Notes under the pieces: generated by a model
The model's database searches: none
What the model saw: only the letters and a program-made list of their open reading frames with translations
What the model was told of the DNA's origin: nothing
Shown: positions 1 to 59,932 of the stretch, piece after piece
Position numbering within the stretch: the first letter of the stretch is position 1
Layout of the letters: every line of letters starts with the position of its first letter
NCBI GenBank assembly: GCA_045580755.1
Contig: JAZNOI010000129.1
Coordinates: forward strand, 1 to 59,932
Length of the DNA: 59,932 bases
Source: Eubacteriales bacterium
Lineage (GTDB): Bacteria; Bacillota; Clostridia; Oscillospirales; CAG-272
Reading direction: 5' to 3'
Position numbers and translations under genes: made by a program

Positions 1-3000
1 GAGACTCTTCGGTATCATGTAGTTCATGATCAAGCTCGATGCCAACGATACCGACTTGTTTGCTATCTTGAATACGTGATTAAGAAGCGTGGGAGAAGAT
101 GCCTTACTACCTACCTTAACTATCACCTTATGGGTCGGATATGGAGTTACCTCCTCGATTGCTCCGAGGACATTTCCCTCTTCGTCCGCATCCTCAAATG
201 CAAATGCATTCTTGTATTTCGTCGTATAATTGTCAAAGGAAACTACATCCGCATAATTATACGTCTTTCCGTCAACAGTGATCGTGTCTGTTAGAAGCTT
301 AGTTTCAATATCCTCTCCAACACTGTACTCTACCTTGGAAGAAGGACCTCCAACAGTTACAACAGAACCGTTGTTGAAAGGATATATCTTGCTTCCGAAT
401 CCATATGCTTTTGCCGACAAGGCATCAGCATCACCCGTATAGTGCCAAAGATCAAGCACGTAGTTGCTTTCGTCAGCAGTAGAATAAGCACTGTCACCGG
501 AATTAGTGTTGCCTTCTGCAAAGATACCGTTTGCAAACGTCGCTTTGTCGCCTATTACTTTGATATAGCCCTTATTATTTGTCCAAACACCCTTCATAGC
601 ACCGACAGAAAGGTTTCCGCCGAACGAACCGTCGGTAATTTCCATATAGATATTTCCACCGACTTCGCTGTAACCTGTATTCATCGCATTGGCGTTACTT
701 CCGCCGTATACACCGGCTGTGAACGTACCGCCGCTGATATTCCAGATTATGTCACCCGAAACGGATGAGTAAAGGCCGGACTCGGGACGTCCCGTACCGC
801 CGTAAATATCTGCGGCAACAGTACCGCCCGAAATATTGATGTAAACGTTACCGTCAACATTTGATCTATAACCCGAAGTAAGTGTAAGTCTTGCAATCTT
901 GCCGGCGGTCATATTGAAGTATACGTTACCTATCTGACGGAAGCCATACTGAATACCGTCGTCTGCTACGTCTGTGCGTCCGGTTGAAACCGCACAGCAT
1001 CCTGCAGTAGCAGAACCGTTTGAGTTCCAGACACCGCCGTTGCCAAGGTTAAGAGTAGAGTCGCCTATCATAACGCCGCCGAGGTTATTCAACCCCGCAG
1101 ATGCGTGACCGGGTCTTGCCGTGGGGAATACTTTGGTGGACTGGGTATCAACGTTAAGATTCAACGTCGTGTTACCGGTAAACGTTCCTGTGTAATCCGA
1201 AAGCCCTACGCTGTAACCTATACCGCTTGCGATCTTGTAAGTACCGCCATTAAGAGTAAGAATGTAGTTACAGTTGACGTTCTTCGAAGCCGAAGAATAG
1301 AACGTTGCGGGATGGAGGGATTTTGTTGCTGTTGAACCGTAGTTTGTAATACCCGTAGAATCCAACACAACCGTACCGCCGTTTACTGCAAGTTCGACAG
1401 TACCGTGATCCTGACCGCCGTCTTCAAGGAATGAACCTGCATAAAGCCTTGGTCCGTTAACCGTACCGCCGTTTATTGTAAGTTTCATATAATTGGTATT
1501 ATTTGCACCCGGAACACCGCCCACTACGGGATATTTTACCCAATCAACGGAAGAAACGGGTGTGCTTGTGGTGGAAACGTACGAGCCGCCTATTACATAA
1601 GCACCTGTCTTTACTTCACCGCCGTTAACAACGAGGTCTGATGAGCCGTACATACCCCATTCGGTAGCAGCGCCTGCCGTTGTGAACGCCGCGGTACCTG
1701 CATAGCTTCCGCCAATAAGCTTACCTTCAGCATTAACATAAGGAGCCGTCGAATTTGTTCCAAATATAAGCTTGCTGTTTCCTTTGATCTTTACGTTGGG
1801 AACAATGAAGTAGCAACCACCCACCGCTCTGCCGTTTGCAGAAGCGTAACCGGACTTAAATTCAAATGTAGAGTCACCGTTGCTCTCTGCAGATTTATGA
1901 GAAATAAATGAACCTGCAGATACTATGGAAAACACGTTTGTGTTTATAAATACGAGCGTTGAATCCCCTTCTTGGTTAGAGTACTCAGCTGTTAGTCTGG
2001 AGGCACCGTAATAGTTTCCGCTGAAAGAGCAGTTTTCAAGTGTACCGTGTATAGTACCGCTTACTTTTCCTTTGCCGGCAGTAACGTTACAACCGCCCGC
2101 AGAGGTGCCGGGAAGCTTAATTCCCTTAAAGTGATAAGTGATATTACCGCTCATTATTCCCCAGTAAGCATTCATATGTGCACCTGCGTGAAGCATACCG
2201 CCAAATGTAGGAACAGAAGAATTACCTTTTATATCCGTGTTATGGATATTAAAAGTTATGTTACCTGAGAATGTTTTCGTGGTCTCATAATTCGTTCCTG
2301 CAGTTTGAGCAAGACCGCCGCCGTATACGTCGGAAGCAAACGCTACACCGCCGTAAATATCGATCGTTGAATCACCGGAGTGAAGTGTTTGGTTTCCGTA
2401 CATACAAGACTGTCCGTAGAATTTAGCCGCCGAACCAAATGTACCGCCGCTAACAACGATTTCCGTATTACCCGTATGCTTTGTACCTGTACCGCCAAAC
2501 AAAGAGCCGCCCCAGATGTTCTTCGTAAAGTTTCCGCCTTCAATATTGAACTTTGTCGATGTAGAGTGAACGCTGTTCGTAGCCATATCAGCAGAGGTGC
2601 TTCCGTTGTAGCGGAAATACGAACCTGCATATACCGCACAGTTAAACTGTCCGCCCTTGATAGTAATATCAGCCGTTCCGCCCTTTACGCAGTCCGTCTT
2701 GTTTATCCATGCACCGAAACAAACGTCCGCAGAAAAAGTACCGTCTTCAATAACAATGTTCATATCTGCGAGCTGTTGGCCTCCGGCACCGTTAAGCATA
2801 GATCCGTATACGTTACTTGCATACGTACCATCGTATATATAAACCGTATTTGTACCGTAATTTTTTATCGATGCAACATCACTGTAAACACCGAGGTATA
2901 ATCTACCGGTAACATTAGCATCGTTTATGGTAACTGTTGTATTTGCATACGATCTCGTGCTCTTAACAGTCGTCCATACACTCGCAACACCGCTGAGGTT

Positions 3001-5985
3001 TCCGCCGTCAACCGTCATAGTAAAATTAGGATAATATATGTGGTTGCTTTCGTTTCTTCCGACGGGGCCTACAGCTGCTGTCGCCCTTGCGATGGTACCT
3101 GTCGTATTGATATACAAGTTACCGTCGTGTGTGCTGTAATCCGCATTACCCGAAGCTGTGGCAAACCTCTCAACCGAAGCCCCGCCGAGAATTTGTACGT
3201 CCGAAGTTCCCAGAACGAAGATAAGTCCGTCCTTGCTGTGTGAATCTCCGTCAGCAGTAAATACGCCGCCAAACACATCATATGCCCTTGCAGTTCCCTG
3301 CAACGTGATCTTGGGATCATTCAAACAAATCGCTCTGTAGGGAGATATATCAAGACCTGAATCAACATGTCTTTGGTCGAAATAACCTTCAACTACAGAA
3401 TAATCGGTTATAGCACTTACAACGTACCAAACACCCGAATTCAATTCGAGATTTGTACCGGCAACGTTGGCACGGGAAGAACCAACGGTAATATTTGTAC
3501 CGAATACTGCAGATGCTCCGTCAGGAAAGAACAATGTATTCTTTGTTGTCGCTCCGTTTCCGCTTACTTTAAGATCTTCAAACACCATATTACCCCAGAA
3601 TATGAGGTTAGATCCGCCCGTATTGAGCTCAACCGGAGATGACGAGTTTGCCGAACAGATAGTTACCGTTCCTTTAGGAATATTCGATTCGTTGCCTGCC
3701 ACAACAGAAGCTGTTGCGGTAAAGCCTGCGTTCATAACAAACTTTACATCGCCGTAGTTTGCAAGATCCAATGCATATTCAAGCTTTTCTTCAAAGCTGT
3801 CTCCATCGTTGTAAGTTACCGTAACTTCATCGGTAGTACAAAATACAGCACCGGCGATAATAAGATCTTCGTCGGCATAGTAATAGTTGTTTCCGGCTTC
3901 CGCATAGCCGAGGCTGAGCACTTCAACGGTAACCGCGGTAGGCGTCGTATCGGTAATTACAGAGTCGAAATTTATTCCAAATATATTTCCGCCTTCGCCG
4001 TTCTGCATAAAGCCGTCAAAGGTAACTACTATTCTTCCTTCGTACATCTGCACAGACTTGTTTGCAAATGTATTGCCTTCCCAGTTTATAACGGGATCTG
4101 AAAGCAAAGATGCATCGTAATCAACTGCGATTTTTCCGCTTGTGATCTTACTATCGGTATAATACGAAATTCCTGCGTATGCGTTGTTTCCGTTTATTGA
4201 TTCCGATACGTAGATCTGCGTATTATCTGTTTCTGCCTCGTTATAGCCGCCGATCGTACCGACCTCTGTCGCAAAAGACATATCGTCTGTTCTCATGGTA
4301 AACGAGCTTGTGTCTATATCAAAACCGTTAATAATGTCGTTGTGGTTTCCAACATAGTATTTATCCAAAATAGGAGAGTAGTAACGAACCTGTACCTCTT
4401 TTCCGTCCTCGGAGAAATAAAGCATAGCGATCATACCGGTGGGGCCCGCCTGGTCAAAATCGGGACCCTGGGGATTTACGCAAAGCTGATTTACAACGTT
4501 ACCGTTTGTTCCCTCTGCTTTAACCCAGGTTACTCCCCATGCATACTGGTGACCGCAAATAACCATCTCGAGATTTTCATATTCCTTGATCCTATCCCAA
4601 ATATCAGATCCGATAAGCTTGGAATCGCTTACTCTCGGCATATAGCTTCCGTCTGCCTCTATAAAGCAGTGCATCGTCATAATGACTCTGTGATCGGGAT
4701 AGCTCTTGATTGCCGTGTCCAACCAAGCCAAAACATCCTCGGAAGGATATTTGTCCATAGTTACGATAAGATACTTATTCCCTTTGATCTCAATAGCTCT
4801 GTAAGAGTTTGTGATACTTCCGTTTGCCCCTCTGTACAAACCTGCATCGGTTGCAAATCTATCGGTGTATTCGGGAACGTCAAACCACCTGTCATACTTG
4901 GCCGTATCATCTCCGTTGCCCGTAAGCTTGTCGGAAAGTATATCGTGGTCACCGCGAACAAGTGTATAATCGAGTTTCCCGTTTAGCCTGAACCACTCCG
5001 CTCTTATAACATCCCATTCCCAATCATAGTTGAAGTTTGTCATATCACCCAAATTGAGAACGTGTTCGATCTTGTATTCATCCTTGTTTGCAAGAAGCCA
5101 GTCAAAATATGTATGGTAGAGCTCAGGGTAATATCCCGACAAAATTTGTGTATCTCCGACAATCGCCATTGAGTAGGCGTAGTCTGTAGGAGCAGGGACC
5201 TGCTCAGGTTCTACCCATTCGGACGACACTCTGTTGTTGATCATATCGTACTTGCCGGTCGCATCCTTGATGACCCTGGCTCCCTGTGCACCGTTAAGAG
5301 CGTATGCAGCAACAAGATTTGTATCGTCGAGGTCAATGCTGTACATAGATTGCTTGATTTCTTGAGCAGTTCTTACATCACTGTACACAGCAACAGAACG
5401 TACGCTTCCGATAAATGGATTTGTACCAACAGCATAGTCGCCGCCGATACACATAGGTCTGTTGTTGTATTTTCTGCTGGCATTCTTCTGTGCTTCTGTC
5501 ATCTTAACAGTCGATGCCAATTCACCGTTAATGTAACAACGAGCTTCACCTGCCAAAGGATCGTCAACGATCGCAACATGCGTCCACTCGCTTGTCGAGA
5601 TGTTCGTTCCGTTGAAATAGAAATGACAGGGCGTACCGTTGTCAATAGTGTTGATATAAAGATACGTGCGGCCGTATGTAAAACCTCTGAACCTTACACC
5701 GTTCTTTTCAAGCCCTTCATAGTTTCCAAAAATTACACCCTGCTCTTTGTTAAAGCCCTTAGGTGCCTTTACCCATGCCTCGTATGTATAAAGTTCTTCT
5801 TCCATTGGTTTTGAGGTTTGATAAAGACTTTTTCCGTCAAAGACCGTACCCTCGCCTTCGGATACTTCTAAAACGTTTGTTGCTCGGGATTCCGTATTAT
5901 CAGCAGCGCCGGAAATGATAAACAGTGCCGCGGAAACTATCAACGCTACGAAAACCGATAACAAGATTTTTGTTTTGTTCCTCAT
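1..5985 (-). CDS. Giant secreted multidomain protein, C-terminus outside window (1995 codons visible): signal peptide, LamG/concanavalin-like block, calcineurin-like metallophosphoesterase, long Gly-rich beta-helix-type repeat region
   Basis: Minus-strand ATG at 5985-5983 with AGGAGA about 6 nt upstream. The frame stays open to base 1 (spot-translated at 5985-5700, 3060-3001 and 60-1, no stops). With no in-window stop it is missing from the ORF track, which lists only short shadow ORFs here. N-terminus MRNKTKILLSVFVALIVSAALFIISGAADN. LamG-like YTYEAWVK..WTHVAIVDD..CYINGEL..IGSVRSVAVYSD. Phosphoesterase blocks IVGDTQ, NLGDMT, VRGDHD, ICGHQY. Then many [IV]xGG[TNQ]F..[YW]GG repeats. Confidence 0.8.
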   Translation of the reverse strand, partial: MRNKTKILLSVFVALIVSAALFIISGAADNTESRATNVLEVSEGEGTVFDGKSLYQTSKPMEEELYTYEAWVKAPKGFNKEQGVIFGNYEGLEKNGVRFRGFTYGRTYLYINTIDNGTPCHFYFNGTNISTSEWTHVAIVDDPLAGEARCYINGELASTVKMTEAQKNASRKYNNRPMCIGGDYAVGTNPFIGSVRSVAVYSDVRTAQEIKQSMYSIDLDDTNLVAAYALNGAQGARVIKDATGKYDMINNRVSSEWVEPEQVPAPTDYAYSMAIVGDTQILSGYYPELYHTYFDWLLANKDEYKIEHVLNLGDMTNFNYDWEWDVIRAEWFRLNGKLDYTLVRGDHDILSDKLTGNGDDTAKYDRWFDVPEYTDRFATDAGLYRGANGSITNSYRAIEIKGNKYLIVTMDKYPSEDVLAWLDTAIKSYPDHRVIMTMHCFIEADGSYMPRVSDSKLIGSDIWDRIKEYENLEMVICGHQYAWGVTWVKAEGTNGNVVNQLCVNPQGPDFDQAGPTGMIAMLYFSEDGKEVQVRYYSPILDKYYVGNHNDIINGFDIDTSSFTMRTDDMSFATEVGTIGGYNEAETDNTQIYVSESINGNNAYAGISYYTDSKITSGKIAVDYDASLLSDPVINWEGNTFANKSVQMYEGRIVVTFDGFMQNGEGGNIFGINFDSVITDTTPTAVTVEVLSLGYAEAGNNYYYADEDLIIAGAVFCTTDEVTVTYNDGDSFEEKLEYALDLANYGDVKFVMNAGFTATASVVAGNESNIPKGTVTICSANSSSPVELNTGGSNLIFWGNMVFEDLKVSGNGATTKNTLFFPDGASAVFGTNITVGSSRANVAGTNLELNSGVWYVVSAITDYSVVEGYFDQRHVDSGLDISPYRAICLNDPKITLQGTARAYDVFGGVFTADGDSHSKDGLIFVLGTSDVQILGGASVERFATASGNADYSTHDGNLYINTTGTIARATAAVGPVGRNESNHIYYPNFTMTVDGGNLSGVASVWTTVKSTRSYANTTVTINDANVTGRLYLGVYSDVASIKNYGTNTVYIYDGTYASNVYGSMLNGAGGQQLADMNIVIEDGTFSADVCFGAWINKTDCVKGGTADITIKGGQFNCAVYAGSYFRYNGSTSADMATNSVHSTSTKFNIEGGNFTKNIWGGSLFGGTGTKHTGNTEIVVSGGTFGSAAKFYGQSCMYGNQTLHSGDSTIDIYGGVAFASDVYGGGLAQTAGTNYETTKTFSGNITFNIHNTDIKGNSSVPTFGGMLHAGAHMNAYWGIMSGNITYHFKGIKLPGTSAGGCNVTAGKGKVSGTIHGTLENCSFSGNYYGASRLTAEYSNQEGDSTLVFINTNVFSIVSAGSFISHKSAESNGDSTFEFKSGYASANGRAVGGCYFIVPNVKIKGNSKLIFGTNSTAPYVNAEGKLIGGSYAGTAAFTTAGAATEWGMYGSSDLVVNGGEVKTGAYVIGGSYVSTTSTPVSSVDWVKYPVVGGVPGANNTNYMKLTINGGTVNGPRLYAGSFLEDGGQDHGTVELAVNGGTVVLDSTGITNYGSTATKSLHPATFYSSASKNVNCNYILTLNGGTYKIASGIGYSVGLSDYTGTFTGNTTLNLNVDTQSTKVFPTARPGHASAGLNNLGGVMIGDSTLNLGNGGVWNSNGSATAGCCAVSTGRTDVADDGIQYGFRQIGNVYFNMTAGKIARLTLTSGYRSNVDGNVYINISGGTVAADIYGGTGRPESGLYSSVSGDIIWNISGGTFTAGVYGGSNANAMNTGYSEVGGNIYMEITDGSFGGNLSVGAMKGVWTNNKGYIKVIGDKATFANGIFAEGNTNSGDSAYSTADESNYVLDLWHYTGDADALSAKAYGFGSKIYPFNNGSVVTVGGPSSKVEYSVGEDIETKLLTDTITVDGKTYNYADVVSFDNYTTKYKNAFAFEDADEEGNVLGAIEEVTPYPTHKVIVKVGSKASSPTLLNHVFKIANKSVSLASSLIMNYMIPKSL

Positions 5986-6052
5986 AGTTTTTCTCCTGAT
6001 TTTTGTTAGTTTATATTTTTTTATTTCTTCAAAAATTGTGATAAGGCATATC

Positions 6053-6077
6053 TTCAAAAAATCAATCATTTTTTGAA
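6053..6077. promoter_or_regulatory. Perfect 10-bp inverted repeat TTCAAAAAAT-N5-ATTTTTTGAA, a candidate operator upstream of the giant gene
   Basis: Read directly. Half-site copies CTTCAAAAAT occur near 6028 and, as reverse complement, near 6117. It lies about 70-90 nt upstream of the minus-strand ATG at 5985, in the 691-bp region shared with the divergent AraC gene. Confidence 0.3.
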
Positions 6078-6558
6078 ATATACCCGCCATTTTGCCGATA
6101 TATCGCTCAACAATCGATTTTTGAAGTAATTTGACAATTTGCTTTTTTCTATGATATTTACAAAAAGCTGTCAGCCAACAAAAAAATGCTGCATTTTTAG
6201 TGCTTAATTGCCTCATTTTCCAACATTTGGTTAATTATCTTATACTAAAATGTATACTTTTGCAATAAATTCATACAACTCTATAATATATGAAAAAACA
6301 CTCTTTTTCAATAAACTATTTTGATTAATAAACTTTAATGTTAAACTATATTGACATAAAGAGAGCAAACATATGAACATATTAGTTATTTTAGCTTTTA
6401 ACTATCTTATCTCCTAAATTTATATAACACCAAACACCCCGATTGAAATAATTCGTTTTTTTATTGCCATCAGAATGCGGAGTGCATTATTTGTCAAAAT
6501 AACATACGTGTTTATGGTTATTAAATGCAGTTTTGGTCAATATCGTTCAAATTCCTCA

Positions 6559-6587
6559 TTGACAATTCATGCCTTCATATATATAAT
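6559..6587 (+). promoter_or_regulatory. Sigma-A type promoter, TTGACA-17-TATAAT, for the AraC gene
   Basis: Exact consensus hexamers with a 17-nt spacer, about 90 nt upstream of the ATG at 6677. Confidence 0.5.
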
Positions 6588-6676
6588 AAAAACATAAAGA
6601 TGTCATTTTAGATCAACTTTTTCATGATAAAAAGATCGCATTTCAAACCATACTGAATCATTTGCGAGGTACCCTA

Positions 6677-7456
6677 ATGAATAAAATAGACTTTTTTGAC
6701 TATTATATAGATCACTCATCAACCAAAGCAAATCCGATAAAACCATACGTTATTTCATTTTATCACTTAGTTCTGGTTCTTGAGGGAACCATTACCTATA
6801 TAGCAAACAACGAAAAGATCGTGCTGAAAAAAAACGACGCTTTGCTTCTCCCGCCCGGGACTTTAAGAGAAAGACTTTCCCCAAACGAATACGTCCATTT
6901 CGTCATCGTAAACTTTTTTTCTAACTCAGAAGACATGCCAAAAACCGCAATCACCTTCAGAAACTCGATCAACAAGATCATTCGTTCGTTGCTTGAAGTA
7001 TATCCTTACAAAACCTTTCATTGCATAAATAATCCCGATATCCGTAACACAAAAACGTACAACACACTTTATAACATCTTCAACTGCATACTTATGGAGT
7101 TGTTTGAAACCCTCGACCAACCGTCAAAAAATCCACACATCATTGCAGCAATGAAGTATATAAACGAAAATATTACCATGCCCCTAACGCTTAATGAAGT
7201 CAGCCAAAATATACATCTTTCAAAAGAATATACCTCCCGACTTTTCAAGACTGAGATAGGCTCTACCGTTTCGGAATATATAAACAAACAAAAGCTGACA
7301 CTCGCAAAGGACATGATCGCAAACCACAACCTCTCTCTCCGGAGCATTTCAGACTCTCTCGGATATGCGAATTACAGCTATTTCACAAAAATTTTTAAAG
7401 AGTACTTCCGCATTACTCCGCAAAAAATGCGTAGCGAAATGAATAAAAACAGTTAA
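6677..7456 (+). CDS. AraC/XylS-family transcriptional regulator (N-terminal cupin-like sensor, C-terminal double HTH)
   Basis: C-terminus LTLNEVSQNIHLSKEYTSRLFKTEIGSTVSEYINKQKLTLAKDMI..LRSISDSLGYANYSYFTKIFKEYFRITPQKMR is a typical AraC HTH. ATG at 6677 has GAGG 7 nt upstream and is preferred over the track's TTG at 6662. Confidence 0.85.
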   Translation: MNKIDFFDYYIDHSSTKANPIKPYVISFYHLVLVLEGTITYIANNEKIVLKKNDALLLPPGTLRERLSPNEYVHFVIVNFFSNSEDMPKTAITFRNSINKIIRSLLEVYPYKTFHCINNPDIRNTKTYNTLYNIFNCILMELFETLDQPSKNPHIIAAMKYINENITMPLTLNEVSQNIHLSKEYTSRLFKTEIGSTVSEYINKQKLTLAKDMIANHNLSLRSISDSLGYANYSYFTKIFKEYFRITPQKMRSEMNKNS

Positions 7457-7484
7457 AAAAAGCCCGTAAAAACGGGCTTTTTTA
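7455..7484. terminator. Bidirectional intrinsic terminator between the AraC gene and prs
   Basis: AAAAAA-AGCCCG-TAAAA-CGGGCT-TTTTTT hairpin flanked by an A-run and a T-run. Confidence 0.7.
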
Positions 7485-7492
7485 TTATTTTA

Positions 7493-8605
7493 TTATTTCT
7501 TTCCTTCTTTTCTCTTGTCAAGAAGATTATGTATTCTGTTTACGGGATTGAGAAGTTCGCTTATGGTCTCGTCGTGGTTAAGCGTATCAATCAGCATAGC
7601 CACGTACTTGCACATATTAACTTCATAATACCAAGGACGCTGGAGAAGCTCGGGCTTTCTGTAGTTGAGGTTGGTCGTGAATACCTTTGTAATAAGTCCC
7701 TTTTCGTAAGCATCGTCAAACTTATCGAATCCGTTGCAGAAAAGTCCGAATGTCGAGAATACGAATATTCTCTTTGCGCCTTTTGATTTAAGCTGTGCAG
7801 CAACGTCAAGCATAGATTCGCCTGACGAGATCATATCGTCAACAACGATAACGTCTTTTCCCTTTACCGACTTGCCGAGATATTCGTGCGCCTCGATCGG
7901 ATTTCTGCCGTCCACTACTCGTGTATAGTCGCGGCGCTTGTAGAACATTCCGAGATCAAGACCGATAACCGAGGAATAATACATACTTCTTCCCATAGCA
8001 CCTTCATCGGGAGATATCATCATTATATGATCTTTGTCAAACTCGATATCGGGAACAGCTTTCACCAAAGCTTTTATCATCTGGTATGTAGACTGAACGC
8101 TGTCAAAACCGCTGTTCGGAATCGCATTCTGAACTCTGGGGTCGTGCGCGTCAAACGTAATAATATTCGAAACGCCAAGGTTTACAAGTTCCTGGAGAGC
8201 AACCGCGCAGTCAAGCGATTCTCTCGCAGCTCTCTTATGCTGTCTGCCTTCATAAAGCATAGGAATGATCACCGAAAGTCTGCGCGCTTTGCCCGCGATC
8301 GCACCGATAACCCTCTTAATATCCTGATAATGATCGTCGGGGCTCATGGGCACTACCATATCGTACATCTTATAAGTTACTCCATAGTTAAACACGTCAG
8401 CGATAATAAACACGTCGTGTCCTCTCATAGAGTTCTTGAGCAAGCATTTCGCTTCGCCCGTTCCGAATCTGGGACAGTTGGCATTGATCACGAATGAATC
8501 TTCCGTGTTGCGCCATTGCTTCAGATAATAGTCAACATTTCCGGCGAATTCTTCGCCGCCCCTCATACTGATTACACTAAGTTCTCCAAAAATATTGTCC
8601 TTCAT
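7493..8605 (-). CDS. prs: Ribose-phosphate pyrophosphokinase (PRPP synthetase), long form of about 370 aa
   Basis: Motifs ITFDAHD, VIVVDDMISSGES (PRPP-binding loop) and IIPMLYEGRQHKR. The start MKDNIF at 8605 has GGGGGAAAG upstream. Confidence 0.75.
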   Translation of the reverse strand: MKDNIFGELSVISMRGGEEFAGNVDYYLKQWRNTEDSFVINANCPRFGTGEAKCLLKNSMRGHDVFIIADVFNYGVTYKMYDMVVPMSPDDHYQDIKRVIGAIAGKARRLSVIIPMLYEGRQHKRAARESLDCAVALQELVNLGVSNIITFDAHDPRVQNAIPNSGFDSVQSTYQMIKALVKAVPDIEFDKDHIMMISPDEGAMGRSMYYSSVIGLDLGMFYKRRDYTRVVDGRNPIEAHEYLGKSVKGKDVIVVDDMISSGESMLDVAAQLKSKGAKRIFVFSTFGLFCNGFDKFDDAYEKGLITKVFTTNLNYRKPELLQRPWYYEVNMCKYVAMLIDTLNHDETISELLNPVNRIHNLLDKRKEGKK

Positions 8606-8873
8606 ACTTTCCCCCATAACAGAATATTTGACTTAAAAACAGTTTAACATACCTTTTTGTCCTACATACACGTTTATTATAGCATACTTTGTCGCAAATG
8701 AAAATACAGTTTCTTAATTTTCTTAAAAAAATTTTTTTGAATTTTTCTACTTGTTCAATTTGCACTATTCGTGGTAATATTTTTATTTTTTATCGTTAGA
8801 ATTATTGAATAAATATGTATTATGTGTTAGAATAAATTTGATCTTTTGTATCAAGCAGAAAGGACAGTTTTTC

Positions 8874-10766
8874 ATGGTTTTTAGTTTTAAAGGAAACACA
8901 AAAGAACTTAACAACGGTATTTTTGAGCTTGCAAAACATCTCGGAGTCTCTCTTGACTGCAACAGTTACGTTTTCTCCGTTATTCAAAAAGACGGCGCTG
9001 ACCTGTCTGTCTCGTTTAACGGCACAAACGGGAAAATAGTATACGACAAAAAGCACCATTTTTTCAGAGCGTTCGGTCTTGCCGTTGAGCACATCCAAAA
9101 AGGCGAAAAAAGCTTCAATCTGACAGAAAAAACCTATTTTGACTCAAACGGTCCCATGTTCGACCTTTCTCAAGCAAGCGCTTCTTTTAATATAAAAGAA
9201 CTGAAAAACATAATCAGACAGCTCTCCCTTATGGGACTTAATACGCTTATGCTTTACACCGAGGACAACTACGAGGTGAAAGAGCAACCGTATTTCGGAT
9301 ATATGCGTCCTAAATACTCTCAAAAAGAATTAAAAGAGCTTGACGATTATGCCTATGATCTCGGAATCGAGATGATCCCCTGCATACAAACGCTTTCACA
9401 TCTGCAAGAAGCTTTAAAATGGAAGTGTTACAACAACATCAAAGACTATGATTCGACCCTCCTTGTAGGAGTTGACGAAACTTATAAATTTATAGAAGAT
9501 ATTATAGTTGCCGCATCGAGTCCGTTCCGCACAAAAAAGATACATATCGGCATGGACGAGGCATTTAATTTGGGAAAAGGAGCTTTTCTCGATAAATTCG
9601 GATACAAACCAACGGTTGAGGTAATGAAAATGCACCTTGACAGAGTGATCGGGATCGTTCGTAAGCACGGTCTTTCTCCCATCATGTGGGACGATATGTT
9701 CTTCGCATCGTTTGGAACTACAAAGCATTTTCAGCGCGGCGCGGTCATTCCCGAAACGGTGAAAAAAATCGTCCCCGAGGATATGACCATAGCATACTGG
9801 GATTACAGCCACATTTCCGAAGAGGATTATTCCGATTTTATCCGCCAGAGATTTGAGCTCTGCCCCAGAATCATCTTTGCAGGCGGCATCTGGTCTTGGC
9901 TCGGCTATTCACTCGCGTGGACACACACGAAAAACGCATCTATAAATGCACTTACGGCTTGCAAAAAAATGGGCGTAAAAGACGTATTTGTTACTACTTG
10001 GGCAGATCACGGTGCAGAATGTCTTATAAACACTACCCTTATCGGTTGTCAGCTTTATGCAGAAATGGGTTATGCCGAAGAGTTCGACTACGGCAAGTTC
10101 TGCGACAGATTTAAGTTTATAACCGGCGGAAACGTTGAAGATTTCGAAAACCTCGAATACTTCGACAAAACGCCGCAAACAGAAAACGTCTCCGACAGCC
10201 ACCGTTACAACAACTCAAAATACATTATGTGGCAGGATATCCTCACCGGACTTGTTGATCAAAACATAGAAGGATACGAGCTCAACAAGCATTACGCCGA
10301 CCTTGCAGACAAAATGCAGACTGCAATGACAAGAAACGGTCAGTTCAACTCTATGTTCAAAATGAGTTATCTCGCCGCAAAAGTCCTTGAAGTAAAGGCT
10401 GAAATGGGCATAAGACTTACAAAAGCATACAGAAGCGGCGACAAAGAGGCTCTGAAAAGCTTCGCAAGCACCGAGCTCCCCGACTTAAAAGAAAGGGTAA
10501 TTAATCTCAGAAAATCACATATGAAATGTTGGTTCGAGATCTATAAAAATCTCGGCTGGGATCTGTTCGACCTTCGTTACGGCGGTCTTATATACCGAAT
10601 AGAAAGTGCGATAGAAGAGATTACGGCTTATCTTGACGGAAAGCTCGAAAGTCTTGAAGAACTCGAACAAGTGAGACTTCCCTTCGACGGAATAGAAGGC
10701 CCAATTCGCTATATGAATTTATACGACAGGGTTGCTTCGCCTTCAAAAATTGTTGCAAAAATATAA
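8874..10766 (+). CDS. GH20-like beta-N-acetylhexosaminidase, no signal peptide (paralog 1)
   Basis: TIM-barrel pattern GPMFDLSQ..LSLMGLNTLMLYTEDNYEV..IPCIQTLSHL..KKIHIGMDEA (GH20 H-x-G-x-D-E-like). Start re-picked at MVFSFKG (AAAGGA RBS). This gives 630 aa, the same length as the downstream paralog. Confidence 0.6.
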   Translation: MVFSFKGNTKELNNGIFELAKHLGVSLDCNSYVFSVIQKDGADLSVSFNGTNGKIVYDKKHHFFRAFGLAVEHIQKGEKSFNLTEKTYFDSNGPMFDLSQASASFNIKELKNIIRQLSLMGLNTLMLYTEDNYEVKEQPYFGYMRPKYSQKELKELDDYAYDLGIEMIPCIQTLSHLQEALKWKCYNNIKDYDSTLLVGVDETYKFIEDIIVAASSPFRTKKIHIGMDEAFNLGKGAFLDKFGYKPTVEVMKMHLDRVIGIVRKHGLSPIMWDDMFFASFGTTKHFQRGAVIPETVKKIVPEDMTIAYWDYSHISEEDYSDFIRQRFELCPRIIFAGGIWSWLGYSLAWTHTKNASINALTACKKMGVKDVFVTTWADHGAECLINTTLIGCQLYAEMGYAEEFDYGKFCDRFKFITGGNVEDFENLEYFDKTPQTENVSDSHRYNNSKYIMWQDILTGLVDQNIEGYELNKHYADLADKMQTAMTRNGQFNSMFKMSYLAAKVLEVKAEMGIRLTKAYRSGDKEALKSFASTELPDLKERVINLRKSHMKCWFEIYKNLGWDLFDLRYGGLIYRIESAIEEITAYLDGKLESLEELEQVRLPFDGIEGPIRYMNLYDRVASPSKIVAKI

Positions 10767-10796
10767 TTTAGTCATAAATATATAAGGAGATCTATT

Positions 10797-12689
10797 ATGA
10801 ATTTCAAGTTTATCGGTCTTGACGAAACGTTGAAAAAGGGACTTGGCGAGCTTGCCGACTACCTTGGCGTCACGTTGGGAGAGGGCGGTTATGAATTTAC
10901 CGTTACTCAAAAAGCAGGCTGCAACATCGTAGTCACTTTGGAAAACAAAAAAGGAACTATCGTTTACTCCGAAAAATGCCACTTTTTCAGAGCATTCGGC
11001 CTTGCCGTTGAGCACGTTACAGACGGAGAAGAATCATTCAAAATCGAAGAGGTTCCCCAGTTCGAAATGAACGGACCTATGTTTGACGTTGCACAGGGCA
11101 ACTCGGCTTTCAATATAAAAACCCTTAAACAGGTTATTAAACAGCTTTCTCTTATGGGTCTCAACACCCTTATGCTTTACGCCGAAGATACTTTCGAAGT
11201 TAAAGAACAGCCCTATTTCGGTTATATGAGAGCCAGATACACCGAAGCAGAAATGAGAGAGCTCGACGACTACGCGTATGATCTCGGCATCGAAATGATC
11301 CCCTGTATTCAGACGCTCGCGCACATGCCCGACACGCTTCGTTGGAAGTGTATGTATTATATCAGAGACTATGAGGAATGTTTGCTCGTCGGAAAACCCG
11401 AAACTTATAAGTTTTTGAGAGACATTATCTCAGCCGCTTCCCGCCCATTCAGAACAAAAAAGATACATATCGGTATGGACGAGGCTTGGAAACTCGGCAG
11501 AGGAAAGTATATCGACAACTTCGGATATAAACCCGCAAATCTCATTATGCAGGAACACCTTGCAAAAGTTATGGAGATCGTTGACGATTTGGGACTTGAA
11601 CCTATGATGTGGGACGATATGTTCTTCCGTACGGTCGGAAACAAAAAGTATTATCAGCCCGACGTTATATTCCCACAGTCCACACTCGATATGGTTCCCA
11701 AGAATATGAGCTGTATCTATTGGGACTACTACAAAATAACACAGGAAGAATACGAAAATGCCATCCCCACTCACCTTCAGCTTACCGAAAAGGTCATTTT
11801 CGCGGGCGGTATTTGGACGTGGATCGGTTACAGCTTGGCTTGGAACAAAACAAAAGTATCCACCGAATGTGCTCTTAATGCTTGCAAGAAAAAAGGCATC
11901 AAGAAAGTATTTATGACTACGTGGGGAGACAACGGTACCGAGTGCCTGCTTACAACCACGCTTATCGGTTGTCAGCTCTATGCCGAACACGGATATTCCG
12001 AAACGATCGACTACGAAAAATTCGCAAAGAGATTCAAATTTATCTGCGGAGCAAACGTCGACGACTTCGCTCTCCTCGAAAAACTCGACAGAACGCCCGA
12101 TATGGAACACATGGTCGATTCCTCAAGATATAATCCCTCGAAATTCCTTATGTGGCAGGACATTCTGACCGGTCTTGCTGACTACAACATCAGAGGCGTT
12201 GAGCTTGACGCTCACTATGAAAAGCTAGCAAAAGATCTTAAAGAAGCAATCGGCAGAAACGGTCAGTATGACGATATTTTCGAATTCAGCTATCACGCGG
12301 CAAACGTCCTTTCCAAGAAGTCACAAATGGGTCTCCGCGTTACAGATGCATACAAAGGAGGAGATAAAGCTGCTCTCCGTAACTTTGCAGAAGTTGAACT
12401 TCCCGATCTCATAAACAGAGTAAACGATCTCTGGGAATGCCACAGAAAGAATTGGTTCAAGATCTACAAGGCGTTCGGATGGGATATAATGGATATGCGT
12501 TACGCATCGCTCGTCGGCAGAATCAGAAGTGCAATTATAGAGATCAAGCAATACCTTGACGGCGAAATGGAAATAATCGAAGAACTCGAAGAAACGAGAC
12601 TTCCCTTGCACGGTCAGGAAGGTCCTATCCAGTATATGAACTTCTACGGCAAGATCGTTTCTCCCTCGAGAATCGCTCCCGAAGCATAA
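10797..12689 (+). CDS. GH20-like beta-N-acetylhexosaminidase, no signal peptide (paralog 2)
   Basis: Colinear with 8874-10766 over its full length (for example GPMFDVAQ..LSLMGLNTLMLYAEDTFEV..KKIHIGMDEA). AGGAGA RBS. Confidence 0.6.
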   Translation: MNFKFIGLDETLKKGLGELADYLGVTLGEGGYEFTVTQKAGCNIVVTLENKKGTIVYSEKCHFFRAFGLAVEHVTDGEESFKIEEVPQFEMNGPMFDVAQGNSAFNIKTLKQVIKQLSLMGLNTLMLYAEDTFEVKEQPYFGYMRARYTEAEMRELDDYAYDLGIEMIPCIQTLAHMPDTLRWKCMYYIRDYEECLLVGKPETYKFLRDIISAASRPFRTKKIHIGMDEAWKLGRGKYIDNFGYKPANLIMQEHLAKVMEIVDDLGLEPMMWDDMFFRTVGNKKYYQPDVIFPQSTLDMVPKNMSCIYWDYYKITQEEYENAIPTHLQLTEKVIFAGGIWTWIGYSLAWNKTKVSTECALNACKKKGIKKVFMTTWGDNGTECLLTTTLIGCQLYAEHGYSETIDYEKFAKRFKFICGANVDDFALLEKLDRTPDMEHMVDSSRYNPSKFLMWQDILTGLADYNIRGVELDAHYEKLAKDLKEAIGRNGQYDDIFEFSYHAANVLSKKSQMGLRVTDAYKGGDKAALRNFAEVELPDLINRVNDLWECHRKNWFKIYKAFGWDIMDMRYASLVGRIRSAIIEIKQYLDGEMEIIEELEETRLPLHGQEGPIQYMNFYGKIVSPSRIAPEA

Positions 12690-12700
12690 AAATTTTTTAA

Positions 12701-12731
12701 GGCGGTATGTGATCACATACCGCCTTTTTTA
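12701..12731 (+). terminator. Intrinsic terminator after the GH20 pair
   Basis: GGCGGTATGTGATCACATACCGCC followed by TTTTTT. Confidence 0.8.
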
Positions 12732-12781
12732 TACAAAAAAACGCACACGGACTATCGCGACGGGTGCTAAAGGACAGTAAA

Positions 12782-12820
12782 AGAGCCGATATGGATTTGA
12801 TTCCCTATCGGCTCTTTTGT
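12782..12820 (+). terminator. Second hairpin plus T-tract, about 80 nt after the first terminator
   Basis: AGAGCCGATATGG..CCCTATCGGCTCT followed by TTTGT. Confidence 0.45.
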
Positions 12821-12834
12821 ATAGCACTAGCACT

Positions 12835-13078
12835 TTCGGTGGTGAGTAAGTGCGCTCTTCCTGATAGTTTTTAGTGATATGCTGCCGCTTTGCAACAGCG
12901 TGATATTTTTGCTTCGCAAAAGTGATATTGCTCTGTAAACAGAGCAGTTATATTCCATTCGCCTCCAAAACTCGCGTAGCGAATACCACTCGGCATAAGC
13001 CGAATACCACTGCGAAGCAATAGAACTCGCCGCAGGCGAATAGAGTTGGCGTTGTGTCCTTAGGAACACAACGCCATC
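12835..13078. repeat. Intergenic array of short GC-cored hairpins separated by A/T-rich spacers
   Basis: Successive mini-palindromes: GCACTT..AAGTGC, TTTTGCTTCGCAAAA, TGCTCTGTAAACAGAGCA, TCGCGTAGCGA, CGGCATAAGCCG, CGCCGCAGGCG, GGCGTTGTGTCCTTAGGAACACAACGCC. Spacers recur as GTGATAT, GTGATAT, GTTATAT, AATACCACT, AATACCACT, AATAGAACT, AATAGAGT. Confidence 0.5.
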
Positions 13079-13105
13079 CGCATGCGTTTTTTCTTATTCG
13101 GTTAT

Positions 13106-14101
13106 TTATCTTTCTTCTCGATAATAGTTTGTACCGCAGCAGGCAGGTTGATCACCCTTGCCTTTATCTCTAATGGAAGAGATAATAAGAACTATAAACG
13201 TGATAAGGAACGGAAGCATATCGTAGAAGTCGCCGGGGACGCTCTTAAGCCATCCAAACACGTTCGGGAAGGCGTCGCTGAGGTTTGAACCTCTTGCTTT
13301 TAATGCCAACAAAATACCGAACAGGAATGAACCGAACAGCGCTTTTGCTGTACTCCATTTTGCAAAAATAACGAGTGCAACGGCAATCCATCCCATACCG
13401 TTTATCCAGTTTTCGTTCCATTCGCCGCCATTCATAAACACAGCAATGTAAAGTCCGCCGATACCGGTAATGCCCGCACCCATAATTATGTGCAGATATC
13501 TGTACAGCGTAACGTTTACACCGCAGGCATCAGCCGCACCGTAGTTTTCACCCATAGCGCGAAGCTTCAATCCGTTTCTCGTCTTTGACATATATACCCA
13601 AAGAAGTATAGCCAATGCTATTGAGAAATACACCAAAATATTGTATGAGAAAAGCAGTTTTCCAACGTAAGGAATATCGCGAAGGAAAGGGATCCCCTCC
13701 TCTGCCATCAGATGCTTCATGCTGTCAAAATCAGTTGATTCTTTAATCTTCGGAAATGCGTTCGCATTACGAAGAGATGTTCCGATGAAACGGTATACAC
13801 CGACACCGAATATTGTGAGAGTTAATCCCGTAACGTTCTGGTTAGCCTGGAACGTTACTGTCAGAAATGCGTAGATCAATCCGCCCAATGCAGCAGTTAG
13901 AAATGCTGTCAAAATACCGATCAACATACTGTCGGTCACACAACCGAAGTAAAAACCGCCGATAGCACCCATCGCCATCAAGCCTTCGACACCGAGATTA
14001 AGGCTTCCCGCTTTTTCTGTTACGATCTCGCCTGAAGTACCAAACAGAAGTGCAGTACCCAGCTTTACGGAGTAAAAAAGGAAATCAATTATTGCGCTCA
14101 T
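13106..14101 (-). CDS. ABC transporter permease, BMP/CUT2 nucleoside-type (second permease)
   Basis: Polytopic membrane protein. It overlaps the upstream fused ATPase-permease gene by 4 nt and belongs to the operon with the BMP lipoprotein. Confidence 0.75.
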   Translation of the reverse strand: MSAIIDFLFYSVKLGTALLFGTSGEIVTEKAGSLNLGVEGLMAMGAIGGFYFGCVTDSMLIGILTAFLTAALGGLIYAFLTVTFQANQNVTGLTLTIFGVGVYRFIGTSLRNANAFPKIKESTDFDSMKHLMAEEGIPFLRDIPYVGKLLFSYNILVYFSIALAILLWVYMSKTRNGLKLRAMGENYGAADACGVNVTLYRYLHIIMGAGITGIGGLYIAVFMNGGEWNENWINGMGWIAVALVIFAKWSTAKALFGSFLFGILLALKARGSNLSDAFPNVFGWLKSVPGDFYDMLPFLITFIVLIISSIRDKGKGDQPACCGTNYYREER

Positions 14102-16839
14102 TTTTTACCTCCCTGCGATTTTATGTTAAGTACGATCTTATAGTTTGTGAAGAAGTCTGCCGCAAGAACCGTAAACAGAATTATGCCCTGCAATATCGAT
14201 GAAACGGCAGGTGAAATACGGAAAGCTGTTTCCGCAAAACCGGACCCCTTTGTAAGTATACACATCAACACTGTCGTTATCAAAATTCCGATGGGATTCA
14301 GTTTCGAAAGCCATGCAACAGTAACACCCGTCCATCCAACGTCGCTCGTAAAGCTGTCTGCAAGGCGGTAGTTTGCCGCTTTGCCCGACACCTGAAGCAT
14401 ACCTGCAACACCTATCATGGCAGCACTTATGAACATGGTTCTGATTATAATCTTCGGAACGTTCATTCCTGCATATTTTGCGGTATTAACACTGTCGCCG
14501 ACAATAGATATCTCGTATCCCTGTTTCGTCTTTTTAAAGTAAATAAAGCACAAAACGACCAGAACAAGAGCTATTATAAGCGATACGTCAAATATTACGG
14601 TACCGATCGCCTTCTGCGGCATACGCGCATTCATCGGCAGATTCGCAAAGTCTCTGTTGTTTGGTTCTCCGCTTGGTCCAAGCTCTCCAAAGAATGCATT
14701 ATACTTCAAGAATTTAAGCAAACAAAGAACTATGTAGTTCATCATGAGAGTCAAAAGGGTTTCGTTCGTTCCCCACTTAACCTTGAACAGCGCGGGGATC
14801 AATCCAACTATACCGCCGCCGATAGCTCCCGCAAAAAACATACAAAGCAACACAACTATGTTCGGGGCATCGATACCTCTGAAAAGGTTTGCCACAATCG
14901 TTGCAGCGATTGCACCTGCGATGAACTGACCTTCGCCGCCTACGTTCCAGAACTTCATTTTAAATGCAAATGAAATACCGAGCGAAGTTACCAAAAGCGG
15001 TGTGATCAATGACAAAAGACCGCTTATGTTGTTAATATTTCTTGTTATTTTAAAGCAACCCGTGATTATACTCAGGTAGTAGCTGAAAGGATTTGCACCG
15101 TTAAGCGCCACAAGAACTCCGCCGAGGCAAAGAGAGAGCATTATTGCCATAAAGTATACCGCTGCTTTTTTATACCAAGGCATCGTATCACGTTTCATCA
15201 AGTGAACGATCGGTTCAGCGTGTTTCTTTACCTTTTTGCTTGTAGATGTTGAATCAAACTCGTACTGAATTTCCTCTTCATCTTTTTGTACGGTTTCTTC
15301 AGATGATTTTTCAGCGGCACCCGCATTTGTCATAAGCAATCCGAGCTGCTCTTTCGTTGCAGTCTCAGCATCGACGATGCCCGTAACTTTTCCGTGGCAA
15401 AGCACCATTATTCTGTCGCAAAGTTCGAGCATTACGTCGAGGTCTTCGCCGACAAAGAGGATACCTGCTCCCTTTTTCTTTTGTTCATTCAGAATATCGT
15501 ATATAATATACGAAGAGTTTATATCAAGTCCCCTGACCGGATATGCCGTAACGATAACCGACGGAGAGGATTCGATCTCTCTGCCGACGAGGACCTTCTG
15601 AACGTTACCGCCTGAAAGCTTTCTGACGGCAGTCTCTGTTCCGGGAGTGTTTATTTCAAGATCTTTTATAACCTTTTTTGCGGTCTCTCTCGCTTTTTTC
15701 GTATCAACAAACGGACTCAATCCTCTGCTGTACGTCTTCAGCATCATATTATCTGTTATACCAAGCGAAGGAGCAAGACCCATTCCGAGTCTGTCTTCGG
15801 GAACAAAACTCATGCTGATTCCGAGGTTTATGATCTCTCTGGGGGTCTTTCCTATTATATTCTTTCCCTTATAGTAAATACTGCCGCCGCTGTGTTTCTG
15901 GAGACCGGCGATAACCTCGCAAAGCTCCTTCTGTCCGCAGCCCGAAACGCCGGCAACACCCAATATCTCGCCGCTGTGAAGTTCAAAAGACACGTCTTCA
16001 ATAGCATTGACGCCTTCCGACGGTACGGTTACATTCTCCATCTTTAAAAGAACTTCATCGCCCATGCAACGGGGTCTGTCAATAGCTAACTCTACTGCCT
16101 TTCCGACCATCATATCGGTAAGTTCTTTTGCCGTAGTGGCAGCAGTCTCAACAGTTCCGATACTTTCACCCTTGCGCAAGATCGTGACTCGGTCGCTTAT
16201 TTCAAGCACTTCATTAAGCTTATGGGTAATTATAATAATTGCACAGCCGCTCTTTTTCATTTTTCTCAATATGGAGAAAAGCTTGTCCTTTTCCTGAAGC
16301 GTAAGCACCGCCGTTGGCTCGTCAAGAATAAGAATGTTTGCACCGTAATACAAAACCTTCAAAATTTCGACGGTCTGCTTCTCGCTGACTCCCATATCGT
16401 ATACGCGTTTTTCGGGATCGATCTCAAACCCGAACTTGCGGCTCATTTCTTTGATCTTTTTAAATCTCTTCTTCGTCAAAAAATACTTATCGGTTCCCTC
16501 TTCTTTGTCCGAACCGATGAGAATATTGTCGGCTGCCGAGAATTTTTCTACCAGCTTATAATGCTGGTGTACCATACCGATTCCAAGTCTTTTGGAGTCC
16601 TCGGGGGACTGAATAACGACCTTTTCCCCGTTTATGAATATCTCGCCTTCATCGGGAATGTATATACCCGAAAGCATATTCATAAGCGTGGTCTTTCCGG
16701 AACCGTTTTCACCCAAAAGTGCCAAAATCTCGCCCTTGTTTACCGACAGATTTACCCCTTTATTTGCATGAACCGAACCGAACGTCTTACTGATGTTTTT
16801 TAGCTCAATGGCTAATTTTCCGCCAGATACCTTTGCCAT
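14098..16839 (-). CDS. Fused ABC transporter: tandem ATP-binding domains plus a permease domain (913 aa)
   Basis: N-terminal half has GENGSGKTT (Walker A), ILILDEPT, a second cassette with LSGGNVQKV and LFVGEDLD. An acidic linker follows (EEIQYEFDSTSTSKK). The C-terminal region of about 360 aa is polytopic. Confidence 0.8.
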   Translation of the reverse strand: MAKVSGGKLAIELKNISKTFGSVHANKGVNLSVNKGEILALLGENGSGKTTLMNMLSGIYIPDEGEIFINGEKVVIQSPEDSKRLGIGMVHQHYKLVEKFSAADNILIGSDKEEGTDKYFLTKKRFKKIKEMSRKFGFEIDPEKRVYDMGVSEKQTVEILKVLYYGANILILDEPTAVLTLQEKDKLFSILRKMKKSGCAIIIITHKLNEVLEISDRVTILRKGESIGTVETAATTAKELTDMMVGKAVELAIDRPRCMGDEVLLKMENVTVPSEGVNAIEDVSFELHSGEILGVAGVSGCGQKELCEVIAGLQKHSGGSIYYKGKNIIGKTPREIINLGISMSFVPEDRLGMGLAPSLGITDNMMLKTYSRGLSPFVDTKKARETAKKVIKDLEINTPGTETAVRKLSGGNVQKVLVGREIESSPSVIVTAYPVRGLDINSSYIIYDILNEQKKKGAGILFVGEDLDVMLELCDRIMVLCHGKVTGIVDAETATKEQLGLLMTNAGAAEKSSEETVQKDEEEIQYEFDSTSTSKKVKKHAEPIVHLMKRDTMPWYKKAAVYFMAIMLSLCLGGVLVALNGANPFSYYLSIITGCFKITRNINNISGLLSLITPLLVTSLGISFAFKMKFWNVGGEGQFIAGAIAATIVANLFRGIDAPNIVVLLCMFFAGAIGGGIVGLIPALFKVKWGTNETLLTLMMNYIVLCLLKFLKYNAFFGELGPSGEPNNRDFANLPMNARMPQKAIGTVIFDVSLIIALVLVVLCFIYFKKTKQGYEISIVGDSVNTAKYAGMNVPKIIIRTMFISAAMIGVAGMLQVSGKAANYRLADSFTSDVGWTGVTVAWLSKLNPIGILITTVLMCILTKGSGFAETAFRISPAVSSILQGIILFTVLAADFFTNYKIVLNIKSQGGKK

Positions 16840-16868
16840 AACGTCTCCTGATCATTTTTTATATTATA

Positions 16869-16903
16869 AATATGCTTCTCCCCGAAATCGGAGAGAAGCA
16901 TAT
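16869..16903 (-). promoter_or_regulatory. Intercistronic stem-loop between the binding-protein gene and the ATPase-permease gene
   Basis: ATATGCTTCTCCCCGAAATCGGAGAGAAGCATAT, roughly a 13-bp stem, in the 85-nt gap. Confidence 0.45.
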
Positions 16904-16924
16904 TATAACGTTTTGTTTAAATAA

Positions 16925-18115
16925 TTACTTGAGAACTACGCCTTCTACGAAATAGTTCATTGTACCTGTGATAACGCTGTCTTCAACAGATGCACCGCCT
17001 GCAGCTACAATTACTTTACCTGTGTTGTCTTTAAGATCTGCGTTTGTCTTAACGATCTTACCGTCAGCAAAGCTGAGTTTTACACCGGAGAATACGTCCC
17101 AACCGCCTTCTTTGAAGAGGTCTTTAACGAGGTTAATGTATTCTTCTGTGTTTTCTGCACAGTTCTTGGATACGGGAGATACGTCCACAAGTCCGTCAGC
17201 CAAGCTGCCGTAGTAGTTGCCGAACTCTGCCCATTTACCGTCCATAGCCGCCTTAGCTGCTGCTGTGTAGTAAACGCCCCAGTTCCAAATGGGAGCTGTG
17301 AGGTGAGCGTTGGGAGCTTCCTTTGTCATATCGGAGTTGTATCCACAACCGAATACGCCCTTTGTCTGAGCAGCGATCTGGGGGTTAGCCGTGTCGCAGT
17401 GCTGAGCAATAACGTCACAACCGAGGTCGATCAAAGCTTCTGCATAAGCAGTTTCGTTTGCGGGATCGAACCAGCTGTTGAGTGTCTTTACGTATACTTC
17501 AGCTTCAGGGTTTACAGTCTGAACGCCGAGAGCGAATGCGTTGATACCGCTGCAGGTCTCTGCAAGTTCCGTACCAAATGCTGCAACATAACCGATCTTG
17601 TTAGACTTTGTCTTAAGACCTGCTGCAATACCGGAAAGGTAACGAGCCTGGTAAATTCTACCAAAGTAGTTATTGAAGTTGGTACCGTTGCTCTTGTAAC
17701 CTGTGCCGTGAGAGAAAATAACGTTGGGGTATTCAGCTGCCATAGCTTCGCATGTACCCATATAGCCGTAGCTTGTAGCAAAAATCAAGCTGCAGTCTTC
17801 AGAAATACAAGCTTCGATAGCCTGTCTGATTGCCGCGTCATCCGTATCGGCAACGTTGAGCTTACGAACGATCTGATCGTCGGTCAAACCGAGATTCTTC
17901 TGCATTTCAACGATACCGAGGTCATGTGTATAAGAATAACCGGAACCGTCTGCGGGATCTCCAATGTGGATAACACCAACTTTGAAGTCCTTCTTTTCAA
18001 TGGGTGCAGGAGCTTCTCCGCCGTTGTTTTCTGCAGGAACGTCACAAGATGCAAAGCATACGAGTGCTGTTACTACCAACAACGCTGCCAAAAGAACTGA
18101 GAGTAACTTTTTCAT
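16925..18115 (-). CDS. BMP-family (PnrA/Med-like) ABC substrate-binding lipoprotein
   Basis: Start at MKKLLSVLLAALLVVTALVCFASC (lipobox FASC) with AAGGAGA RBS. The mature part, FKVGVIHIGDPADGSGYSYTHD..GYVAAFG, is typical of basic-membrane-protein nucleoside binders. Confidence 0.75.
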   Translation of the reverse strand: MKKLLSVLLAALLVVTALVCFASCDVPAENNGGEAPAPIEKKDFKVGVIHIGDPADGSGYSYTHDLGIVEMQKNLGLTDDQIVRKLNVADTDDAAIRQAIEACISEDCSLIFATSYGYMGTCEAMAAEYPNVIFSHGTGYKSNGTNFNNYFGRIYQARYLSGIAAGLKTKSNKIGYVAAFGTELAETCSGINAFALGVQTVNPEAEVYVKTLNSWFDPANETAYAEALIDLGCDVIAQHCDTANPQIAAQTKGVFGCGYNSDMTKEAPNAHLTAPIWNWGVYYTAAAKAAMDGKWAEFGNYYGSLADGLVDVSPVSKNCAENTEEYINLVKDLFKEGGWDVFSGVKLSFADGKIVKTNADLKDNTGKVIVAAGGASVEDSVITGTMNYFVEGVVLK

Positions 18116-18454
18116 TTTGTTTTCTCCTTTTGAATAAATAAAATTGTGATTATAATCAAGTGCATCTGTATACACTAATGATTCAGAAACAGAGTTTAAA
18201 CCTTCTTATTTTATTAAAAAAAGAACACCGATACACGATAATTGTACACTATTCGACACGGTTTTGCAATAGTTTTTTCAAATATTAACAACATTTTCAC
18301 TACGCGACATAATTGTTAACCATTTCTGTCTCATTCTTAATTTTATTAAGTTATTTATTTATTTTTTTAACTTTGTTAATTATTGTTGGTTATTTTTTAT
18401 ATTATTTTCACAAAAGCGCTGCCGGATCGCTAATATTTTCGTGAATTCTTTACA

Positions 18455-18484
18455 TTGACACATTTGTTTTACGGACAGTATAAT
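18455..18484 (+). promoter_or_regulatory. Sigma-A type promoter TTGACA-18-TATAAT upstream of gdhA
   Basis: Read directly, about 50 nt upstream of the GTG start. Confidence 0.45.
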
Positions 18485-18534
18485 ATTATCAAGATAAAAA
18501 GAAATACGAGCTCAAAAAGCAGGAGGTAATTAAC

Positions 18535-19881
18535 GTGAACAGATATGTTAACGAAACGATAGCTCAAATAAAAGCTTCTAACAAAAGCGAACCCGAATTC
18601 ATACAAACAGTGGAAGAAGTATACGAAAGCCTCTCTGCCGTAGTAGATAAACATCCCGAATATGAAAAATACGGAATTCTCGAAAGAATGGCAGAGCCTG
18701 ACAGACAAATTGCATTCAGAGTTACTTGGGTCGACGACAACGGTAAAGTAAACGTCAACAAAGGATATAGAGTACAGTTTAATTCAGCGATCGGACCTTA
18801 CAAGGGCGGACTTCGTTTTCACCCCTCTGTATATATGGGAATAATGAAATTTCTCGGTTTTGAACAAACGTTCAAAAACAGCCTCACCGGACTCCCCATC
18901 GGCGGCGCAAAAGGCGGCTCGGACTTTGATCCACGCGGAAAGAGTGATGCTGAGATCATGCGTTTTTGCCAGAGCTTTATGACCGAGCTGTACAAATACA
19001 TCGGTCCCAGCCTTGACGTTCCCGCAGGCGATATAGGCGTCGGCGCAAGAGAGATCGGCTATCTTTTCGGACAGTACAAAAGAATTAAAACAAGTTTTGA
19101 CAACGGTGTTATCACAGGTAAAGATCTGAGCTACGGCGGTTCTCTTATAAGACCCGAAGCAACCGGATTTGGTGCAATTTATTACGCCGTCGAAGTATTG
19201 AAACACTTTGGCGAAACCATTGAAGGAAAAACCATTGCGGTATCCGGATTCGGAAACGTATCTTGGGGAGTATGTAAAAAGGCTGACGAGCTTGGTGCAA
19301 AAGTTGTAACGATCTCGGGGCCCGACGGATACGTCTACGATCCTGACGGTATCGTCGGAGAAAAGGTCGACTATTTGCTTGAAATGCGCGCATCGGGAAG
19401 AGATAAAGCCGAAGACTACGTAAAAAAATACCCAAATGCAAAATTCTTCAAGGGAGAAAAACCGTGGGGAATAAAAGTTGATATCGCTATGCCGTGCGCT
19501 ACCCAAAACGAGATCAATATGGCTGAGGCTGAAAAGATCGTTGCAAACGGCGTTAAATATTATATAGAAGTTGCAAATATGCCTACGACCAACGATGCTT
19601 TGAAATACTTGAAAGAAAAACTTGACGCCGTCGCTCCTTCAAAAGCAGTAAACGCAGGAGGCGTTGCAGTTTCCGCGCTCGAAATGAGCCAAAACAGCAT
19701 AAGATACAGCTGGACAAAAGAAGAGGTAGATTCAAGGCTTCAGCAGATCATGAAAAATATCCACGACGAATCCGTAAACAAAGCGGAAGAATACGGCTTG
19801 GGTTACGATCTCGTTGCCGGCGCAAACATTGCAGGCTTCTTGAAAGTTGCCGATGCTATGCTTGCTCAAGGTATACTCTGA
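18535..19881 (+). CDS. gdhA: NADP-specific glutamate dehydrogenase
   Basis: GYRVQFNSAIGPYKGGLRFHPSV..LPIGGAKGGSDFDP..GFGNVSWG. 448 aa. GTG start 8 nt after AGGAGG. Confidence 0.92.
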   Translation: MNRYVNETIAQIKASNKSEPEFIQTVEEVYESLSAVVDKHPEYEKYGILERMAEPDRQIAFRVTWVDDNGKVNVNKGYRVQFNSAIGPYKGGLRFHPSVYMGIMKFLGFEQTFKNSLTGLPIGGAKGGSDFDPRGKSDAEIMRFCQSFMTELYKYIGPSLDVPAGDIGVGAREIGYLFGQYKRIKTSFDNGVITGKDLSYGGSLIRPEATGFGAIYYAVEVLKHFGETIEGKTIAVSGFGNVSWGVCKKADELGAKVVTISGPDGYVYDPDGIVGEKVDYLLEMRASGRDKAEDYVKKYPNAKFFKGEKPWGIKVDIAMPCATQNEINMAEAEKIVANGVKYYIEVANMPTTNDALKYLKEKLDAVAPSKAVNAGGVAVSALEMSQNSIRYSWTKEEVDSRLQQIMKNIHDESVNKAEEYGLGYDLVAGANIAGFLKVADAMLAQGIL

Positions 19882-19897
19882 CCATCAAAAAACAAAC

Positions 19898-19940
19898 AAA
19901 GTGTATGTGTTCAGTCAGATCACATACACTTTTTCTTTTG
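19898..19940. terminator. Bidirectional terminator between gdhA and the convergent paralog gene
   Basis: AAAGTGTATGTG-loop-CACATACACTTT with flanking A-runs and T-runs. Confidence 0.65.
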
Positions 19941-19942
19941 TT

Positions 19943-21103
19943 TTATTTACGAGAATATATAAATTCTTTTCTGCACAGCTCCGCATCTCCGCTGTGCAAT
20001 CCGCCCTCGATCAAAAGGGTATATCTCCCCTCTTTGACGTCATCGGTAAACAGTTTTTCGGAATACTCTGCCAGAGCTACTGCATTTTTGCCGTATCTTT
20101 CGTGGTATTCCGTCTTGTTTATCAAATTTCCGTCAGCATCGTACAGTTTTAAATAACAGTATATTATCGGATAATCGGAAGACACTACTCCGTTCAGTTT
20201 ACCCTTTTTAAGATTATCATCAGTCGGCTCTTCATCTAAAGCAATAAAAGGAACTATACTTTTATTCGTCTTATAGACTTCCAGCGTCATTGCCAGATAA
20301 TTCTTTTCAAAAAGAAGTTTAAAACTGTATTCTTTACCCACACGCCAAGTAGTTTTTACTCCATCGTTTCTTGTCTTGTCAAAAGAATCAGTCTGCTCAA
20401 TACAAACCAAATAACTATTTTCGGGATCTATTTTCCCGCCTGCCGTTACCACATGTGCTTTTTCCAAAACCATACGGACATGACATAATCCCGAAGTCTC
20501 ATTCTTCTGCATAATTATGTCGCCCATATCTGCCATGGCGTACGCTGCATATATCGCATCTTCCCCGTTCGCGTCCCTGATATCCGCCGTTTTCATTACT
20601 CCGTCAGGTACAACAAGATCTCCGTAAAGCTCACCTATATATTCTTTTTTAAAGCTCGGCATATACTGGCGGGCAATATGGTTGGCAATCGGAGAAAATT
20701 GCTGTATTGCGCAACCGGTAGACGAGTTGCATTCAACTCCCCATACGAAGAAATTAGTATCGGAAGAGTTTTTTACGGCATCCGGAGTCGGGTCACGAAA
20801 CTCGCCGTTGTTTTCTTCTATATTTTTTAAAAACTCACCCAAACTCCTGTTTGAGCTTGAATACGGAAGACCAACGTATTTTTCACCCTTTTCAAACGTG
20901 TGGCTGTATTTCCAGTTTTTTCTGTTAAGCCCCGTCGAATACGTTTCAGCACATACCCATTCAAGCGTAGCCATTTTTTTCATATGATCGACCGCCGCCT
21001 GACGAAAGCTTCCCTTTGGCAAGGAAAATGCAACAAATTTATAGTATTTAAACGGGAATATGCCTTCCGGTAATATGCCGTTTTCTGACTCATATCTCTC
21101 CAT
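19943..21103 (-). CDS. Cys/His-module protein, leaderless paralog (P1, 386 aa from MERYES)
   Basis: Colinear with P2 and P3 from the LPEG motif onward: FRQAAVDHM, YVGLPYSS, WGVECNSS, GDIIMQKNETSGLCHVRMV, SYLVCIEQTD. ATG has GGAAGG 9 nt upstream and lies 16 nt after the P2 stop. The track's TTG start at 21184 would overlap P2. Confidence 0.7.
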   Translation of the reverse strand: MERYESENGILPEGIFPFKYYKFVAFSLPKGSFRQAAVDHMKKMATLEWVCAETYSTGLNRKNWKYSHTFEKGEKYVGLPYSSSNRSLGEFLKNIEENNGEFRDPTPDAVKNSSDTNFFVWGVECNSSTGCAIQQFSPIANHIARQYMPSFKKEYIGELYGDLVVPDGVMKTADIRDANGEDAIYAAYAMADMGDIIMQKNETSGLCHVRMVLEKAHVVTAGGKIDPENSYLVCIEQTDSFDKTRNDGVKTTWRVGKEYSFKLLFEKNYLAMTLEVYKTNKSIVPFIALDEEPTDDNLKKGKLNGVVSSDYPIIYCYLKLYDADGNLINKTEYHERYGKNAVALAEYSEKLFTDDVKEGRYTLLIEGGLHSGDAELCRKEFIYSRK

Positions 21104-21119
21104 ACGTATATTCCTTCCG

Positions 21120-22403
21120 TTAGCCTTTATACTCAAAATCGATCCTACACAACTCAGCTTCACCGCAGTAAAGCCCCGCTTCAATTACAAACGTGTATTT
21201 CCCCTCTCTTACCCCATCAAACAATGGAAAAGAGTAATTTCTTAAAGATATTTTAAAACCGCCCATTCTATCCTGTCTTATTTCTCTCTTTACCAAATTT
21301 CCTTGTGTATCATACAAGCTCATATAACAATACTGAATAGGATAATCCGAGCTGACCGTTCCTACGATAAGTCCTTTTGAAAGCTGTTCCTCAGACGTAG
21401 CTGTGTCCAACGCCAAATAAGGTATGACCGATACGTTTTTTTCATATATCTCAAAAGTGATCGGAACGTAGTTCTTTTCGTATAGTTCTGAAAAAGTATA
21501 CTTTTTGTCAACTCTCCAAGTGGTCTTTACTCCGTCTTTTCTCGTTGTATCAAACGCGTCCGTCTGTTCGGTACAAAGAACATAGCTTCTTCCGGGAATG
21601 ATCTTTCCCGCAACTGTTTTTGAAACCACAGGGGCCTGGGATATCATTCTTACATGACAAACTCCGGCAGTTTCATTTTTGCTCATAATAATATCACCAA
21701 GTCCAAGCGAGGTATACGAATTATACATAACATCCGCAGTATTCTCTGCGATTATATCCGCAGTCTTTTGCAGTCCCGGCGTCACTTTGTAGTCACCGCA
21801 GATAACGCCCACAAATTCGTCCGTAAAGCTTGGCATATACTGGCGGGCGACGCTTCTTACATCGGGAGTAAAAAGCTGGAAACACGCCGTCGTCGCCGAA
21901 CTGCATTCCAATCCCCATATATCCCAAGACTGTTCTCCGTCCGAATATTTTGAAGCACAGCTGAACGTGCCATCGTGTTCGCTTATATACTTTTTAAACT
22001 CACTGAGAGGTCTGTTAAACGACGAGTAGGGCAATCCCCTATAAGTATTCCCCTTTGTATACTCAAGCGAGTACTTCCAGTTTTCTCTGTCTTTTCCGGT
22101 AGAAAAGGTCTCACCGCATACCCACTCAAAATTTGCAAGCTCTTTCATACGGTCAACCGCTGCCTGTCTGAAATTTTCCGGCAGATCAAACTTCACAAAC
22201 GAATAGTATTCATCGGGATCGACACCTTCGGGTAAATCGCTCCTTGGAGTTTCATCTGTCGGAGGCGGATCCTCTCCCTTCGGACTTTCACTCGTGGTAT
22301 CCGCATTCCCGTTCGCTGCTTCCGGTTCTTTTTGCGCCGTTCCGCAAGCACACGCGGCAACGCAAAAAACAAAGATCAATGCATATATAATAATCTTTTT
22401 CAT
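21120..22403 (-). CDS. Cys/His-module lipoprotein (P2, 427 aa), function unknown, possibly a papain-fold/NlpC-P60-like hydrolase
   Basis: MKKIIIYALIFVFCVAAC lipobox, a Pro/Glu/Asp-rich linker, then FRQAAVDRM, YRGLPYSS, WGLECSSA, GDIIMSKNETAGVCHVRMI, SYVLCTEQTD. GGAGG RBS. Confidence 0.7.
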   Translation of the reverse strand: MKKIIIYALIFVFCVAACACGTAQKEPEAANGNADTTSESPKGEDPPPTDETPRSDLPEGVDPDEYYSFVKFDLPENFRQAAVDRMKELANFEWVCGETFSTGKDRENWKYSLEYTKGNTYRGLPYSSFNRPLSEFKKYISEHDGTFSCASKYSDGEQSWDIWGLECSSATTACFQLFTPDVRSVARQYMPSFTDEFVGVICGDYKVTPGLQKTADIIAENTADVMYNSYTSLGLGDIIMSKNETAGVCHVRMISQAPVVSKTVAGKIIPGRSYVLCTEQTDAFDTTRKDGVKTTWRVDKKYTFSELYEKNYVPITFEIYEKNVSVIPYLALDTATSEEQLSKGLIVGTVSSDYPIQYCYMSLYDTQGNLVKREIRQDRMGGFKISLRNYSFPLFDGVREGKYTFVIEAGLYCGEAELCRIDFEYKG

Positions 22404-22485
22404 ATCGCAACCTCCGATTTTTCTTTTACGCTCCTTATTATATCACAATATCTCTGCCGTATTATATAACAAAAGCAAAAAACAC

Positions 22486-22514
22486 TTGCACAAAAGATAG
22501 ATTTATGCTACAAT
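22486..22514 (+). promoter_or_regulatory. Promoter TTGCAC-17-TACAAT (extended TGC-TACAAT) for the second AraC gene
   Basis: Read directly within the 127-bp divergent intergenic region shared with P2. Confidence 0.45.
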
Positions 22515-22530
22515 ACGGCCGGGTGATATC

Positions 22531-23262
22531 ATGAACAACCAATACGTATCCACAACTCCAAAAAATAAAGTTAAATACCCGTTACATCGACACAAGAGCT
22601 GGGAAATACTTTACTATCTCAGCGGGAAGGGATATCTTGAAACTCCGGGAAAGAACCTATTTTTCGAACCCGGAACGATCATCGTAGTCCCCCCGAAATT
22701 GCTTCATGGCTCCGTGTCAGAAAACGGTTTTAAAAACATATCTATGGGTGGAGATTACGGTCACCTTTTTATGACGAACGAGCCATTCGCCGTAACCGAT
22801 CCCCCCAACCGAGAAGGAAAGATCTTGGCAGAACTGATCTATGCGAACAGGTTCTCCTCCCCGGATTACCTTTCTGCACTGTGTACGGCTTTCATACGCT
22901 TTATTCTCCAAAACTCAACACACGAAACTCAGCTTTCACGCACGGTATCACAAATCATAGTTGATATTACAGAGCATTTTTCCGACCCAAATTTCAACGT
23001 TACTTCTGCTTTAAACAAAAGCGGATATGCCGAAGACTATATAAGAGCAAAATTCAAAGAGATCACCAACAAAACACCAATTCGGTTTTTGACAGAAATG
23101 AGGGTCGAGCATGCAAAAAAACTATTTGAGATATACGGATACAGCCGCTCAGTTGCAGAAATAGCCGAGGGGTGCGGTTATAACGATCCGATCTATTTTA
23201 CAAGAGTTTTCAAAAAAATCGTCGGTATCTCTCCCGATGCCTTTAGAACACAAGCAATTTAA
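22531..23262 (+). CDS. AraC/XylS-family transcriptional regulator (cupin plus HTH)
   Basis: N-terminus HRHKSWEILYYLSGKGYLE..VVPPKLLHG (cupin). C-terminus SALNKSGYAEDYIRAKFKEITNKTPIRFLTEMRVEHAKKLF..VAEIAEGCGYNDPIYFTRVFKKIVGISPDAFR. Confidence 0.85.
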   Translation: MNNQYVSTTPKNKVKYPLHRHKSWEILYYLSGKGYLETPGKNLFFEPGTIIVVPPKLLHGSVSENGFKNISMGGDYGHLFMTNEPFAVTDPPNREGKILAELIYANRFSSPDYLSALCTAFIRFILQNSTHETQLSRTVSQIIVDITEHFSDPNFNVTSALNKSGYAEDYIRAKFKEITNKTPIRFLTEMRVEHAKKLFEIYGYSRSVAEIAEGCGYNDPIYFTRVFKKIVGISPDAFRTQAI

Positions 23263-23270
23263 AATCAAAA

Positions 23271-23307
23271 AGTGTTGCAGAGCAAACGCTCTACAACACT
23301 TTTTTGT
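23271..23307. terminator. Bidirectional terminator overlapping the last codons of coaX
   Basis: AAGTGTTGCAGAGC-AAAC-GCTCTACAACACTT followed by TTTTT, preceded by an A-run. Confidence 0.6.
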
Positions 23308-24070
23308 TCTTGTTATAAATGATTCCCAAACCTTTTAGCAATAAATACTCATCCGTTATGCTCTTCCGTTTTGTATGTTTGCAGATAAAACCTGCCAAAC
23401 CTCCCGTAGTTACAATAGTTTCGGGTTCTCTTCCGAGCTCCTCTGCAAAACGGTCAATAATACCGTCAATAGCTCCGGCATAACCGTATACTACACCCGA
23501 GCGCATACAATCAACGGTGCCCGAGGCTATGGCTTTTTTGGGCAAAGCCACGTCTATCTTAGGCAAAAGCGCAGCTTCGTCGGCTAAGGCGTTAAGCGAT
23601 ACGTTGATTCCCGGCATAAATGCTCCGCCGATAAACCTTCCGTTTTCGTCGACAACGGTCAACGTAGTGGCAGTTCCCATATCAACGATAACACAAGGCA
23701 GACCGTATTCCTCTTTTGCTCCGACGGCGGTCGCAACAAGATCCGAAGCAACAGTTCCCGGATCGTCGGTTAAGATATGTATACCGCTTTTCACTCCGAC
23801 TCCGACGACCAAAGCGTCAAGCCCTGTGAGTATTTTCACAGCATCCTTCATTATTTGGGTTACAGGTGGCACAACAGACGAAATGATCGCGCCGTCAACT
23901 GCCGACGTATCAAAGCCGGACAAGCCAAGTATCTGTTTGATATCGGAAGCATATCCGAAAGAAGATTGTTTTTCGTCCGTCTTCATGCTCATAACCGGCG
24001 GAATGAGCCCTCCGTCGCCGAGCACTCCGAATACTATATGCGTATTTCCTACATTTATTGCAAGAATCAT
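23291..24070 (-). CDS. coaX: Type III pantothenate kinase
   Basis: MILAINVGNTHIVFGV.., ..VIVDMGTATT.., ..TGGLA. 259 aa. Confidence 0.85.
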   Translation of the reverse strand: MILAINVGNTHIVFGVLGDGGLIPPVMSMKTDEKQSSFGYASDIKQILGLSGFDTSAVDGAIISSVVPPVTQIMKDAVKILTGLDALVVGVGVKSGIHILTDDPGTVASDLVATAVGAKEEYGLPCVIVDMGTATTLTVVDENGRFIGGAFMPGINVSLNALADEAALLPKIDVALPKKAIASGTVDCMRSGVVYGYAGAIDGIIDRFAEELGREPETIVTTGGLAGFICKHTKRKSITDEYLLLKGLGIIYNKNKKVL

Positions 24071-24082
24071 ATCTGTTCTCTC

Positions 24083-24691
24083 TTATACCTTTTTCTTTAC
24101 TGTTTCGGAAACTCTGACTATGATCGGAGATGCTACGATATTTATAATAAGTTCCGGAACAAAGTTACACAACACGATAAATATCAAAACAAACATCATA
24201 GGCGTATAACCTGCAGGCGTATTAGCTACAAGTACGTCAGAAAAAATTCCGCAAAGTCCGGTAAGGAATATTCCCGTATTGATAATAGGGCAAAGCGCAG
24301 ATGCAATAATCACCGCAACAGTACGTTTAACTTTCGTGAAATATTTCGCAACCAAGCCGGAAACGGCGCCTGCGACAGACGTCTTGATCAAGCAAAGTGC
24401 GATCGTAACGACGGGGTTCATAGTATACATTCCGACCGCCAAATTACCGGCAATGTGGGGCATCATTATTATCTGAGTAACTATGACCGCACCCATTATT
24501 GCTCCGAGCACCGCACCGTACAACGGACCAAACAACACTGCTCCGAGCACCAACGGTACGAGCGAAAAATTCAGTCCAACCAGCCCGCCGATAGGGGGAA
24601 TAGGCAAATACTGCAATACTATCATAATAGCGGCAAACAATGCAGTCATTACCAACGATTTTGTTTTTTGTTTGTTTTTTTCCAATGACAT
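24083..24691 (-). CDS. ECF transporter S (substrate-specific) component, possibly pantothenate (PanT-like) by context
   Basis: About 200 aa, six predicted TM helices. It sits 12 nt upstream of coaX on the same strand. The substrate call is inference from adjacency only. Confidence 0.6.
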   Translation of the reverse strand: MSLEKNKQKTKSLVMTALFAAIMIVLQYLPIPPIGGLVGLNFSLVPLVLGAVLFGPLYGAVLGAIMGAVIVTQIIMMPHIAGNLAVGMYTMNPVVTIALCLIKTSVAGAVSGLVAKYFTKVKRTVAVIIASALCPIINTGIFLTGLCGIFSDVLVANTPAGYTPMMFVLIFIVLCNFVPELIINIVASPIIVRVSETVKKKV

Positions 24692-24743
24692 ATAAAATAC
24701 CTCCTGCTACTGTCCCGATCAATTTCGGGTATAGTGCACAGTA

Positions 24744-24772
24744 ATTATAACTCCATATTTTTTTATTGTCAA
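24744..24772 (-). promoter_or_regulatory. Promoter TTGACA-17-TATAAT (minus strand) for the ECF-S/coaX operon
   Basis: Exact consensus on the reverse complement. The leader of about 50 nt contains the hairpin TACTGT..CCCGAAATTGATCGGGACAGTA. Confidence 0.5.
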
Positions 24773-24815
24773 GACTCAAGACTAAAGGTGAGACCCGCGG
24801 TTTGCACGGGCAAAA

Positions 24816-24847
24816 AAACAAAAAAGGAGTTTTATAAAAAAACTCCT
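24816..24847 (-). terminator. Intrinsic terminator after the cohesin-protein gene
   Basis: AGGAGTTT-loop-AAACTCCT followed by a T-run on the minus strand. Confidence 0.6.
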
Positions 24848-24860
24848 CTTTATACTCATA

Positions 24861-26306
24861 TCAGTTATTATACTTTGTGCCGAGTACGATCGCCACGACT
24901 ACAAGTGCAATTATAAGAACGGCAATTCCTATAAATACCCATGTAAAAATATTGTTCGAGAAGATCGAATCTCCGTCTTTCTCTTCCTCGTCATTTTTCT
25001 CATCATCCGTATTCGGAGCTTTTGTTTCGGGTGTGTCTGCCTTGTCCGTTTCGGGTTCCGTCGTTTCCTCTTCCTCTGCTTCTCCCATTTCGGCAAAAGC
25101 AAATCTCTGGAAAGTCTTTTCCAAGGGATCGTACATATACAAAGTCTTTTGACCTGCAGCGCCTATAGCATAAACCAAACAGTGATTGGGCTCTTCTGCG
25201 TTTGAAGGAACAAGCGCCTCTACGTTTTTACCGTCAACGGTAAACGTACCGAGTTCATAACCCTCGGGCGCTTCAACTATCTTCACGTCGAGTAACATCA
25301 GAGAGTTCTGTGTCTGACCCAAATATTCAAAAGGTTTTGCCGTCATATTCTGAACGTCAACAAAATAGAAACCTTCGGGAACCTTGTCGTTACCGAGCAG
25401 ATAAACAGCAGGACTTCCGTATTCATCGTAGCGGATAGCATTCACCTCAACGTCTCCGAGAGTCAAAAGCACGACCTCGAATCCCTTCGGAACCTTGTTC
25501 GCGTCTACGGTTTTGGCAACCTCAGCCGTTACGCCCTCGCCTAACGTCAGGAAAACGTCGGTAGACAGAGGGTTCTTCCCTCTTGTAACTTTTATCGTAT
25601 ATATTTTCTTTGCTCCGTTTTCGGCAGTGACCGTAATTGCGATAGCGTTATCTCCGACCGCGAGTGAGTCGTTTCCGCTAACGTAGACCGATGCTCCGTT
25701 GTGGTTCTTTATAGCCGAAACTGCGATCGACTTAACCGAAAAGTCAACCGATGCCGTATATTCCGTAACATTTGGAGAAAAAGCAGGTGAAAGAACTCCG
25801 TTTCCGATCGTCAGCCCTTTAAGCGTTGCATCCGACGAAGCTTCGGGAACAGGTTTTATATTGATCGCCGAGTAACCGATCGCGCCGTGAGTAAGCTCAT
25901 CGCCGCTTCCGCTGAAGAATTTCACTCCCGACGGATTCAAAGTAGTAGTTCCCGTTTTTTTCGTCTTAAAAGTAAGAGTAAAGCTCATTTTTGTTACAGA
26001 ACCCGAGTTGGTCATATCGGATACCTGTATTACTCCGCCTTTGTCTACGCCCGAAAACCAGTTGGTATTTCCGTATGCGGAGACAAACTGCAAATACGAC
26101 GTATCGTACGTTATGTTCATCTGATGTCCGCCGAGGTTATCGCCCTTTACGTCAACAACGACGCTGACGTTGTTTCCGACCGTTACGGTCGGGTCGGTAA
26201 ACCAAAGCGATGCCGATGCCGCACTTGCATTCAATGCAAACAGCACGGCGGTCAAGCATACTATCACACAAGCCGTTACAATATGTAATAATCTTCTTCT
26301 GTTCAT
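24861..26306 (-). CDS. Membrane-anchored surface protein: signal peptide, cohesin-like domain, cadherin-like beta-sandwich, acidic linker, C-terminal TM helix
   Basis: Start taken at MNRRRLLHIV. Cohesin-like VGNNVSVVVDVKGDNLGGHQMNITYDTSYLQFVS. Cadherin-like LKGLTIGNGVLSPAFSPNVTEYTASV..KIYTIKVTR. Acidic EAEEEETTEPETDK linker, then WVFIGIAVLIIALVVVAIVLG. Confidence 0.6.
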   Translation of the reverse strand: MNRRRLLHIVTACVIVCLTAVLFALNASAASASLWFTDPTVTVGNNVSVVVDVKGDNLGGHQMNITYDTSYLQFVSAYGNTNWFSGVDKGGVIQVSDMTNSGSVTKMSFTLTFKTKKTGTTTLNPSGVKFFSGSGDELTHGAIGYSAINIKPVPEASSDATLKGLTIGNGVLSPAFSPNVTEYTASVDFSVKSIAVSAIKNHNGASVYVSGNDSLAVGDNAIAITVTAENGAKKIYTIKVTRGKNPLSTDVFLTLGEGVTAEVAKTVDANKVPKGFEVVLLTLGDVEVNAIRYDEYGSPAVYLLGNDKVPEGFYFVDVQNMTAKPFEYLGQTQNSLMLLDVKIVEAPEGYELGTFTVDGKNVEALVPSNAEEPNHCLVYAIGAAGQKTLYMYDPLEKTFQRFAFAEMGEAEEEETTEPETDKADTPETKAPNTDDEKNDEEEKDGDSIFSNNIFTWVFIGIAVLIIALVVVAIVLGTKYNN

Positions 26307-26333
26307 ATAAATTCCTCTATAATTCATCAACAA

Positions 26334-28502
26334 TTACAGCCAAGCAGTACCGAGTGTATGATTTCGGATCTTCAAAAGGTCGCCTATAGTTATCGTTCCG
26401 TCTCCGTCGATATCTCCGCACAGCATTTGAATATCATTCAAATTGCCCGATCCGAGCATCTTGTTTCGCACTTTCAAAAGGTCGCCTACGTTTACGTTTC
26501 CGTCTCCGTCGATATCACCCTTGACAGCTGCAGTGTACTTGGCATAAGACATACCGTTTGTCGTAAACACCTCTATAACATCGCCCGTTACGATCGCGTC
26601 GGTAGTGTTTTTCACCGTGCCGTCAGCCTTTTTGACGACTATATCGCCAAGACTTATAAAGCGGGATTTGAAATCAGCTATTTTCATTCCGGGAGAAATT
26701 CCGGGTACAGCCGAATTCTTTACAACAAAATTGTTCGTAAAGCTTACGTCTCCGAAAGTATCGGATTCTTCTTTCGCAACGGTAAGTTTGTACGTCCTAA
26801 CCGTTCCGTTTCCTGCCGTAACCTTTATTTCGAACACGCTGTTTCCTTCAGAGATCGCGTGCTGTCCGACACCCTCCGTCTTTGCAGTTCCCTCCATTGT
26901 AACAGCGTTGATATTGATCGAGTTTACACTGGGCGGAAGAACGAGCATGTATTCAAGAACGTCGGGATTGAAATCGGGAGTGAGTGTATATCCTTCAACA
27001 GTCAACGATGAAAGCTTCATATTCGGCGAACCGTCACCCTTAGGCTGAGGACAAGGTTTTTCCGGCATCTTGTCATATATCGGTATATAGAAGGAGAGGG
27101 GTGTTTCTCTAAGCTCTTGCGTATAACCCGTCGCAAGTCTCGTCGCTTCAACAGCGGGACCGTATGCCGAAGTCATATACTGATGTGTAAAAGGATGGTC
27201 GCCCTGAACGTTAAATCTCTTTAAGTACAGAGTGTTCTGTCCTACCGTTATGTATCCGTCAGCATAGAAATACGCTCCGCCTTCAATAGCCTTCAGTCTC
27301 GTATTCCATGGACGTAGATAAGTCGTACTTCCTTCCCATCCGCCTTTCGCATACCAAAGACCTCTTTGTATCGGGTTCATTCCGTTTGCCGTATAAGCGC
27401 CTATATTATAATAATTGTAGTAACCTACGTATCCGGGATAAGTTCCGGAAATAATACTTGATCCCTGACTTCCGACCTCGATTATGATCATGGACGACAA
27501 AACGTAGGGGTTGACCTTATATTTTGTTCCCGCGTTAAAGATCGCCTCTGCATAATTCAAAGTAGTTCCGTCTGCGTCTACAACGTCTTTTTCCATAAAC
27601 GTGCCCGCAATAACTCGCTTTACTCCGTCTATCGTCTGAACATTTGGATCGTAGCTCTGATCAAGGAACTGGAATACAGAGTTCACTCCGAGGAAGTTTC
27701 TGGGGTCCATATAGTGCATTATTACTTCTTTAGAGGCTCTGACCCATCTGTCGCCGTCATATATCAGCCACTGGTTCGTCTCCCAGTTATACGCTCCGTT
27801 TTCAACAGATTTCCACGATGACGGGAACGAGTTTTCTACCAAGCTTTTGTCAAGCTGCTGCGAAACGGCATAATCGAATTCAAAGCCAGTATGATGCGCC
27901 TTAAATACCCAGTTCGGATAAAGGTTATGTAGCTCACGCAAATACGGTTTATAGCTTTCGGGGAACTTCTGTTCATCCAAATAAGCTTCAAAATCAAAGG
28001 GTTCGGGCTCGGGTTCGGTAGTTTCGCCCGGTGCTGTCGTCTCACCGTCGGGGGACGTTGTTTCGCCGTCGGGAGCAGTGGTTTCACCGTCGGGAGCAGT
28101 AGTCTCTCCCGGAGCTGTCGTCTCGCCGTCGGGAGCGGAAGTATCGGGAGCTGCCGTAGTAACTTCACCCGTGATCTGTACGTAGTGAGCCGTAACGTAA
28201 CCTACGTGATTATTGACCTCGACCAGATACCAAAGATCGGTATCTCTGATCGTCTCTCCCCTCTTTTCGCCGATAATAATAACGGTCGCTCCGCTGTCCA
28301 CCGCGCATACGACTGCAGTGCCCGTGCTTGCATCTGCACGAACGTTAAGCGGAATACCGGGAGAGGTGGTTATCACACCGTATTTTTTCGTATACGGTTC
28401 GGCTCCGAAGATCGTATAGCCAACCGTAGCGAGAAATACAGCCAGGATAAGCACCGCCAATGCAAACTTCTTTATTCTGTTTTGACCAAAGTCAAAGCTC
28501 AT
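26334..28502 (-). CDS. Secreted SH3b / GH73-type glucosaminidase-like / cadherin-like / type I dockerin protein (722 aa)
   Basis: SH3b-like LNVRADASTGTAVV..LWYLVEVNNHVGYVTAHYV. Tandem TAPDGET linker. Glucosaminidase-like NPYVLSSMIIIEVGSQGSS..YNYYNIGAY..GGAYFYADGYI. LSSLTVEGYTLTPDFNPDVLEY. C-terminal GDIDGDGNVNVGDLLKVRN..GDIDGDGTITIGDLLKIRN (two dockerin calcium loops). Confidence 0.7.
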   Translation of the reverse strand: MSFDFGQNRIKKFALAVLILAVFLATVGYTIFGAEPYTKKYGVITTSPGIPLNVRADASTGTAVVCAVDSGATVIIIGEKRGETIRDTDLWYLVEVNNHVGYVTAHYVQITGEVTTAAPDTSAPDGETTAPGETTAPDGETTAPDGETTSPDGETTAPGETTEPEPEPFDFEAYLDEQKFPESYKPYLRELHNLYPNWVFKAHHTGFEFDYAVSQQLDKSLVENSFPSSWKSVENGAYNWETNQWLIYDGDRWVRASKEVIMHYMDPRNFLGVNSVFQFLDQSYDPNVQTIDGVKRVIAGTFMEKDVVDADGTTLNYAEAIFNAGTKYKVNPYVLSSMIIIEVGSQGSSIISGTYPGYVGYYNYYNIGAYTANGMNPIQRGLWYAKGGWEGSTTYLRPWNTRLKAIEGGAYFYADGYITVGQNTLYLKRFNVQGDHPFTHQYMTSAYGPAVEATRLATGYTQELRETPLSFYIPIYDKMPEKPCPQPKGDGSPNMKLSSLTVEGYTLTPDFNPDVLEYMLVLPPSVNSININAVTMEGTAKTEGVGQHAISEGNSVFEIKVTAGNGTVRTYKLTVAKEESDTFGDVSFTNNFVVKNSAVPGISPGMKIADFKSRFISLGDIVVKKADGTVKNTTDAIVTGDVIEVFTTNGMSYAKYTAAVKGDIDGDGNVNVGDLLKVRNKMLGSGNLNDIQMLCGDIDGDGTITIGDLLKIRNHTLGTAWL
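28019..28140 (-). repeat. In-frame tandem repeat of about 21 nt encoding the (T)APDGET(T) linker
   Basis: Repeated GTTTC(G/A)CCGTCGGGAGCAGT(G/A) units. The protein reads APDGETTAPGETTAPDGETTAPDGETTSPDGETTAPGETT. Confidence 0.7.
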
Positions 28503-28633
28503 ACATTTCTCCTATTTAAACAAGTACACCCTTACAGGTGCGCACACATATATACATTATACAAAAATAATCGAATTTTGTCAACAAAACAAAGCCAATA
28601 TGCTTAGCATTATTATAAGCCAATTTTTACCTT

Positions 28634-28663
28634 GCATATTTTCAGCCTGTCGTTCACATACTT
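28634..28663 (+). promoter_or_regulatory. Possible forespore-type (sigma-F/G-like) promoter GCATA-18-CATACTT upstream of the micro-ORF
   Basis: Compared by eye with the Bacillus sigma-G consensus GHATR-17/18-CATXHTA. There is one mismatch at the last position. Confidence 0.25.
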
Positions 28664-28725
28664 TTAGCGTAAAACATAAATCGAAACAACGTATTTCTTC
28701 GGTTTATTTACAAGGAGATATTACA

Positions 28726-28839
28726 ATGGATAACAAGAATCAGAACAAAACCAACAAAACTAACAAAACTAACAAAACAAATCGCACAGAAAACACAAAC
28801 AAGAACGAACAGCAGGACTCCAACAACAACTGCCGCTGA
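28726..28839 (+). CDS. 37-aa hydrophilic Asn/Lys/Thr-rich peptide MDNKNQNKTNKTNKTNKTNRTENTNKNEQQDSNNNCR
   Basis: ATG 7 nt after AAGGAGA. A strong terminator follows the stop by about 15 nt. It stands alone between two minus-strand genes. The track's upstream extension from 28600 has no RBS. Confidence 0.45.
   Translation: MDNKNQNKTNKTNKTNKTNRTENTNKNEQQDSNNNCR
28744..28779 (+). repeat. Four tandem 9-nt units AACAAAAC(C/T/A) encoding (NKT)x4
   Basis: Read directly inside the micro-ORF. Confidence 0.8.
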
Positions 28840-28852
28840 CGTTTCAACAATC

Positions 28853-28884
28853 AAAAAAGGTACGCTGTTAATGCGTACCTTTTT
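28853..28884. terminator. Bidirectional terminator between the micro-ORF and the 1416-aa gene
   Basis: AAAAAA-GGTACGC-TGTTAAT-GCGTACC-TTTTT. Confidence 0.75.
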
Positions 28885-28894
28885 GTTGTTTATT

Positions 28895-31800
28895 TTAAGA
28901 AGCTGTTACCGTTATCCTGTCAAGCTCGACCGTGCCTACGGCAAGCTCAGCTTTAAGAGTATAGGTATAGCTCTTGCCGATGTAATTCGGACGATAGAGG
29001 TATTTGCCGGGATTGTCGTTATACGTTGTTTGTGTAGACGTAAACAAGTTGCCGACCGAATACGAGTTCTTGTTTGTCAAAGCTCTTGCAGTCGCCGTGT
29101 ATACAGTTCCGTCTTCAAGTTCGATCGTCGCATATACCGCAAGTATGGGATAGTTCGATTCGATTATACCCATCTGACCCGACGTTGCGGTCTCGAGATT
29201 AGACTTCGTTGCTTTACGCGTGAGTCCGATATAATGGTTTTCCGACTCATTCGTCTTGAATTCGGTAGGTCTCAAAATAATCGCCGCCGAGTCTCCTGTC
29301 GCGAGAAGGCTAAATGAATACTTGTGCTCCCAGAACGTTGAATCGTAACCGCTTTCCGGTGTCCAGTTGATAGATTCTCCGTTCTTCGCAACTCCATATA
29401 CCTCACTTTCAAGCGTATCGGTCTGCTCAAGCATCAGTATATAGCTCTTGTCGGGATCGATCCTGCCCGTCGTATCATCTCTCACAACGTGTGTCTCCTG
29501 AACAAGACGGGTATGTCCGCCGGTTGAAAGCTTATATACGAAGTCTCCCTTTTCAGCCAAAGCATAAGATTCATACAAAGCCTCGGCACCGTACGTTTTT
29601 ACCAAAGATCCCGTGTAAGAAGCAACTCCGTAGAAAATATCTTCCAATCCCAAGAGTCTCATATCCGGGTTACCTCTCGAGCTTGCATGGAGTCTGATCA
29701 CCTTCTGATAAGCGTGATACATAGACGCGCTGCAGTGGTTACCCATTACCCAGTTCCAGTCGGTTTTACCCGCAGGACCGGTATATGTATATACATTTAC
29801 ACCTAACTTGGAATTATACGTAGGCGTTTTGTCAAGAACGCTTTGGAAGTCCTCGAGAGTAGCTCTCATATTCGAGTACGTTACGCCCCTGTAAATCACA
29901 TTCTTTGTAAACTGGGTGTTAGGTACAAAGCCCGTGCCTCCGGTAAGGTTAGAGTAGTAAAACGTTTCGGCAGGCGTCCAATATACGTTCATCTGCTCTT
30001 TCATATGATCGATCACTGTCTGAGTCATATTGCTGAAGTCTGCGCCGAATTTATTTTCGTACGAAGCATACATGCTGTCCAACGAATAGAGAGGCTTGGT
30101 ATACGTATGGGAAACGACCGTCTTTTGTCCTTCATTTGCAATATCGGCTGACACGGTCAAAACATACTGTTTTCCCTCGACCATATAGCTGAGGATCTTG
30201 CTCATATCAAAACAAGAAAGGTCAAATTTATTAACGTTCTGATCTTTAACCGAGTTACAGTAAACCGTCTGGTCATAGAAAATTCCGTCGCCTTCATTTC
30301 TGCTGAGCTTAACGTTTACCGAAATGATCTGCTTGTTCGACTGAATACTGCCGGAAAGCTTACCCGTTCTCATAGCTTCATCAGCATCAAAGTTATTTAC
30401 CAAAACGGTAGTGTTCGACTGACAGCCGGTTGCAAGCTCAGGAAGAGTTACGGGAATATAGCCATTACTGTACAAGGTACTAAAAGTCATTGTAGTGCTA
30501 TAGAAATGAGTTTTTCCTCCGTTTTTATCACGAAGGGTGGGGCCGAACTGCATAAGCTTAAGCGAATTCGTTCCCGGAACAGCGTCTTCCATTACCATAT
30601 AAATACTGTTTCCGCCGCCCGTCGTACGAGCCAGAACAACGTCTCCGCGTTTGCACTGTGCATAAGCAGCGTTCATTGTTGCAGAGCCTGATGCATTCGT
30701 AATGGTGTCGGTGTAATTGGTTGATGAAGTATAGCTGTAATCACCTACCGTAAGAGTTCCCCTTCCGTATGAAGGAATAAACGATCTCAACGTGGTGAGC
30801 CATACAGCGTTTGTTCCAACCTTGTTCCAAACGTTGACGATCATACCCGTATAGTCGGTTGCCGGGAACAAAGTTGTTATTTCGTGGTATTTTTCATCGA
30901 CCTTGTATTTTTTAGTTTGAATATCATTATAAGGAGCCGTTCCCGATGTGTAAAGATCGTTTACGCCCTCGATCGGACCGAAATATACGTTCGTTCCGTC
31001 CTTAAACGGCTTTATATGTCTTTCAAACTCTTCAAACTCTGCTTTGCTGTTATTAACGTACGCCATGCCGTAATACGTCGTACCTGCAGAGTAGGTATAT
31101 TTTCCGTAATAATTGTTACCGCCCATCGTAACACTTTCGGTCAGATCAACATCTGTACTGGGCGTCCATTTGTAGTTCGCCATAGCATTCATTTCGGCAA
31201 CTACTATATCACGAAGTCTTTCTGCGTTTTCGCTGTCGTATACGGAGAGATTCTTATTTGTTTTGCCTGAAGTATACGCTTGATATCTGTCGATTATATT
31301 AGTAGTGATCCAAGCTACGTCCTCGTAAGACTTCTCTGCTGCGAGTTGTGCAACTCCAAGCACGCTTCTTCTCACGGGCTCGGAATACTCAATATAAGTT
31401 CTGCCGTCATGTTCGTATTCTATGTAAGCTATGGCAATTATATCTTTCGCATAGTCGTTAAGCTGAATATTGCCGTAAACGCCCGAGAAAGTAGTCTTGC
31501 TTTCGGTGTTATACATTCCGGTCTTGTCGTATTCGGCTCTGAATTTCGTGCCGTATGCCGTCATTTCATTTACGCCGTAAAGTTCTTCCAAAGAACCCAT
31601 ATCCTGCTCTTTAAGAACACTGCTGTCCCATGCGATAAATCCGTAATCCTTTACGGTTATGTGATCATCGCCCGAACCGAATGCCATCTCCGCAACGAAA
31701 CGGAGACCTGCATCAGTATCTTGCGTGCTTATCTGTGCTCCCAAAATAACGGGAACAGGGCTCTTTACGACAGTGATATCTTTGCTGAATCCGCTTATTG

Positions 31801-33145
31801 TTTTTCCACCGTAGGTTCCCGTTACTGTAGACGTTCCCTCTTTGGTGTTATCATAATCAAACTTGAAGTTTTTGTCCGTATCCGTATATTCAACAACAGC
31901 AGTCTTGTTGTTTGTATATTTTAAAGTAAGGGAAAGTCCGTCAGCTTCATACTCCTCGCCTACAAATCCGAGAGTGTTCGTCGAGTTTGTTTTCATTGTA
32001 ACCGAGCTGAGCATCTGAGTCGGATAATACACCGTTGAGCCGGAAATAGTACCTACGCTTGTAGCGGGATACTCAGAAAAGTCTACCGTAAGAATAGGAT
32101 CAAAACAGCCGGAAACAAGTGTTCCGTGATGCTTAGTAACCCAGGTCGCAGAAGTGAACGTGCCGCCGGATACCTTAATAGTAGCTTTTTGATTCTTATA
32201 TCCCGTGCCGACATTGTTCGAAGCGCAAATAGCCTCATTAAACGTTCCGCCCGTTACGTTTACATTTACTTCTCCGAAGTGGAATATAGAATTTGATCTG
32301 GAGCCTCCGATAACGTTGCTCATGAACGTTCCTCCGTTTATGTTAAGAGTAACGTCGCCTCTGTGAACGTCACCGGCATTTCCGTACATTCCGCCGTAGA
32401 CTCTGTACCAAGTACCGCTGTTTATCGTTACGTTTGTATCGTAGTTCAGGTCTCCGTATCTTTTTGTACCGCTTATAGAAAGATATTGAGCGTTCGACGA
32501 GGGAGTAACGATATTTCCCGCACTGTTTTCGTATACACAGTTCAAACCGTCACCAAAAACAGTATCATAACCACCACAGCAAATAGCAAGGTTGCTGTCG
32601 CACTGATCACCGCTGTTTCTTCCGGTCTTGCTGACAAAGGTCATATTCTCAAAAGTGGTTTTGCCGCCCAAGTTGAGATATGTTCCCTCGGTTATAACGA
32701 GCCTGCCGCCGTTTTGTGCTGTAATAGTTATCTCGTTGTTTCCGTGATCGGGCATATAGAAGTCTCTCTGGGTAGTTCTCGCACCGGCATACGTCTTTGA
32801 ATAATCCAATACAACGTCGCCGACAAGAACGAGAGTTCCCCCCGTCTTGCTGAGCTTTTCAGCAGCCTGATAAAGAACGCTGTTCATATAAAGCGTACGA
32901 TTTACGTAATAAGAGTAATCGTTTGAGGGATCTCCATCATCCAACAGCGTAGTGTCCGCATCGTTTGGAACCCTTTCAACCAATTCAGGACCAAGAGGAC
33001 TGCTTGCCGATGATCCGTCTCCCGTTCCGTTATCCGAAATGTAGATAACGTTTGTTGCCGCACTTGCAGGTACGATCGCTACGGATATTACAACCGTGAG
33101 CATCACCAACAGTGCCAACAATGAATAACGAACAAAATACTTCAT
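28895..33145 (-). CDS. Large secreted surface protein (1416 aa): signal peptide, GGxF beta-helix-type repeats, Big_3-like Ig domain, then two tandem copies of the Cys/His module (first copy degenerate)
   Basis: Start at MKYFVRYSLLALLVMLTVVISVAIVPASA (GGAGAG RBS). Repeats LNINGGTFMSNVIGGS, VNVTGGTFNEAICAS, IKVSGGTFTSATWV. Ig-like GFVGEEYEADGLSLTLKYTNNKTAVV..GTSTVTGTYGGKT. Module D1 is about nt 30089-31231 and D2 about nt 28898-30061. Confidence 0.75.
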   Translation of the reverse strand: MKYFVRYSLLALLVMLTVVISVAIVPASAATNVIYISDNGTGDGSSASSPLGPELVERVPNDADTTLLDDGDPSNDYSYYVNRTLYMNSVLYQAAEKLSKTGGTLVLVGDVVLDYSKTYAGARTTQRDFYMPDHGNNEITITAQNGGRLVITEGTYLNLGGKTTFENMTFVSKTGRNSGDQCDSNLAICCGGYDTVFGDGLNCVYENSAGNIVTPSSNAQYLSISGTKRYGDLNYDTNVTINSGTWYRVYGGMYGNAGDVHRGDVTLNINGGTFMSNVIGGSRSNSIFHFGEVNVNVTGGTFNEAICASNNVGTGYKNQKATIKVSGGTFTSATWVTKHHGTLVSGCFDPILTVDFSEYPATSVGTISGSTVYYPTQMLSSVTMKTNSTNTLGFVGEEYEADGLSLTLKYTNNKTAVVEYTDTDKNFKFDYDNTKEGTSTVTGTYGGKTISGFSKDITVVKSPVPVILGAQISTQDTDAGLRFVAEMAFGSGDDHITVKDYGFIAWDSSVLKEQDMGSLEELYGVNEMTAYGTKFRAEYDKTGMYNTESKTTFSGVYGNIQLNDYAKDIIAIAYIEYEHDGRTYIEYSEPVRRSVLGVAQLAAEKSYEDVAWITTNIIDRYQAYTSGKTNKNLSVYDSENAERLRDIVVAEMNAMANYKWTPSTDVDLTESVTMGGNNYYGKYTYSAGTTYYGMAYVNNSKAEFEEFERHIKPFKDGTNVYFGPIEGVNDLYTSGTAPYNDIQTKKYKVDEKYHEITTLFPATDYTGMIVNVWNKVGTNAVWLTTLRSFIPSYGRGTLTVGDYSYTSSTNYTDTITNASGSATMNAAYAQCKRGDVVLARTTGGGNSIYMVMEDAVPGTNSLKLMQFGPTLRDKNGGKTHFYSTTMTFSTLYSNGYIPVTLPELATGCQSNTTVLVNNFDADEAMRTGKLSGSIQSNKQIISVNVKLSRNEGDGIFYDQTVYCNSVKDQNVNKFDLSCFDMSKILSYMVEGKQYVLTVSADIANEGQKTVVSHTYTKPLYSLDSMYASYENKFGADFSNMTQTVIDHMKEQMNVYWTPAETFYYSNLTGGTGFVPNTQFTKNVIYRGVTYSNMRATLEDFQSVLDKTPTYNSKLGVNVYTYTGPAGKTDWNWVMGNHCSASMYHAYQKVIRLHASSRGNPDMRLLGLEDIFYGVASYTGSLVKTYGAEALYESYALAEKGDFVYKLSTGGHTRLVQETHVVRDDTTGRIDPDKSYILMLEQTDTLESEVYGVAKNGESINWTPESGYDSTFWEHKYSFSLLATGDSAAIILRPTEFKTNESENHYIGLTRKATKSNLETATSGQMGIIESNYPILAVYATIELEDGTVYTATARALTNKNSYSVGNLFTSTQTTYNDNPGKYLYRPNYIGKSYTYTLKAELAVGTVELDRITVTAS

Positions 33146-33176
33146 AGTGTACTCTCCAAAAATCATAATTATAAAC

Positions 33177-33205
33177 ATTTTACACTAATACTCAATTGTT
33201 GTCAA
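33177..33205 (-). promoter_or_regulatory. Promoter TTGACA-17-TAAAAT (minus strand) for the 1416-aa gene
   Basis: Read on the reverse complement, about 30 nt upstream of the ATG at 33145. Confidence 0.45.
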
Positions 33206-33382
33206 CAGATTTTGGCAATTATGAACATAGTATTCACACTATTTACGGCATACTTTCGGCATTTAAAATATAAACAATCAGGGCTTTGCCCCGAACCCCA
33301 CAAAAGGCGCGCTTTTGCAAAAGCGCCCTCTTGACTCCAACCAAAACTTTTAAAATTTTAATAATCTTTACTTGTAGGTTTT

Positions 33383-33420
33383 TATACACAAAGAAAATGC
33401 GTGCCCAAAGCACGCATTTC
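33383..33420 (-). terminator. Intrinsic terminator after the AEC transporter gene
   Basis: AAATGCGTGC-CCAAA-GCACGCATTT followed by TTTTCTTTG on the minus strand. Confidence 0.65.
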
Positions 33421-33426
33421 TGTTAT

Positions 33427-34404
33427 TTAAAAGCATACTACAAACAAATAGTAGATAAGCGGAATCGTAACGACTGCAAACGTACTGGATATGATTGCCA
33501 TCGAAGCACCGGTCTTTGTCTCCCCTCCGTATGCGGCGGGAAATACTATCGTATTAAGTCCGATCGGCGCTGCATATGCTATCATTGCCAAAATAATAAT
33601 ATCTTTGTCGATCGACTCGATTCCAAACAGCTTCAGCGCAATTATAACCAACGACGGTATAACCAAAAGTCTCAAAGCCGCAAGAATATATACTTTAACG
33701 TTTTTGAACAGCTCGCCAATGTTGTAGTTTCCTATAACCATACCCGCAAGCAACATTGCAATAGGTCCCATACAGTTACCCGCATTAGTGATAACAGTAT
33801 TTGCAAACGGGGGAATATATTTATTCAACCCAAAAAGACCTATCAGAATACCGGCTACCAAAGCAATTATAGGCGGTGATAAAAGTCCTTTTCTCAAATT
33901 CTTCAAAACACTCTGGTTTCTGTCTTTCGGTATAAGAATATACAGTCCCCAGCCATAGCAAGCGATCGACAGTCCCAAAGTAAACATCGAATATTTGAAG
34001 AACATATCCATTCCCCAAATCTCTTTGATCAAAAAGTTACCCACAAATCCGTAGTTTGCCAAAGCAATAGCATATCTGTATACGTTTCTTGTATAATCTT
34101 TTTCTCTGCTTTCTTTGTAATCCTTAACAAACAGCTTGGAAATAGGGCCCGAAATAATTATGACAACCAAAATAATTATCGCACTGCTAAGTACGATAAC
34201 ACCGCTCTTTTTCAGTGTCTCGGGGGTACATTTTTCGATCTGCCCCGACAGTGTCAAAGCGGGGGAAAATATAAAAAGCTCCATTCTTGATAAATTGGCG
34301 TGCGCCCGTTCATCAACTATATTCTTTTTTCTCAACACATAACCAATTGCCATAAGAGTAAATATTACGAGCATCTGGTTTATGGTTTTTGTCAAAATAT
34401 CCAT
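33427..34404 (-). CDS. AEC-family (auxin efflux carrier / malate-permease-like) membrane transporter
   Basis: 325 aa, about 10 TM helices. MDILTKTINQMLVIFTLMAIGYVLRKK..NLSRMELFIFSPAL and a C-terminal repeat half are typical of the Mem_trans family. Confidence 0.7.
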   Translation of the reverse strand: MDILTKTINQMLVIFTLMAIGYVLRKKNIVDERAHANLSRMELFIFSPALTLSGQIEKCTPETLKKSGVIVLSSAIIILVVIIISGPISKLFVKDYKESREKDYTRNVYRYAIALANYGFVGNFLIKEIWGMDMFFKYSMFTLGLSIACYGWGLYILIPKDRNQSVLKNLRKGLLSPPIIALVAGILIGLFGLNKYIPPFANTVITNAGNCMGPIAMLLAGMVIGNYNIGELFKNVKVYILAALRLLVIPSLVIIALKLFGIESIDKDIIILAMIAYAAPIGLNTIVFPAAYGGETKTGASMAIISSTFAVVTIPLIYYLFVVCF

Positions 34405-34482
34405 TGTATTGCCTCAATAAATAACCTCAAGGAGAGACTCTTTTTCTAAAAAAGCGTCTCTCCTCAAAAGTATCAAAACCGA

Positions 34483-35412
34483 TTACTGAAGATCAATAAG
34501 ATCCTGCAATCTTATATGCTTATATCCGTTTTCAAGTGTGGTCTTAATAGCCCACTCTACTTTGTCTGCGAAATCGGGTTCATAAGCAAAATAATCATCA
34601 TAGAAGTACTGCTCGTGCATAAGGAAGCAAACGTGCTCCTGACCCATAACAGCATTAAATCTCTCGGGGAAATCTGCAAGTCTTATAGCGTTCATAGTAA
34701 TTCCTGCAAATCTGTTGTAGATCATACCTGTTTCGGGATCTTTGTACATCTTGATCTTTCCGAGGTATTTGTCTGCCATCTTGTTGTCAAGGTGGTTATA
34801 GTTACACATACTGGGAGCACCGATAAGACCGCAAGTATCTCTTCTGCAAATACCTGCACGGCTTACGTTCAATCTCTTGTTCATCTCGAATCTGAAGTTG
34901 TGATCTGTCGAGAATACGCTTCTGATCTCGGGATACTCGAGAAGGTCACCCGTTGTGCACGACATCATCTTTGCACCCTTGTCAACCAATGCCTGAACAC
35001 CCTCTTTTGTCATTACTACCCAGTGAGTGATAAGGCTCTGTGTTATAACCTCTTTGCCTGCAAATCTGATGATCTCTTTTTCTATCAAGGAATAGTCGCA
35101 CCATACTTCTTCATAAGTAGCGTTTATGTAAGGATAGTCGGGGCATTCATGTCTTGCATGGAAACCGAGCATCAACCAATCTTTATTTGCCTGGAATTCT
35201 TCTTTGTAGGCATCAGTCATCTGACTAAGATTAAACGTCTTGTCGATATTTTCATAGAAAAGGTTGAACTGAACCTTGAGACCGTACTTTTCATGAAGCT
35301 CTTTGTGAAACTTGAGATAAGGATCGTCGAAAAGGCTCGCAGGTCTGTTCTTCGTGAGGTTTTCCAAAAATCTGATGTTGTCATCAACAAAATAAGTAGA
35401 ATACTTGTTCAT
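34483..35412 (-). CDS. Cytoplasmic hypothetical protein, possibly a divergent NodB/CE4-like deacetylase fold
   Basis: Start at MNKYSTYF (GAGGAA RBS). YFVDDN resembles the TFDD motif and GFHARHE resembles H-x-x-H. No signal peptide. The function call is weak. Confidence 0.3.
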   Translation of the reverse strand: MNKYSTYFVDDNIRFLENLTKNRPASLFDDPYLKFHKELHEKYGLKVQFNLFYENIDKTFNLSQMTDAYKEEFQANKDWLMLGFHARHECPDYPYINATYEEVWCDYSLIEKEIIRFAGKEVITQSLITHWVVMTKEGVQALVDKGAKMMSCTTGDLLEYPEIRSVFSTDHNFRFEMNKRLNVSRAGICRRDTCGLIGAPSMCNYNHLDNKMADKYLGKIKMYKDPETGMIYNRFAGITMNAIRLADFPERFNAVMGQEHVCFLMHEQYFYDDYFAYEPDFADKVEWAIKTTLENGYKHIRLQDLIDLQ

Positions 35413-35477
35413 AATTTTTTCCTCTTTTCGCATGTATAAAACACTTTATAGTTTAACTGACTATTTTTAAAAAACAA

Positions 35478-36731
35478 TTATTTGTATTTAAAGTTGACCC
35501 TGCAAAGCTCTGCATTGCCTGCACAAAGTCCTGCTTCAATAAGAAGAGTATATTCTTCTCCTGCAACTATCGACTCGTTGAAGAGATTGAAAGAATGCTT
35601 TCTGAGGTTGATCTTGTACGTATCGTAGGGATCCTGCTGAATAACTCTGTTTACGAGCTTGCCGTTCTTATTGTAAAGGCTTACATAGCAATATTTAATG
35701 GGGTAGTCGGACGAAACGGTTCCGGACAACATACCGTTCGAAAGCGAGCTTTCACTGACGGAGTCGAGAGCAAGATACGGAATTACGGACACGCCGGTTT
35801 CATACTCTTCGATAGTAACGGGAATGTAATTCGTAGCCAAAAGCTGTGTAAATGTATACTGATGGTCTACCCACCAAGTCGTCTTTGTATCAGTTCTTGT
35901 AGCGTCAAATGTATCGGTCTGCTCAATAGTAACGAGATAGCTTCTGTTGGGGTTGATCTTGCCGTTCTTTTCCGTTATAACGCAGTCAACGACCATACGA
36001 AGGTGAGATACGCCTCTGGGCTCATCCTTTGTCATAATAACGTCGCCCTTCTTTGCTGCAGAGTAAGCCTGGTACATTACATCCTGAGTATTTGCATTAA
36101 TGATCTCTGCTGAAGTTTCAACGCCTGCCGGAACCTTATAGTTACCGCAGATCTTACCGAAAAATTCATCAGTAAAGCTGGGCATAAACGTACGGGACGT
36201 TCCGTCAGCTCTAGGGGTAAACTGCTGCATAGAATGGGTAATCGAGGTGTTACACTGTACACCCATTACGTCATAATAGCTGTCTGCCGTGCTGGGATAC
36301 TTGTTCTTGTTCTCTTTCAAAACCTTCTGGAACTCTTCTATAGTAGACATCATCGCCGCATAGGGGAGACCTGTATAAGTGGTACCCACGGTGTAGTTCA
36401 ATTCGAACTTCCAGTCACCGAAGTCATGCTTATAACCAAAGTTGTTTTTGGGAGACCAGACAATGCTCGCCTGCTTTCTCATGTGGTCTACTGCTGCCTG
36501 TCTGAAGTCTTCGGGGAGCTCAAATTGTACGAACTTGTAGTAATCGTCAGGGTTAATACCTTCGGGCAAACTGCTCTTGGGTTTTTCATCGGTAGTTCCG
36601 GGATCAGTCTGTTCACCACCCTGTCCTGTTGTAACAGCAGTAGTGTCCTGCTGGGTTCCGCCGTTGTTTCCGCATGAAACAAGCGCCAAACAGAAGGAAA
36701 ATGCTAAAACGAGTGCTAAAAATTTCTTCAT
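35478..36731 (-). CDS. Cys/His-module lipoprotein (P3, 417 aa)
   Basis: MKKFLALVLAFSFCLALVSC lipobox, Thr/Gly/Gln linker, FRQAAVDHM, YTGLPYAA, MGVQCNTS, GDVIMTKDEPRGVSHLRMV, SYLVTIEQTD. AAGGAG RBS. Confidence 0.7.
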   Translation of the reverse strand: MKKFLALVLAFSFCLALVSCGNNGGTQQDTTAVTTGQGGEQTDPGTTDEKPKSSLPEGINPDDYYKFVQFELPEDFRQAAVDHMRKQASIVWSPKNNFGYKHDFGDWKFELNYTVGTTYTGLPYAAMMSTIEEFQKVLKENKNKYPSTADSYYDVMGVQCNTSITHSMQQFTPRADGTSRTFMPSFTDEFFGKICGNYKVPAGVETSAEIINANTQDVMYQAYSAAKKGDVIMTKDEPRGVSHLRMVVDCVITEKNGKINPNRSYLVTIEQTDTFDATRTDTKTTWWVDHQYTFTQLLATNYIPVTIEEYETGVSVIPYLALDSVSESSLSNGMLSGTVSSDYPIKYCYVSLYNKNGKLVNRVIQQDPYDTYKINLRKHSFNLFNESIVAGEEYTLLIEAGLCAGNAELCRVNFKYK

Positions 36732-36881
36732 AAATTTTACTCCTTATGTTTTATAAATAATTTCACTCAACCGGTACACAGAAACTTTTGAAAGAAAGCC
36801 TCCGTGACACACAACGTATTTTTTAACATATACATTATATAACATATTTTTATTTTTTTCAATAATGATTTTACATTTTAC

Positions 36882-36910
36882 TGGACAAAATAACGATAAT
36901 CTTGTATAAT
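36882..36910 (+). promoter_or_regulatory. Promoter TGGACA-17-TATAAT (extended TG) for the third AraC gene
   Basis: Read directly, 25 nt upstream of the TTG start. Confidence 0.45.
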
Positions 36911-36934
36911 ACATTTAGCAAGGAGGGATAATAC

Positions 36935-37786
36935 TTGATTTACTACAAGATTTTTCCGCGTTCATTACCAAAAATTATGTTCGCGCATTACTTCGCAAAA
37001 AAAGATTACAGACAGTATTACCCGTCATCACAAACGGGAATCGAACTCTGTTACATAAAAAACGGCTATCTCGATGTCGATATTTGCGGCCAAAAGATCC
37101 ACGTTCCGCGCGGAAGTTTTCTCGTTTTTTGCCGTGAGCTTTCTCCCGCAACTATCGTTGCAGAGCAAAACGTTATACACATGCACCACACCTGCAATAT
37201 CGATATCGATTATGATCTGACATACTGCACAGCACCCGAAGAAATCATAAATAATACTGAAGATATGCTGACACTTCCCTTTTTCTTTCCGCCGTCGGAT
37301 GAGATAAAAAGACTGTCAAAAAAACTCGAACAGCTTATAATCGATTACAACTCTTCGGATAACAACAGTGTTACCTGCGCAATATCATTCTTAGGTCTGC
37401 TCGGAGAGCTGTCCATGCTTTATAAAAGCACTTTATACGAAAAAAACGACGTCTCTTCCTCTATTTTGTGTTACAGGATCAAGAAATACGTTTCATCGAA
37501 CATTACCAAAGATATAAAGCTGGGCGATATCTCTGAAGCAATCGGAAAAACACCGAATTATCTCAACTCTGTATTCAAAAGAAATGAAAAAACGTCTATT
37601 GGACAATACATTTCCAGAGAGAAGATAAATATGCTTATTGAGATCAAAAAAACGAGGGATATAACCTTTGAAGATGCCTGCATCTGCGTGGGAATAACGG
37701 ATATTTCCTACGGCTACAGGTTATTTAAAAAGCACATCGGCACTACTCCGAAGATTTATTTTTATAACTTATTGAAAAACATATAA
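36935..37786 (+). CDS. AraC/XylS-family transcriptional regulator
   Basis: TTG start 6 nt after AAGGAGGG. C-terminus KLGDISEAIGKTPNYLNSVFKRNEKTSIGQYISREKINMLIE..ACICVGITDISYGYRLFKKHIGTTPKIY. Confidence 0.8.
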   Translation: MIYYKIFPRSLPKIMFAHYFAKKDYRQYYPSSQTGIELCYIKNGYLDVDICGQKIHVPRGSFLVFCRELSPATIVAEQNVIHMHHTCNIDIDYDLTYCTAPEEIINNTEDMLTLPFFFPPSDEIKRLSKKLEQLIIDYNSSDNNSVTCAISFLGLLGELSMLYKSTLYEKNDVSSSILCYRIKKYVSSNITKDIKLGDISEAIGKTPNYLNSVFKRNEKTSIGQYISREKINMLIEIKKTRDITFEDACICVGITDISYGYRLFKKHIGTTPKIYFYNLLKNI

Positions 37787-37794
37787 TAACATTC

Positions 37795-37827
37795 AAAAAA
37801 GGTATATGGGATCCATATACCTTTTTT
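37795..37827. terminator. Bidirectional terminator
   Basis: AAAAAA-GGTATATGG-GAT-CCATATACC-TTTTTT. Confidence 0.75.
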
Positions 37828-37828
37828 A

Positions 37829-38917
37829 TTATTTTTCGGCAGTTACGATAAAACCGTCAATGTTGTTACCGGAGATCGTATAATACTTGTCTTTCGGAAC
37901 AGGTATCTGAACCGTTTCACCTTCATTTTGTCCGCTTACAAAATACATTTCATAGTGAATATTTCCATCACCGACGAAATCATAATGCGCACTTTCAAAC
38001 GGATACGAACGCATGATCATTATAAGCTCTTCGAGACACCACGAATTGTTATACATAAGCTGAGACTGAGGAATACCGACGTATCTCAAATAGGTCGTAT
38101 TTGTATAATTGAGTCCCGTTTGGTTCGCCTTATCCGCAGGATAACGAACAACGAAACCGTATTTGTGGCAGTTTTGGGCTATCCATTCATAACCTTCAAG
38201 CTGTGACAATTCATAAGTTTTGTCGCGCTGAACGAGCAATACGACTCCAAGTCCGGTATGGTGATCGCTTTCACCTGCCTGAGAAGTCATCATTTTTGCC
38301 GTTTCTTCTCCGTATTTTGTTTTGTATTCGTTAAAGACTTCCGCCTGGCGTTTCTCATCTCTGTATCCCGTCTGAACCATTACGTCGTCTTTTTGGGTCA
38401 AAGCATAAAAATCGTCCATCATTTTATTAAGGTTTTCAACGATGTTTTTATGAACTTTCATTTGTTCCCAACTGTCTTTATACGACGCGGATCTTGCAGT
38501 TCGAAGCGTTATAAGGTCATCTGCCGTCGGATGAACGACTTTGTTACCCGCTCCGACAAGAATTAAGTTGCCTTTGTGAATATCCCCTTTTGGAACGTCG
38601 ATCATAGTATATGAATCGAGATCAACTGCGGGAGGTATGACCTCGTCCTCTTTGTTCTCTTCATCTTCTTCAGGAGTTTTGTCGGGAGTGGAAGGTTCCG
38701 TTTCATTCGGTTCTATGTCCGATACGGGCGGCTTTTCGATCTTGTCAACGTTGTTTTTTTCATCATTGTGAGAAAAAACAAAATACATTGCGGAAATAAT
38801 CAGCGAAATTATCAAAAGCGAAATTATCGCATATTGCACAAATGCCAACAGAGGATTTCTGCGTTTACGCGGAGGCGCGGGATTTAACGGTTTGTAATCA
38901 TCATAATTTTTTGACAT
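37829..38917 (-). CDS. Membrane-anchored VanY/M15B-like D,D-carboxypeptidase homolog lacking two zinc ligands and the catalytic Glu
   Basis: Start MSKNYDD (GGAGGGTG RBS). TM helix LLAFVQYAIISLLIISLIISAMYFVF. VanY-like TGYRDEKRQ, AGESDHHTGLGVVL, HKYGFVVRYPADKANQTGLNYTNTTYLRYVG. Confidence 0.65.
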   Translation of the reverse strand: MSKNYDDYKPLNPAPPRKRRNPLLAFVQYAIISLLIISLIISAMYFVFSHNDEKNNVDKIEKPPVSDIEPNETEPSTPDKTPEEDEENKEDEVIPPAVDLDSYTMIDVPKGDIHKGNLILVGAGNKVVHPTADDLITLRTARSASYKDSWEQMKVHKNIVENLNKMMDDFYALTQKDDVMVQTGYRDEKRQAEVFNEYKTKYGEETAKMMTSQAGESDHHTGLGVVLLVQRDKTYELSQLEGYEWIAQNCHKYGFVVRYPADKANQTGLNYTNTTYLRYVGIPQSQLMYNNSWCLEELIMIMRSYPFESAHYDFVGDGNIHYEMYFVSGQNEGETVQIPVPKDKYYTISGNNIDGFIVTAEK

Positions 38918-39212
38918 CTGTTTCACCCTCCTGAACTTCAAAAAATTGATCAAATATCATCTCATTTACTTGAATTATACCATAATACAACACATCTTGC
39001 AAGTGGGTTTTTCTTTCATTTTTCGTTAATTCTCTACATTATTTATAATAAAATAAAAAAACAGCAATGTCAGACCTCAGAAAAATATTATACAACAAAA
39101 CTATTTTTTTCAAGACATAAACATTTTAATAAATACACATCATAGACATAGACCGAAAAGATGATCGACTCTTCGAGATTAATAATATTGTTTTAAAAAA
39201 AAGGATACTCAA

Positions 39213-40445
39213 ATGCAAAGCAAAATATCCAAGGTTGCTTTTCGTATCATTTTTGTTGTTATGCTGGTTATTATAGCAACGATGGGGGTATATAACTTTA
39301 TTATACCCGAAAACATCTCAATTTTTTCAGACGATTATAATTTGGATCAGTTAAATCTGCCGTTTTTGTCGGCGGAATTAAAGTCCATCCCCGCAATATC
39401 ACGAGTATCTTCGGGGAACACGGATGATGATCGGTTATACGTTTCAACTTATGCCGAAACGAAAATGTTCGGTGTAGTTCCGTTGAAAACAGTCGACGTG
39501 GATATGTTCTCGAACATTACTCTTTACCCGGGCGGTATGCCTTTTGGTGTAAAGCTGTACACAGACGGTGTTATCGTGTCGGGAATGTCAGGGGTCGAGA
39601 CGGAAAGCGGGATCAAAACTCCCTGCAAGGACGGCGGTCTGAAGATCGGCGACACAATAAAAAAGATTAACGGAAAACAAGTTTTTACGACAGAAGAGGT
39701 TTCCTCTGCCGTTGAGCAAAGCGGAGGAAAAGAACTGGTATTTACCGTTCTGCAAAACGGAAACGAACGCACGGTGAGGATATCTCCCGTTTTGTCGAAA
39801 ACCGATAACATGTATAAGGCAGGTTTGTGGGTCAGAGACAGTACGGCAGGTATAGGAACGGTAACGTTTATCGTCCCGAAAACAAACGTTTTCGCGGGGC
39901 TCGGGCACGGTATATGCGACGTTGATACCGGGAACCTTATGCCCTTGAGAAAAGGAACTGTAGTAGACGTGAATATCAGCGGCGTGACAAAAGGCGTTGC
40001 GGGCAGTCCCGGTGAGCTGAAAGGAATTTTCACTCCCGGAAAAATAGGTGCGCTTATCGGTAATACTATGTGCGGTGTATACGGTATCTTGTCCGATAAT
40101 ACGGATATTTACCATACCGAACCTATGAAGATCGGGTTGAAAGATGAGTTAAAAATAGGCGCTGCCGAGATATACTGTACCGTTAATGACAAGACAGACA
40201 GGTATACTGCGGAGATTATTAAGATAAACAACAGAAATACCGACCAGAAAAATTTTGTGATCAAAATAACGGACAAACGGTTACTTGACACAACAGGCGG
40301 CATAGTTCAAGGGATGTCGGGCTCCCCGATCATCCAGAACGGCAAGCTCGTCGGTGCTGTCACACATGTTTTAGTTAACGATCCCACTAAAGGTTACGGT
40401 ATCTTTATCGAAAATATGCTGAAGAATATGCCTGAAATCAATTGA
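39213..40445 (+). CDS. spoIVB: Stage IV sporulation protein B, SpoIVB signalling serine peptidase (S55)
   Basis: N-terminal TM helix, PDZ-like GLKIGDTIKKINGKQV, GLGHGICD, GIVQGMSGSPIIQNGKLVGAVTHVLVNDPTKGYGIFIENML. Confidence 0.88.
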   Translation: MQSKISKVAFRIIFVVMLVIIATMGVYNFIIPENISIFSDDYNLDQLNLPFLSAELKSIPAISRVSSGNTDDDRLYVSTYAETKMFGVVPLKTVDVDMFSNITLYPGGMPFGVKLYTDGVIVSGMSGVETESGIKTPCKDGGLKIGDTIKKINGKQVFTTEEVSSAVEQSGGKELVFTVLQNGNERTVRISPVLSKTDNMYKAGLWVRDSTAGIGTVTFIVPKTNVFAGLGHGICDVDTGNLMPLRKGTVVDVNISGVTKGVAGSPGELKGIFTPGKIGALIGNTMCGVYGILSDNTDIYHTEPMKIGLKDELKIGAAEIYCTVNDKTDRYTAEIIKINNRNTDQKNFVIKITDKRLLDTTGGIVQGMSGSPIIQNGKLVGAVTHVLVNDPTKGYGIFIENMLKNMPEIN

Positions 40446-40451
40446 ATAGAA

Positions 40452-40492
40452 AATATTCCCCTTTTCGTTCACTCGAAAAGGGGAATATTTTT
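40452..40492. terminator. Bidirectional terminator between spoIVB and the end of the polysaccharide locus
   Basis: AATATTCCCCTTTTCG-loop-CGAAAAGGGGAATATT followed by TTTT. Confidence 0.75.
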
Positions 40493-40498
40493 ATATCT

Positions 40499-41236
40499 TT
40501 AATTGTTAATACCTTTATACTCTGTTTTTACTCTTTCGTAACTCTCTAGGTTTCCAATATCAAATCTTTTACCGGGCATTTTCATTGCAAACACGTTTGA
40601 TTGTTTGCACAACCAAGCAATAAAACTACCGGGGGCATCAACACCGCACCCCGCCTCAATTCCTTTTGATACAAGCTTTGTATCATTTTTTGTGTAATAG
40701 TAGAAAGGCGGAGTACACCAGTGGGTTGCCGGAGTAGGTGATTTTTCAGTCATTTCAATAATCCTGTCATCTTCATCTACGGTTACCACACCGCATTTCA
40801 AAAGCTTTTTCTCATCCGATTCATAATATCTCATGACACAAGATGACTGCTTTTCACATGCGTAATTAATAAAAATAGTCAAACTGAAGTCCAAAACATT
40901 ATCACCTGCAATAACAAGAATATCATCATCAATATTCAGCTTGTCTATCGCGAATTGGATATCCTTTACTGCTCCCAAGCGTGTTTCGTTGGTTGAAGTC
41001 CCGTCATCAACAACTGTGAGCCTTTGTTTTTTTGTCTTCACCCAATCCTCGAAACAATGGGCATATTTGTGATTGGAAATAATAACGTACTCATCTATTA
41101 TTCCCGAACTGTCAATATCATCGATCAGCCAATCCAGTATAGTCTTTTCTCCAACCTGAAGCAAAGGCTTCGGATAATTCTCAGTCAGCGGATACAATCT
41201 GGTAGCATAACCTGCCGCAAGAATAAGACATTTCAT
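40499..41236 (-). CDS. Sugar-1-phosphate nucleotidylyltransferase
   Basis: MKCLILAAGYATRLYPLTENYPKPLL (G-x-G-T-R-x-x-P-x-T motif). 245 aa. Confidence 0.75.
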   Translation of the reverse strand: MKCLILAAGYATRLYPLTENYPKPLLQVGEKTILDWLIDDIDSSGIIDEYVIISNHKYAHCFEDWVKTKKQRLTVVDDGTSTNETRLGAVKDIQFAIDKLNIDDDILVIAGDNVLDFSLTIFINYACEKQSSCVMRYYESDEKKLLKCGVVTVDEDDRIIEMTEKSPTPATHWCTPPFYYYTKNDTKLVSKGIEAGCGVDAPGSFIAWLCKQSNVFAMKMPGKRFDIGNLESYERVKTEYKGINN

Positions 41237-41246
41237 ATCATAAACC

Positions 41247-42428
41247 TCAATTAATTATTTTCATTCCATCAGAACTTTCGCATATATGCACAGAATAATT
41301 ATCCTTCAAATGCGGAAAAGCCGCAATATACTCTCGAGCCACTCTTTCTTTTATGCTGTCTTCAAAATTCGGGTCTATCAACGCCATACAGCAACCTTTG
41401 AATCCGGCTCCGGAAAAACGTCCCCCGTAAATTCCTTTTGTATGTGTCATAATCTCATATAATTTGATAAGCTCGGGAGATCCGGTTTCCCAATTGTATA
41501 TTGACGAATAGCCGCTTTCAAAAGATAGTCTTCCAAACTCTTCAATATCACCGCAACGCCAAGCCTCTGCTCCCTTTTGAACGCGATCAAATTCTGTATA
41601 CCAATGTTCAGCCCTTTTTCTCCAATTATCAGGCAATCTATCTTTGTACTTTTCAAATACTTCTCTTGGAACATCTCGCAAATGAGTTTCTCTGAACTTT
41701 CCATACTCAATTCCAGAATAAGCTTTCAGGGCGTATGCTGCAGACCTGCATTCATCAACTCTCATATTAAAAGCAGATCCAGCTAAACTGCGTTCTAAAC
41801 CGCTGAAAAATATTGCTATTTTATACGGTTTCATATTCGGATGCTGTGGAATAAGCTCATAACTATCATCTTTCATGTCCATATACAAAAGATGATCCTT
41901 TTTGCAATACACCTCACAACTTTGGTCAAGTTTACCGCAAGATACACCTACATAATTATTCTCGGCCTCAAGTGAAATATCTATCAGTTCTTTTTCAGTC
42001 AATTTGATACTATTCATCTTGCAAAGAGCGGAAACAAGAGTGATTATAACAGCCGCAGAAGACGAAAGTCCACCAATAGGAAGTTCTCCGTCAATAACTG
42101 CACAGAGCCCTGTTCGCAGCGGATAACGCTCGTTAAGTGCAATCGTTGCACCTCTAAGATGGTCAGCCCAATCGCCTTGTTTTTCCTTTGGCGTAGACGC
42201 AACGTGCCACTGGGCTTGCTTTTCAAACTGTAACGACTGAACCTCTATAATACCATTAGGTTTGGAATCATACGCAATATTGATCCCTTTGTTTATTGCA
42301 ATTCCTGTTATTTTCCCAAACTGGTGATCCGAATGTGCACCAATGGGACATACTCTGTATGGGGTAAATGCTGTATATTGTGGTTCTTTGCGATACTTTT
42401 CTGCAAAAACCTTTTCGCATCTTTTCAT
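41247..42428 (-). CDS. GHMP-family sugar 1-kinase (galactokinase-like)
   Basis: YRVCPIGAHSDHQFG resembles the galactokinase signature GRVNLIGEHTDY. GELPIGGLSSSAAV is GHMP motif II. ATG at 42428 (GGAGAA upstream) is preferred to the track's TTG at 42446. Confidence 0.7.
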   Translation of the reverse strand: MKRCEKVFAEKYRKEPQYTAFTPYRVCPIGAHSDHQFGKITGIAINKGINIAYDSKPNGIIEVQSLQFEKQAQWHVASTPKEKQGDWADHLRGATIALNERYPLRTGLCAVIDGELPIGGLSSSAAVIITLVSALCKMNSIKLTEKELIDISLEAENNYVGVSCGKLDQSCEVYCKKDHLLYMDMKDDSYELIPQHPNMKPYKIAIFFSGLERSLAGSAFNMRVDECRSAAYALKAYSGIEYGKFRETHLRDVPREVFEKYKDRLPDNWRKRAEHWYTEFDRVQKGAEAWRCGDIEEFGRLSFESGYSSIYNWETGSPELIKLYEIMTHTKGIYGGRFSGAGFKGCCMALIDPNFEDSIKERVAREYIAAFPHLKDNYSVHICESSDGMKIIN

Positions 42429-42430
42429 AT

Positions 42431-43615
42431 TCAATACTTTCTCCAAACCATTTTATCAACAACGCCCGTATAGCTTTGAATAAGCTTTACAACCTTTGTC
42501 GATACGTTTTCTTCAATGTAGTCGGGTACGGGTATTCCGTATTCACCGTCAACGTTCATAGACACCGCCGTGTCAACAGCCTGCAAAAGACTCTTCTCGT
42601 CAATTCCGGCAAGAACGAAGCAAGCCTTGTCAAGTGCTTCGGGACGCTCGGTCGACGTACGGATACATACTGCGGGGAAAGGATGACCTACGCTCGTAAA
42701 GAAGCTACTTTCTTCAGGCAACGTTCCCGAGTCGGATACAACCGCAAAAGCATTCATCTGCAAACAGTTATAATCATGGAATCCCAAAGGCTCATTTTGA
42801 ATAACCCGCTTATCAAGCTTAAAGCCCGACTGTTCAAGACGTTTTTTCGAGCGCGGATGACACGAGTAAAGTATGGGCATATCGTATTTTTCCGCCATTT
42901 TATTTATAGCCGTAAACAAGCTGTGGAAGTTCTTTTCGGTATCAATATTCTCTTCTCTGTGAGCAGAAAGAAGAATATATTTGCCCTTTTCGAGACCAAG
43001 CCTGCTATGAACGTCGGAAGCTTCGATCTCTGCAAGGTTATTATGCAAGACCTCTGCCATAGGAGAACCCGTTACGTATACTCTTTCTTTGGGAAGTCCG
43101 CATTCGTGCAAATACTTTCTTGCGTGCTCGGAATACGCAAGATTTACGTCAGAAATAATGTCAACTATACGGCGGTTCGTTTCTTCGGGCAAGCACTCGT
43201 CTTTGCAACGGTTGCCCGCTTCCATATGAAAGATCGGAATGTGAAGTCTTTTTGCCGCGATAGCTGAGAGACACGAATTGGTATCACCTAAGATAAGAAG
43301 TGCATCCGGCTTTATCTGATTCATAAGCTTGTATGAGCAATTGATAATGTTGCCGACCGTAGCACCAAGATCGTCGCCGACAGCATCCATATAAACTTCG
43401 GGATCGTCAAGTTTAAGATCGCGGAAGAATACTCCGTTTAAGTTATAATCATAGTTCTGACCGGTATGTGCAAGAACAGTATCAAAATACTTTCTGCACT
43501 TGTTTATAACAGCCGCAAGACGAATTATCTCCGGTCTTGTTCCTACGATTATAAGAAGCTTAAGCTTGCCGTTATCTTTAAATTTAATGTCGCTGTAATC
43601 AGTTTTAATATTCAT
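42431..43615 (-). CDS. capG: UDP-2-acetamido-2,6-dideoxy-L-talose 2-epimerase (CapG/FnlC-type non-hydrolysing 2-epimerase)
   Basis: LKLLIIVGTRPEIIRLAAVI..LAHTGQNYDYNLNGVFFRDLKL closely parallels the Cap5G/FnlC N-terminus as I recall it. Confidence 0.75.
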   Translation of the reverse strand: MNIKTDYSDIKFKDNGKLKLLIIVGTRPEIIRLAAVINKCRKYFDTVLAHTGQNYDYNLNGVFFRDLKLDDPEVYMDAVGDDLGATVGNIINCSYKLMNQIKPDALLILGDTNSCLSAIAAKRLHIPIFHMEAGNRCKDECLPEETNRRIVDIISDVNLAYSEHARKYLHECGLPKERVYVTGSPMAEVLHNNLAEIEASDVHSRLGLEKGKYILLSAHREENIDTEKNFHSLFTAINKMAEKYDMPILYSCHPRSKKRLEQSGFKLDKRVIQNEPLGFHDYNCLQMNAFAVVSDSGTLPEESSFFTSVGHPFPAVCIRTSTERPEALDKACFVLAGIDEKSLLQAVDTAVSMNVDGEYGIPVPDYIEENVSTKVVKLIQSYTGVVDKMVWRKY

Positions 43616-43627
43616 ATTATACCTCTG

Positions 43628-44143
43628 TCATTTTATCGGATATTGTCTGTTTTCTATTATCATCCCTGCCTCGACTTTGATGCACGAAGGGATTTTGTTT
43701 TCGGCTTTTACGACGGCATTGAGACAAACGTGTGTACCTTCACCTATAATGCAGTCGTGATCTATCACCGCACCGCAATTAACGATAACACCTTTGTTTA
43801 TAACAGTGTTAGTGTTAACGATCGCATTTGGAAGGATCGCAGAACCGATATCAATTTTTGCCGAAGGGCTTACGTATGCACTCTTGTGAATAATCGTAGC
43901 AACTTTTGCACCATTTTCGAAAAGCGTGTTTACCCAATTCAATCTGGCTTCATTAGCACCGAAAGCAACGTAAAACTCGGTATCAGCATCAATATGCTTC
44001 ATATACGTATCACACCTGCCGATAACACGCTTGTCAGCACTGTTATCATCAAGAAAGAATATACTATTATACTTTTCGGTCTGCTCGGCAAGCTCGGCAA
44101 TCACCCTACCATATCCGCCTGCCCCTATGATGATAAGCCTCAT
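43628..44143 (-). CDS. NeuD/PglD-family hexapeptide-repeat acetyltransferase
   Basis: MRLIIIGAGGYGRVIAEL Rossmann-like N-terminus plus left-handed beta-helix repeats (VINKGVIVNCGAVIDHDCIIGEGTHV). Confidence 0.7.
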   Translation of the reverse strand: MRLIIIGAGGYGRVIAELAEQTEKYNSIFFLDDNSADKRVIGRCDTYMKHIDADTEFYVAFGANEARLNWVNTLFENGAKVATIIHKSAYVSPSAKIDIGSAILPNAIVNTNTVINKGVIVNCGAVIDHDCIIGEGTHVCLNAVVKAENKIPSCIKVEAGMIIENRQYPIK

Positions 44144-45342
44144 TACTCAACCACCTCAAAGAACGTGTCAGGATGATTCGGGTCGAATTGCTCGTTTGCC
44201 CACATAACTGTTACAAGATCTTCGGTTTCCGAAAGGTTTATTATGTTATGTGTATAGCCCGGGAGCATGTGTACAGCTTCGATCTTTTCTCCCGAAACTT
44301 CAAAATTCAACACTTCGTCAGTTCCGATCTTCCGCTGCTGAATAAGCCCTTTTCCGCTCACGACAACGAAAAACTCCCACTTTGTATGGTGCCAGTGCTG
44401 ACCTTTTGTTATGCCCGGCTTTGAAATATTGACCGATACTTGTCCGCACTTTTCGCTTTTTATGATCTCGGTAAAGCTGCCCCTTGCGTCAACGTTCATT
44501 TTCAAAGGGAATGCAACCTTTTCTTTCGGGAGATACGAAAGATAAGTAGAATAAAGCTTTTTCGCAAATGAGTTATTTGCAATTTCGGGCATAACAAGCG
44601 TTTCAGCCTGTTTTTTGAACGAATCAAGAAGGTCAACGATTTCGCCGAGAGTTACTTTATGCGTAGTGGGAACGGCACAGTATTTGCCGTCTTCACAAAG
44701 AACTGTATCTATGCCATCAAACGTGCAACGGTGTTCTTTGTTTTCCAAGGCATCGAACATCTCCTGAACCAGATCGTCAATATACAAAAGCTCAAGCTGA
44801 ATCGCTCTGTCGTTGACCTGGATCGGCAGGTCGTTTGCAATATTGTTACAGAATGTCGCGACAGCCGAATTATAGTTAGGTCTGCACCATTTACCGAAAA
44901 GATTCGGGAATCTGTATACAAGAACTTTTGCTCCCGTTTCTCTTCCGTATTCGAAGACGAGCTCTTCACCCGCTTTTTTACTTCTGCCGTAATCACTGTC
45001 GTATCTGCCTATGCACGTTGCTTGAATGGACGAAGAGATCATAATGGGGCAAGTATTGTTGTGCTTTTTGAGTGTGTCAAGCAAAGTCGATGCAAAACCG
45101 AAATTTCCTTGCATAAACTCTTCCGGATTCTGAGGACGGTTTACACCTGCAAGGTTGAATACGAAGTCTGCATTTTCGCAATAACCGTCAAGCAACGCAG
45201 GATCGGTGTCAATGTCATATTCATATATCTCGTCAATTGTGATCGCAGGTCGAGTTTTGTCTTTGCCGTCTTTTATGCTTTTCAGCGAAGCAACAAGATT
45301 TTTACCTACAAAGCCTGCCGCACCCGTAACAAGTATTTTCAT
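44143..45342 (-). CDS. capF: CapF/FnlB-type bifunctional reductase/epimerase (SDR plus C-terminal cupin)
   Basis: MKILVTGAAGFVGKNL.., YGRSKKAGE.., and a C-terminal cupin segment GITKGQHWHHTKWEFFVVVSG..GYTHNIINL. Confidence 0.75.
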   Translation of the reverse strand: MKILVTGAAGFVGKNLVASLKSIKDGKDKTRPAITIDEIYEYDIDTDPALLDGYCENADFVFNLAGVNRPQNPEEFMQGNFGFASTLLDTLKKHNNTCPIMISSSIQATCIGRYDSDYGRSKKAGEELVFEYGRETGAKVLVYRFPNLFGKWCRPNYNSAVATFCNNIANDLPIQVNDRAIQLELLYIDDLVQEMFDALENKEHRCTFDGIDTVLCEDGKYCAVPTTHKVTLGEIVDLLDSFKKQAETLVMPEIANNSFAKKLYSTYLSYLPKEKVAFPLKMNVDARGSFTEIIKSEKCGQVSVNISKPGITKGQHWHHTKWEFFVVVSGKGLIQQRKIGTDEVLNFEVSGEKIEAVHMLPGYTHNIINLSETEDLVTVMWANEQFDPNHPDTFFEVVE

Positions 45343-45344
45343 AA

Positions 45345-46391
45345 TTATTTAGCTTCCTTTGCCATTTCTTCTTGAATGTATGCCAGTGATGCGATCTTTT
45401 CTTTGGTCTGCTCAACAGTAAGAAGCTCTGTATTGTTAGAGTTAAACTCGGTGAGAGTGTTACGCTCGGTATCGCCGTCTTTGAAATACTTGTCGTAGTT
45501 AAGACCGCGCTTGTCCGAGGGAACTCGGTAGAACTGACCCATATCGATCGCATTTGCGCACTCTTCGTTTGTGAGCAATGTTTCATACATTTTTTCGCCG
45601 TGACGGATACCGATAACTTTGATGTTATTTTTGTCGCCGCCAAAGAGCTCGCATACTGCTTCAGCCTGAGTCTGAATCGTACAAGCAGGTGCTTTTTGTA
45701 CGAGAATATCTCCTGATACGCCATGCTCGAAAGCAAACAGAACGAGATCGACTGCCTCATCGAGTGACATGATGAAACGAGTCATTGTGGGATCGGTAAT
45801 GGTTATGGGCTGTCCGTTTCTGATCTGATCGATCCAAAGAGGAATGACCGAACCGCGCGAACACATTACGTTGCCGTAACGAGTACAACAGATCTTTGTT
45901 TTTGCAGGGTCGATGGTTCTCGCTTTTGCGACGATGACCTTTTCCATCATAGCCTTGGAAGTACCCATAGCGTTTACGGGGTACGCCGCTTTATCGGTGG
46001 AAAGGCATACTATATTTTTAACGCCCGCTTCAATAGCGGCAGTAAGAACGTTTTCGGTGCCGAGAACGTTTGTTTTTACAGCTTCGATCGGGAAGAATTC
46101 ACACGAGGGAACCTGTTTTAATGCAGCCGCGTGGAATATGTAGTCAACGCCGTGCATAGCGTTTTTAACACTTGCAATATCGCGCACGTCGCCGATATAG
46201 AATTTTATTTTTTCAGCCACTTCCGGCATTTTAGCCTGAAATTCGTGGCGCATATCGTCCTGCTTTTTCTCGTCGCGCGAGAAAATGCGTATTTCTCCGA
46301 TATCTGTCTTTAAAAACCTGTTGAGTACAGCGTTACCAAAAGAACCCGTACCACCCGTTATAAGTAATGTTTTGTTTGTAAAAAGTGACAT
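45345..46391 (-). CDS. capE: UDP-GlcNAc 4,6-dehydratase/5-epimerase (CapE/FnlA type)
   Basis: LLITGGTGSFGNAVLNRFLKTDIGEIRIFSRDEKKQDDMRHEF..FYIGDVRD closely parallels Cap5E/FnlA as I recall it. Confidence 0.85.
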   Translation of the reverse strand: MSLFTNKTLLITGGTGSFGNAVLNRFLKTDIGEIRIFSRDEKKQDDMRHEFQAKMPEVAEKIKFYIGDVRDIASVKNAMHGVDYIFHAAALKQVPSCEFFPIEAVKTNVLGTENVLTAAIEAGVKNIVCLSTDKAAYPVNAMGTSKAMMEKVIVAKARTIDPAKTKICCTRYGNVMCSRGSVIPLWIDQIRNGQPITITDPTMTRFIMSLDEAVDLVLFAFEHGVSGDILVQKAPACTIQTQAEAVCELFGGDKNNIKVIGIRHGEKMYETLLTNEECANAIDMGQFYRVPSDKRGLNYDKYFKDGDTERNTLTEFNSNNTELLTVEQTKEKIASLAYIQEEMAKEAK

Positions 46392-46414
46392 TTTCTTATT
46401 CCTCCAAAAACTCT

Positions 46415-47920
46415 TTATCTTTTTAATTTTTTTCTTATAGCTTTTATAATTATTGTTCTTTCTTGATTGTTAACGCATAAGACAACTCCAAAGAAAACTA
46501 TTATAATAATCGGCGAAATTATTAAACCATATAACAAGAAGGTAAAAAAGGAATTAATACTAATAGAAAGGTATTTTTCAACAAGAACAACCACAGCAAA
46601 AAGAGACAAATTACATATTAATACGCCAAGATTCTTCCAAGGTTTTCTATTGAAAACATATTTATTTGAAAAAAACAGTACATCTATCAATCTATATGTA
46701 AGAGCAATAACAGTTCCTACCAGGACTCCATATATCCCCCACAATTGCACAAAAATCAAAGACAATACTATGTTCAATCCCGCCTCTGTGTATGAACGCC
46801 ACACAACTTTTGGGGCTAATCCAGCTACGTTTATTGTAATATCGCCTACATTTTTACTACACATTAGTATCTGGATAATACAGAATAAAAGAGGCAACCA
46901 TTCATACACATAATTAACATCAGAGATTCCTGATGTGTATATTTTTATAAAGGGTATTATCAAAACGTAACATATTGCAAACAACGACGAGGTCAAAGTA
47001 ATGTATAGGAGATAGTAAATATCGTGTGTCTTTTTAAATTCAACCATTCCCCGCTGATAAGAATGCCCTAACAAATACGACGTGCTCGAGTAAATCGTAT
47101 TTATTATCGAATTTACGCTTGTTACAACCAAAGAATAAATTGAATAAACGCTTGAAATGGCATACCCGCAAAACATCGAAAGAACAACAACGTCTGTGTT
47201 AGTACAGATCAAACTTGAAATATGAAAAGAAAGATATGATTTTCGATTTTTTAATACCGAATAATCGTCGTTCTTTCCAAAAGTATACTCTCCATACTCT
47301 TTTTTTCTATACAGATAAAACGCCAAATACTGTAGTATTGCAATAAAAAGTGCAACTGCTTTTACTAAAACCGGATTCTTGGTATACACTATCATAACAA
47401 TCTCTAATAGTTTCACCAAAATAGTTCCAACAGTCTGTATAGAAATAAAAACATAATTCTTTCCTTCTGCTCTAAGAAGGTCTACAAACCAATATATATG
47501 AGAAAAATTAATCCATCCCGTAATTCCTTGCATCAGCACGATCAATACTATTTCATATGAACTCAGCCCAGCGTTACCTGCCACTGAAAAAACTATTGTA
47601 ATAATCGCTGTACATACCAAATAAACAATTCCAAGTCTTTGAAAATATGTTTTGGATGCCGAAATAATTCTGGATACTTCAATTTTATCATCGTTTACAA
47701 TCGGCTTATATAAAGCTTGTATAGCTGCCATTCCCACTCCGGCTCTTAACACTTCCAAGTAAGAATACAACTGTGTAACGGTACTAAAAAAACCGTTTAC
47801 CTCTGAGCCAAAACCGGAAATTAATAATCTCGGTAAAATAATTCCTAATGCCAATGAAACAATTTGGCTCGAAAAAGCCAAGACTATATTCTTAGCACTC
47901 TTTTTGGCATTACTCTCCAT
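46415..47920 (-). CDS. wzx: Wzx-type polysaccharide flippase (MOP superfamily)
   Basis: 501 aa, about 14 TM helices, AT-rich. Position within the glycan locus supports the call. Confidence 0.7.
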   Translation of the reverse strand: MESNAKKSAKNIVLAFSSQIVSLALGIILPRLLISGFGSEVNGFFSTVTQLYSYLEVLRAGVGMAAIQALYKPIVNDDKIEVSRIISASKTYFQRLGIVYLVCTAIITIVFSVAGNAGLSSYEIVLIVLMQGITGWINFSHIYWFVDLLRAEGKNYVFISIQTVGTILVKLLEIVMIVYTKNPVLVKAVALFIAILQYLAFYLYRKKEYGEYTFGKNDDYSVLKNRKSYLSFHISSLICTNTDVVVLSMFCGYAISSVYSIYSLVVTSVNSIINTIYSSTSYLLGHSYQRGMVEFKKTHDIYYLLYITLTSSLFAICYVLIIPFIKIYTSGISDVNYVYEWLPLLFCIIQILMCSKNVGDITINVAGLAPKVVWRSYTEAGLNIVLSLIFVQLWGIYGVLVGTVIALTYRLIDVLFFSNKYVFNRKPWKNLGVLICNLSLFAVVVLVEKYLSISINSFFTFLLYGLIISPIIIIVFFGVVLCVNNQERTIIIKAIRKKLKR

Positions 47921-47950
47921 TTTACCTCCTTTTTATCAAAAAAACACTAC

Positions 47951-49078
47951 TTAATTCCATGGACAAACAGGTCTTTCCTTTACGTCATTGCTAGAAGTAT
48001 ATTTGAGTACGTCTGCTAAATATTTGGCAACTGTATCGCAAGAAATATTATCTGAAAAAGCTTTAGTTTTTTCTTTCCAATAATTTATTTTTTCAGGTTC
48101 ATCAATAACAGCCTGTATTGCTTCTCTCATCAGCCCACTATCGTTTGCCGCGATCACTATACCGTTTCCGCATTTTTCTACTAACTCATGGCTGACTGTT
48201 TGATCTGTTACAATAGCTCCGATACCCGCATTTATCGATAAATTGCAATGCAAATTCCAGCCATCTAGTTTACTGGGAACAATTATAACGTCATATTCGT
48301 TTAACTTTTCGCAAATTTTGTTCCGGTCACAAACGCCAATGCACTCAACACCGTCCATATTTTTCACGCGGTTTTTAATATCTTCGGCATCAGCGCCATA
48401 ATTACCAATAAGATCGAGACTCCAATCACCGCCAATACCTGTAAATGCATCAAGCATAATATCTACACCTTTGTTTTTGTAATCAAAACGCCCCACGTAA
48501 ACAAAGCGAATTGGTTTTCCAACCGTATATTCTTTAGGAAAAAGAGAAGTCGCACCGTCGCTATACATCAGATTGAAAAGCTTATTCTTTTTAAATCCAT
48601 AGTACTTTCTAAAACAATCGACACCAACTTTTCCACGAGCCAAAAAACAAGATACTTTATTTATCAAATAGCTATTCTTAATTATTCTAAAAGGTGACTT
48701 TAGAATATCCTTTATTCTCGACCTGTTTAATGCATTGTACAACGAGTTATTTCGCTCGGAAACTATACCAAACTGTATTTTATATTTTTTTATATACTGC
48801 AGACAATTTCTTGTCATTTCAAGCCCGTTAAATAAGATGTAAGCATCTTTATTCTCAGAAAAGAAGCTATCATCAAACTGGATTTTTTCCTTGTCCATTA
48901 TTATTGTTTTTATATATCGGGTCGTTCCCGAGTATCCGCAATCGGAACGGCATTCATCAAACGAAGTTTCTGCGTATACAACTACATCGCCATCCCAATA
49001 ATCTTTTGCAAAACACTCAAACATTTTTTCATCAACATCAAGCGGAGTGTGTCTTAGTATCAGCAGATTCTTTCCCAT
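47951..49078 (-). CDS. Glycosyltransferase (GT-B fold, type B of a duplicated pair), C-terminal CPW motif
   Basis: Paralog of 53716-54858: ILRHTPLDVDEKMFECFAKDYWDG versus FWRNIPPDVNLGVFEYIANNWNG, VPSKLDGWNL versus VPSKYDGWNL, ERPVCPWN versus EKPECPWRKV. Its start overlaps the 3' end of wzy by 41 nt. Confidence 0.65.
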   Translation of the reverse strand: MGKNLLILRHTPLDVDEKMFECFAKDYWDGDVVVYAETSFDECRSDCGYSGTTRYIKTIIMDKEKIQFDDSFFSENKDAYILFNGLEMTRNCLQYIKKYKIQFGIVSERNNSLYNALNRSRIKDILKSPFRIIKNSYLINKVSCFLARGKVGVDCFRKYYGFKKNKLFNLMYSDGATSLFPKEYTVGKPIRFVYVGRFDYKNKGVDIMLDAFTGIGGDWSLDLIGNYGADAEDIKNRVKNMDGVECIGVCDRNKICEKLNEYDVIIVPSKLDGWNLHCNLSINAGIGAIVTDQTVSHELVEKCGNGIVIAANDSGLMREAIQAVIDEPEKINYWKEKTKAFSDNISCDTVAKYLADVLKYTSSNDVKERPVCPWN

Positions 49079-50237
49079 AAAAATCTCCTTTCTTTAAATC
49101 ATGTCCATCAATCGCAATAACATAGATACTGTAGAATGAAGCAGCATAAAACGACCCGGACACAAGATTTGCGGATTCGGTTGAAGAGTGGAATATAATA
49201 ACCAACAGAGCAGCAAATGCAACTAAATTCCACTTTGTTTTCGAAAACTTGTTACACTTTTTTATAAAAGAAAACATAATTGCCAAAAACAATAGCAGTC
49301 CAAATATACCAATGGTCAAAAAAACCGATATATAGGCATTTAAACTATTTTCGAAAAAATAAGAAAAGCGACCAAAAATAACTTCGTCAATTCCTTGTTC
49401 GGCTATACGTGATAAGAATATCTCTGTTCTTCCGGTATCAATCACTTCCCCCATAAAATAACTCTTCGACAATATTGGTTGCAATAAATATGAAATAACA
49501 GTTAGGTATATGGGTGAAAAAAAGCTATGAAGCTGTATTGACCTTGGAATTTTTTTTAAATAATTGAATACCACAAAAGCAACATATAACAATAACACTG
49601 ACAATATACACGCCCTTGATTTAGTTAAAAAAACTAAATATACAAGATACAGCGAGTCCGCAACAAGGATTATCCGTATAATCTTATTGTTAAAATAATA
49701 AAAACCTGCCAATAAAACAGCGATACACGCCAACAGATGCATAGCGGTTTCATTTGGATTTGAATACCCCAAAGTTAAATCTTCTATAGTTTGAACTCCA
49801 TATTCGCCTAAAAAGTAATAAGCTCTATCAGAGAAAGAAGCAAAAATGAATATAAGCGATACAAGGAAGTTGATATAACACGCAAACTTTATTCTCTCCC
49901 TTGACTCCAAGGGGCGAGTAAAAACAATAAAAAGTGGTATTTCTAAGAATGAAAACAAGCCAACCAAAGCGCCGTACGAAAGCGTTTCTGCATACACTAT
50001 TGCCACAAAGGAAACGACAAGTATTGCCACAAGCTCTAATAAAGCCCTCTGCTCATAAAACTTACACATAAACCCATCAACTGCTATAAACACTGTGGAT
50101 AACAGAATCGTCCATACCCCTATACTTGTTACGCTGGAATTCCCGAAAGCACCGCCGTACAGCGACAGCAATAATCCGATTTGAGATACTTTAAACAGCA
50201 AAATAGCAGTGTTATTTTTTTCATTTATAATTCTCAT
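49038..50237 (-). CDS. wzy: Wzy-type polymerase / O-antigen-ligase-like membrane protein
   Basis: 399 aa, polytopic with one larger loop, very AT-rich. It sits between glycosyltransferase genes. Confidence 0.6.
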   Translation of the reverse strand: MRIINEKNNTAILLFKVSQIGLLLSLYGGAFGNSSVTSIGVWTILLSTVFIAVDGFMCKFYEQRALLELVAILVVSFVAIVYAETLSYGALVGLFSFLEIPLFIVFTRPLESRERIKFACYINFLVSLIFIFASFSDRAYYFLGEYGVQTIEDLTLGYSNPNETAMHLLACIAVLLAGFYYFNNKIIRIILVADSLYLVYLVFLTKSRACILSVLLLYVAFVVFNYLKKIPRSIQLHSFFSPIYLTVISYLLQPILSKSYFMGEVIDTGRTEIFLSRIAEQGIDEVIFGRFSYFFENSLNAYISVFLTIGIFGLLLFLAIMFSFIKKCNKFSKTKWNLVAFAALLVIIFHSSTESANLVSGSFYAASFYSIYVIAIDGHDLKKGDFYGKESADTKTHSA

Positions 50238-50275
50238 CTTACCGCCTTTTTGACATACAAACCAAATACATATTT

Positions 50276-51493
50276 CTAGTCATCTAATAAGGATCTATAC
50301 AACTCACAGTACTGTTTTATATTATCTTCCATACAAAAGTTATTTTCTGCAAATGCTCTGCAAGCATCTTCGTAATAAGCTTTTGTATTACCGTGTATTT
50401 TCTCTACAGCAGATAACATAGTGTCAACATCGCAGTTTGGAATTACAACACCACATGAATCCAAAACCAATTCTTTATTTACGGTTGCATCAATAGCAAT
50501 AACAGGAGTTCCGCATGCGAGCGACTCTGCTGTAACTTTTCCAAAGGTTTCTGCCGTTGACAAATTCAAATAAACATCAGCCAAAGAATACAATACTGCC
50601 AACTGTTCTTTATCAGATACAGAACCGACAGAAATAATATTCTCAGGCAAAGGATCGTCACAATTCATATTGCCAACCAATACGATAACCATATCCGCAG
50701 GTAGTCGTTTGGAAAGTTCAATATAATTATCTAAACCCTTTCTGTCACTTTTTTCCCATACTGCAGAAACGCCTAAAATTACAAATTTATCTTGAAGGTT
50801 ATACTTTTCTCTCGCAGTCTCTTTTTCTTCTTTTCTTGGATAAAAAACATTTAAATCTATCCAATTGTATATTCTTCTTACAATTTTATCTTTACATATT
50901 TCAGCTTTTTTTGCCTGCTCGACAACCCAATCTGATACACCAATGAAAGCAAGCCGGTCGATCGATTGTAACCATTTCTTTTTATCCAGCCACATTTTTT
51001 TACTTTGTTCAAATAACCTCGGCCTGTTTTTGACTTGGGGAGCAGGACATTTATAACATCCCGTCATCCATCTGTCACAATTATTGGTAGTAAAGAAACA
51101 ACACTTTCCTGTCAAGAACCAAAAATCGTGCATTGTAATTACGGTAGCTATGTCTTTTTTCGCCAAATACTGTAACAACATACGCAAATTAATGCAGTTG
51201 CTATGCAAAATTCTCAAATGCACAACATCAGGCTTTTCATTATTTAAATATTCTAATAAACGTTTTGTCTGTTTTTTTGAATGATATCCCTCAAGACCTG
51301 TCAACATTGTCAACAACGTATCAAAACGCATTGATTTACGATCAGAAAAGAAAAATGCATCATCACAGTCAAGCGGAGCAGGACAAACTATTCTGCTTTC
51401 TATCCCGTGTTCTTTAAAGTAGTTATGCATTTCCCTTGTCGTTCTTCCCGTACTTAACGTTGCTCCCAAGGCATTGATCTGAATGACTTTCAT
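50276..51493 (-). CDS. GT4 glycosyltransferase (type A of a duplicated pair) with a 4-Cys insertion
   Basis: MKVIQINALGATLSTGRTT.., HDFWFLTGKCCFFTTNNCDRWMTGCYKCPAP, ..ETFGKVTAESLACGTPVIA (E-x7-E region). Confidence 0.7.
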   Translation of the reverse strand: MKVIQINALGATLSTGRTTREMHNYFKEHGIESRIVCPAPLDCDDAFFFSDRKSMRFDTLLTMLTGLEGYHSKKQTKRLLEYLNNEKPDVVHLRILHSNCINLRMLLQYLAKKDIATVITMHDFWFLTGKCCFFTTNNCDRWMTGCYKCPAPQVKNRPRLFEQSKKMWLDKKKWLQSIDRLAFIGVSDWVVEQAKKAEICKDKIVRRIYNWIDLNVFYPRKEEKETAREKYNLQDKFVILGVSAVWEKSDRKGLDNYIELSKRLPADMVIVLVGNMNCDDPLPENIISVGSVSDKEQLAVLYSLADVYLNLSTAETFGKVTAESLACGTPVIAIDATVNKELVLDSCGVVIPNCDVDTMLSAVEKIHGNTKAYYEDACRAFAENNFCMEDNIKQYCELYRSLLDD

Positions 51494-51506
51494 AATAATC
51501 TCCTTA

Positions 51507-52490
51507 TTACCAATAACATCCGCCCTCTACAATATCGGAATTTTTAGGTTTCGCTTCTTCACCCGGAGAAACCCAATGCTCATTATAGAGTTCAGCTGCT
51601 TTTGGAATTAGATCCCATCTTTTTCCTCTAATGCCAAACAGCATTTGAAGGACACCTCCCATATAAATTGCTTGTTTACCCTGCTTCTTTATATGTGCAG
51701 CCAAAGACATACCGTATGCCCCACAACCGAGCAACGCTATGTCAAAATCGACCTTATCAGCTTCATTTTTCATATAATCCAAAGCTTCAAACCAGTCAGA
51801 AAACCTTTCATCTCGTTCTCCTGCAATTGTTTGAACGGCTTTTATCGTTTTTAGCGAAAACTCCGGCAACCATCCGTTTGGATATATCAATTCCCGCTTT
51901 TTATATTGGCTTTCTATGAGTTCAGCCAACGGATGAATAACAAGTACCTTTTTTCCTTTTAGGGCGCAGGTAAAAGGCTCTTCATACCGCCAAAAGTCCA
52001 TCATATTCAAGTGAGTAAGTTTTACATTCTTTGACATATAATGAACTATAAAATAATCTTCCCATATCATTCTGAACGTTCCATAAAGATCGCATTGATA
52101 TGATGCATCGATCAATTCATCACAAAAACGAGACACAGTGTCTTCTGTGCAAGGAAACAATCCGCTTTGATCACATGGCAACTGTATTTCCTCCAGATTT
52201 ATGGAGTCGATCACACCTTTATCTTTCATCAGCTTCTGCGATGCTATCCAAAGCTCATTAGTCCCGTATCTTCCAAACATAAACGGCTCATTCGACTTGA
52301 TCATTTGTTTCAGATACTCATTACCGCGATTTTGATTCATCACAACGTGATGTGCATATATCGGAGATCTGAGCTTGTGCTTTGTCAATTTTGCAAAAGC
52401 CGTTCTAACTCCCGCTGTACAATAAAATCTCCAAAACATATCCGGGTCTGACTTCACCATTCTTATAGGATCTGTACCGCTAAAATACAT
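51507..52490 (-). CDS. Hypothetical protein in the glycan locus, possibly a GT-D/DUF1792-like transferase
   Basis: FGRYGTNE resembles the RFGDGE motif. LLGCGAYGMSLAAHIKKQGKQAIYMGGVLQMLFGI is present. No TM helix or signal peptide. The assignment is weak. Confidence 0.3.
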   Translation of the reverse strand: MYFSGTDPIRMVKSDPDMFWRFYCTAGVRTAFAKLTKHKLRSPIYAHHVVMNQNRGNEYLKQMIKSNEPFMFGRYGTNELWIASQKLMKDKGVIDSINLEEIQLPCDQSGLFPCTEDTVSRFCDELIDASYQCDLYGTFRMIWEDYFIVHYMSKNVKLTHLNMMDFWRYEEPFTCALKGKKVLVIHPLAELIESQYKKRELIYPNGWLPEFSLKTIKAVQTIAGERDERFSDWFEALDYMKNEADKVDFDIALLGCGAYGMSLAAHIKKQGKQAIYMGGVLQMLFGIRGKRWDLIPKAAELYNEHWVSPGEEAKPKNSDIVEGGCYW

Positions 52491-52505
52491 ATCATTTCCC
52501 TCTTG

Positions 52506-53714
52506 TTAACGATTATTATTTATTAATTCGAGAATTCTTTTTGCCTGAACAGTTGTATTCTTGTTATCTTTAATAAAAACCATTGCTTGTTCCCCAAGTT
52601 TTTTTCTCTCTTCCTGAGGCATTAAGATTGCAGATTCCAAAGTATTCTTCAAAGTCTCCGATCCGTCACCTTTTACATATATAATGTATGGATCATACTC
52701 GTCGGGGACACCTCTAAGCTTATACATAATTGTTGGAATTCCACTCGCCAAATACTCCATTGTTTTGGATGGAAAACTGTACTTTGTATACTCTCCTTTG
52801 TTTTGTCGCGGATTAACCAAAAAGGAAGCCTGTTTTCTCAGTTCTGCCACTTCTGAGCTCTTGCAGAAACCATAAAACCGTATTCTACCATCTTTTTTCT
52901 CATATTCACGTACGTCTTTTTCTGCATTACCGCTACCACAAATCCATAGCTCTATATCAGGGTTATCGATTTTGGAAAACGACTCCAACAAATCAGTGAT
53001 TCCGAATTCTTGAAACAAAGTTCCAGAATAAAAAAATATAGTTTTATCTTGTTTACTCAATACAATAGATTTTTCCGAACAATTAGAATACGTTCCTTCA
53101 ACCACTATATACGAGTCCTTGTTAATATTAATAATATCTGCCATATGTTTAGTCAATAACACGTACTTGTCAGCAACACTAACATATTTCATCATTTTTT
53201 CGCCGTAACTCTTATAAACAATGGCTTTTATCGGATTCTTCGGAAGGATTCCATACTGGCTCGGCAGATCCGGAACAATCAGCGTAACATTTACCTCGGG
53301 ATACTTTTTCTTTATTCTATCCAGAACCTGCAAGAATGGTAAATACAAAGAATATACTATTATTGCTTTTTCATTTGTTTTGCGTTCATTTATCCACTTT
53401 TCTACAAAATTACAAATCCTTCTTTTTCGGTCGATTTGTTTTATGATCGGTAAATTGCTCCCTCCGATCTCAAAGCATTGAGCGGTTTCATAATTCCAAG
53501 TACTATTACTCAAATACGGCCTTTTATAACTTTTCGGGAAAGCACCTACAGGCAAAACATGTGCAACAGTCAAATTAATATCATTTTCAATTAGACCGTC
53601 TATTATATTCCATTGGAAGATATTGACTGCATTTTGAAGTCCGCAACGCGACTCTTTCAGATAAAGTTCCTCTTTTTCTTTATCATACAGCAATCCCAAA
53701 AACAAATAATCCAT
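52506..53714 (-). CDS. Glycosyltransferase (GT4-like C-terminal half)
   Basis: Start at MDYLFLG, 1 nt after the upstream stop (TAAAATG). C-terminus EYTKYSFPSKTMEYLASGIPTIM. Confidence 0.65.
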   Translation of the reverse strand: MDYLFLGLLYDKEKEELYLKESRCGLQNAVNIFQWNIIDGLIENDINLTVAHVLPVGAFPKSYKRPYLSNSTWNYETAQCFEIGGSNLPIIKQIDRKRRICNFVEKWINERKTNEKAIIVYSLYLPFLQVLDRIKKKYPEVNVTLIVPDLPSQYGILPKNPIKAIVYKSYGEKMMKYVSVADKYVLLTKHMADIININKDSYIVVEGTYSNCSEKSIVLSKQDKTIFFYSGTLFQEFGITDLLESFSKIDNPDIELWICGSGNAEKDVREYEKKDGRIRFYGFCKSSEVAELRKQASFLVNPRQNKGEYTKYSFPSKTMEYLASGIPTIMYKLRGVPDEYDPYIIYVKGDGSETLKNTLESAILMPQEERKKLGEQAMVFIKDNKNTTVQAKRILELINNNR

Positions 53715-53715
53715 T

Positions 53716-54858
53716 TTATACCTTTCTCCAAGGACACTCAGGCTTTTCTTTAATATCTCCTGAAGCATATCCGATAATATTCAGAAAATACTGCCCCACA
53801 CTTTCCGGAGAAATAAAAGCTTTGTATTCCTTGGCATTATTTTTCCACGAGGAGAGTTTTTCTCTATCTTTTATCAATTCTTCAACTCTGTTTTTCAACT
53901 CAATATAATCTTCGCTTTTAATGACACAGCCGGCAGAACTGTATTTAATTAACTCGTCGCTCCCCGCTTGATCAGAAATAATTGTTGCAATTCCCGTATG
54001 AATCGCTTGATTTGGAGTCAAATTCCACCCGTCATATTTCGATGGAACTATGCACACATCATAGTTCGTCATATTTTGACATACATCATCATAATCCCAT
54101 CTTCCGACATAGTTAACATTAGATTTGCCTTGACACCATTGAATCACTTGATCTGCTTCATCTCCATATCCACCGACAAGATCCAGCGACCATTCATCCG
54201 TATCAGACACTTTATCAAAGGCATTCATCAATACATCTATTCCTTTGATTTTTTTATCAAATCTGCCAATATACAAGAATCTTATTTTATCACCGGTTTT
54301 TGAGCCGTTGGAAACTTCTTTTTGTTTTGGACAGTACATGTATTGAAACATACTTTTTGAATCAAAACCGTAATCAATATACTGTTTGGCACCAATTTCG
54401 CCCATAGCCAAAAACGCACGGATACAATTCCTGTATTTTAATGCCAGAAATTTATACAATAATGTATGAAGAAAATATTCAACTTTTTTACGAATACCGG
54501 AACGATACATCGCAGGTCTTTCGGCAATTACAACAATAGTTGGGGATTTACATAGTTTTTTTAATCTTTGAACTAGCTTTTCATTTCTCCCACGTAGCCC
54601 CGAAAATACATGTATTGCATCCTTTTGATTCTCAATAAGGTCTAAAGTGAAGGCTTCTCCATCTTCCATCTCGGATAAGATATATTCTTTGTATGAATCT
54701 TTTTCGCAACTATTCCAACCACAGTTTTTACGCTCAGGCGGGTAACCGTTTTCAGATACAACAATTACGTTTCCATTCCAATTATTTGCTATGTACTCAA
54801 AAACACCCAAATTAACATCCGGCGGAATATTTCTCCAAAATATTATCGTGTTGTTCAT
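53716..54858 (-). CDS. Glycosyltransferase (type B', paralog of 47951-49078)
   Basis: See the paralog motifs listed for 47951-49078. 380 aa. Confidence 0.65.
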   Translation of the reverse strand: MNNTIIFWRNIPPDVNLGVFEYIANNWNGNVIVVSENGYPPERKNCGWNSCEKDSYKEYILSEMEDGEAFTLDLIENQKDAIHVFSGLRGRNEKLVQRLKKLCKSPTIVVIAERPAMYRSGIRKKVEYFLHTLLYKFLALKYRNCIRAFLAMGEIGAKQYIDYGFDSKSMFQYMYCPKQKEVSNGSKTGDKIRFLYIGRFDKKIKGIDVLMNAFDKVSDTDEWSLDLVGGYGDEADQVIQWCQGKSNVNYVGRWDYDDVCQNMTNYDVCIVPSKYDGWNLTPNQAIHTGIATIISDQAGSDELIKYSSAGCVIKSEDYIELKNRVEELIKDREKLSSWKNNAKEYKAFISPESVGQYFLNIIGYASGDIKEKPECPWRKV

Positions 54859-54870
54859 AAATTGATCTTC

Positions 54871-56073
54871 CTATTCTTTTTGTAGGATCTGTTCGTAAAG
54901 CTCCAAATACTTTTTATATTGATTATGCAATTCATATTGTTTTGCGCGGTTGCGTACGTGCGGCCATTCTTTCGAAAGCACCTTCTCAATTGCTTCGATT
55001 ATCGTATTAATTTCTAAACCACTTAAAACAACCCCGGACTGTTCGTCGACAACTTCAGGAACTGCCGTTAAATTTGATACAACTACGGGAGTTCCACATG
55101 CCATAGCCTCAACCGTAGTAAGCCCCATAGTCTCCTGTTTACTTAAATTAACAAAAACATCAGCACCGGTGTAAATCTCCGCGAGTTCTTTCACGCTGTT
55201 TGTTTTTTCCAGAGCAACTATATTATCCGGTAAATGTTTGATCTGCTCTTTTGATAAACCTACCAACACTACTTTATAATCTTTAGATAACACTTTCGAA
55301 AGTTCGCAATAAAGTCCTAACCCCTTGCTTTCCCCCCATGCGGATGCAACGCCAAGTATTATTTTTTTATCGTCCAAACAATACCTTTTTCTAAAATCGC
55401 TATTTTGCGGTTGAAAAACATCTAGGTTTATGCCATTTGGAATAACATTTATATCACACTCCGAAAGCATCGATTGTTTACACATTTCAGCGAGCCAATT
55501 CGACGGTGTTACTATAGTTAAATTCGAAACCCCTTTGTACATTGTTTTCTTTAACGAATAATTACGCTTCGATCTGTCTAAACAAAGGCTTTGGGGATAC
55601 GCTTTGATCTGATTGCATTTTTCACAACCTTTTTTCCACTTCATACACCCGACTTCGCTAAAATGGGAACAATGACCTGTAAAAGCCCAACAATCATGAA
55701 GTGTCCAAATAACTTTTTTTCGCGACTCCTTCAAGTAATCAAACAACATTTGAATGTTTATATAGTATCCATGCAAGTTGTGTAAATGTATAATATCCGG
55801 GTCGTAATCTTTCACCCAGTCAAGAAATCTTCTTGTTGCTTTTTTGGAGTTTAGTCCGGCATTATCAAACAGCCTTGTCTGTACTCCATCAATTATTACT
55901 TCGGATTCAGTGCTTATTCTATAGGAAATACTCTTGTACTTTTCCGGAACAGAGTCTCTACCGTATGCAATTTTGCAAATATGCCCTTTTTCAACTAAAA
56001 AATCGGCTAAGTCTGTGCATATTCTGCCGGTACTTTTGATACCGCAAACAGAATTAATCATAAGCACTTTCAT
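54871..56073 (-). CDS. GT4 glycosyltransferase (type A', paralog of 50276-51493) with a 4-Cys insertion
   Basis: MKVLMINSVCGIKSTGRIC.., HDCWAFTGHCSHFSEVGCMKWKKGCEKCNQ, ..ETMGLTTVEAMACGTPVVV. Confidence 0.7.
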   Translation of the reverse strand: MKVLMINSVCGIKSTGRICTDLADFLVEKGHICKIAYGRDSVPEKYKSISYRISTESEVIIDGVQTRLFDNAGLNSKKATRRFLDWVKDYDPDIIHLHNLHGYYINIQMLFDYLKESRKKVIWTLHDCWAFTGHCSHFSEVGCMKWKKGCEKCNQIKAYPQSLCLDRSKRNYSLKKTMYKGVSNLTIVTPSNWLAEMCKQSMLSECDINVIPNGINLDVFQPQNSDFRKRYCLDDKKIILGVASAWGESKGLGLYCELSKVLSKDYKVVLVGLSKEQIKHLPDNIVALEKTNSVKELAEIYTGADVFVNLSKQETMGLTTVEAMACGTPVVVSNLTAVPEVVDEQSGVVLSGLEINTIIEAIEKVLSKEWPHVRNRAKQYELHNQYKKYLELYEQILQKE

Positions 56074-56075
56074 TA

Positions 56076-57299
56076 TTACTCTCCCGCCATAATAATATCA
56101 TACGTCTTTTTCACATCATAATCTTCAAGCAGTTTTTTATGGATCTGATCATAAAACACACCGCTTTCTTTACCACAAGCCTCATCAACTAACTTTGAAA
56201 AGGCATTCACGTCGTTACTCTCGCACCACCAACCAAACCCGCCTTCGGTAATTACCTTGCCAATGTCCGTATTTACATCCGTTGCTGCAATAACGGGCAG
56301 TCCCGCCTGCATATATGCCAACAAACGACTCGGAAAATTCGGAATAGTAAAACGATGATCCAAGAAAATCAATCCCACGTCACAAGCCGCGATCATTCGG
56401 TCATAATCTTCTTTCGGAAGGCGTTTCATCAACTTCATATTTTGGGGATTTCTGCCGTCAAAATACTCTTCCAATTTGCCGTACTCGGTTCCGTCTCCGA
56501 CAACGAGAAAAAAAGCTTTCTCATTATCCTCCTGAGACTTAAGACACTCAATGATAAACGGAATCCCTTGAGGCTTTCCCAAGTTACCGCCATACACAAA
56601 CACTTTCTTATCTTGTGGAATATCATATTTATTGCGCATTGCCGTTTTTTCTTCGACTGACAATCTGTAATCTTGACACTCTATACTGTTCGGACAAATC
56701 TCAACCTTGCCGGCGTCTATTTGCGGATTGTGTTTCAAAACGTAGTCTACGTTCGCTTGAGACATACACCCGATCCTATCGGATAAGTCATACAACTTCT
56801 TTTCTTTTTTTCTGAAATTCTTATACAGTAATCCCTTCAATCCCGTTTTCTTCATCATTCCCATATCCAGTGCGTTCTGGGGAAATATATCTTTCAGCAT
56901 CAGATAAGTTCTTGCTCCGTCTCGCTTCTTCAAATACCGAATAGGTTTTATTAAAGTGATCGGAGGGGTAGAATACAAAACCAAATCAAATCGTATGTTT
57001 TTTAAATATTTTTTTATTCCCTTTTGCAAAACATACTCAAGGAGGACCGTAGAAATTCCTTTTTCGATAATATTCGTTTTTTGAATATTCCCGGTTCTTA
57101 ATTTCAGTATGTGAACGCGTTTATCTAACTCATTGTCAGAACTATCTATAAAATGCGTTGACAACCCATATCTGCGCTCAACCGGAGAAATTATATAAAC
57201 CTCATGTCCGTTTTGAGCAAACTGTCTCATAAGATCAGAATAAATATTGTGTTCTTCTGCAGAACGTATATCCAATAATGTCATAAAAAGAATATTCAT
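56076..57299 (-). CDS. GT4 glycosyltransferase, WbuB-like (candidate L-FucNAc transferase)
   Basis: MNILFMTLLDIRSAEEHNIYSDLMRQFAQNGHEVYIISP is a WbuB/Cap-type N-terminus. It co-occurs with capE/F/G. The acceptor and donor are inferred. Confidence 0.55.
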   Translation of the reverse strand: MNILFMTLLDIRSAEEHNIYSDLMRQFAQNGHEVYIISPVERRYGLSTHFIDSSDNELDKRVHILKLRTGNIQKTNIIEKGISTVLLEYVLQKGIKKYLKNIRFDLVLYSTPPITLIKPIRYLKKRDGARTYLMLKDIFPQNALDMGMMKKTGLKGLLYKNFRKKEKKLYDLSDRIGCMSQANVDYVLKHNPQIDAGKVEICPNSIECQDYRLSVEEKTAMRNKYDIPQDKKVFVYGGNLGKPQGIPFIIECLKSQEDNEKAFFLVVGDGTEYGKLEEYFDGRNPQNMKLMKRLPKEDYDRMIAACDVGLIFLDHRFTIPNFPSRLLAYMQAGLPVIAATDVNTDIGKVITEGGFGWWCESNDVNAFSKLVDEACGKESGVFYDQIHKKLLEDYDVKKTYDIIMAGE

Positions 57300-57321
57300 T
57301 ATCTTGCTTCATTCTCCAATC

Positions 57322-57951
57322 TTATTTTGCCGGTACCCCTTTATATACCCCGGCAGCACAAATGTTTTTCACTACGGTTGCACCCGCTCCGATCATACAA
57401 TCATCACAAATGTTTATATTGTTTATCACTGTCGCTCCTGCGCCCACAAACACTCTAGCCCCTACATTTACCGTACCTGCTAAATGAGCACCAACTGATA
57501 TATGCGAAAAAGCTCCGACCGTACAATCATGATCAACAGAACTGCAAGTGTTTACTATTACGCCTTCTCCTATTATCGCACAAGAATTAATAACCGCTCC
57601 CGCCATAACGACTGAGCCTGTACCTACGACAACTCCGTCTCCAATACAAGCATTCGGATGAATCAAAGTTGCGAAACAAACATTTTTATCTTGAAGCTCT
57701 CGCTGTATTCGTTCTCTGACTTGATTATTTCCTATCGCAACGACAAAATCATGTCCCTCTATGTATTTATAATAATCTTTTACCATTCCGGAAACACAGA
57801 CTTTATCATTATTCGTATCAGAATCGTCAAGAAAAAGTATATTTTTATAAACTCCGCCTTTTTTCGCAATATCCGCCACGACTCTTCCGTGCCCGCCGGC
57901 ACCGATAATCACAAGATTGTCATTCATCGTTCTCATTACCTTCCGTTTCAC
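57322..57951 (-). CDS. PglD/NeuD-family amino-sugar N-acetyltransferase (hexapeptide repeats)
   Basis: [18 protein letters not shown] plus LbH repeats. GTG at 57951 has GAGGGA upstream. The alternative ATG (MNDNLV) at 57927 is equally plausible. Confidence 0.7.
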
Positions 57952-58555
57952 AAACGGTCCCTCTGAACTCTTCCATAGTTACAGAGGTTTCAGAGCTGAT
58001 CCCATCCTTTTTCAGCACTGCCAATACGGTGCCGAAAATAATCTTTATATCACCCAAAAAAGTTATGTTCTTCACATATTCAACATCAAGTTTAAATTTC
58101 TGTTCCCACGTTATGGCGTTTCGTCCGTTTATCTGAGCAAGTCCCGTCAAGCCGGGGCGAACGGTATGCCTCTGTCTTTGTTCCTCGTTGTACAGCGGTA
58201 AATACTTCACCAAAAGCGGTCTCGGACCAACTATCGACATATCGCCCTTCAAAATATTGATCAACTCGGGCAATTCATCAAGGCTGGTACTCCTCAAAAA
58301 CTTACCGTATTTTGTCAGTCTTGCTTCGTCAGAAAGCAGGTTTCCGTCTTTATCCTTGGCATTTGTCATCGTACGGAATTTTATAAGCTTAAAAATCTTT
58401 TCATTTTTTCCGGGTCTTTGCTGTGTAAAAAACGGATTGCCCTTCATCTTTATTGCACCGATTATGATCAGTATTAACAACACCGGCGAGAGAACGATAA
58501 TCGCAATCAAAGAAAGAACAAAATCAATTACACGCTTAAAAAACTTTGCGTACAT
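57920..58555 (-). CDS. Small monotopic phosphoglycosyl transferase (PglC/WbaP-C-terminal type), the initiating enzyme
   Basis: Start at [13 protein letters not shown] (GAGG RBS). [28 protein letters not shown] is the bacterial sugar transferase signature. Confidence 0.8.
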
Positions 58556-58563
58556 ATGTAACC

Positions 58564-59823
58564 TCAAAAACAACTCTTAATTATTTCTATTATTTGATCC
58601 TGCTCTTCCGCAGTCATCTTGTTATCACTGGGTAAGCATAAGCCTCTTTCAAAAATGTCAGCCCCAACATCTGTACAGCCGCCGGCTATGTATGCGTTTG
58701 TTCTGCAGCGTCCGCTTCCGTCGCGTGTTACAAATTCGTGCATACGGTACATCGGCTGCATATGCATCGGCTTCCAGATCGGTCTGCCCTCAGCATTATA
58801 TCTTGCCAGAGTCTCAAGGATTTCTGTAGGGCAAGTCTTTCCTTCTTCTTTCACATAACAAGCTTCGTTATCACTTCTGACTTGCTTGCACATAGCCTCT
58901 TTATCGATAATCATACAAGAAAGCCAGAAATTCGGTTCACAAACAGATTCATCATAAGGATTCATCTGCACGGGCAAGTCCTTCAAGCCTTCTTTATATC
59001 GCATATATATTGCCTTCTTTTGAGCTATATGCTCTTCAAGGTATGGATACTGGCCCCTAACTACTCCGGCGATAACATTACTCATTCGGTAGTTATAACC
59101 GACTTCTTCATGTTGATACCAAGGTGCATTCTCTCGGCTCTGCGTAGACCACTTGCGAGTCTTGTTAGCAACCTCTATATCGTTTGTCAAAAGACAGCCG
59201 CCGGAAGAACCGGTAATGATCTTATTGCCGTTATAGCTAATAGCAGAATAATCACCAAACGATCCGCACTGCTTTCCGAAAATGGTAGCTCCCATCGCCT
59301 CAGCTGCATCTTCTATCAGGAGTGCTCCGTGCTTTTCACAAATCTTTTTTATAATATCCATTCGACCGGGGAACCCGTACAACTCCGCAGACACAACAAG
59401 CTTTACGTCAGGATACATTTCAAATGCTTTCTCGAGAGCAACGGGGTCCATGTTCCATGAATCCGCTTCAGTGTCAATAAACACAGGAATACCGCCTTCA
59501 TAAACGACCGGATTTAAAGTAGCATCAAAAGTCATATCGGAACAAAAAACTCTTTTTCCTTCCAATGCACCGTGGCTGATTTTTGGTTTTCCGTATATAG
59601 CTTCTCCCGCGTGTTTTACAGCAAGATGAAGTGCAGCTGTACAACACGAAAGACCGACCGCATACTTCACCTCAGCCTTTTCTGCTGCGATTCTTTCTAC
59701 CTCGTTGATATTCTCTCCGACCGTACTCATCCAGTTTGTGTCATAAGCCTGCTGAATAAATTTCATCTCTTCTCCGTGCATAGTGGGGGTCGCGAGCCAA
59801 ATCTTCTTATCAAAAGCCTTCAT
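58564..59823 (-). CDS. DegT/DnrJ/EryC1/StrS-family PLP-dependent sugar aminotransferase
   Basis: [25 protein letters not shown].., ..[17 protein letters not shown] (PLP lysine region). 419 aa. Confidence 0.8.
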
Positions 59824-59889
59824 AGCAATTCCTCTTGTCTCGAAAATATTATGATTATAAAAATATATATAAATATATATTTAATTCTT

Positions 59890-59918
59890 ATTATAATCCA
59901 TTTTTAAATATATGTCAA
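59890..59918 (-). promoter_or_regulatory. Promoter TTGACA-17-TATAAT (minus strand) at the head of the polysaccharide locus
   Basis: Exact consensus on the reverse complement, about 65 nt upstream of the aminotransferase ATG. Confidence 0.5.
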
Positions 59919-59932
59919 CCCTAAAGTAAAAA

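Follow-up and report, generated by a model that had tools for sequence, protein, structure and literature searches.

A candidate new family of NlpC/P60-CHAP-like modules in an AraC-linked surface gene cluster of gut and rumen Clostridia

Gene content of the cluster and the repeated module

The window, i.e. the whole 59,932-nucleotide stretch of DNA analysed, carries a gene cluster built around one repeated protein module (Table 1). Four minus-strand ORFs, all confirmed where they had been predicted, encode it: P1, P2 and P3 with one module each and a large surface protein with two in tandem. In BLASTP comparisons P1, P2 and P3 show 43-51% identity to one another (E 1e-107 to 1e-143), and each of them aligns with the large protein (1427-aa ORF) at two separate places, at aa ~650-1014 with 22-23% identity (E 1e-7 to 1e-11) and at aa ~1017-1422 with 25-28% identity (E 1e-17 to 1e-26). 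The five colinear copies of the original prediction are therefore genuine and well beyond what chance would give. The predicted conserved blocks are likewise seen in the module alignment, namely FRQAAVDHM, Y-x-G-L-P-Y, G-x-x-C-(N/S)-(S/T)-S, G-D-(I/V)-I-M...H-(V/L)-R-M-V, S-Y-L-V-x-x-E-Q-T-D and the C-terminal SSDYPI...IEAGL...AELCR. Each module begins with a catalytic-type domain of ~275 aa and ends in an Ig-like beta-sandwich of ~100 aa, which is FlgD_ig/DUF3244-like; the former comprises an N-terminal alpha/beta sub-domain and an NlpC/P60-type core with two family-specific insertions.

Table 1. Genes, domains and putative catalytic residues of the module cluster (positions of the window)
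Feature	Position	Strand	Basis or remark
P1, 386 aa, one module, predicted cytoplasmic paralog without signal peptide	19943..21103	-	ORF
P1 catalytic-type domain	aa 8-283, nt 20255-21082	-	
P1 triad	Cys125 20729-20731, His208 20480-20482, Glu236 20396-20398	-	
P2, 427-aa lipoprotein, one module	21120..22403	-	ORF; weak lipoprotein-signal matches
P2 N-terminus, signal peptide with lipobox Cys, then low-complexity stalk	stalk aa ~22-52	-	
P2 catalytic-type domain	aa 53-326, nt 21426-22247	-	AF2 pLDDT 86.5
P2 Ig-like beta-sandwich	aa ~329-427	-	
P2 triad	Cys167 21903-21905, His250 21654-21656, Glu279 21567-21569	-	
P2 further motif residues	Y121/G123/Y126; GD236-237	-	
AraC-family regulator A, cupin/AraC_binding + HTH_18, divergent from P2	22531..23262	+	Pfam
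Cohesin + cadherin-like protein	24861..26333	-	Pfam
722-aa SH3_3 + GH73-like N-acetylglucosaminidase + cadherin-like + dockerin protein	26334..28502	-	Pfam
Large surface protein, 1416 aa from Met12, two tandem modules	28895..33145	-	
Large protein, module copy 1 (degenerate)	30137..31228, aa ~651-1014 (1427-aa numbering)	-	
Large protein, module copy 2 (intact)	28895..30079, aa 1034-1427	-	
Copy 2 triad	Cys1149 29732-29734, His1222 29513-29515, Glu1251 29426-29428	-	
Mem_trans/auxin-efflux-carrier (AEC) family transporter	33427..34404	-	Pfam
U316, ~309-aa cytoplasmic protein, second unassigned family	34483..35412 (longest ORF to 35433)	-	
P3, 417-aa lipoprotein, one module	35478..36731	-	Lipoprotein signal E 4e-5, under curated cut-off
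P3 catalytic-type domain	aa 50-316, nt 35784-36584	-	
P3 triad	Cys160 36252-36254, His243 36003-36005, Glu270 35922-35924	-	
AraC-family regulator B, HTH_AraC/HTH_18, divergent from P3	36935..37786	+	Pfam

The module had been described as secreted, which needs correcting for one copy. P2 and P3 are, as predicted, lipoproteins with low-complexity stalks, and the large protein has a signal peptide, followed by an N-terminal region of ~600 aa that is unassigned, a weak match to Big_3 and the tandem modules. However, no signal peptide was found in P1 or its orthologs P0007, P0008 and P0010, so the P1 copy is not secreted; its ATG start at 21103 is preceded by a good RBS (GGAAGGA). The length of 1416 aa given earlier for the large protein corresponds to a start at Met12 with the better RBS, the longest ORF beginning at 33178.

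Among the other genes, the transporter also matches NCBIfam TIGR00946 (under cut-off), and U316 features the invariant motifs YFVDD and H-A-R-H-E. The cohesin protein belongs to a ~10 kb block inserted into the module cluster; its Cohesin match (24.0 bits) is just below the 24.1-bit Pfam cut-off, and its Cadherin-like match has an E of 2.6e-14. Its C-terminus, as read from the translation, is a hydrophobic segment resembling a transmembrane anchor, and it is likely the cell-surface anchor for the adjoining dockerin protein. The latter, encoded directly downstream of the large module protein, matches the Atl glucosaminidase (PDB 6FXO, E 5.4e-15) and, under the curated cut-off, the NCBIfam SagB glucosaminidase (E 6.5e-19).

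Family distribution and triad conservation

Searches of Pfam, NCBIfam and PDB sequences with the module gave no match, and no characterised family claimed it in the profile search, so the proposal that it fits no named family stands. The family has ~710 representatives at 50% identity (E<=1e-3), all from MAGs of uncultured gut or rumen Clostridia (Clostridia/Eubacteriales, Lachnospiraceae, Oscillospiraceae, Acutalibacteraceae and Ruminococcaceae). A lipobox is present in 84 of 109 single-module proteins, and 18 of the 109 have no signal peptide. The fusion partners are SLH, CWB2, dockerin, BspA-type LRR, CHAP (a true CHAP domain in P0145) and Lipase_3 (in P0168), and one MAG carries at least seven module copies on four contigs. 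The annotated phage and plasmid collections contained no copy of the module, which lends no support to a lysin-type role.

The Cys/His/acid triad (Cys167/His250/Glu279 in the P2 numbering) is found in 173 of 199 family domains, as C-H-E in 158 and C-H-D in 15, and loss of the Cys is linked to loss of the His (Fisher P 4.5e-15); conservation thus extends to the wider homologs. Within the window the three residues had been assigned to all five copies. Four keep them, but in copy 1 of the large protein they are replaced by Tyr758, Ser858 and Gln877, with Y-x-G-x-x-Y and GD kept; judged by these substitutions, copy 1 is a predicted pseudo-enzyme and possibly a binding module. Copies that lack the triad always stand next to an intact one, and no multi-copy protein has dead copies alone.

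The existence and maintenance of triad-less copies, the Ig-like domain after the module and the fusions to adhesin-type repeats (BspA LRR, Big_3) would be expected if the modules were non-catalytic surface binding or adhesin domains on a papain-like scaffold. A precedent is RflaF_05439 from Ruminococcus flavefaciens FD-1 (PDB 4EZY), a protein with two tandem papain-like modules and a dockerin whose activity was never obtained (PMC3573020). Such a role is nonetheless very improbable for the whole family, as the Cys, His and Glu/Asp are kept in domains of only 25-30% identity, and this retention together with the live copy beside every dead one is difficult to account for unless catalysis is under selection.

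RflaF_05439 resembles the module proteins in its surface location in a rumen Clostridia species, in its tandem papain-like modules, in an NlpC/P60-superfamily nature invisible at the sequence level, in a Cys/His/polar triad with a conserved upstream Tyr, and in a homolog with one repeat devoid of the Cys (PMC3573020). It differs in its Cys-His-Gln triad, in a Cys-His spacing of 106 residues versus 83 in the module, and in the lack of an Ig-like C-terminal domain and of described lipoprotein forms; the structures nearest to it are 2P1G, from B. fragilis and labelled a putative "xylanase", and 2HBW (PMC3573020). Neither the module profile searches nor the PDB fold searches recovered RflaF_05439, indicating that it belongs to a different family. 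The dead and live copies also recall PgdS (YwtD) of B. subtilis, in which only one of several tandem NlpC/P60 repeats is functional (PMC3573020). The PgdS repeats, however, are canonical PF00877 domains acting on poly-gamma-glutamate, and no sequence relationship between PgdS and the module was detected.

Fold and remote relationship to NlpC/P60 and CHAP enzymes

AlphaFold models of the modules have a pLDDT of 86-88. In the AF2 secondary structure of P2, helix 167-175 starts with Cys167, GD236-237 opens strand 238-243, His250 lies in strand 248-254 and Glu279 in strand 274-280, with the Cys helix and the GD/His/Glu strand segments all at pLDDT >90. NlpC/P60 enzymes are laid out in this way, the Cys starting a helix and GD, His and Glu falling on consecutive strands; a "GD" motif on strand beta1 is a hallmark of the NlpC/P60-CHAP cluster (PMC10318531). 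NlpC/P60 and CHAP enzymes also head the fold searches. The top Foldseek matches in PDB were YkfC-like 3h41, RipB, Cg1735, Tse1, PlyPy, SpeB, RipA and LytE, no single one being significant (best E 0.1, TM 0.2-0.5). In BFVD the best match, a CHAP-domain protein (E 8.1e-4, probability 1.00, 275 columns), was the only statistically significant one of all, followed by TraH2, TIGR02594, an endolysin and an NlpC/P60 endopeptidase.

HMM-versus-sequence searches with the module found neither NlpC/P60 nor CHAP. In hhalign the unmodified module profile gave probabilities of 26-35%, scoring 30.3 (P 4e-4) against CHAP, with Cys, GD, His and Glu in register, compared with 11.7 +/- 2.2 (maximum 24.7) for 200 column shuffles, and 28.4 (P 7e-4, probability 26%) against NlpC/P60. 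Excision of the insertion at P2 130-160 raised the NlpC/P60 score to 42.4 (P 2.3e-6) and the probability to 89%, a value that rests on this post-hoc excision; Y-x-G-x-P-Y, G-x-x-C-S, GD and H then all align, and control deletions scored 27.7-33.3. The motif order that had been said to echo NlpC/P60 is thus in register in profile-profile alignment, with CHAP as well.

Compared with the NlpC/P60 enzymes (Pfam PF00877, MEROPS C40), represented by MepS/Spr of E. coli, LytE of B. subtilis, the B. cereus YkfC-like 3H41 and RipA/RipB of M. tuberculosis, the module has the same succession of Y-x-G-x-P-Y, G-x-x-C-S with the Cys at the helix N-terminus, GD strand, His strand and a polar third residue on the following strand; these enzymes are its top PDB fold matches, and many module proteins are lipoproteins or wall-anchored, like MepS. 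In contrast, the module has no Pfam match above threshold, ~40 residues between PY and Cys versus about 11-12 (13 in MepS), further insertions between the Cys helix and GD and between His and the third residue, a Glu/Asp instead of a His as third residue, an additional alpha/beta sub-domain at the N-terminus and an obligatory Ig-like domain at the C-terminus, and genes located in an AraC-regulated cluster with a transporter. With CHAP (Pfam PF05257; phage and staphylococcal lysins, the glutathionylspermidine amidase domain), to which the significant fold match, the hhalign score far above shuffles and the fusion in one member also point, the module shares the Cys-His-Glu set, its triad acid being the CHAP-like Glu of an "I-E-x-x" strand (IEQT versus TIEGN in CHAP). 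It differs from CHAP, again without a Pfam match above threshold, in being about twice the size, in its NlpC/P60-like Y-x-G-x-P-Y motif and in having mostly Thr at Glu+2, where the CHAP profile has the relay Asn; a Cys-His-Glu-Asn relay is named in the title of Rossi et al. 2009 (cited in PMC3573020). Triad conservation, predicted topology, fold searches and hhalign indicate that the original interpretation was essentially right: as judged from sequence and models, the module appears to be a new family forming a very divergent branch of the NlpC/P60-CHAP superfamily of papain-fold cysteine amidohydrolases.

Conserved neighbourhood and proposed function

In relatives the cluster has the conserved order AraC, modules, one or two U316 paralogs, Mem_trans, second AraC, lipoprotein module and cytoplasmic module. 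The pairings of regulators A and B with module genes are kept, as is the transporter inside the cluster, and each module gene or pair is served by an AraC regulator of its own (seven pairs in the relative locus L007). The GH73/cohesin/dockerin block is absent from related clusters. VanY adjoins the cluster, two GH20 genes lie in the window, and GH20C fragments adjoin the ortholog P0054; VanY and SpoIVB are conserved neighbours, which may be simple synteny, and the peptidoglycan link is circumstantial. Of the predicted extracellular hydrolytic system with dedicated regulators, the regulator pairing is borne out and the rest is plausible, except that P1 is not secreted and one copy is predicted to be dead.

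NlpC/P60-CHAP cysteine hydrolases cut bacterial cell-wall peptides, and the genomic surroundings point to an inducible amidase system at the cell surface, perhaps one directed at peptidoglycan. We propose that the usual thiol mechanism operates, in which Cys167 would be the nucleophile and His250, whose strand comes after the invariant GD strand, would be the general base, with Glu279 as the residue orienting His250; Tyr121 and Tyr126 of Y-x-G-x-P-Y are probably part of the oxyanion or substrate site, and an acyl-enzyme would form on an amide or, less likely, an ester bond. P2 and P3, tethered on their stalks to the outer face of the membrane, and the large protein, displaying one dead and one live copy, would free a fragment that is imported by the transporter and finished inside the cell by the cytoplasmic P1 and U316. 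The most likely substrate class would be peptide or amide bonds of the peptidoglycan type in cell-wall material. As a whole, an unannotated NlpC/P60-CHAP family in a surface amidase/import cluster, with a peptidoglycan-type substrate as the leading candidate, is a probable explanation; peptidoglycan as the substrate, taken on its own, is a tentative assignment, somewhat short of an even chance.

The same enzyme class could instead serve as housekeeping autolysins remodelling the cell's own peptidoglycan in growth, division or sporulation. The nearest folds are autolysins and endopeptidases (RipA/B, LytE, Cg1735, CHAP lysins), the SLH and CWB2 anchors in relatives are of a kind usual for wall hydrolases of Gram-positive bacteria, VanY and SpoIVB are conserved nearby and a GH73-like glucosaminidase adjoins the large protein. 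A dedicated AraC regulator per gene or pair, however, is typical of substrate-inducible catabolism, and the co-conserved transporter and two cytosolic proteins, the conserved cytoplasmic paralog of P1 type, the high copy number and the dockerin-borne members all make the autolysin role rather unlikely.

AraC regulators, dockerins and AEC (organic-anion-type) transporters fit utilisation of plant or host polymers equally well. With the same fold, the modules might cleave amide or ester linkages in polymers or conjugates of plant, host or microbial origin, such as acyl or peptidyl glycan decorations, gamma-glutamyl polymers or lipid esters, the AEC transporter importing the released organic acid or peptide. 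We regard this as a less likely alternative, to which the pairing of AraC/cupin regulators and Mem_trans with the modules, the Lipase_3 fusion, the rumen and gut fibre-associated hosts, and the dockerin fusions and cohesin neighbour, suggestive of cellulosome-like display, all lend weight. The superfamily, moreover, takes in LRAT (acyltransferase) and C92 besides NLPC_P60 and CHAP (PMC10318531), and poly-gamma-glutamate hydrolases such as PgdS are NlpC/P60-related (PMC3573020; PMC5880399). On the other hand, the conserved core cluster shows no consistent carbohydrate-active enzyme or esterase neighbour, peptidoglycan peptidases give the module its best structural matches, and the recurrent enzyme neighbours and fusions (GH73, GH20, VanY, CHAP) are all of amino-sugar or cell-wall type.

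A repeated module and its family

Translation of the window bears out the four minus-strand ORFs of the original prediction, and the repetition of a common module among their products, which it had also claimed, is real. P1, P2 and P3 show 43-51% mutual identity (BLASTP E-values of 1e-107 to 1e-143), and each also aligns twice to the large protein, at aa ~650-1014 with E about 1e-7 to 1e-11 and at aa ~1017-1422 with E 1e-17 to 1e-26; a chance repeat was rejected on the strength of these E-values. The module comprises a catalytic-type domain of ~275 aa and an Ig-like sandwich of ~100 aa, and every motif block claimed for it is seen in the five-way alignment. The proposed conservation of Cys, His and Glu holds for four copies in this alignment and fails for the first copy of the large protein, which has Tyr, Ser and Gln at these positions; the order in this protein is the triad-less copy (YSQ), then the intact one (CHE).

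Features of the window with their positions
Feature	Position	Strand	Remarks
GH20 + Glyco_H_20C_C gene (GcnA-like beta-N-acetylhexosaminidase)	8805-10766	+	first of a tandem
GH20 + Glyco_H_20C_C gene (GcnA-like beta-N-acetylhexosaminidase)	10797-12689	+	second of a tandem
P1	19943-21103	-	ORF as originally placed; ATG at 21103 with good RBS
P2	21120-22403	-	ORF as originally placed
Large protein	28895-33178	-	longest ORF 1427 aa; the start at Met12 (33145), with the better RBS, gives 1416 aa
U316	34483-35412	-	longest ORF to 35433; second family co-conserved with the modules
P3	35478-36731	-	ORF as originally placed
VanY	37829-38953		

No Pfam or NCBIfam model matches the module in the window copies. 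Searches of all PDB sequences with phmmer and with profiles gave no matches outside the signal peptide and, at weak scores, the C-terminal Ig-like part, and the catalytic part retrieved nothing from Pfam, NCBIfam or the PDB sequences, whether single sequences or profiles of 29 and 93 sequences were used. A word-indexed search of 5.8 billion proteins returned only 25 close relatives, unnamed or "hypothetical", from Clostridia and Ruminococcaceae MAGs; a second such search with the N-domain alignment, whose sensitivity is limited by the word index, added almost none. An exhaustive HMMER search of 50%-identity representatives gave 710 proteins at E<=1e-3, of which 354 reach E<=1e-10 and 57 reach E<=1e-30. 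The named members belong to Lachnospiraceae, Oscillospiraceae, Acutalibacteraceae and Eubacteriales/Clostridia MAGs (goat rectum, faeces) and are annotated as "hypothetical" or after their anchor domain only; the MAG RGIG2965 carries module copies on at least four contigs. A search of genome contigs with a narrower alignment reached no more than six loci, all of the close subfamily, so that for the wide family the taxonomic picture is drawn from these few named cluster members. The annotated phage and plasmid collections contain no match to the module, on which ground a phage lysin origin was rejected, and a literature search found no description of the family. The module family is real and previously unannotated, and probably constitutes a new branch within a well-known superfamily.

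Active site, predicted fold and remote homology

The N-terminal-domain HMM collected 199 domains in 182 family proteins. In P2 numbering, Cys167 is kept in 177 and His250 in 179 of 192 aligned domains, and position 279 is Glu or Asp in 181 of 194 (166 and 15, respectively). The full C-H-E/D triad is present in 173 of the 199 domains, so the conservation among wider homologs on which the original prediction depended is borne out. Trp94, Gly123 and Asp237 are invariant; conservation exceeds 90% for Tyr121, Tyr126, Gly164 and Ser273 and lies at 80-90% for Arg252 and Gln280. Within the GD motif Gly236 occurs in 166 of 194 domains and Asp237 in all 194, being retained even by the triad-less copies. 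Loss of Cys and His is tightly linked (both present in 175 domains, neither in 11, mixed in 3; Fisher P 4.5e-15). Triad-less copies always lie in multi-copy proteins that also hold an intact copy, and almost all full-length single-copy proteins retain the triad. Judged from the alignments, this conservation and joint loss is the behaviour expected of catalytic residues.

The AlphaFold2 model of P2, computed from a 29-sequence alignment (mean pLDDT 86.5, pTM 0.81), runs from a disordered stalk (aa 16-50) through an alpha/beta domain (aa ~55-325) to a beta-sandwich (aa ~329-427). When the full-length model was submitted to Foldseek, Ig/FN3-like matches to the C-terminal domain were obtained only, such as DUF3244 (4g5a) and the Fn domains of C5a-peptidase, in agreement with the FlgD_ig or DUF3244 assigned by Pfam to this domain in several members; the N-terminal domain was therefore modelled separately (pLDDT 88.1). 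Cys167 opens helix 167-175 in both models. In the P2 model Gly236-Asp237 open strand 238-243, His250 lies within the following strand 248-254 and Glu279 within the next, 274-280. This predicted order, a Cys at the helix N-terminus followed by GD, His and Glu strands, is the canonical NlpC/P60/CHAP arrangement. A 2023 classification of papain-like enzymes describes a "GD" on strand beta1 as characteristic of the NlpC/P60-CHAP-amidase cluster, its "cluster II" (PMC10318531), of whose hallmarks the module shows the following in sequence and model: the conserved Cys at the helix N-terminus, the GD on beta1 just ahead of the His strand, and the His on beta2 with a polar third residue on beta3.

Foldseek comparison of the N-terminal domain with the PDB gave no significant match (best E 0.1); the top matches, with TM-scores of 0.43-0.50 relative to small targets, are almost wholly NlpC/P60, CHAP and papain-clan proteins, namely the YkfC-like 3h41, RipB, Cg1735, Tse1, PlyPy, SpeB, calpain, RipA, trypanothione synthetase amidase and LytE. 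In BFVD the best match is a CHAP-domain protein (E 8.1e-4, probability 1.00, 275 columns), followed by TraH2, a TIGR02594 protein, an endolysin and an NlpC/P60 endopeptidase. A transglutaminase or PNGase-type fold was rejected, because the fold matches are to NlpC/P60 and CHAP and the GD motif is present.

None of the five window copies matches PF00877 (NlpC/P60) at the gathering score and the window copies likewise do not match PF05257 (CHAP); among 93 family members each model gave only 2 sub-threshold matches, with best E-values of 0.0041 and 0.0059, respectively. An HMM of E. coli MepS run with filters off against the family members found nothing meaningful. As these HMM-versus-sequence searches gave nothing above threshold, target profiles were built for profile-profile comparison. 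A MepS alignment had no matches in viral contigs and a protein search with a concatenated MepS + CHAP query returned near-identical MepS orthologs only; diverse viral sets of both domains were obtained by single-sequence scans. The CHAP profile combined the Pfam-verified CHAP domain of the family member P0145 with 15 viral relatives, and the NlpC/P60 profile combined MepS (sequence verified at 100% identity, PF00877) with 8 viral relatives.

Against CHAP, the 199-domain profile scored 30.3 in hhalign (probability 35%, P 4e-4) with Cys, GD, His and Glu in register, compared with 11.7 +/- 2.2 for 200 column shuffles (maximum 24.7) and 20.1 for the reversed profile. Against NlpC/P60 the score was 28.4 (probability 26%, P 7e-4) with Cys, GD and His in register, compared with 12.5 +/- 2.4 for column shuffles (maximum 20.2). 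Both unmodified scores thus lie about 7-8 SD over the shuffles; for scale, CHAP against NlpC/P60 scored 41.6 (probability 90%, P 1.7e-6). The Y-x-G-x-P-Y block singled out in the original prediction appears to be the "Y-L-G-V-P-Y-x-W-G-G" motif of NlpC/P60, but it stands about 40 residues ahead of the Cys in the module, compared with about 11-12 in NlpC/P60. Excision of P2 130-160, which takes out the family-specific insertion between this motif and the Cys, raised the score against NlpC/P60 to 42.4 (P 2.3e-6), the probability of 89% being reached only with this post hoc excision, and brought Y-x-G-x-P-Y, G-x-x-C-S, GD and His into register, whereas ten control deletions of the same size elsewhere gave 27.7-33.3. 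Although Cys, His and Glu align in register with CHAP, the Cys-His-Glu-Asn relay of that family, with Asn at Glu+2, is absent from the module: of 185 domains, 117 have Thr at Glu+2 and only 14 have Asn, and Asn, Asp or Ser is found at Glu+3 instead.

The hhalign register and the effect of the excision suggest that the core is of the NlpC/P60 type, bears large insertions and resembles CHAP in its acidic third residue, and by these scores the module would be about as distant from NlpC/P60 and CHAP as those two are from each other. Membership of PF00877 or PF05257 proper fails, since neither model matches. Membership of the NlpC/P60-CHAP superfamily is supported by four structural and sequence hallmarks together with above-chance profile and fold similarity in sequence and model, its significance being borderline without the excision.

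RflaF_05439 of R. flavefaciens comes nearest in spirit as a precedent; it is a protein with tandem dockerin-borne papain-like modules that were recognised from structure only and for which no activity was found (PMC3573020). Its structure 4EZY was absent from the PDB profile searches at E<=10 and from the best 50 Foldseek PDB matches listed for both the full-length and the domain-only model, and its triad is Cys-His-Gln, unlike the Cys-His-Glu/Asp of the module; on these two grounds it is assigned to a different family.

Localisation and gene neighbourhood

The claim that the module is secreted stands for part of the family. By a simple hydrophobicity and lipobox rule, P2 (…VAACAC/G) and P3 (…LALVSC/G) have lipobox signal peptides, with weak lipoprotein-signal matches in NCBIfam, and the large protein begins with a plain signal peptide or TM segment; P1, however, lacks a signal peptide, as do its orthologs P0007, P0008 and P0010. 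Single-module proteins carry a lipobox in 84 of 109 cases, a plain signal peptide in 7 and no signal peptide in 18. Multidomain members contain SLH, CWB2, dockerin, BspA-type LRR or Big_3 domains, which are Gram-positive surface-display devices, with CHAP in one member and Lipase_3 in another. The N-terminal region of the large protein (aa ~38-640; 31259-33067 on the minus strand), ~600 aa in length and recurrent in relatives, has no Pfam or PDB-sequence match. It heads many dockerin- or module-bearing relatives (P0043, P0050, P0054, P0059, P0065 and P0068) and also exists as a stand-alone gene of 489 aa beside two modules (locus L005, 12713-14182), and counts as the third domain without assignment that is linked to the module.

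The module genes of relatives at about 45-55% identity make up one contiguous cluster, in the order SpoIVB, VanY, AraC-B, one to three lipoprotein modules, one or two U316, Mem_trans (an AEC family transporter), AraC-A, a lipoprotein module and a signal-peptide-less module. The window shares this arrangement, in which AraC-A and AraC-B are the regulators divergent from P2 and P3, with ~10 kb inserted at 23291-33178 between AraC-A and Mem_trans, as judged against four loci of relatives (L001, L002, L008 and L011). The inserted block encodes CoaX, an ECF S-component, a cohesin + cadherin-like protein whose hydrophobic C-terminal tail is likely a membrane anchor, a 722-aa protein and the large two-module protein. 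The 722-aa protein combines SH3, glucosaminidase (GH73-like), cadherin-like and dockerin domains, and the matches of its central region are the glucosaminidase domain of Atl (6FXO, E 5e-15), SagB and Autolysin E; the block looks like a small cohesin-dockerin surface unit around cell-wall hydrolases.

In a more distant relative (L007), seven module genes alternate with seven AraC genes (2896-18359); the segment 4182-11251 of this locus appears repeated at 11290-18359, as a genuine tandem duplication or an assembly artefact. Locus L005 has three tandem module genes and no AraC. Two orthologs of the large protein have other neighbours: P0054 is followed immediately downstream by fragments of a GH20C hexosaminidase (L048, 6273-8208), and the divergent neighbours of P0059 are an MBOAT + DHHW/ALGX pair, a VCA0040-like protein and an AraC regulator (L049, 302-4693). 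Pairs of this MBOAT + DHHW/ALGX kind are typical of systems for the O-acylation of cell-wall polymers. NlpC/P60 or CHAP genes were absent from the relatives' loci examined.

U316, a protein of ~309 aa, has no signal peptide and no match in Pfam, NCBIfam or the PDB sequences (single sequence, and profiles against the PDB and Pfam). It is duplicated in two relatives (L001, 11334-13264; L002, 5976-7884), and its invariant YFVDD and H-A-R-H-E motifs show a tentative resemblance to motifs 1 and 2 of CE4/NodB deacetylases.

Proposed function and other genes of the window

The best-supported reading of sequence and model is that the module is a thiol amidohydrolase, in which Cys167 would act as the nucleophile and His250 as the base, oriented by Glu279. 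The Tyr residues of Y-x-G-x-P-Y likely contribute to the oxyanion or substrate site, by analogy with Tyr71 of RflaF_05439, for which an oxyanion-hole role was proposed (PMC3573020). Spacing or binding is the probable role of the Ig-like domain and of the dead copies; a precedent for live and inactive repeats within one protein is PgdS/YwtD, in which, as cited in PMC3573020, a single one of the three repeats is active.

Surface enzymes, a cytosolic paralog, a transporter, the cytosolic U316 and AraC regulators together suggest a system of inducible extracellular cleavage, then uptake, then intracellular completion. Peptide or amide bonds of the peptidoglycan type are our leading guess for the substrate, a circumstantial one that we hold at somewhat below even chances. 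It is based on the close folds, which are peptidoglycan hydrolases, on the association of GH73, GH20, VanY and CHAP with the module by neighbourhood or fusion, and on the top PDB match, the B. cereus NlpC/P60 protein 3h41. The latter is presumably a YkfC-type enzyme; YkfC is a cytoplasmic recycling endopeptidase, a location that would parallel that of P1. The main alternatives are a role as an own-wall autolysin, to which the same peptidoglycan-hydrolase folds could also belong, and a non-peptidoglycan polymer as the substrate. Five features are unusual in the superfamily: the catalytic core bears large insertions, an Ig-like domain is obligatory at the C-terminus, dead and live copies stand in tandem, genes for surface and cytoplasmic paralogs are neighbours, and AraC genes are paired one-to-one with the modules beside a transporter and a second family (U316). 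They favour a pathway of inducible substrate processing over autolysis of the classical kind, and this pathway might matter for the turnover of bacterial necromass or peptidoglycan in the gut or for the stripping of non-sugar decorations from dietary polymers.

A bolder form of the substrate-processing reading, which we consider rather unlikely, is that the cluster is a Gram-positive "cell-wall-polymer utilisation locus" with which uncultured gut and rumen Clostridia would feed on peptidoglycan, or another peptide-decorated envelope polymer, of neighbouring bacteria. Its parts would be the divergent AraC regulators, several surface lipoprotein amidases, the cytoplasmic paralog, the AEC-type transporter and U316, the DD and HxxH motifs of which we assume to be CE4-like, and every AraC/amidase pair would be adapted to its own stem-peptide or linkage chemotype. 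On this reading the locus would represent a new enzyme family and, in addition, a novel kind of inducible catabolic system made up of two protein families that lack annotation.

If the superfamily assignment holds, several hundred clusters of "hypothetical" surface proteins of uncultured gut and rumen Clostridia would obtain a fold, an active site and a testable chemistry, and Pfam and NCBIfam would gain a missing member of the NlpC/P60-CHAP superfamily. The conceptual surprise is moderate, since this would be a new branch of a very well-known superfamily, and the fold class will not surprise specialists. The size of the family, its dead-plus-live and outside-plus-inside paralogs, the AraC pairing and the co-conservation of U316 make it a good experimental target.

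Two other groups of genes in the window were recorded. A long same-strand cluster for surface-polysaccharide biosynthesis (40499-59823, minus strand) includes NTP_transferase, GHMP kinase, UDP-GlcNAc 2-epimerase, Polysacc_synt_2 and several GT4 glycosyltransferase genes, as well as a 501-aa ORF (46415-47920) with no Pfam match. From about 46 kb on the GC content is 0.34-0.37, compared with 0.40-0.46 elsewhere in the window, which suggests that the low-GC polysaccharide stretch is a horizontally exchanged cassette. A 913-aa ORF (14098-16839, minus strand) fuses two ABC_tran ATPase domains to a BPD_transp_2 permease, and is adjoined by a second permease (13106-14101) and a Bmp/PnrA-type binding lipoprotein (16925-18175).
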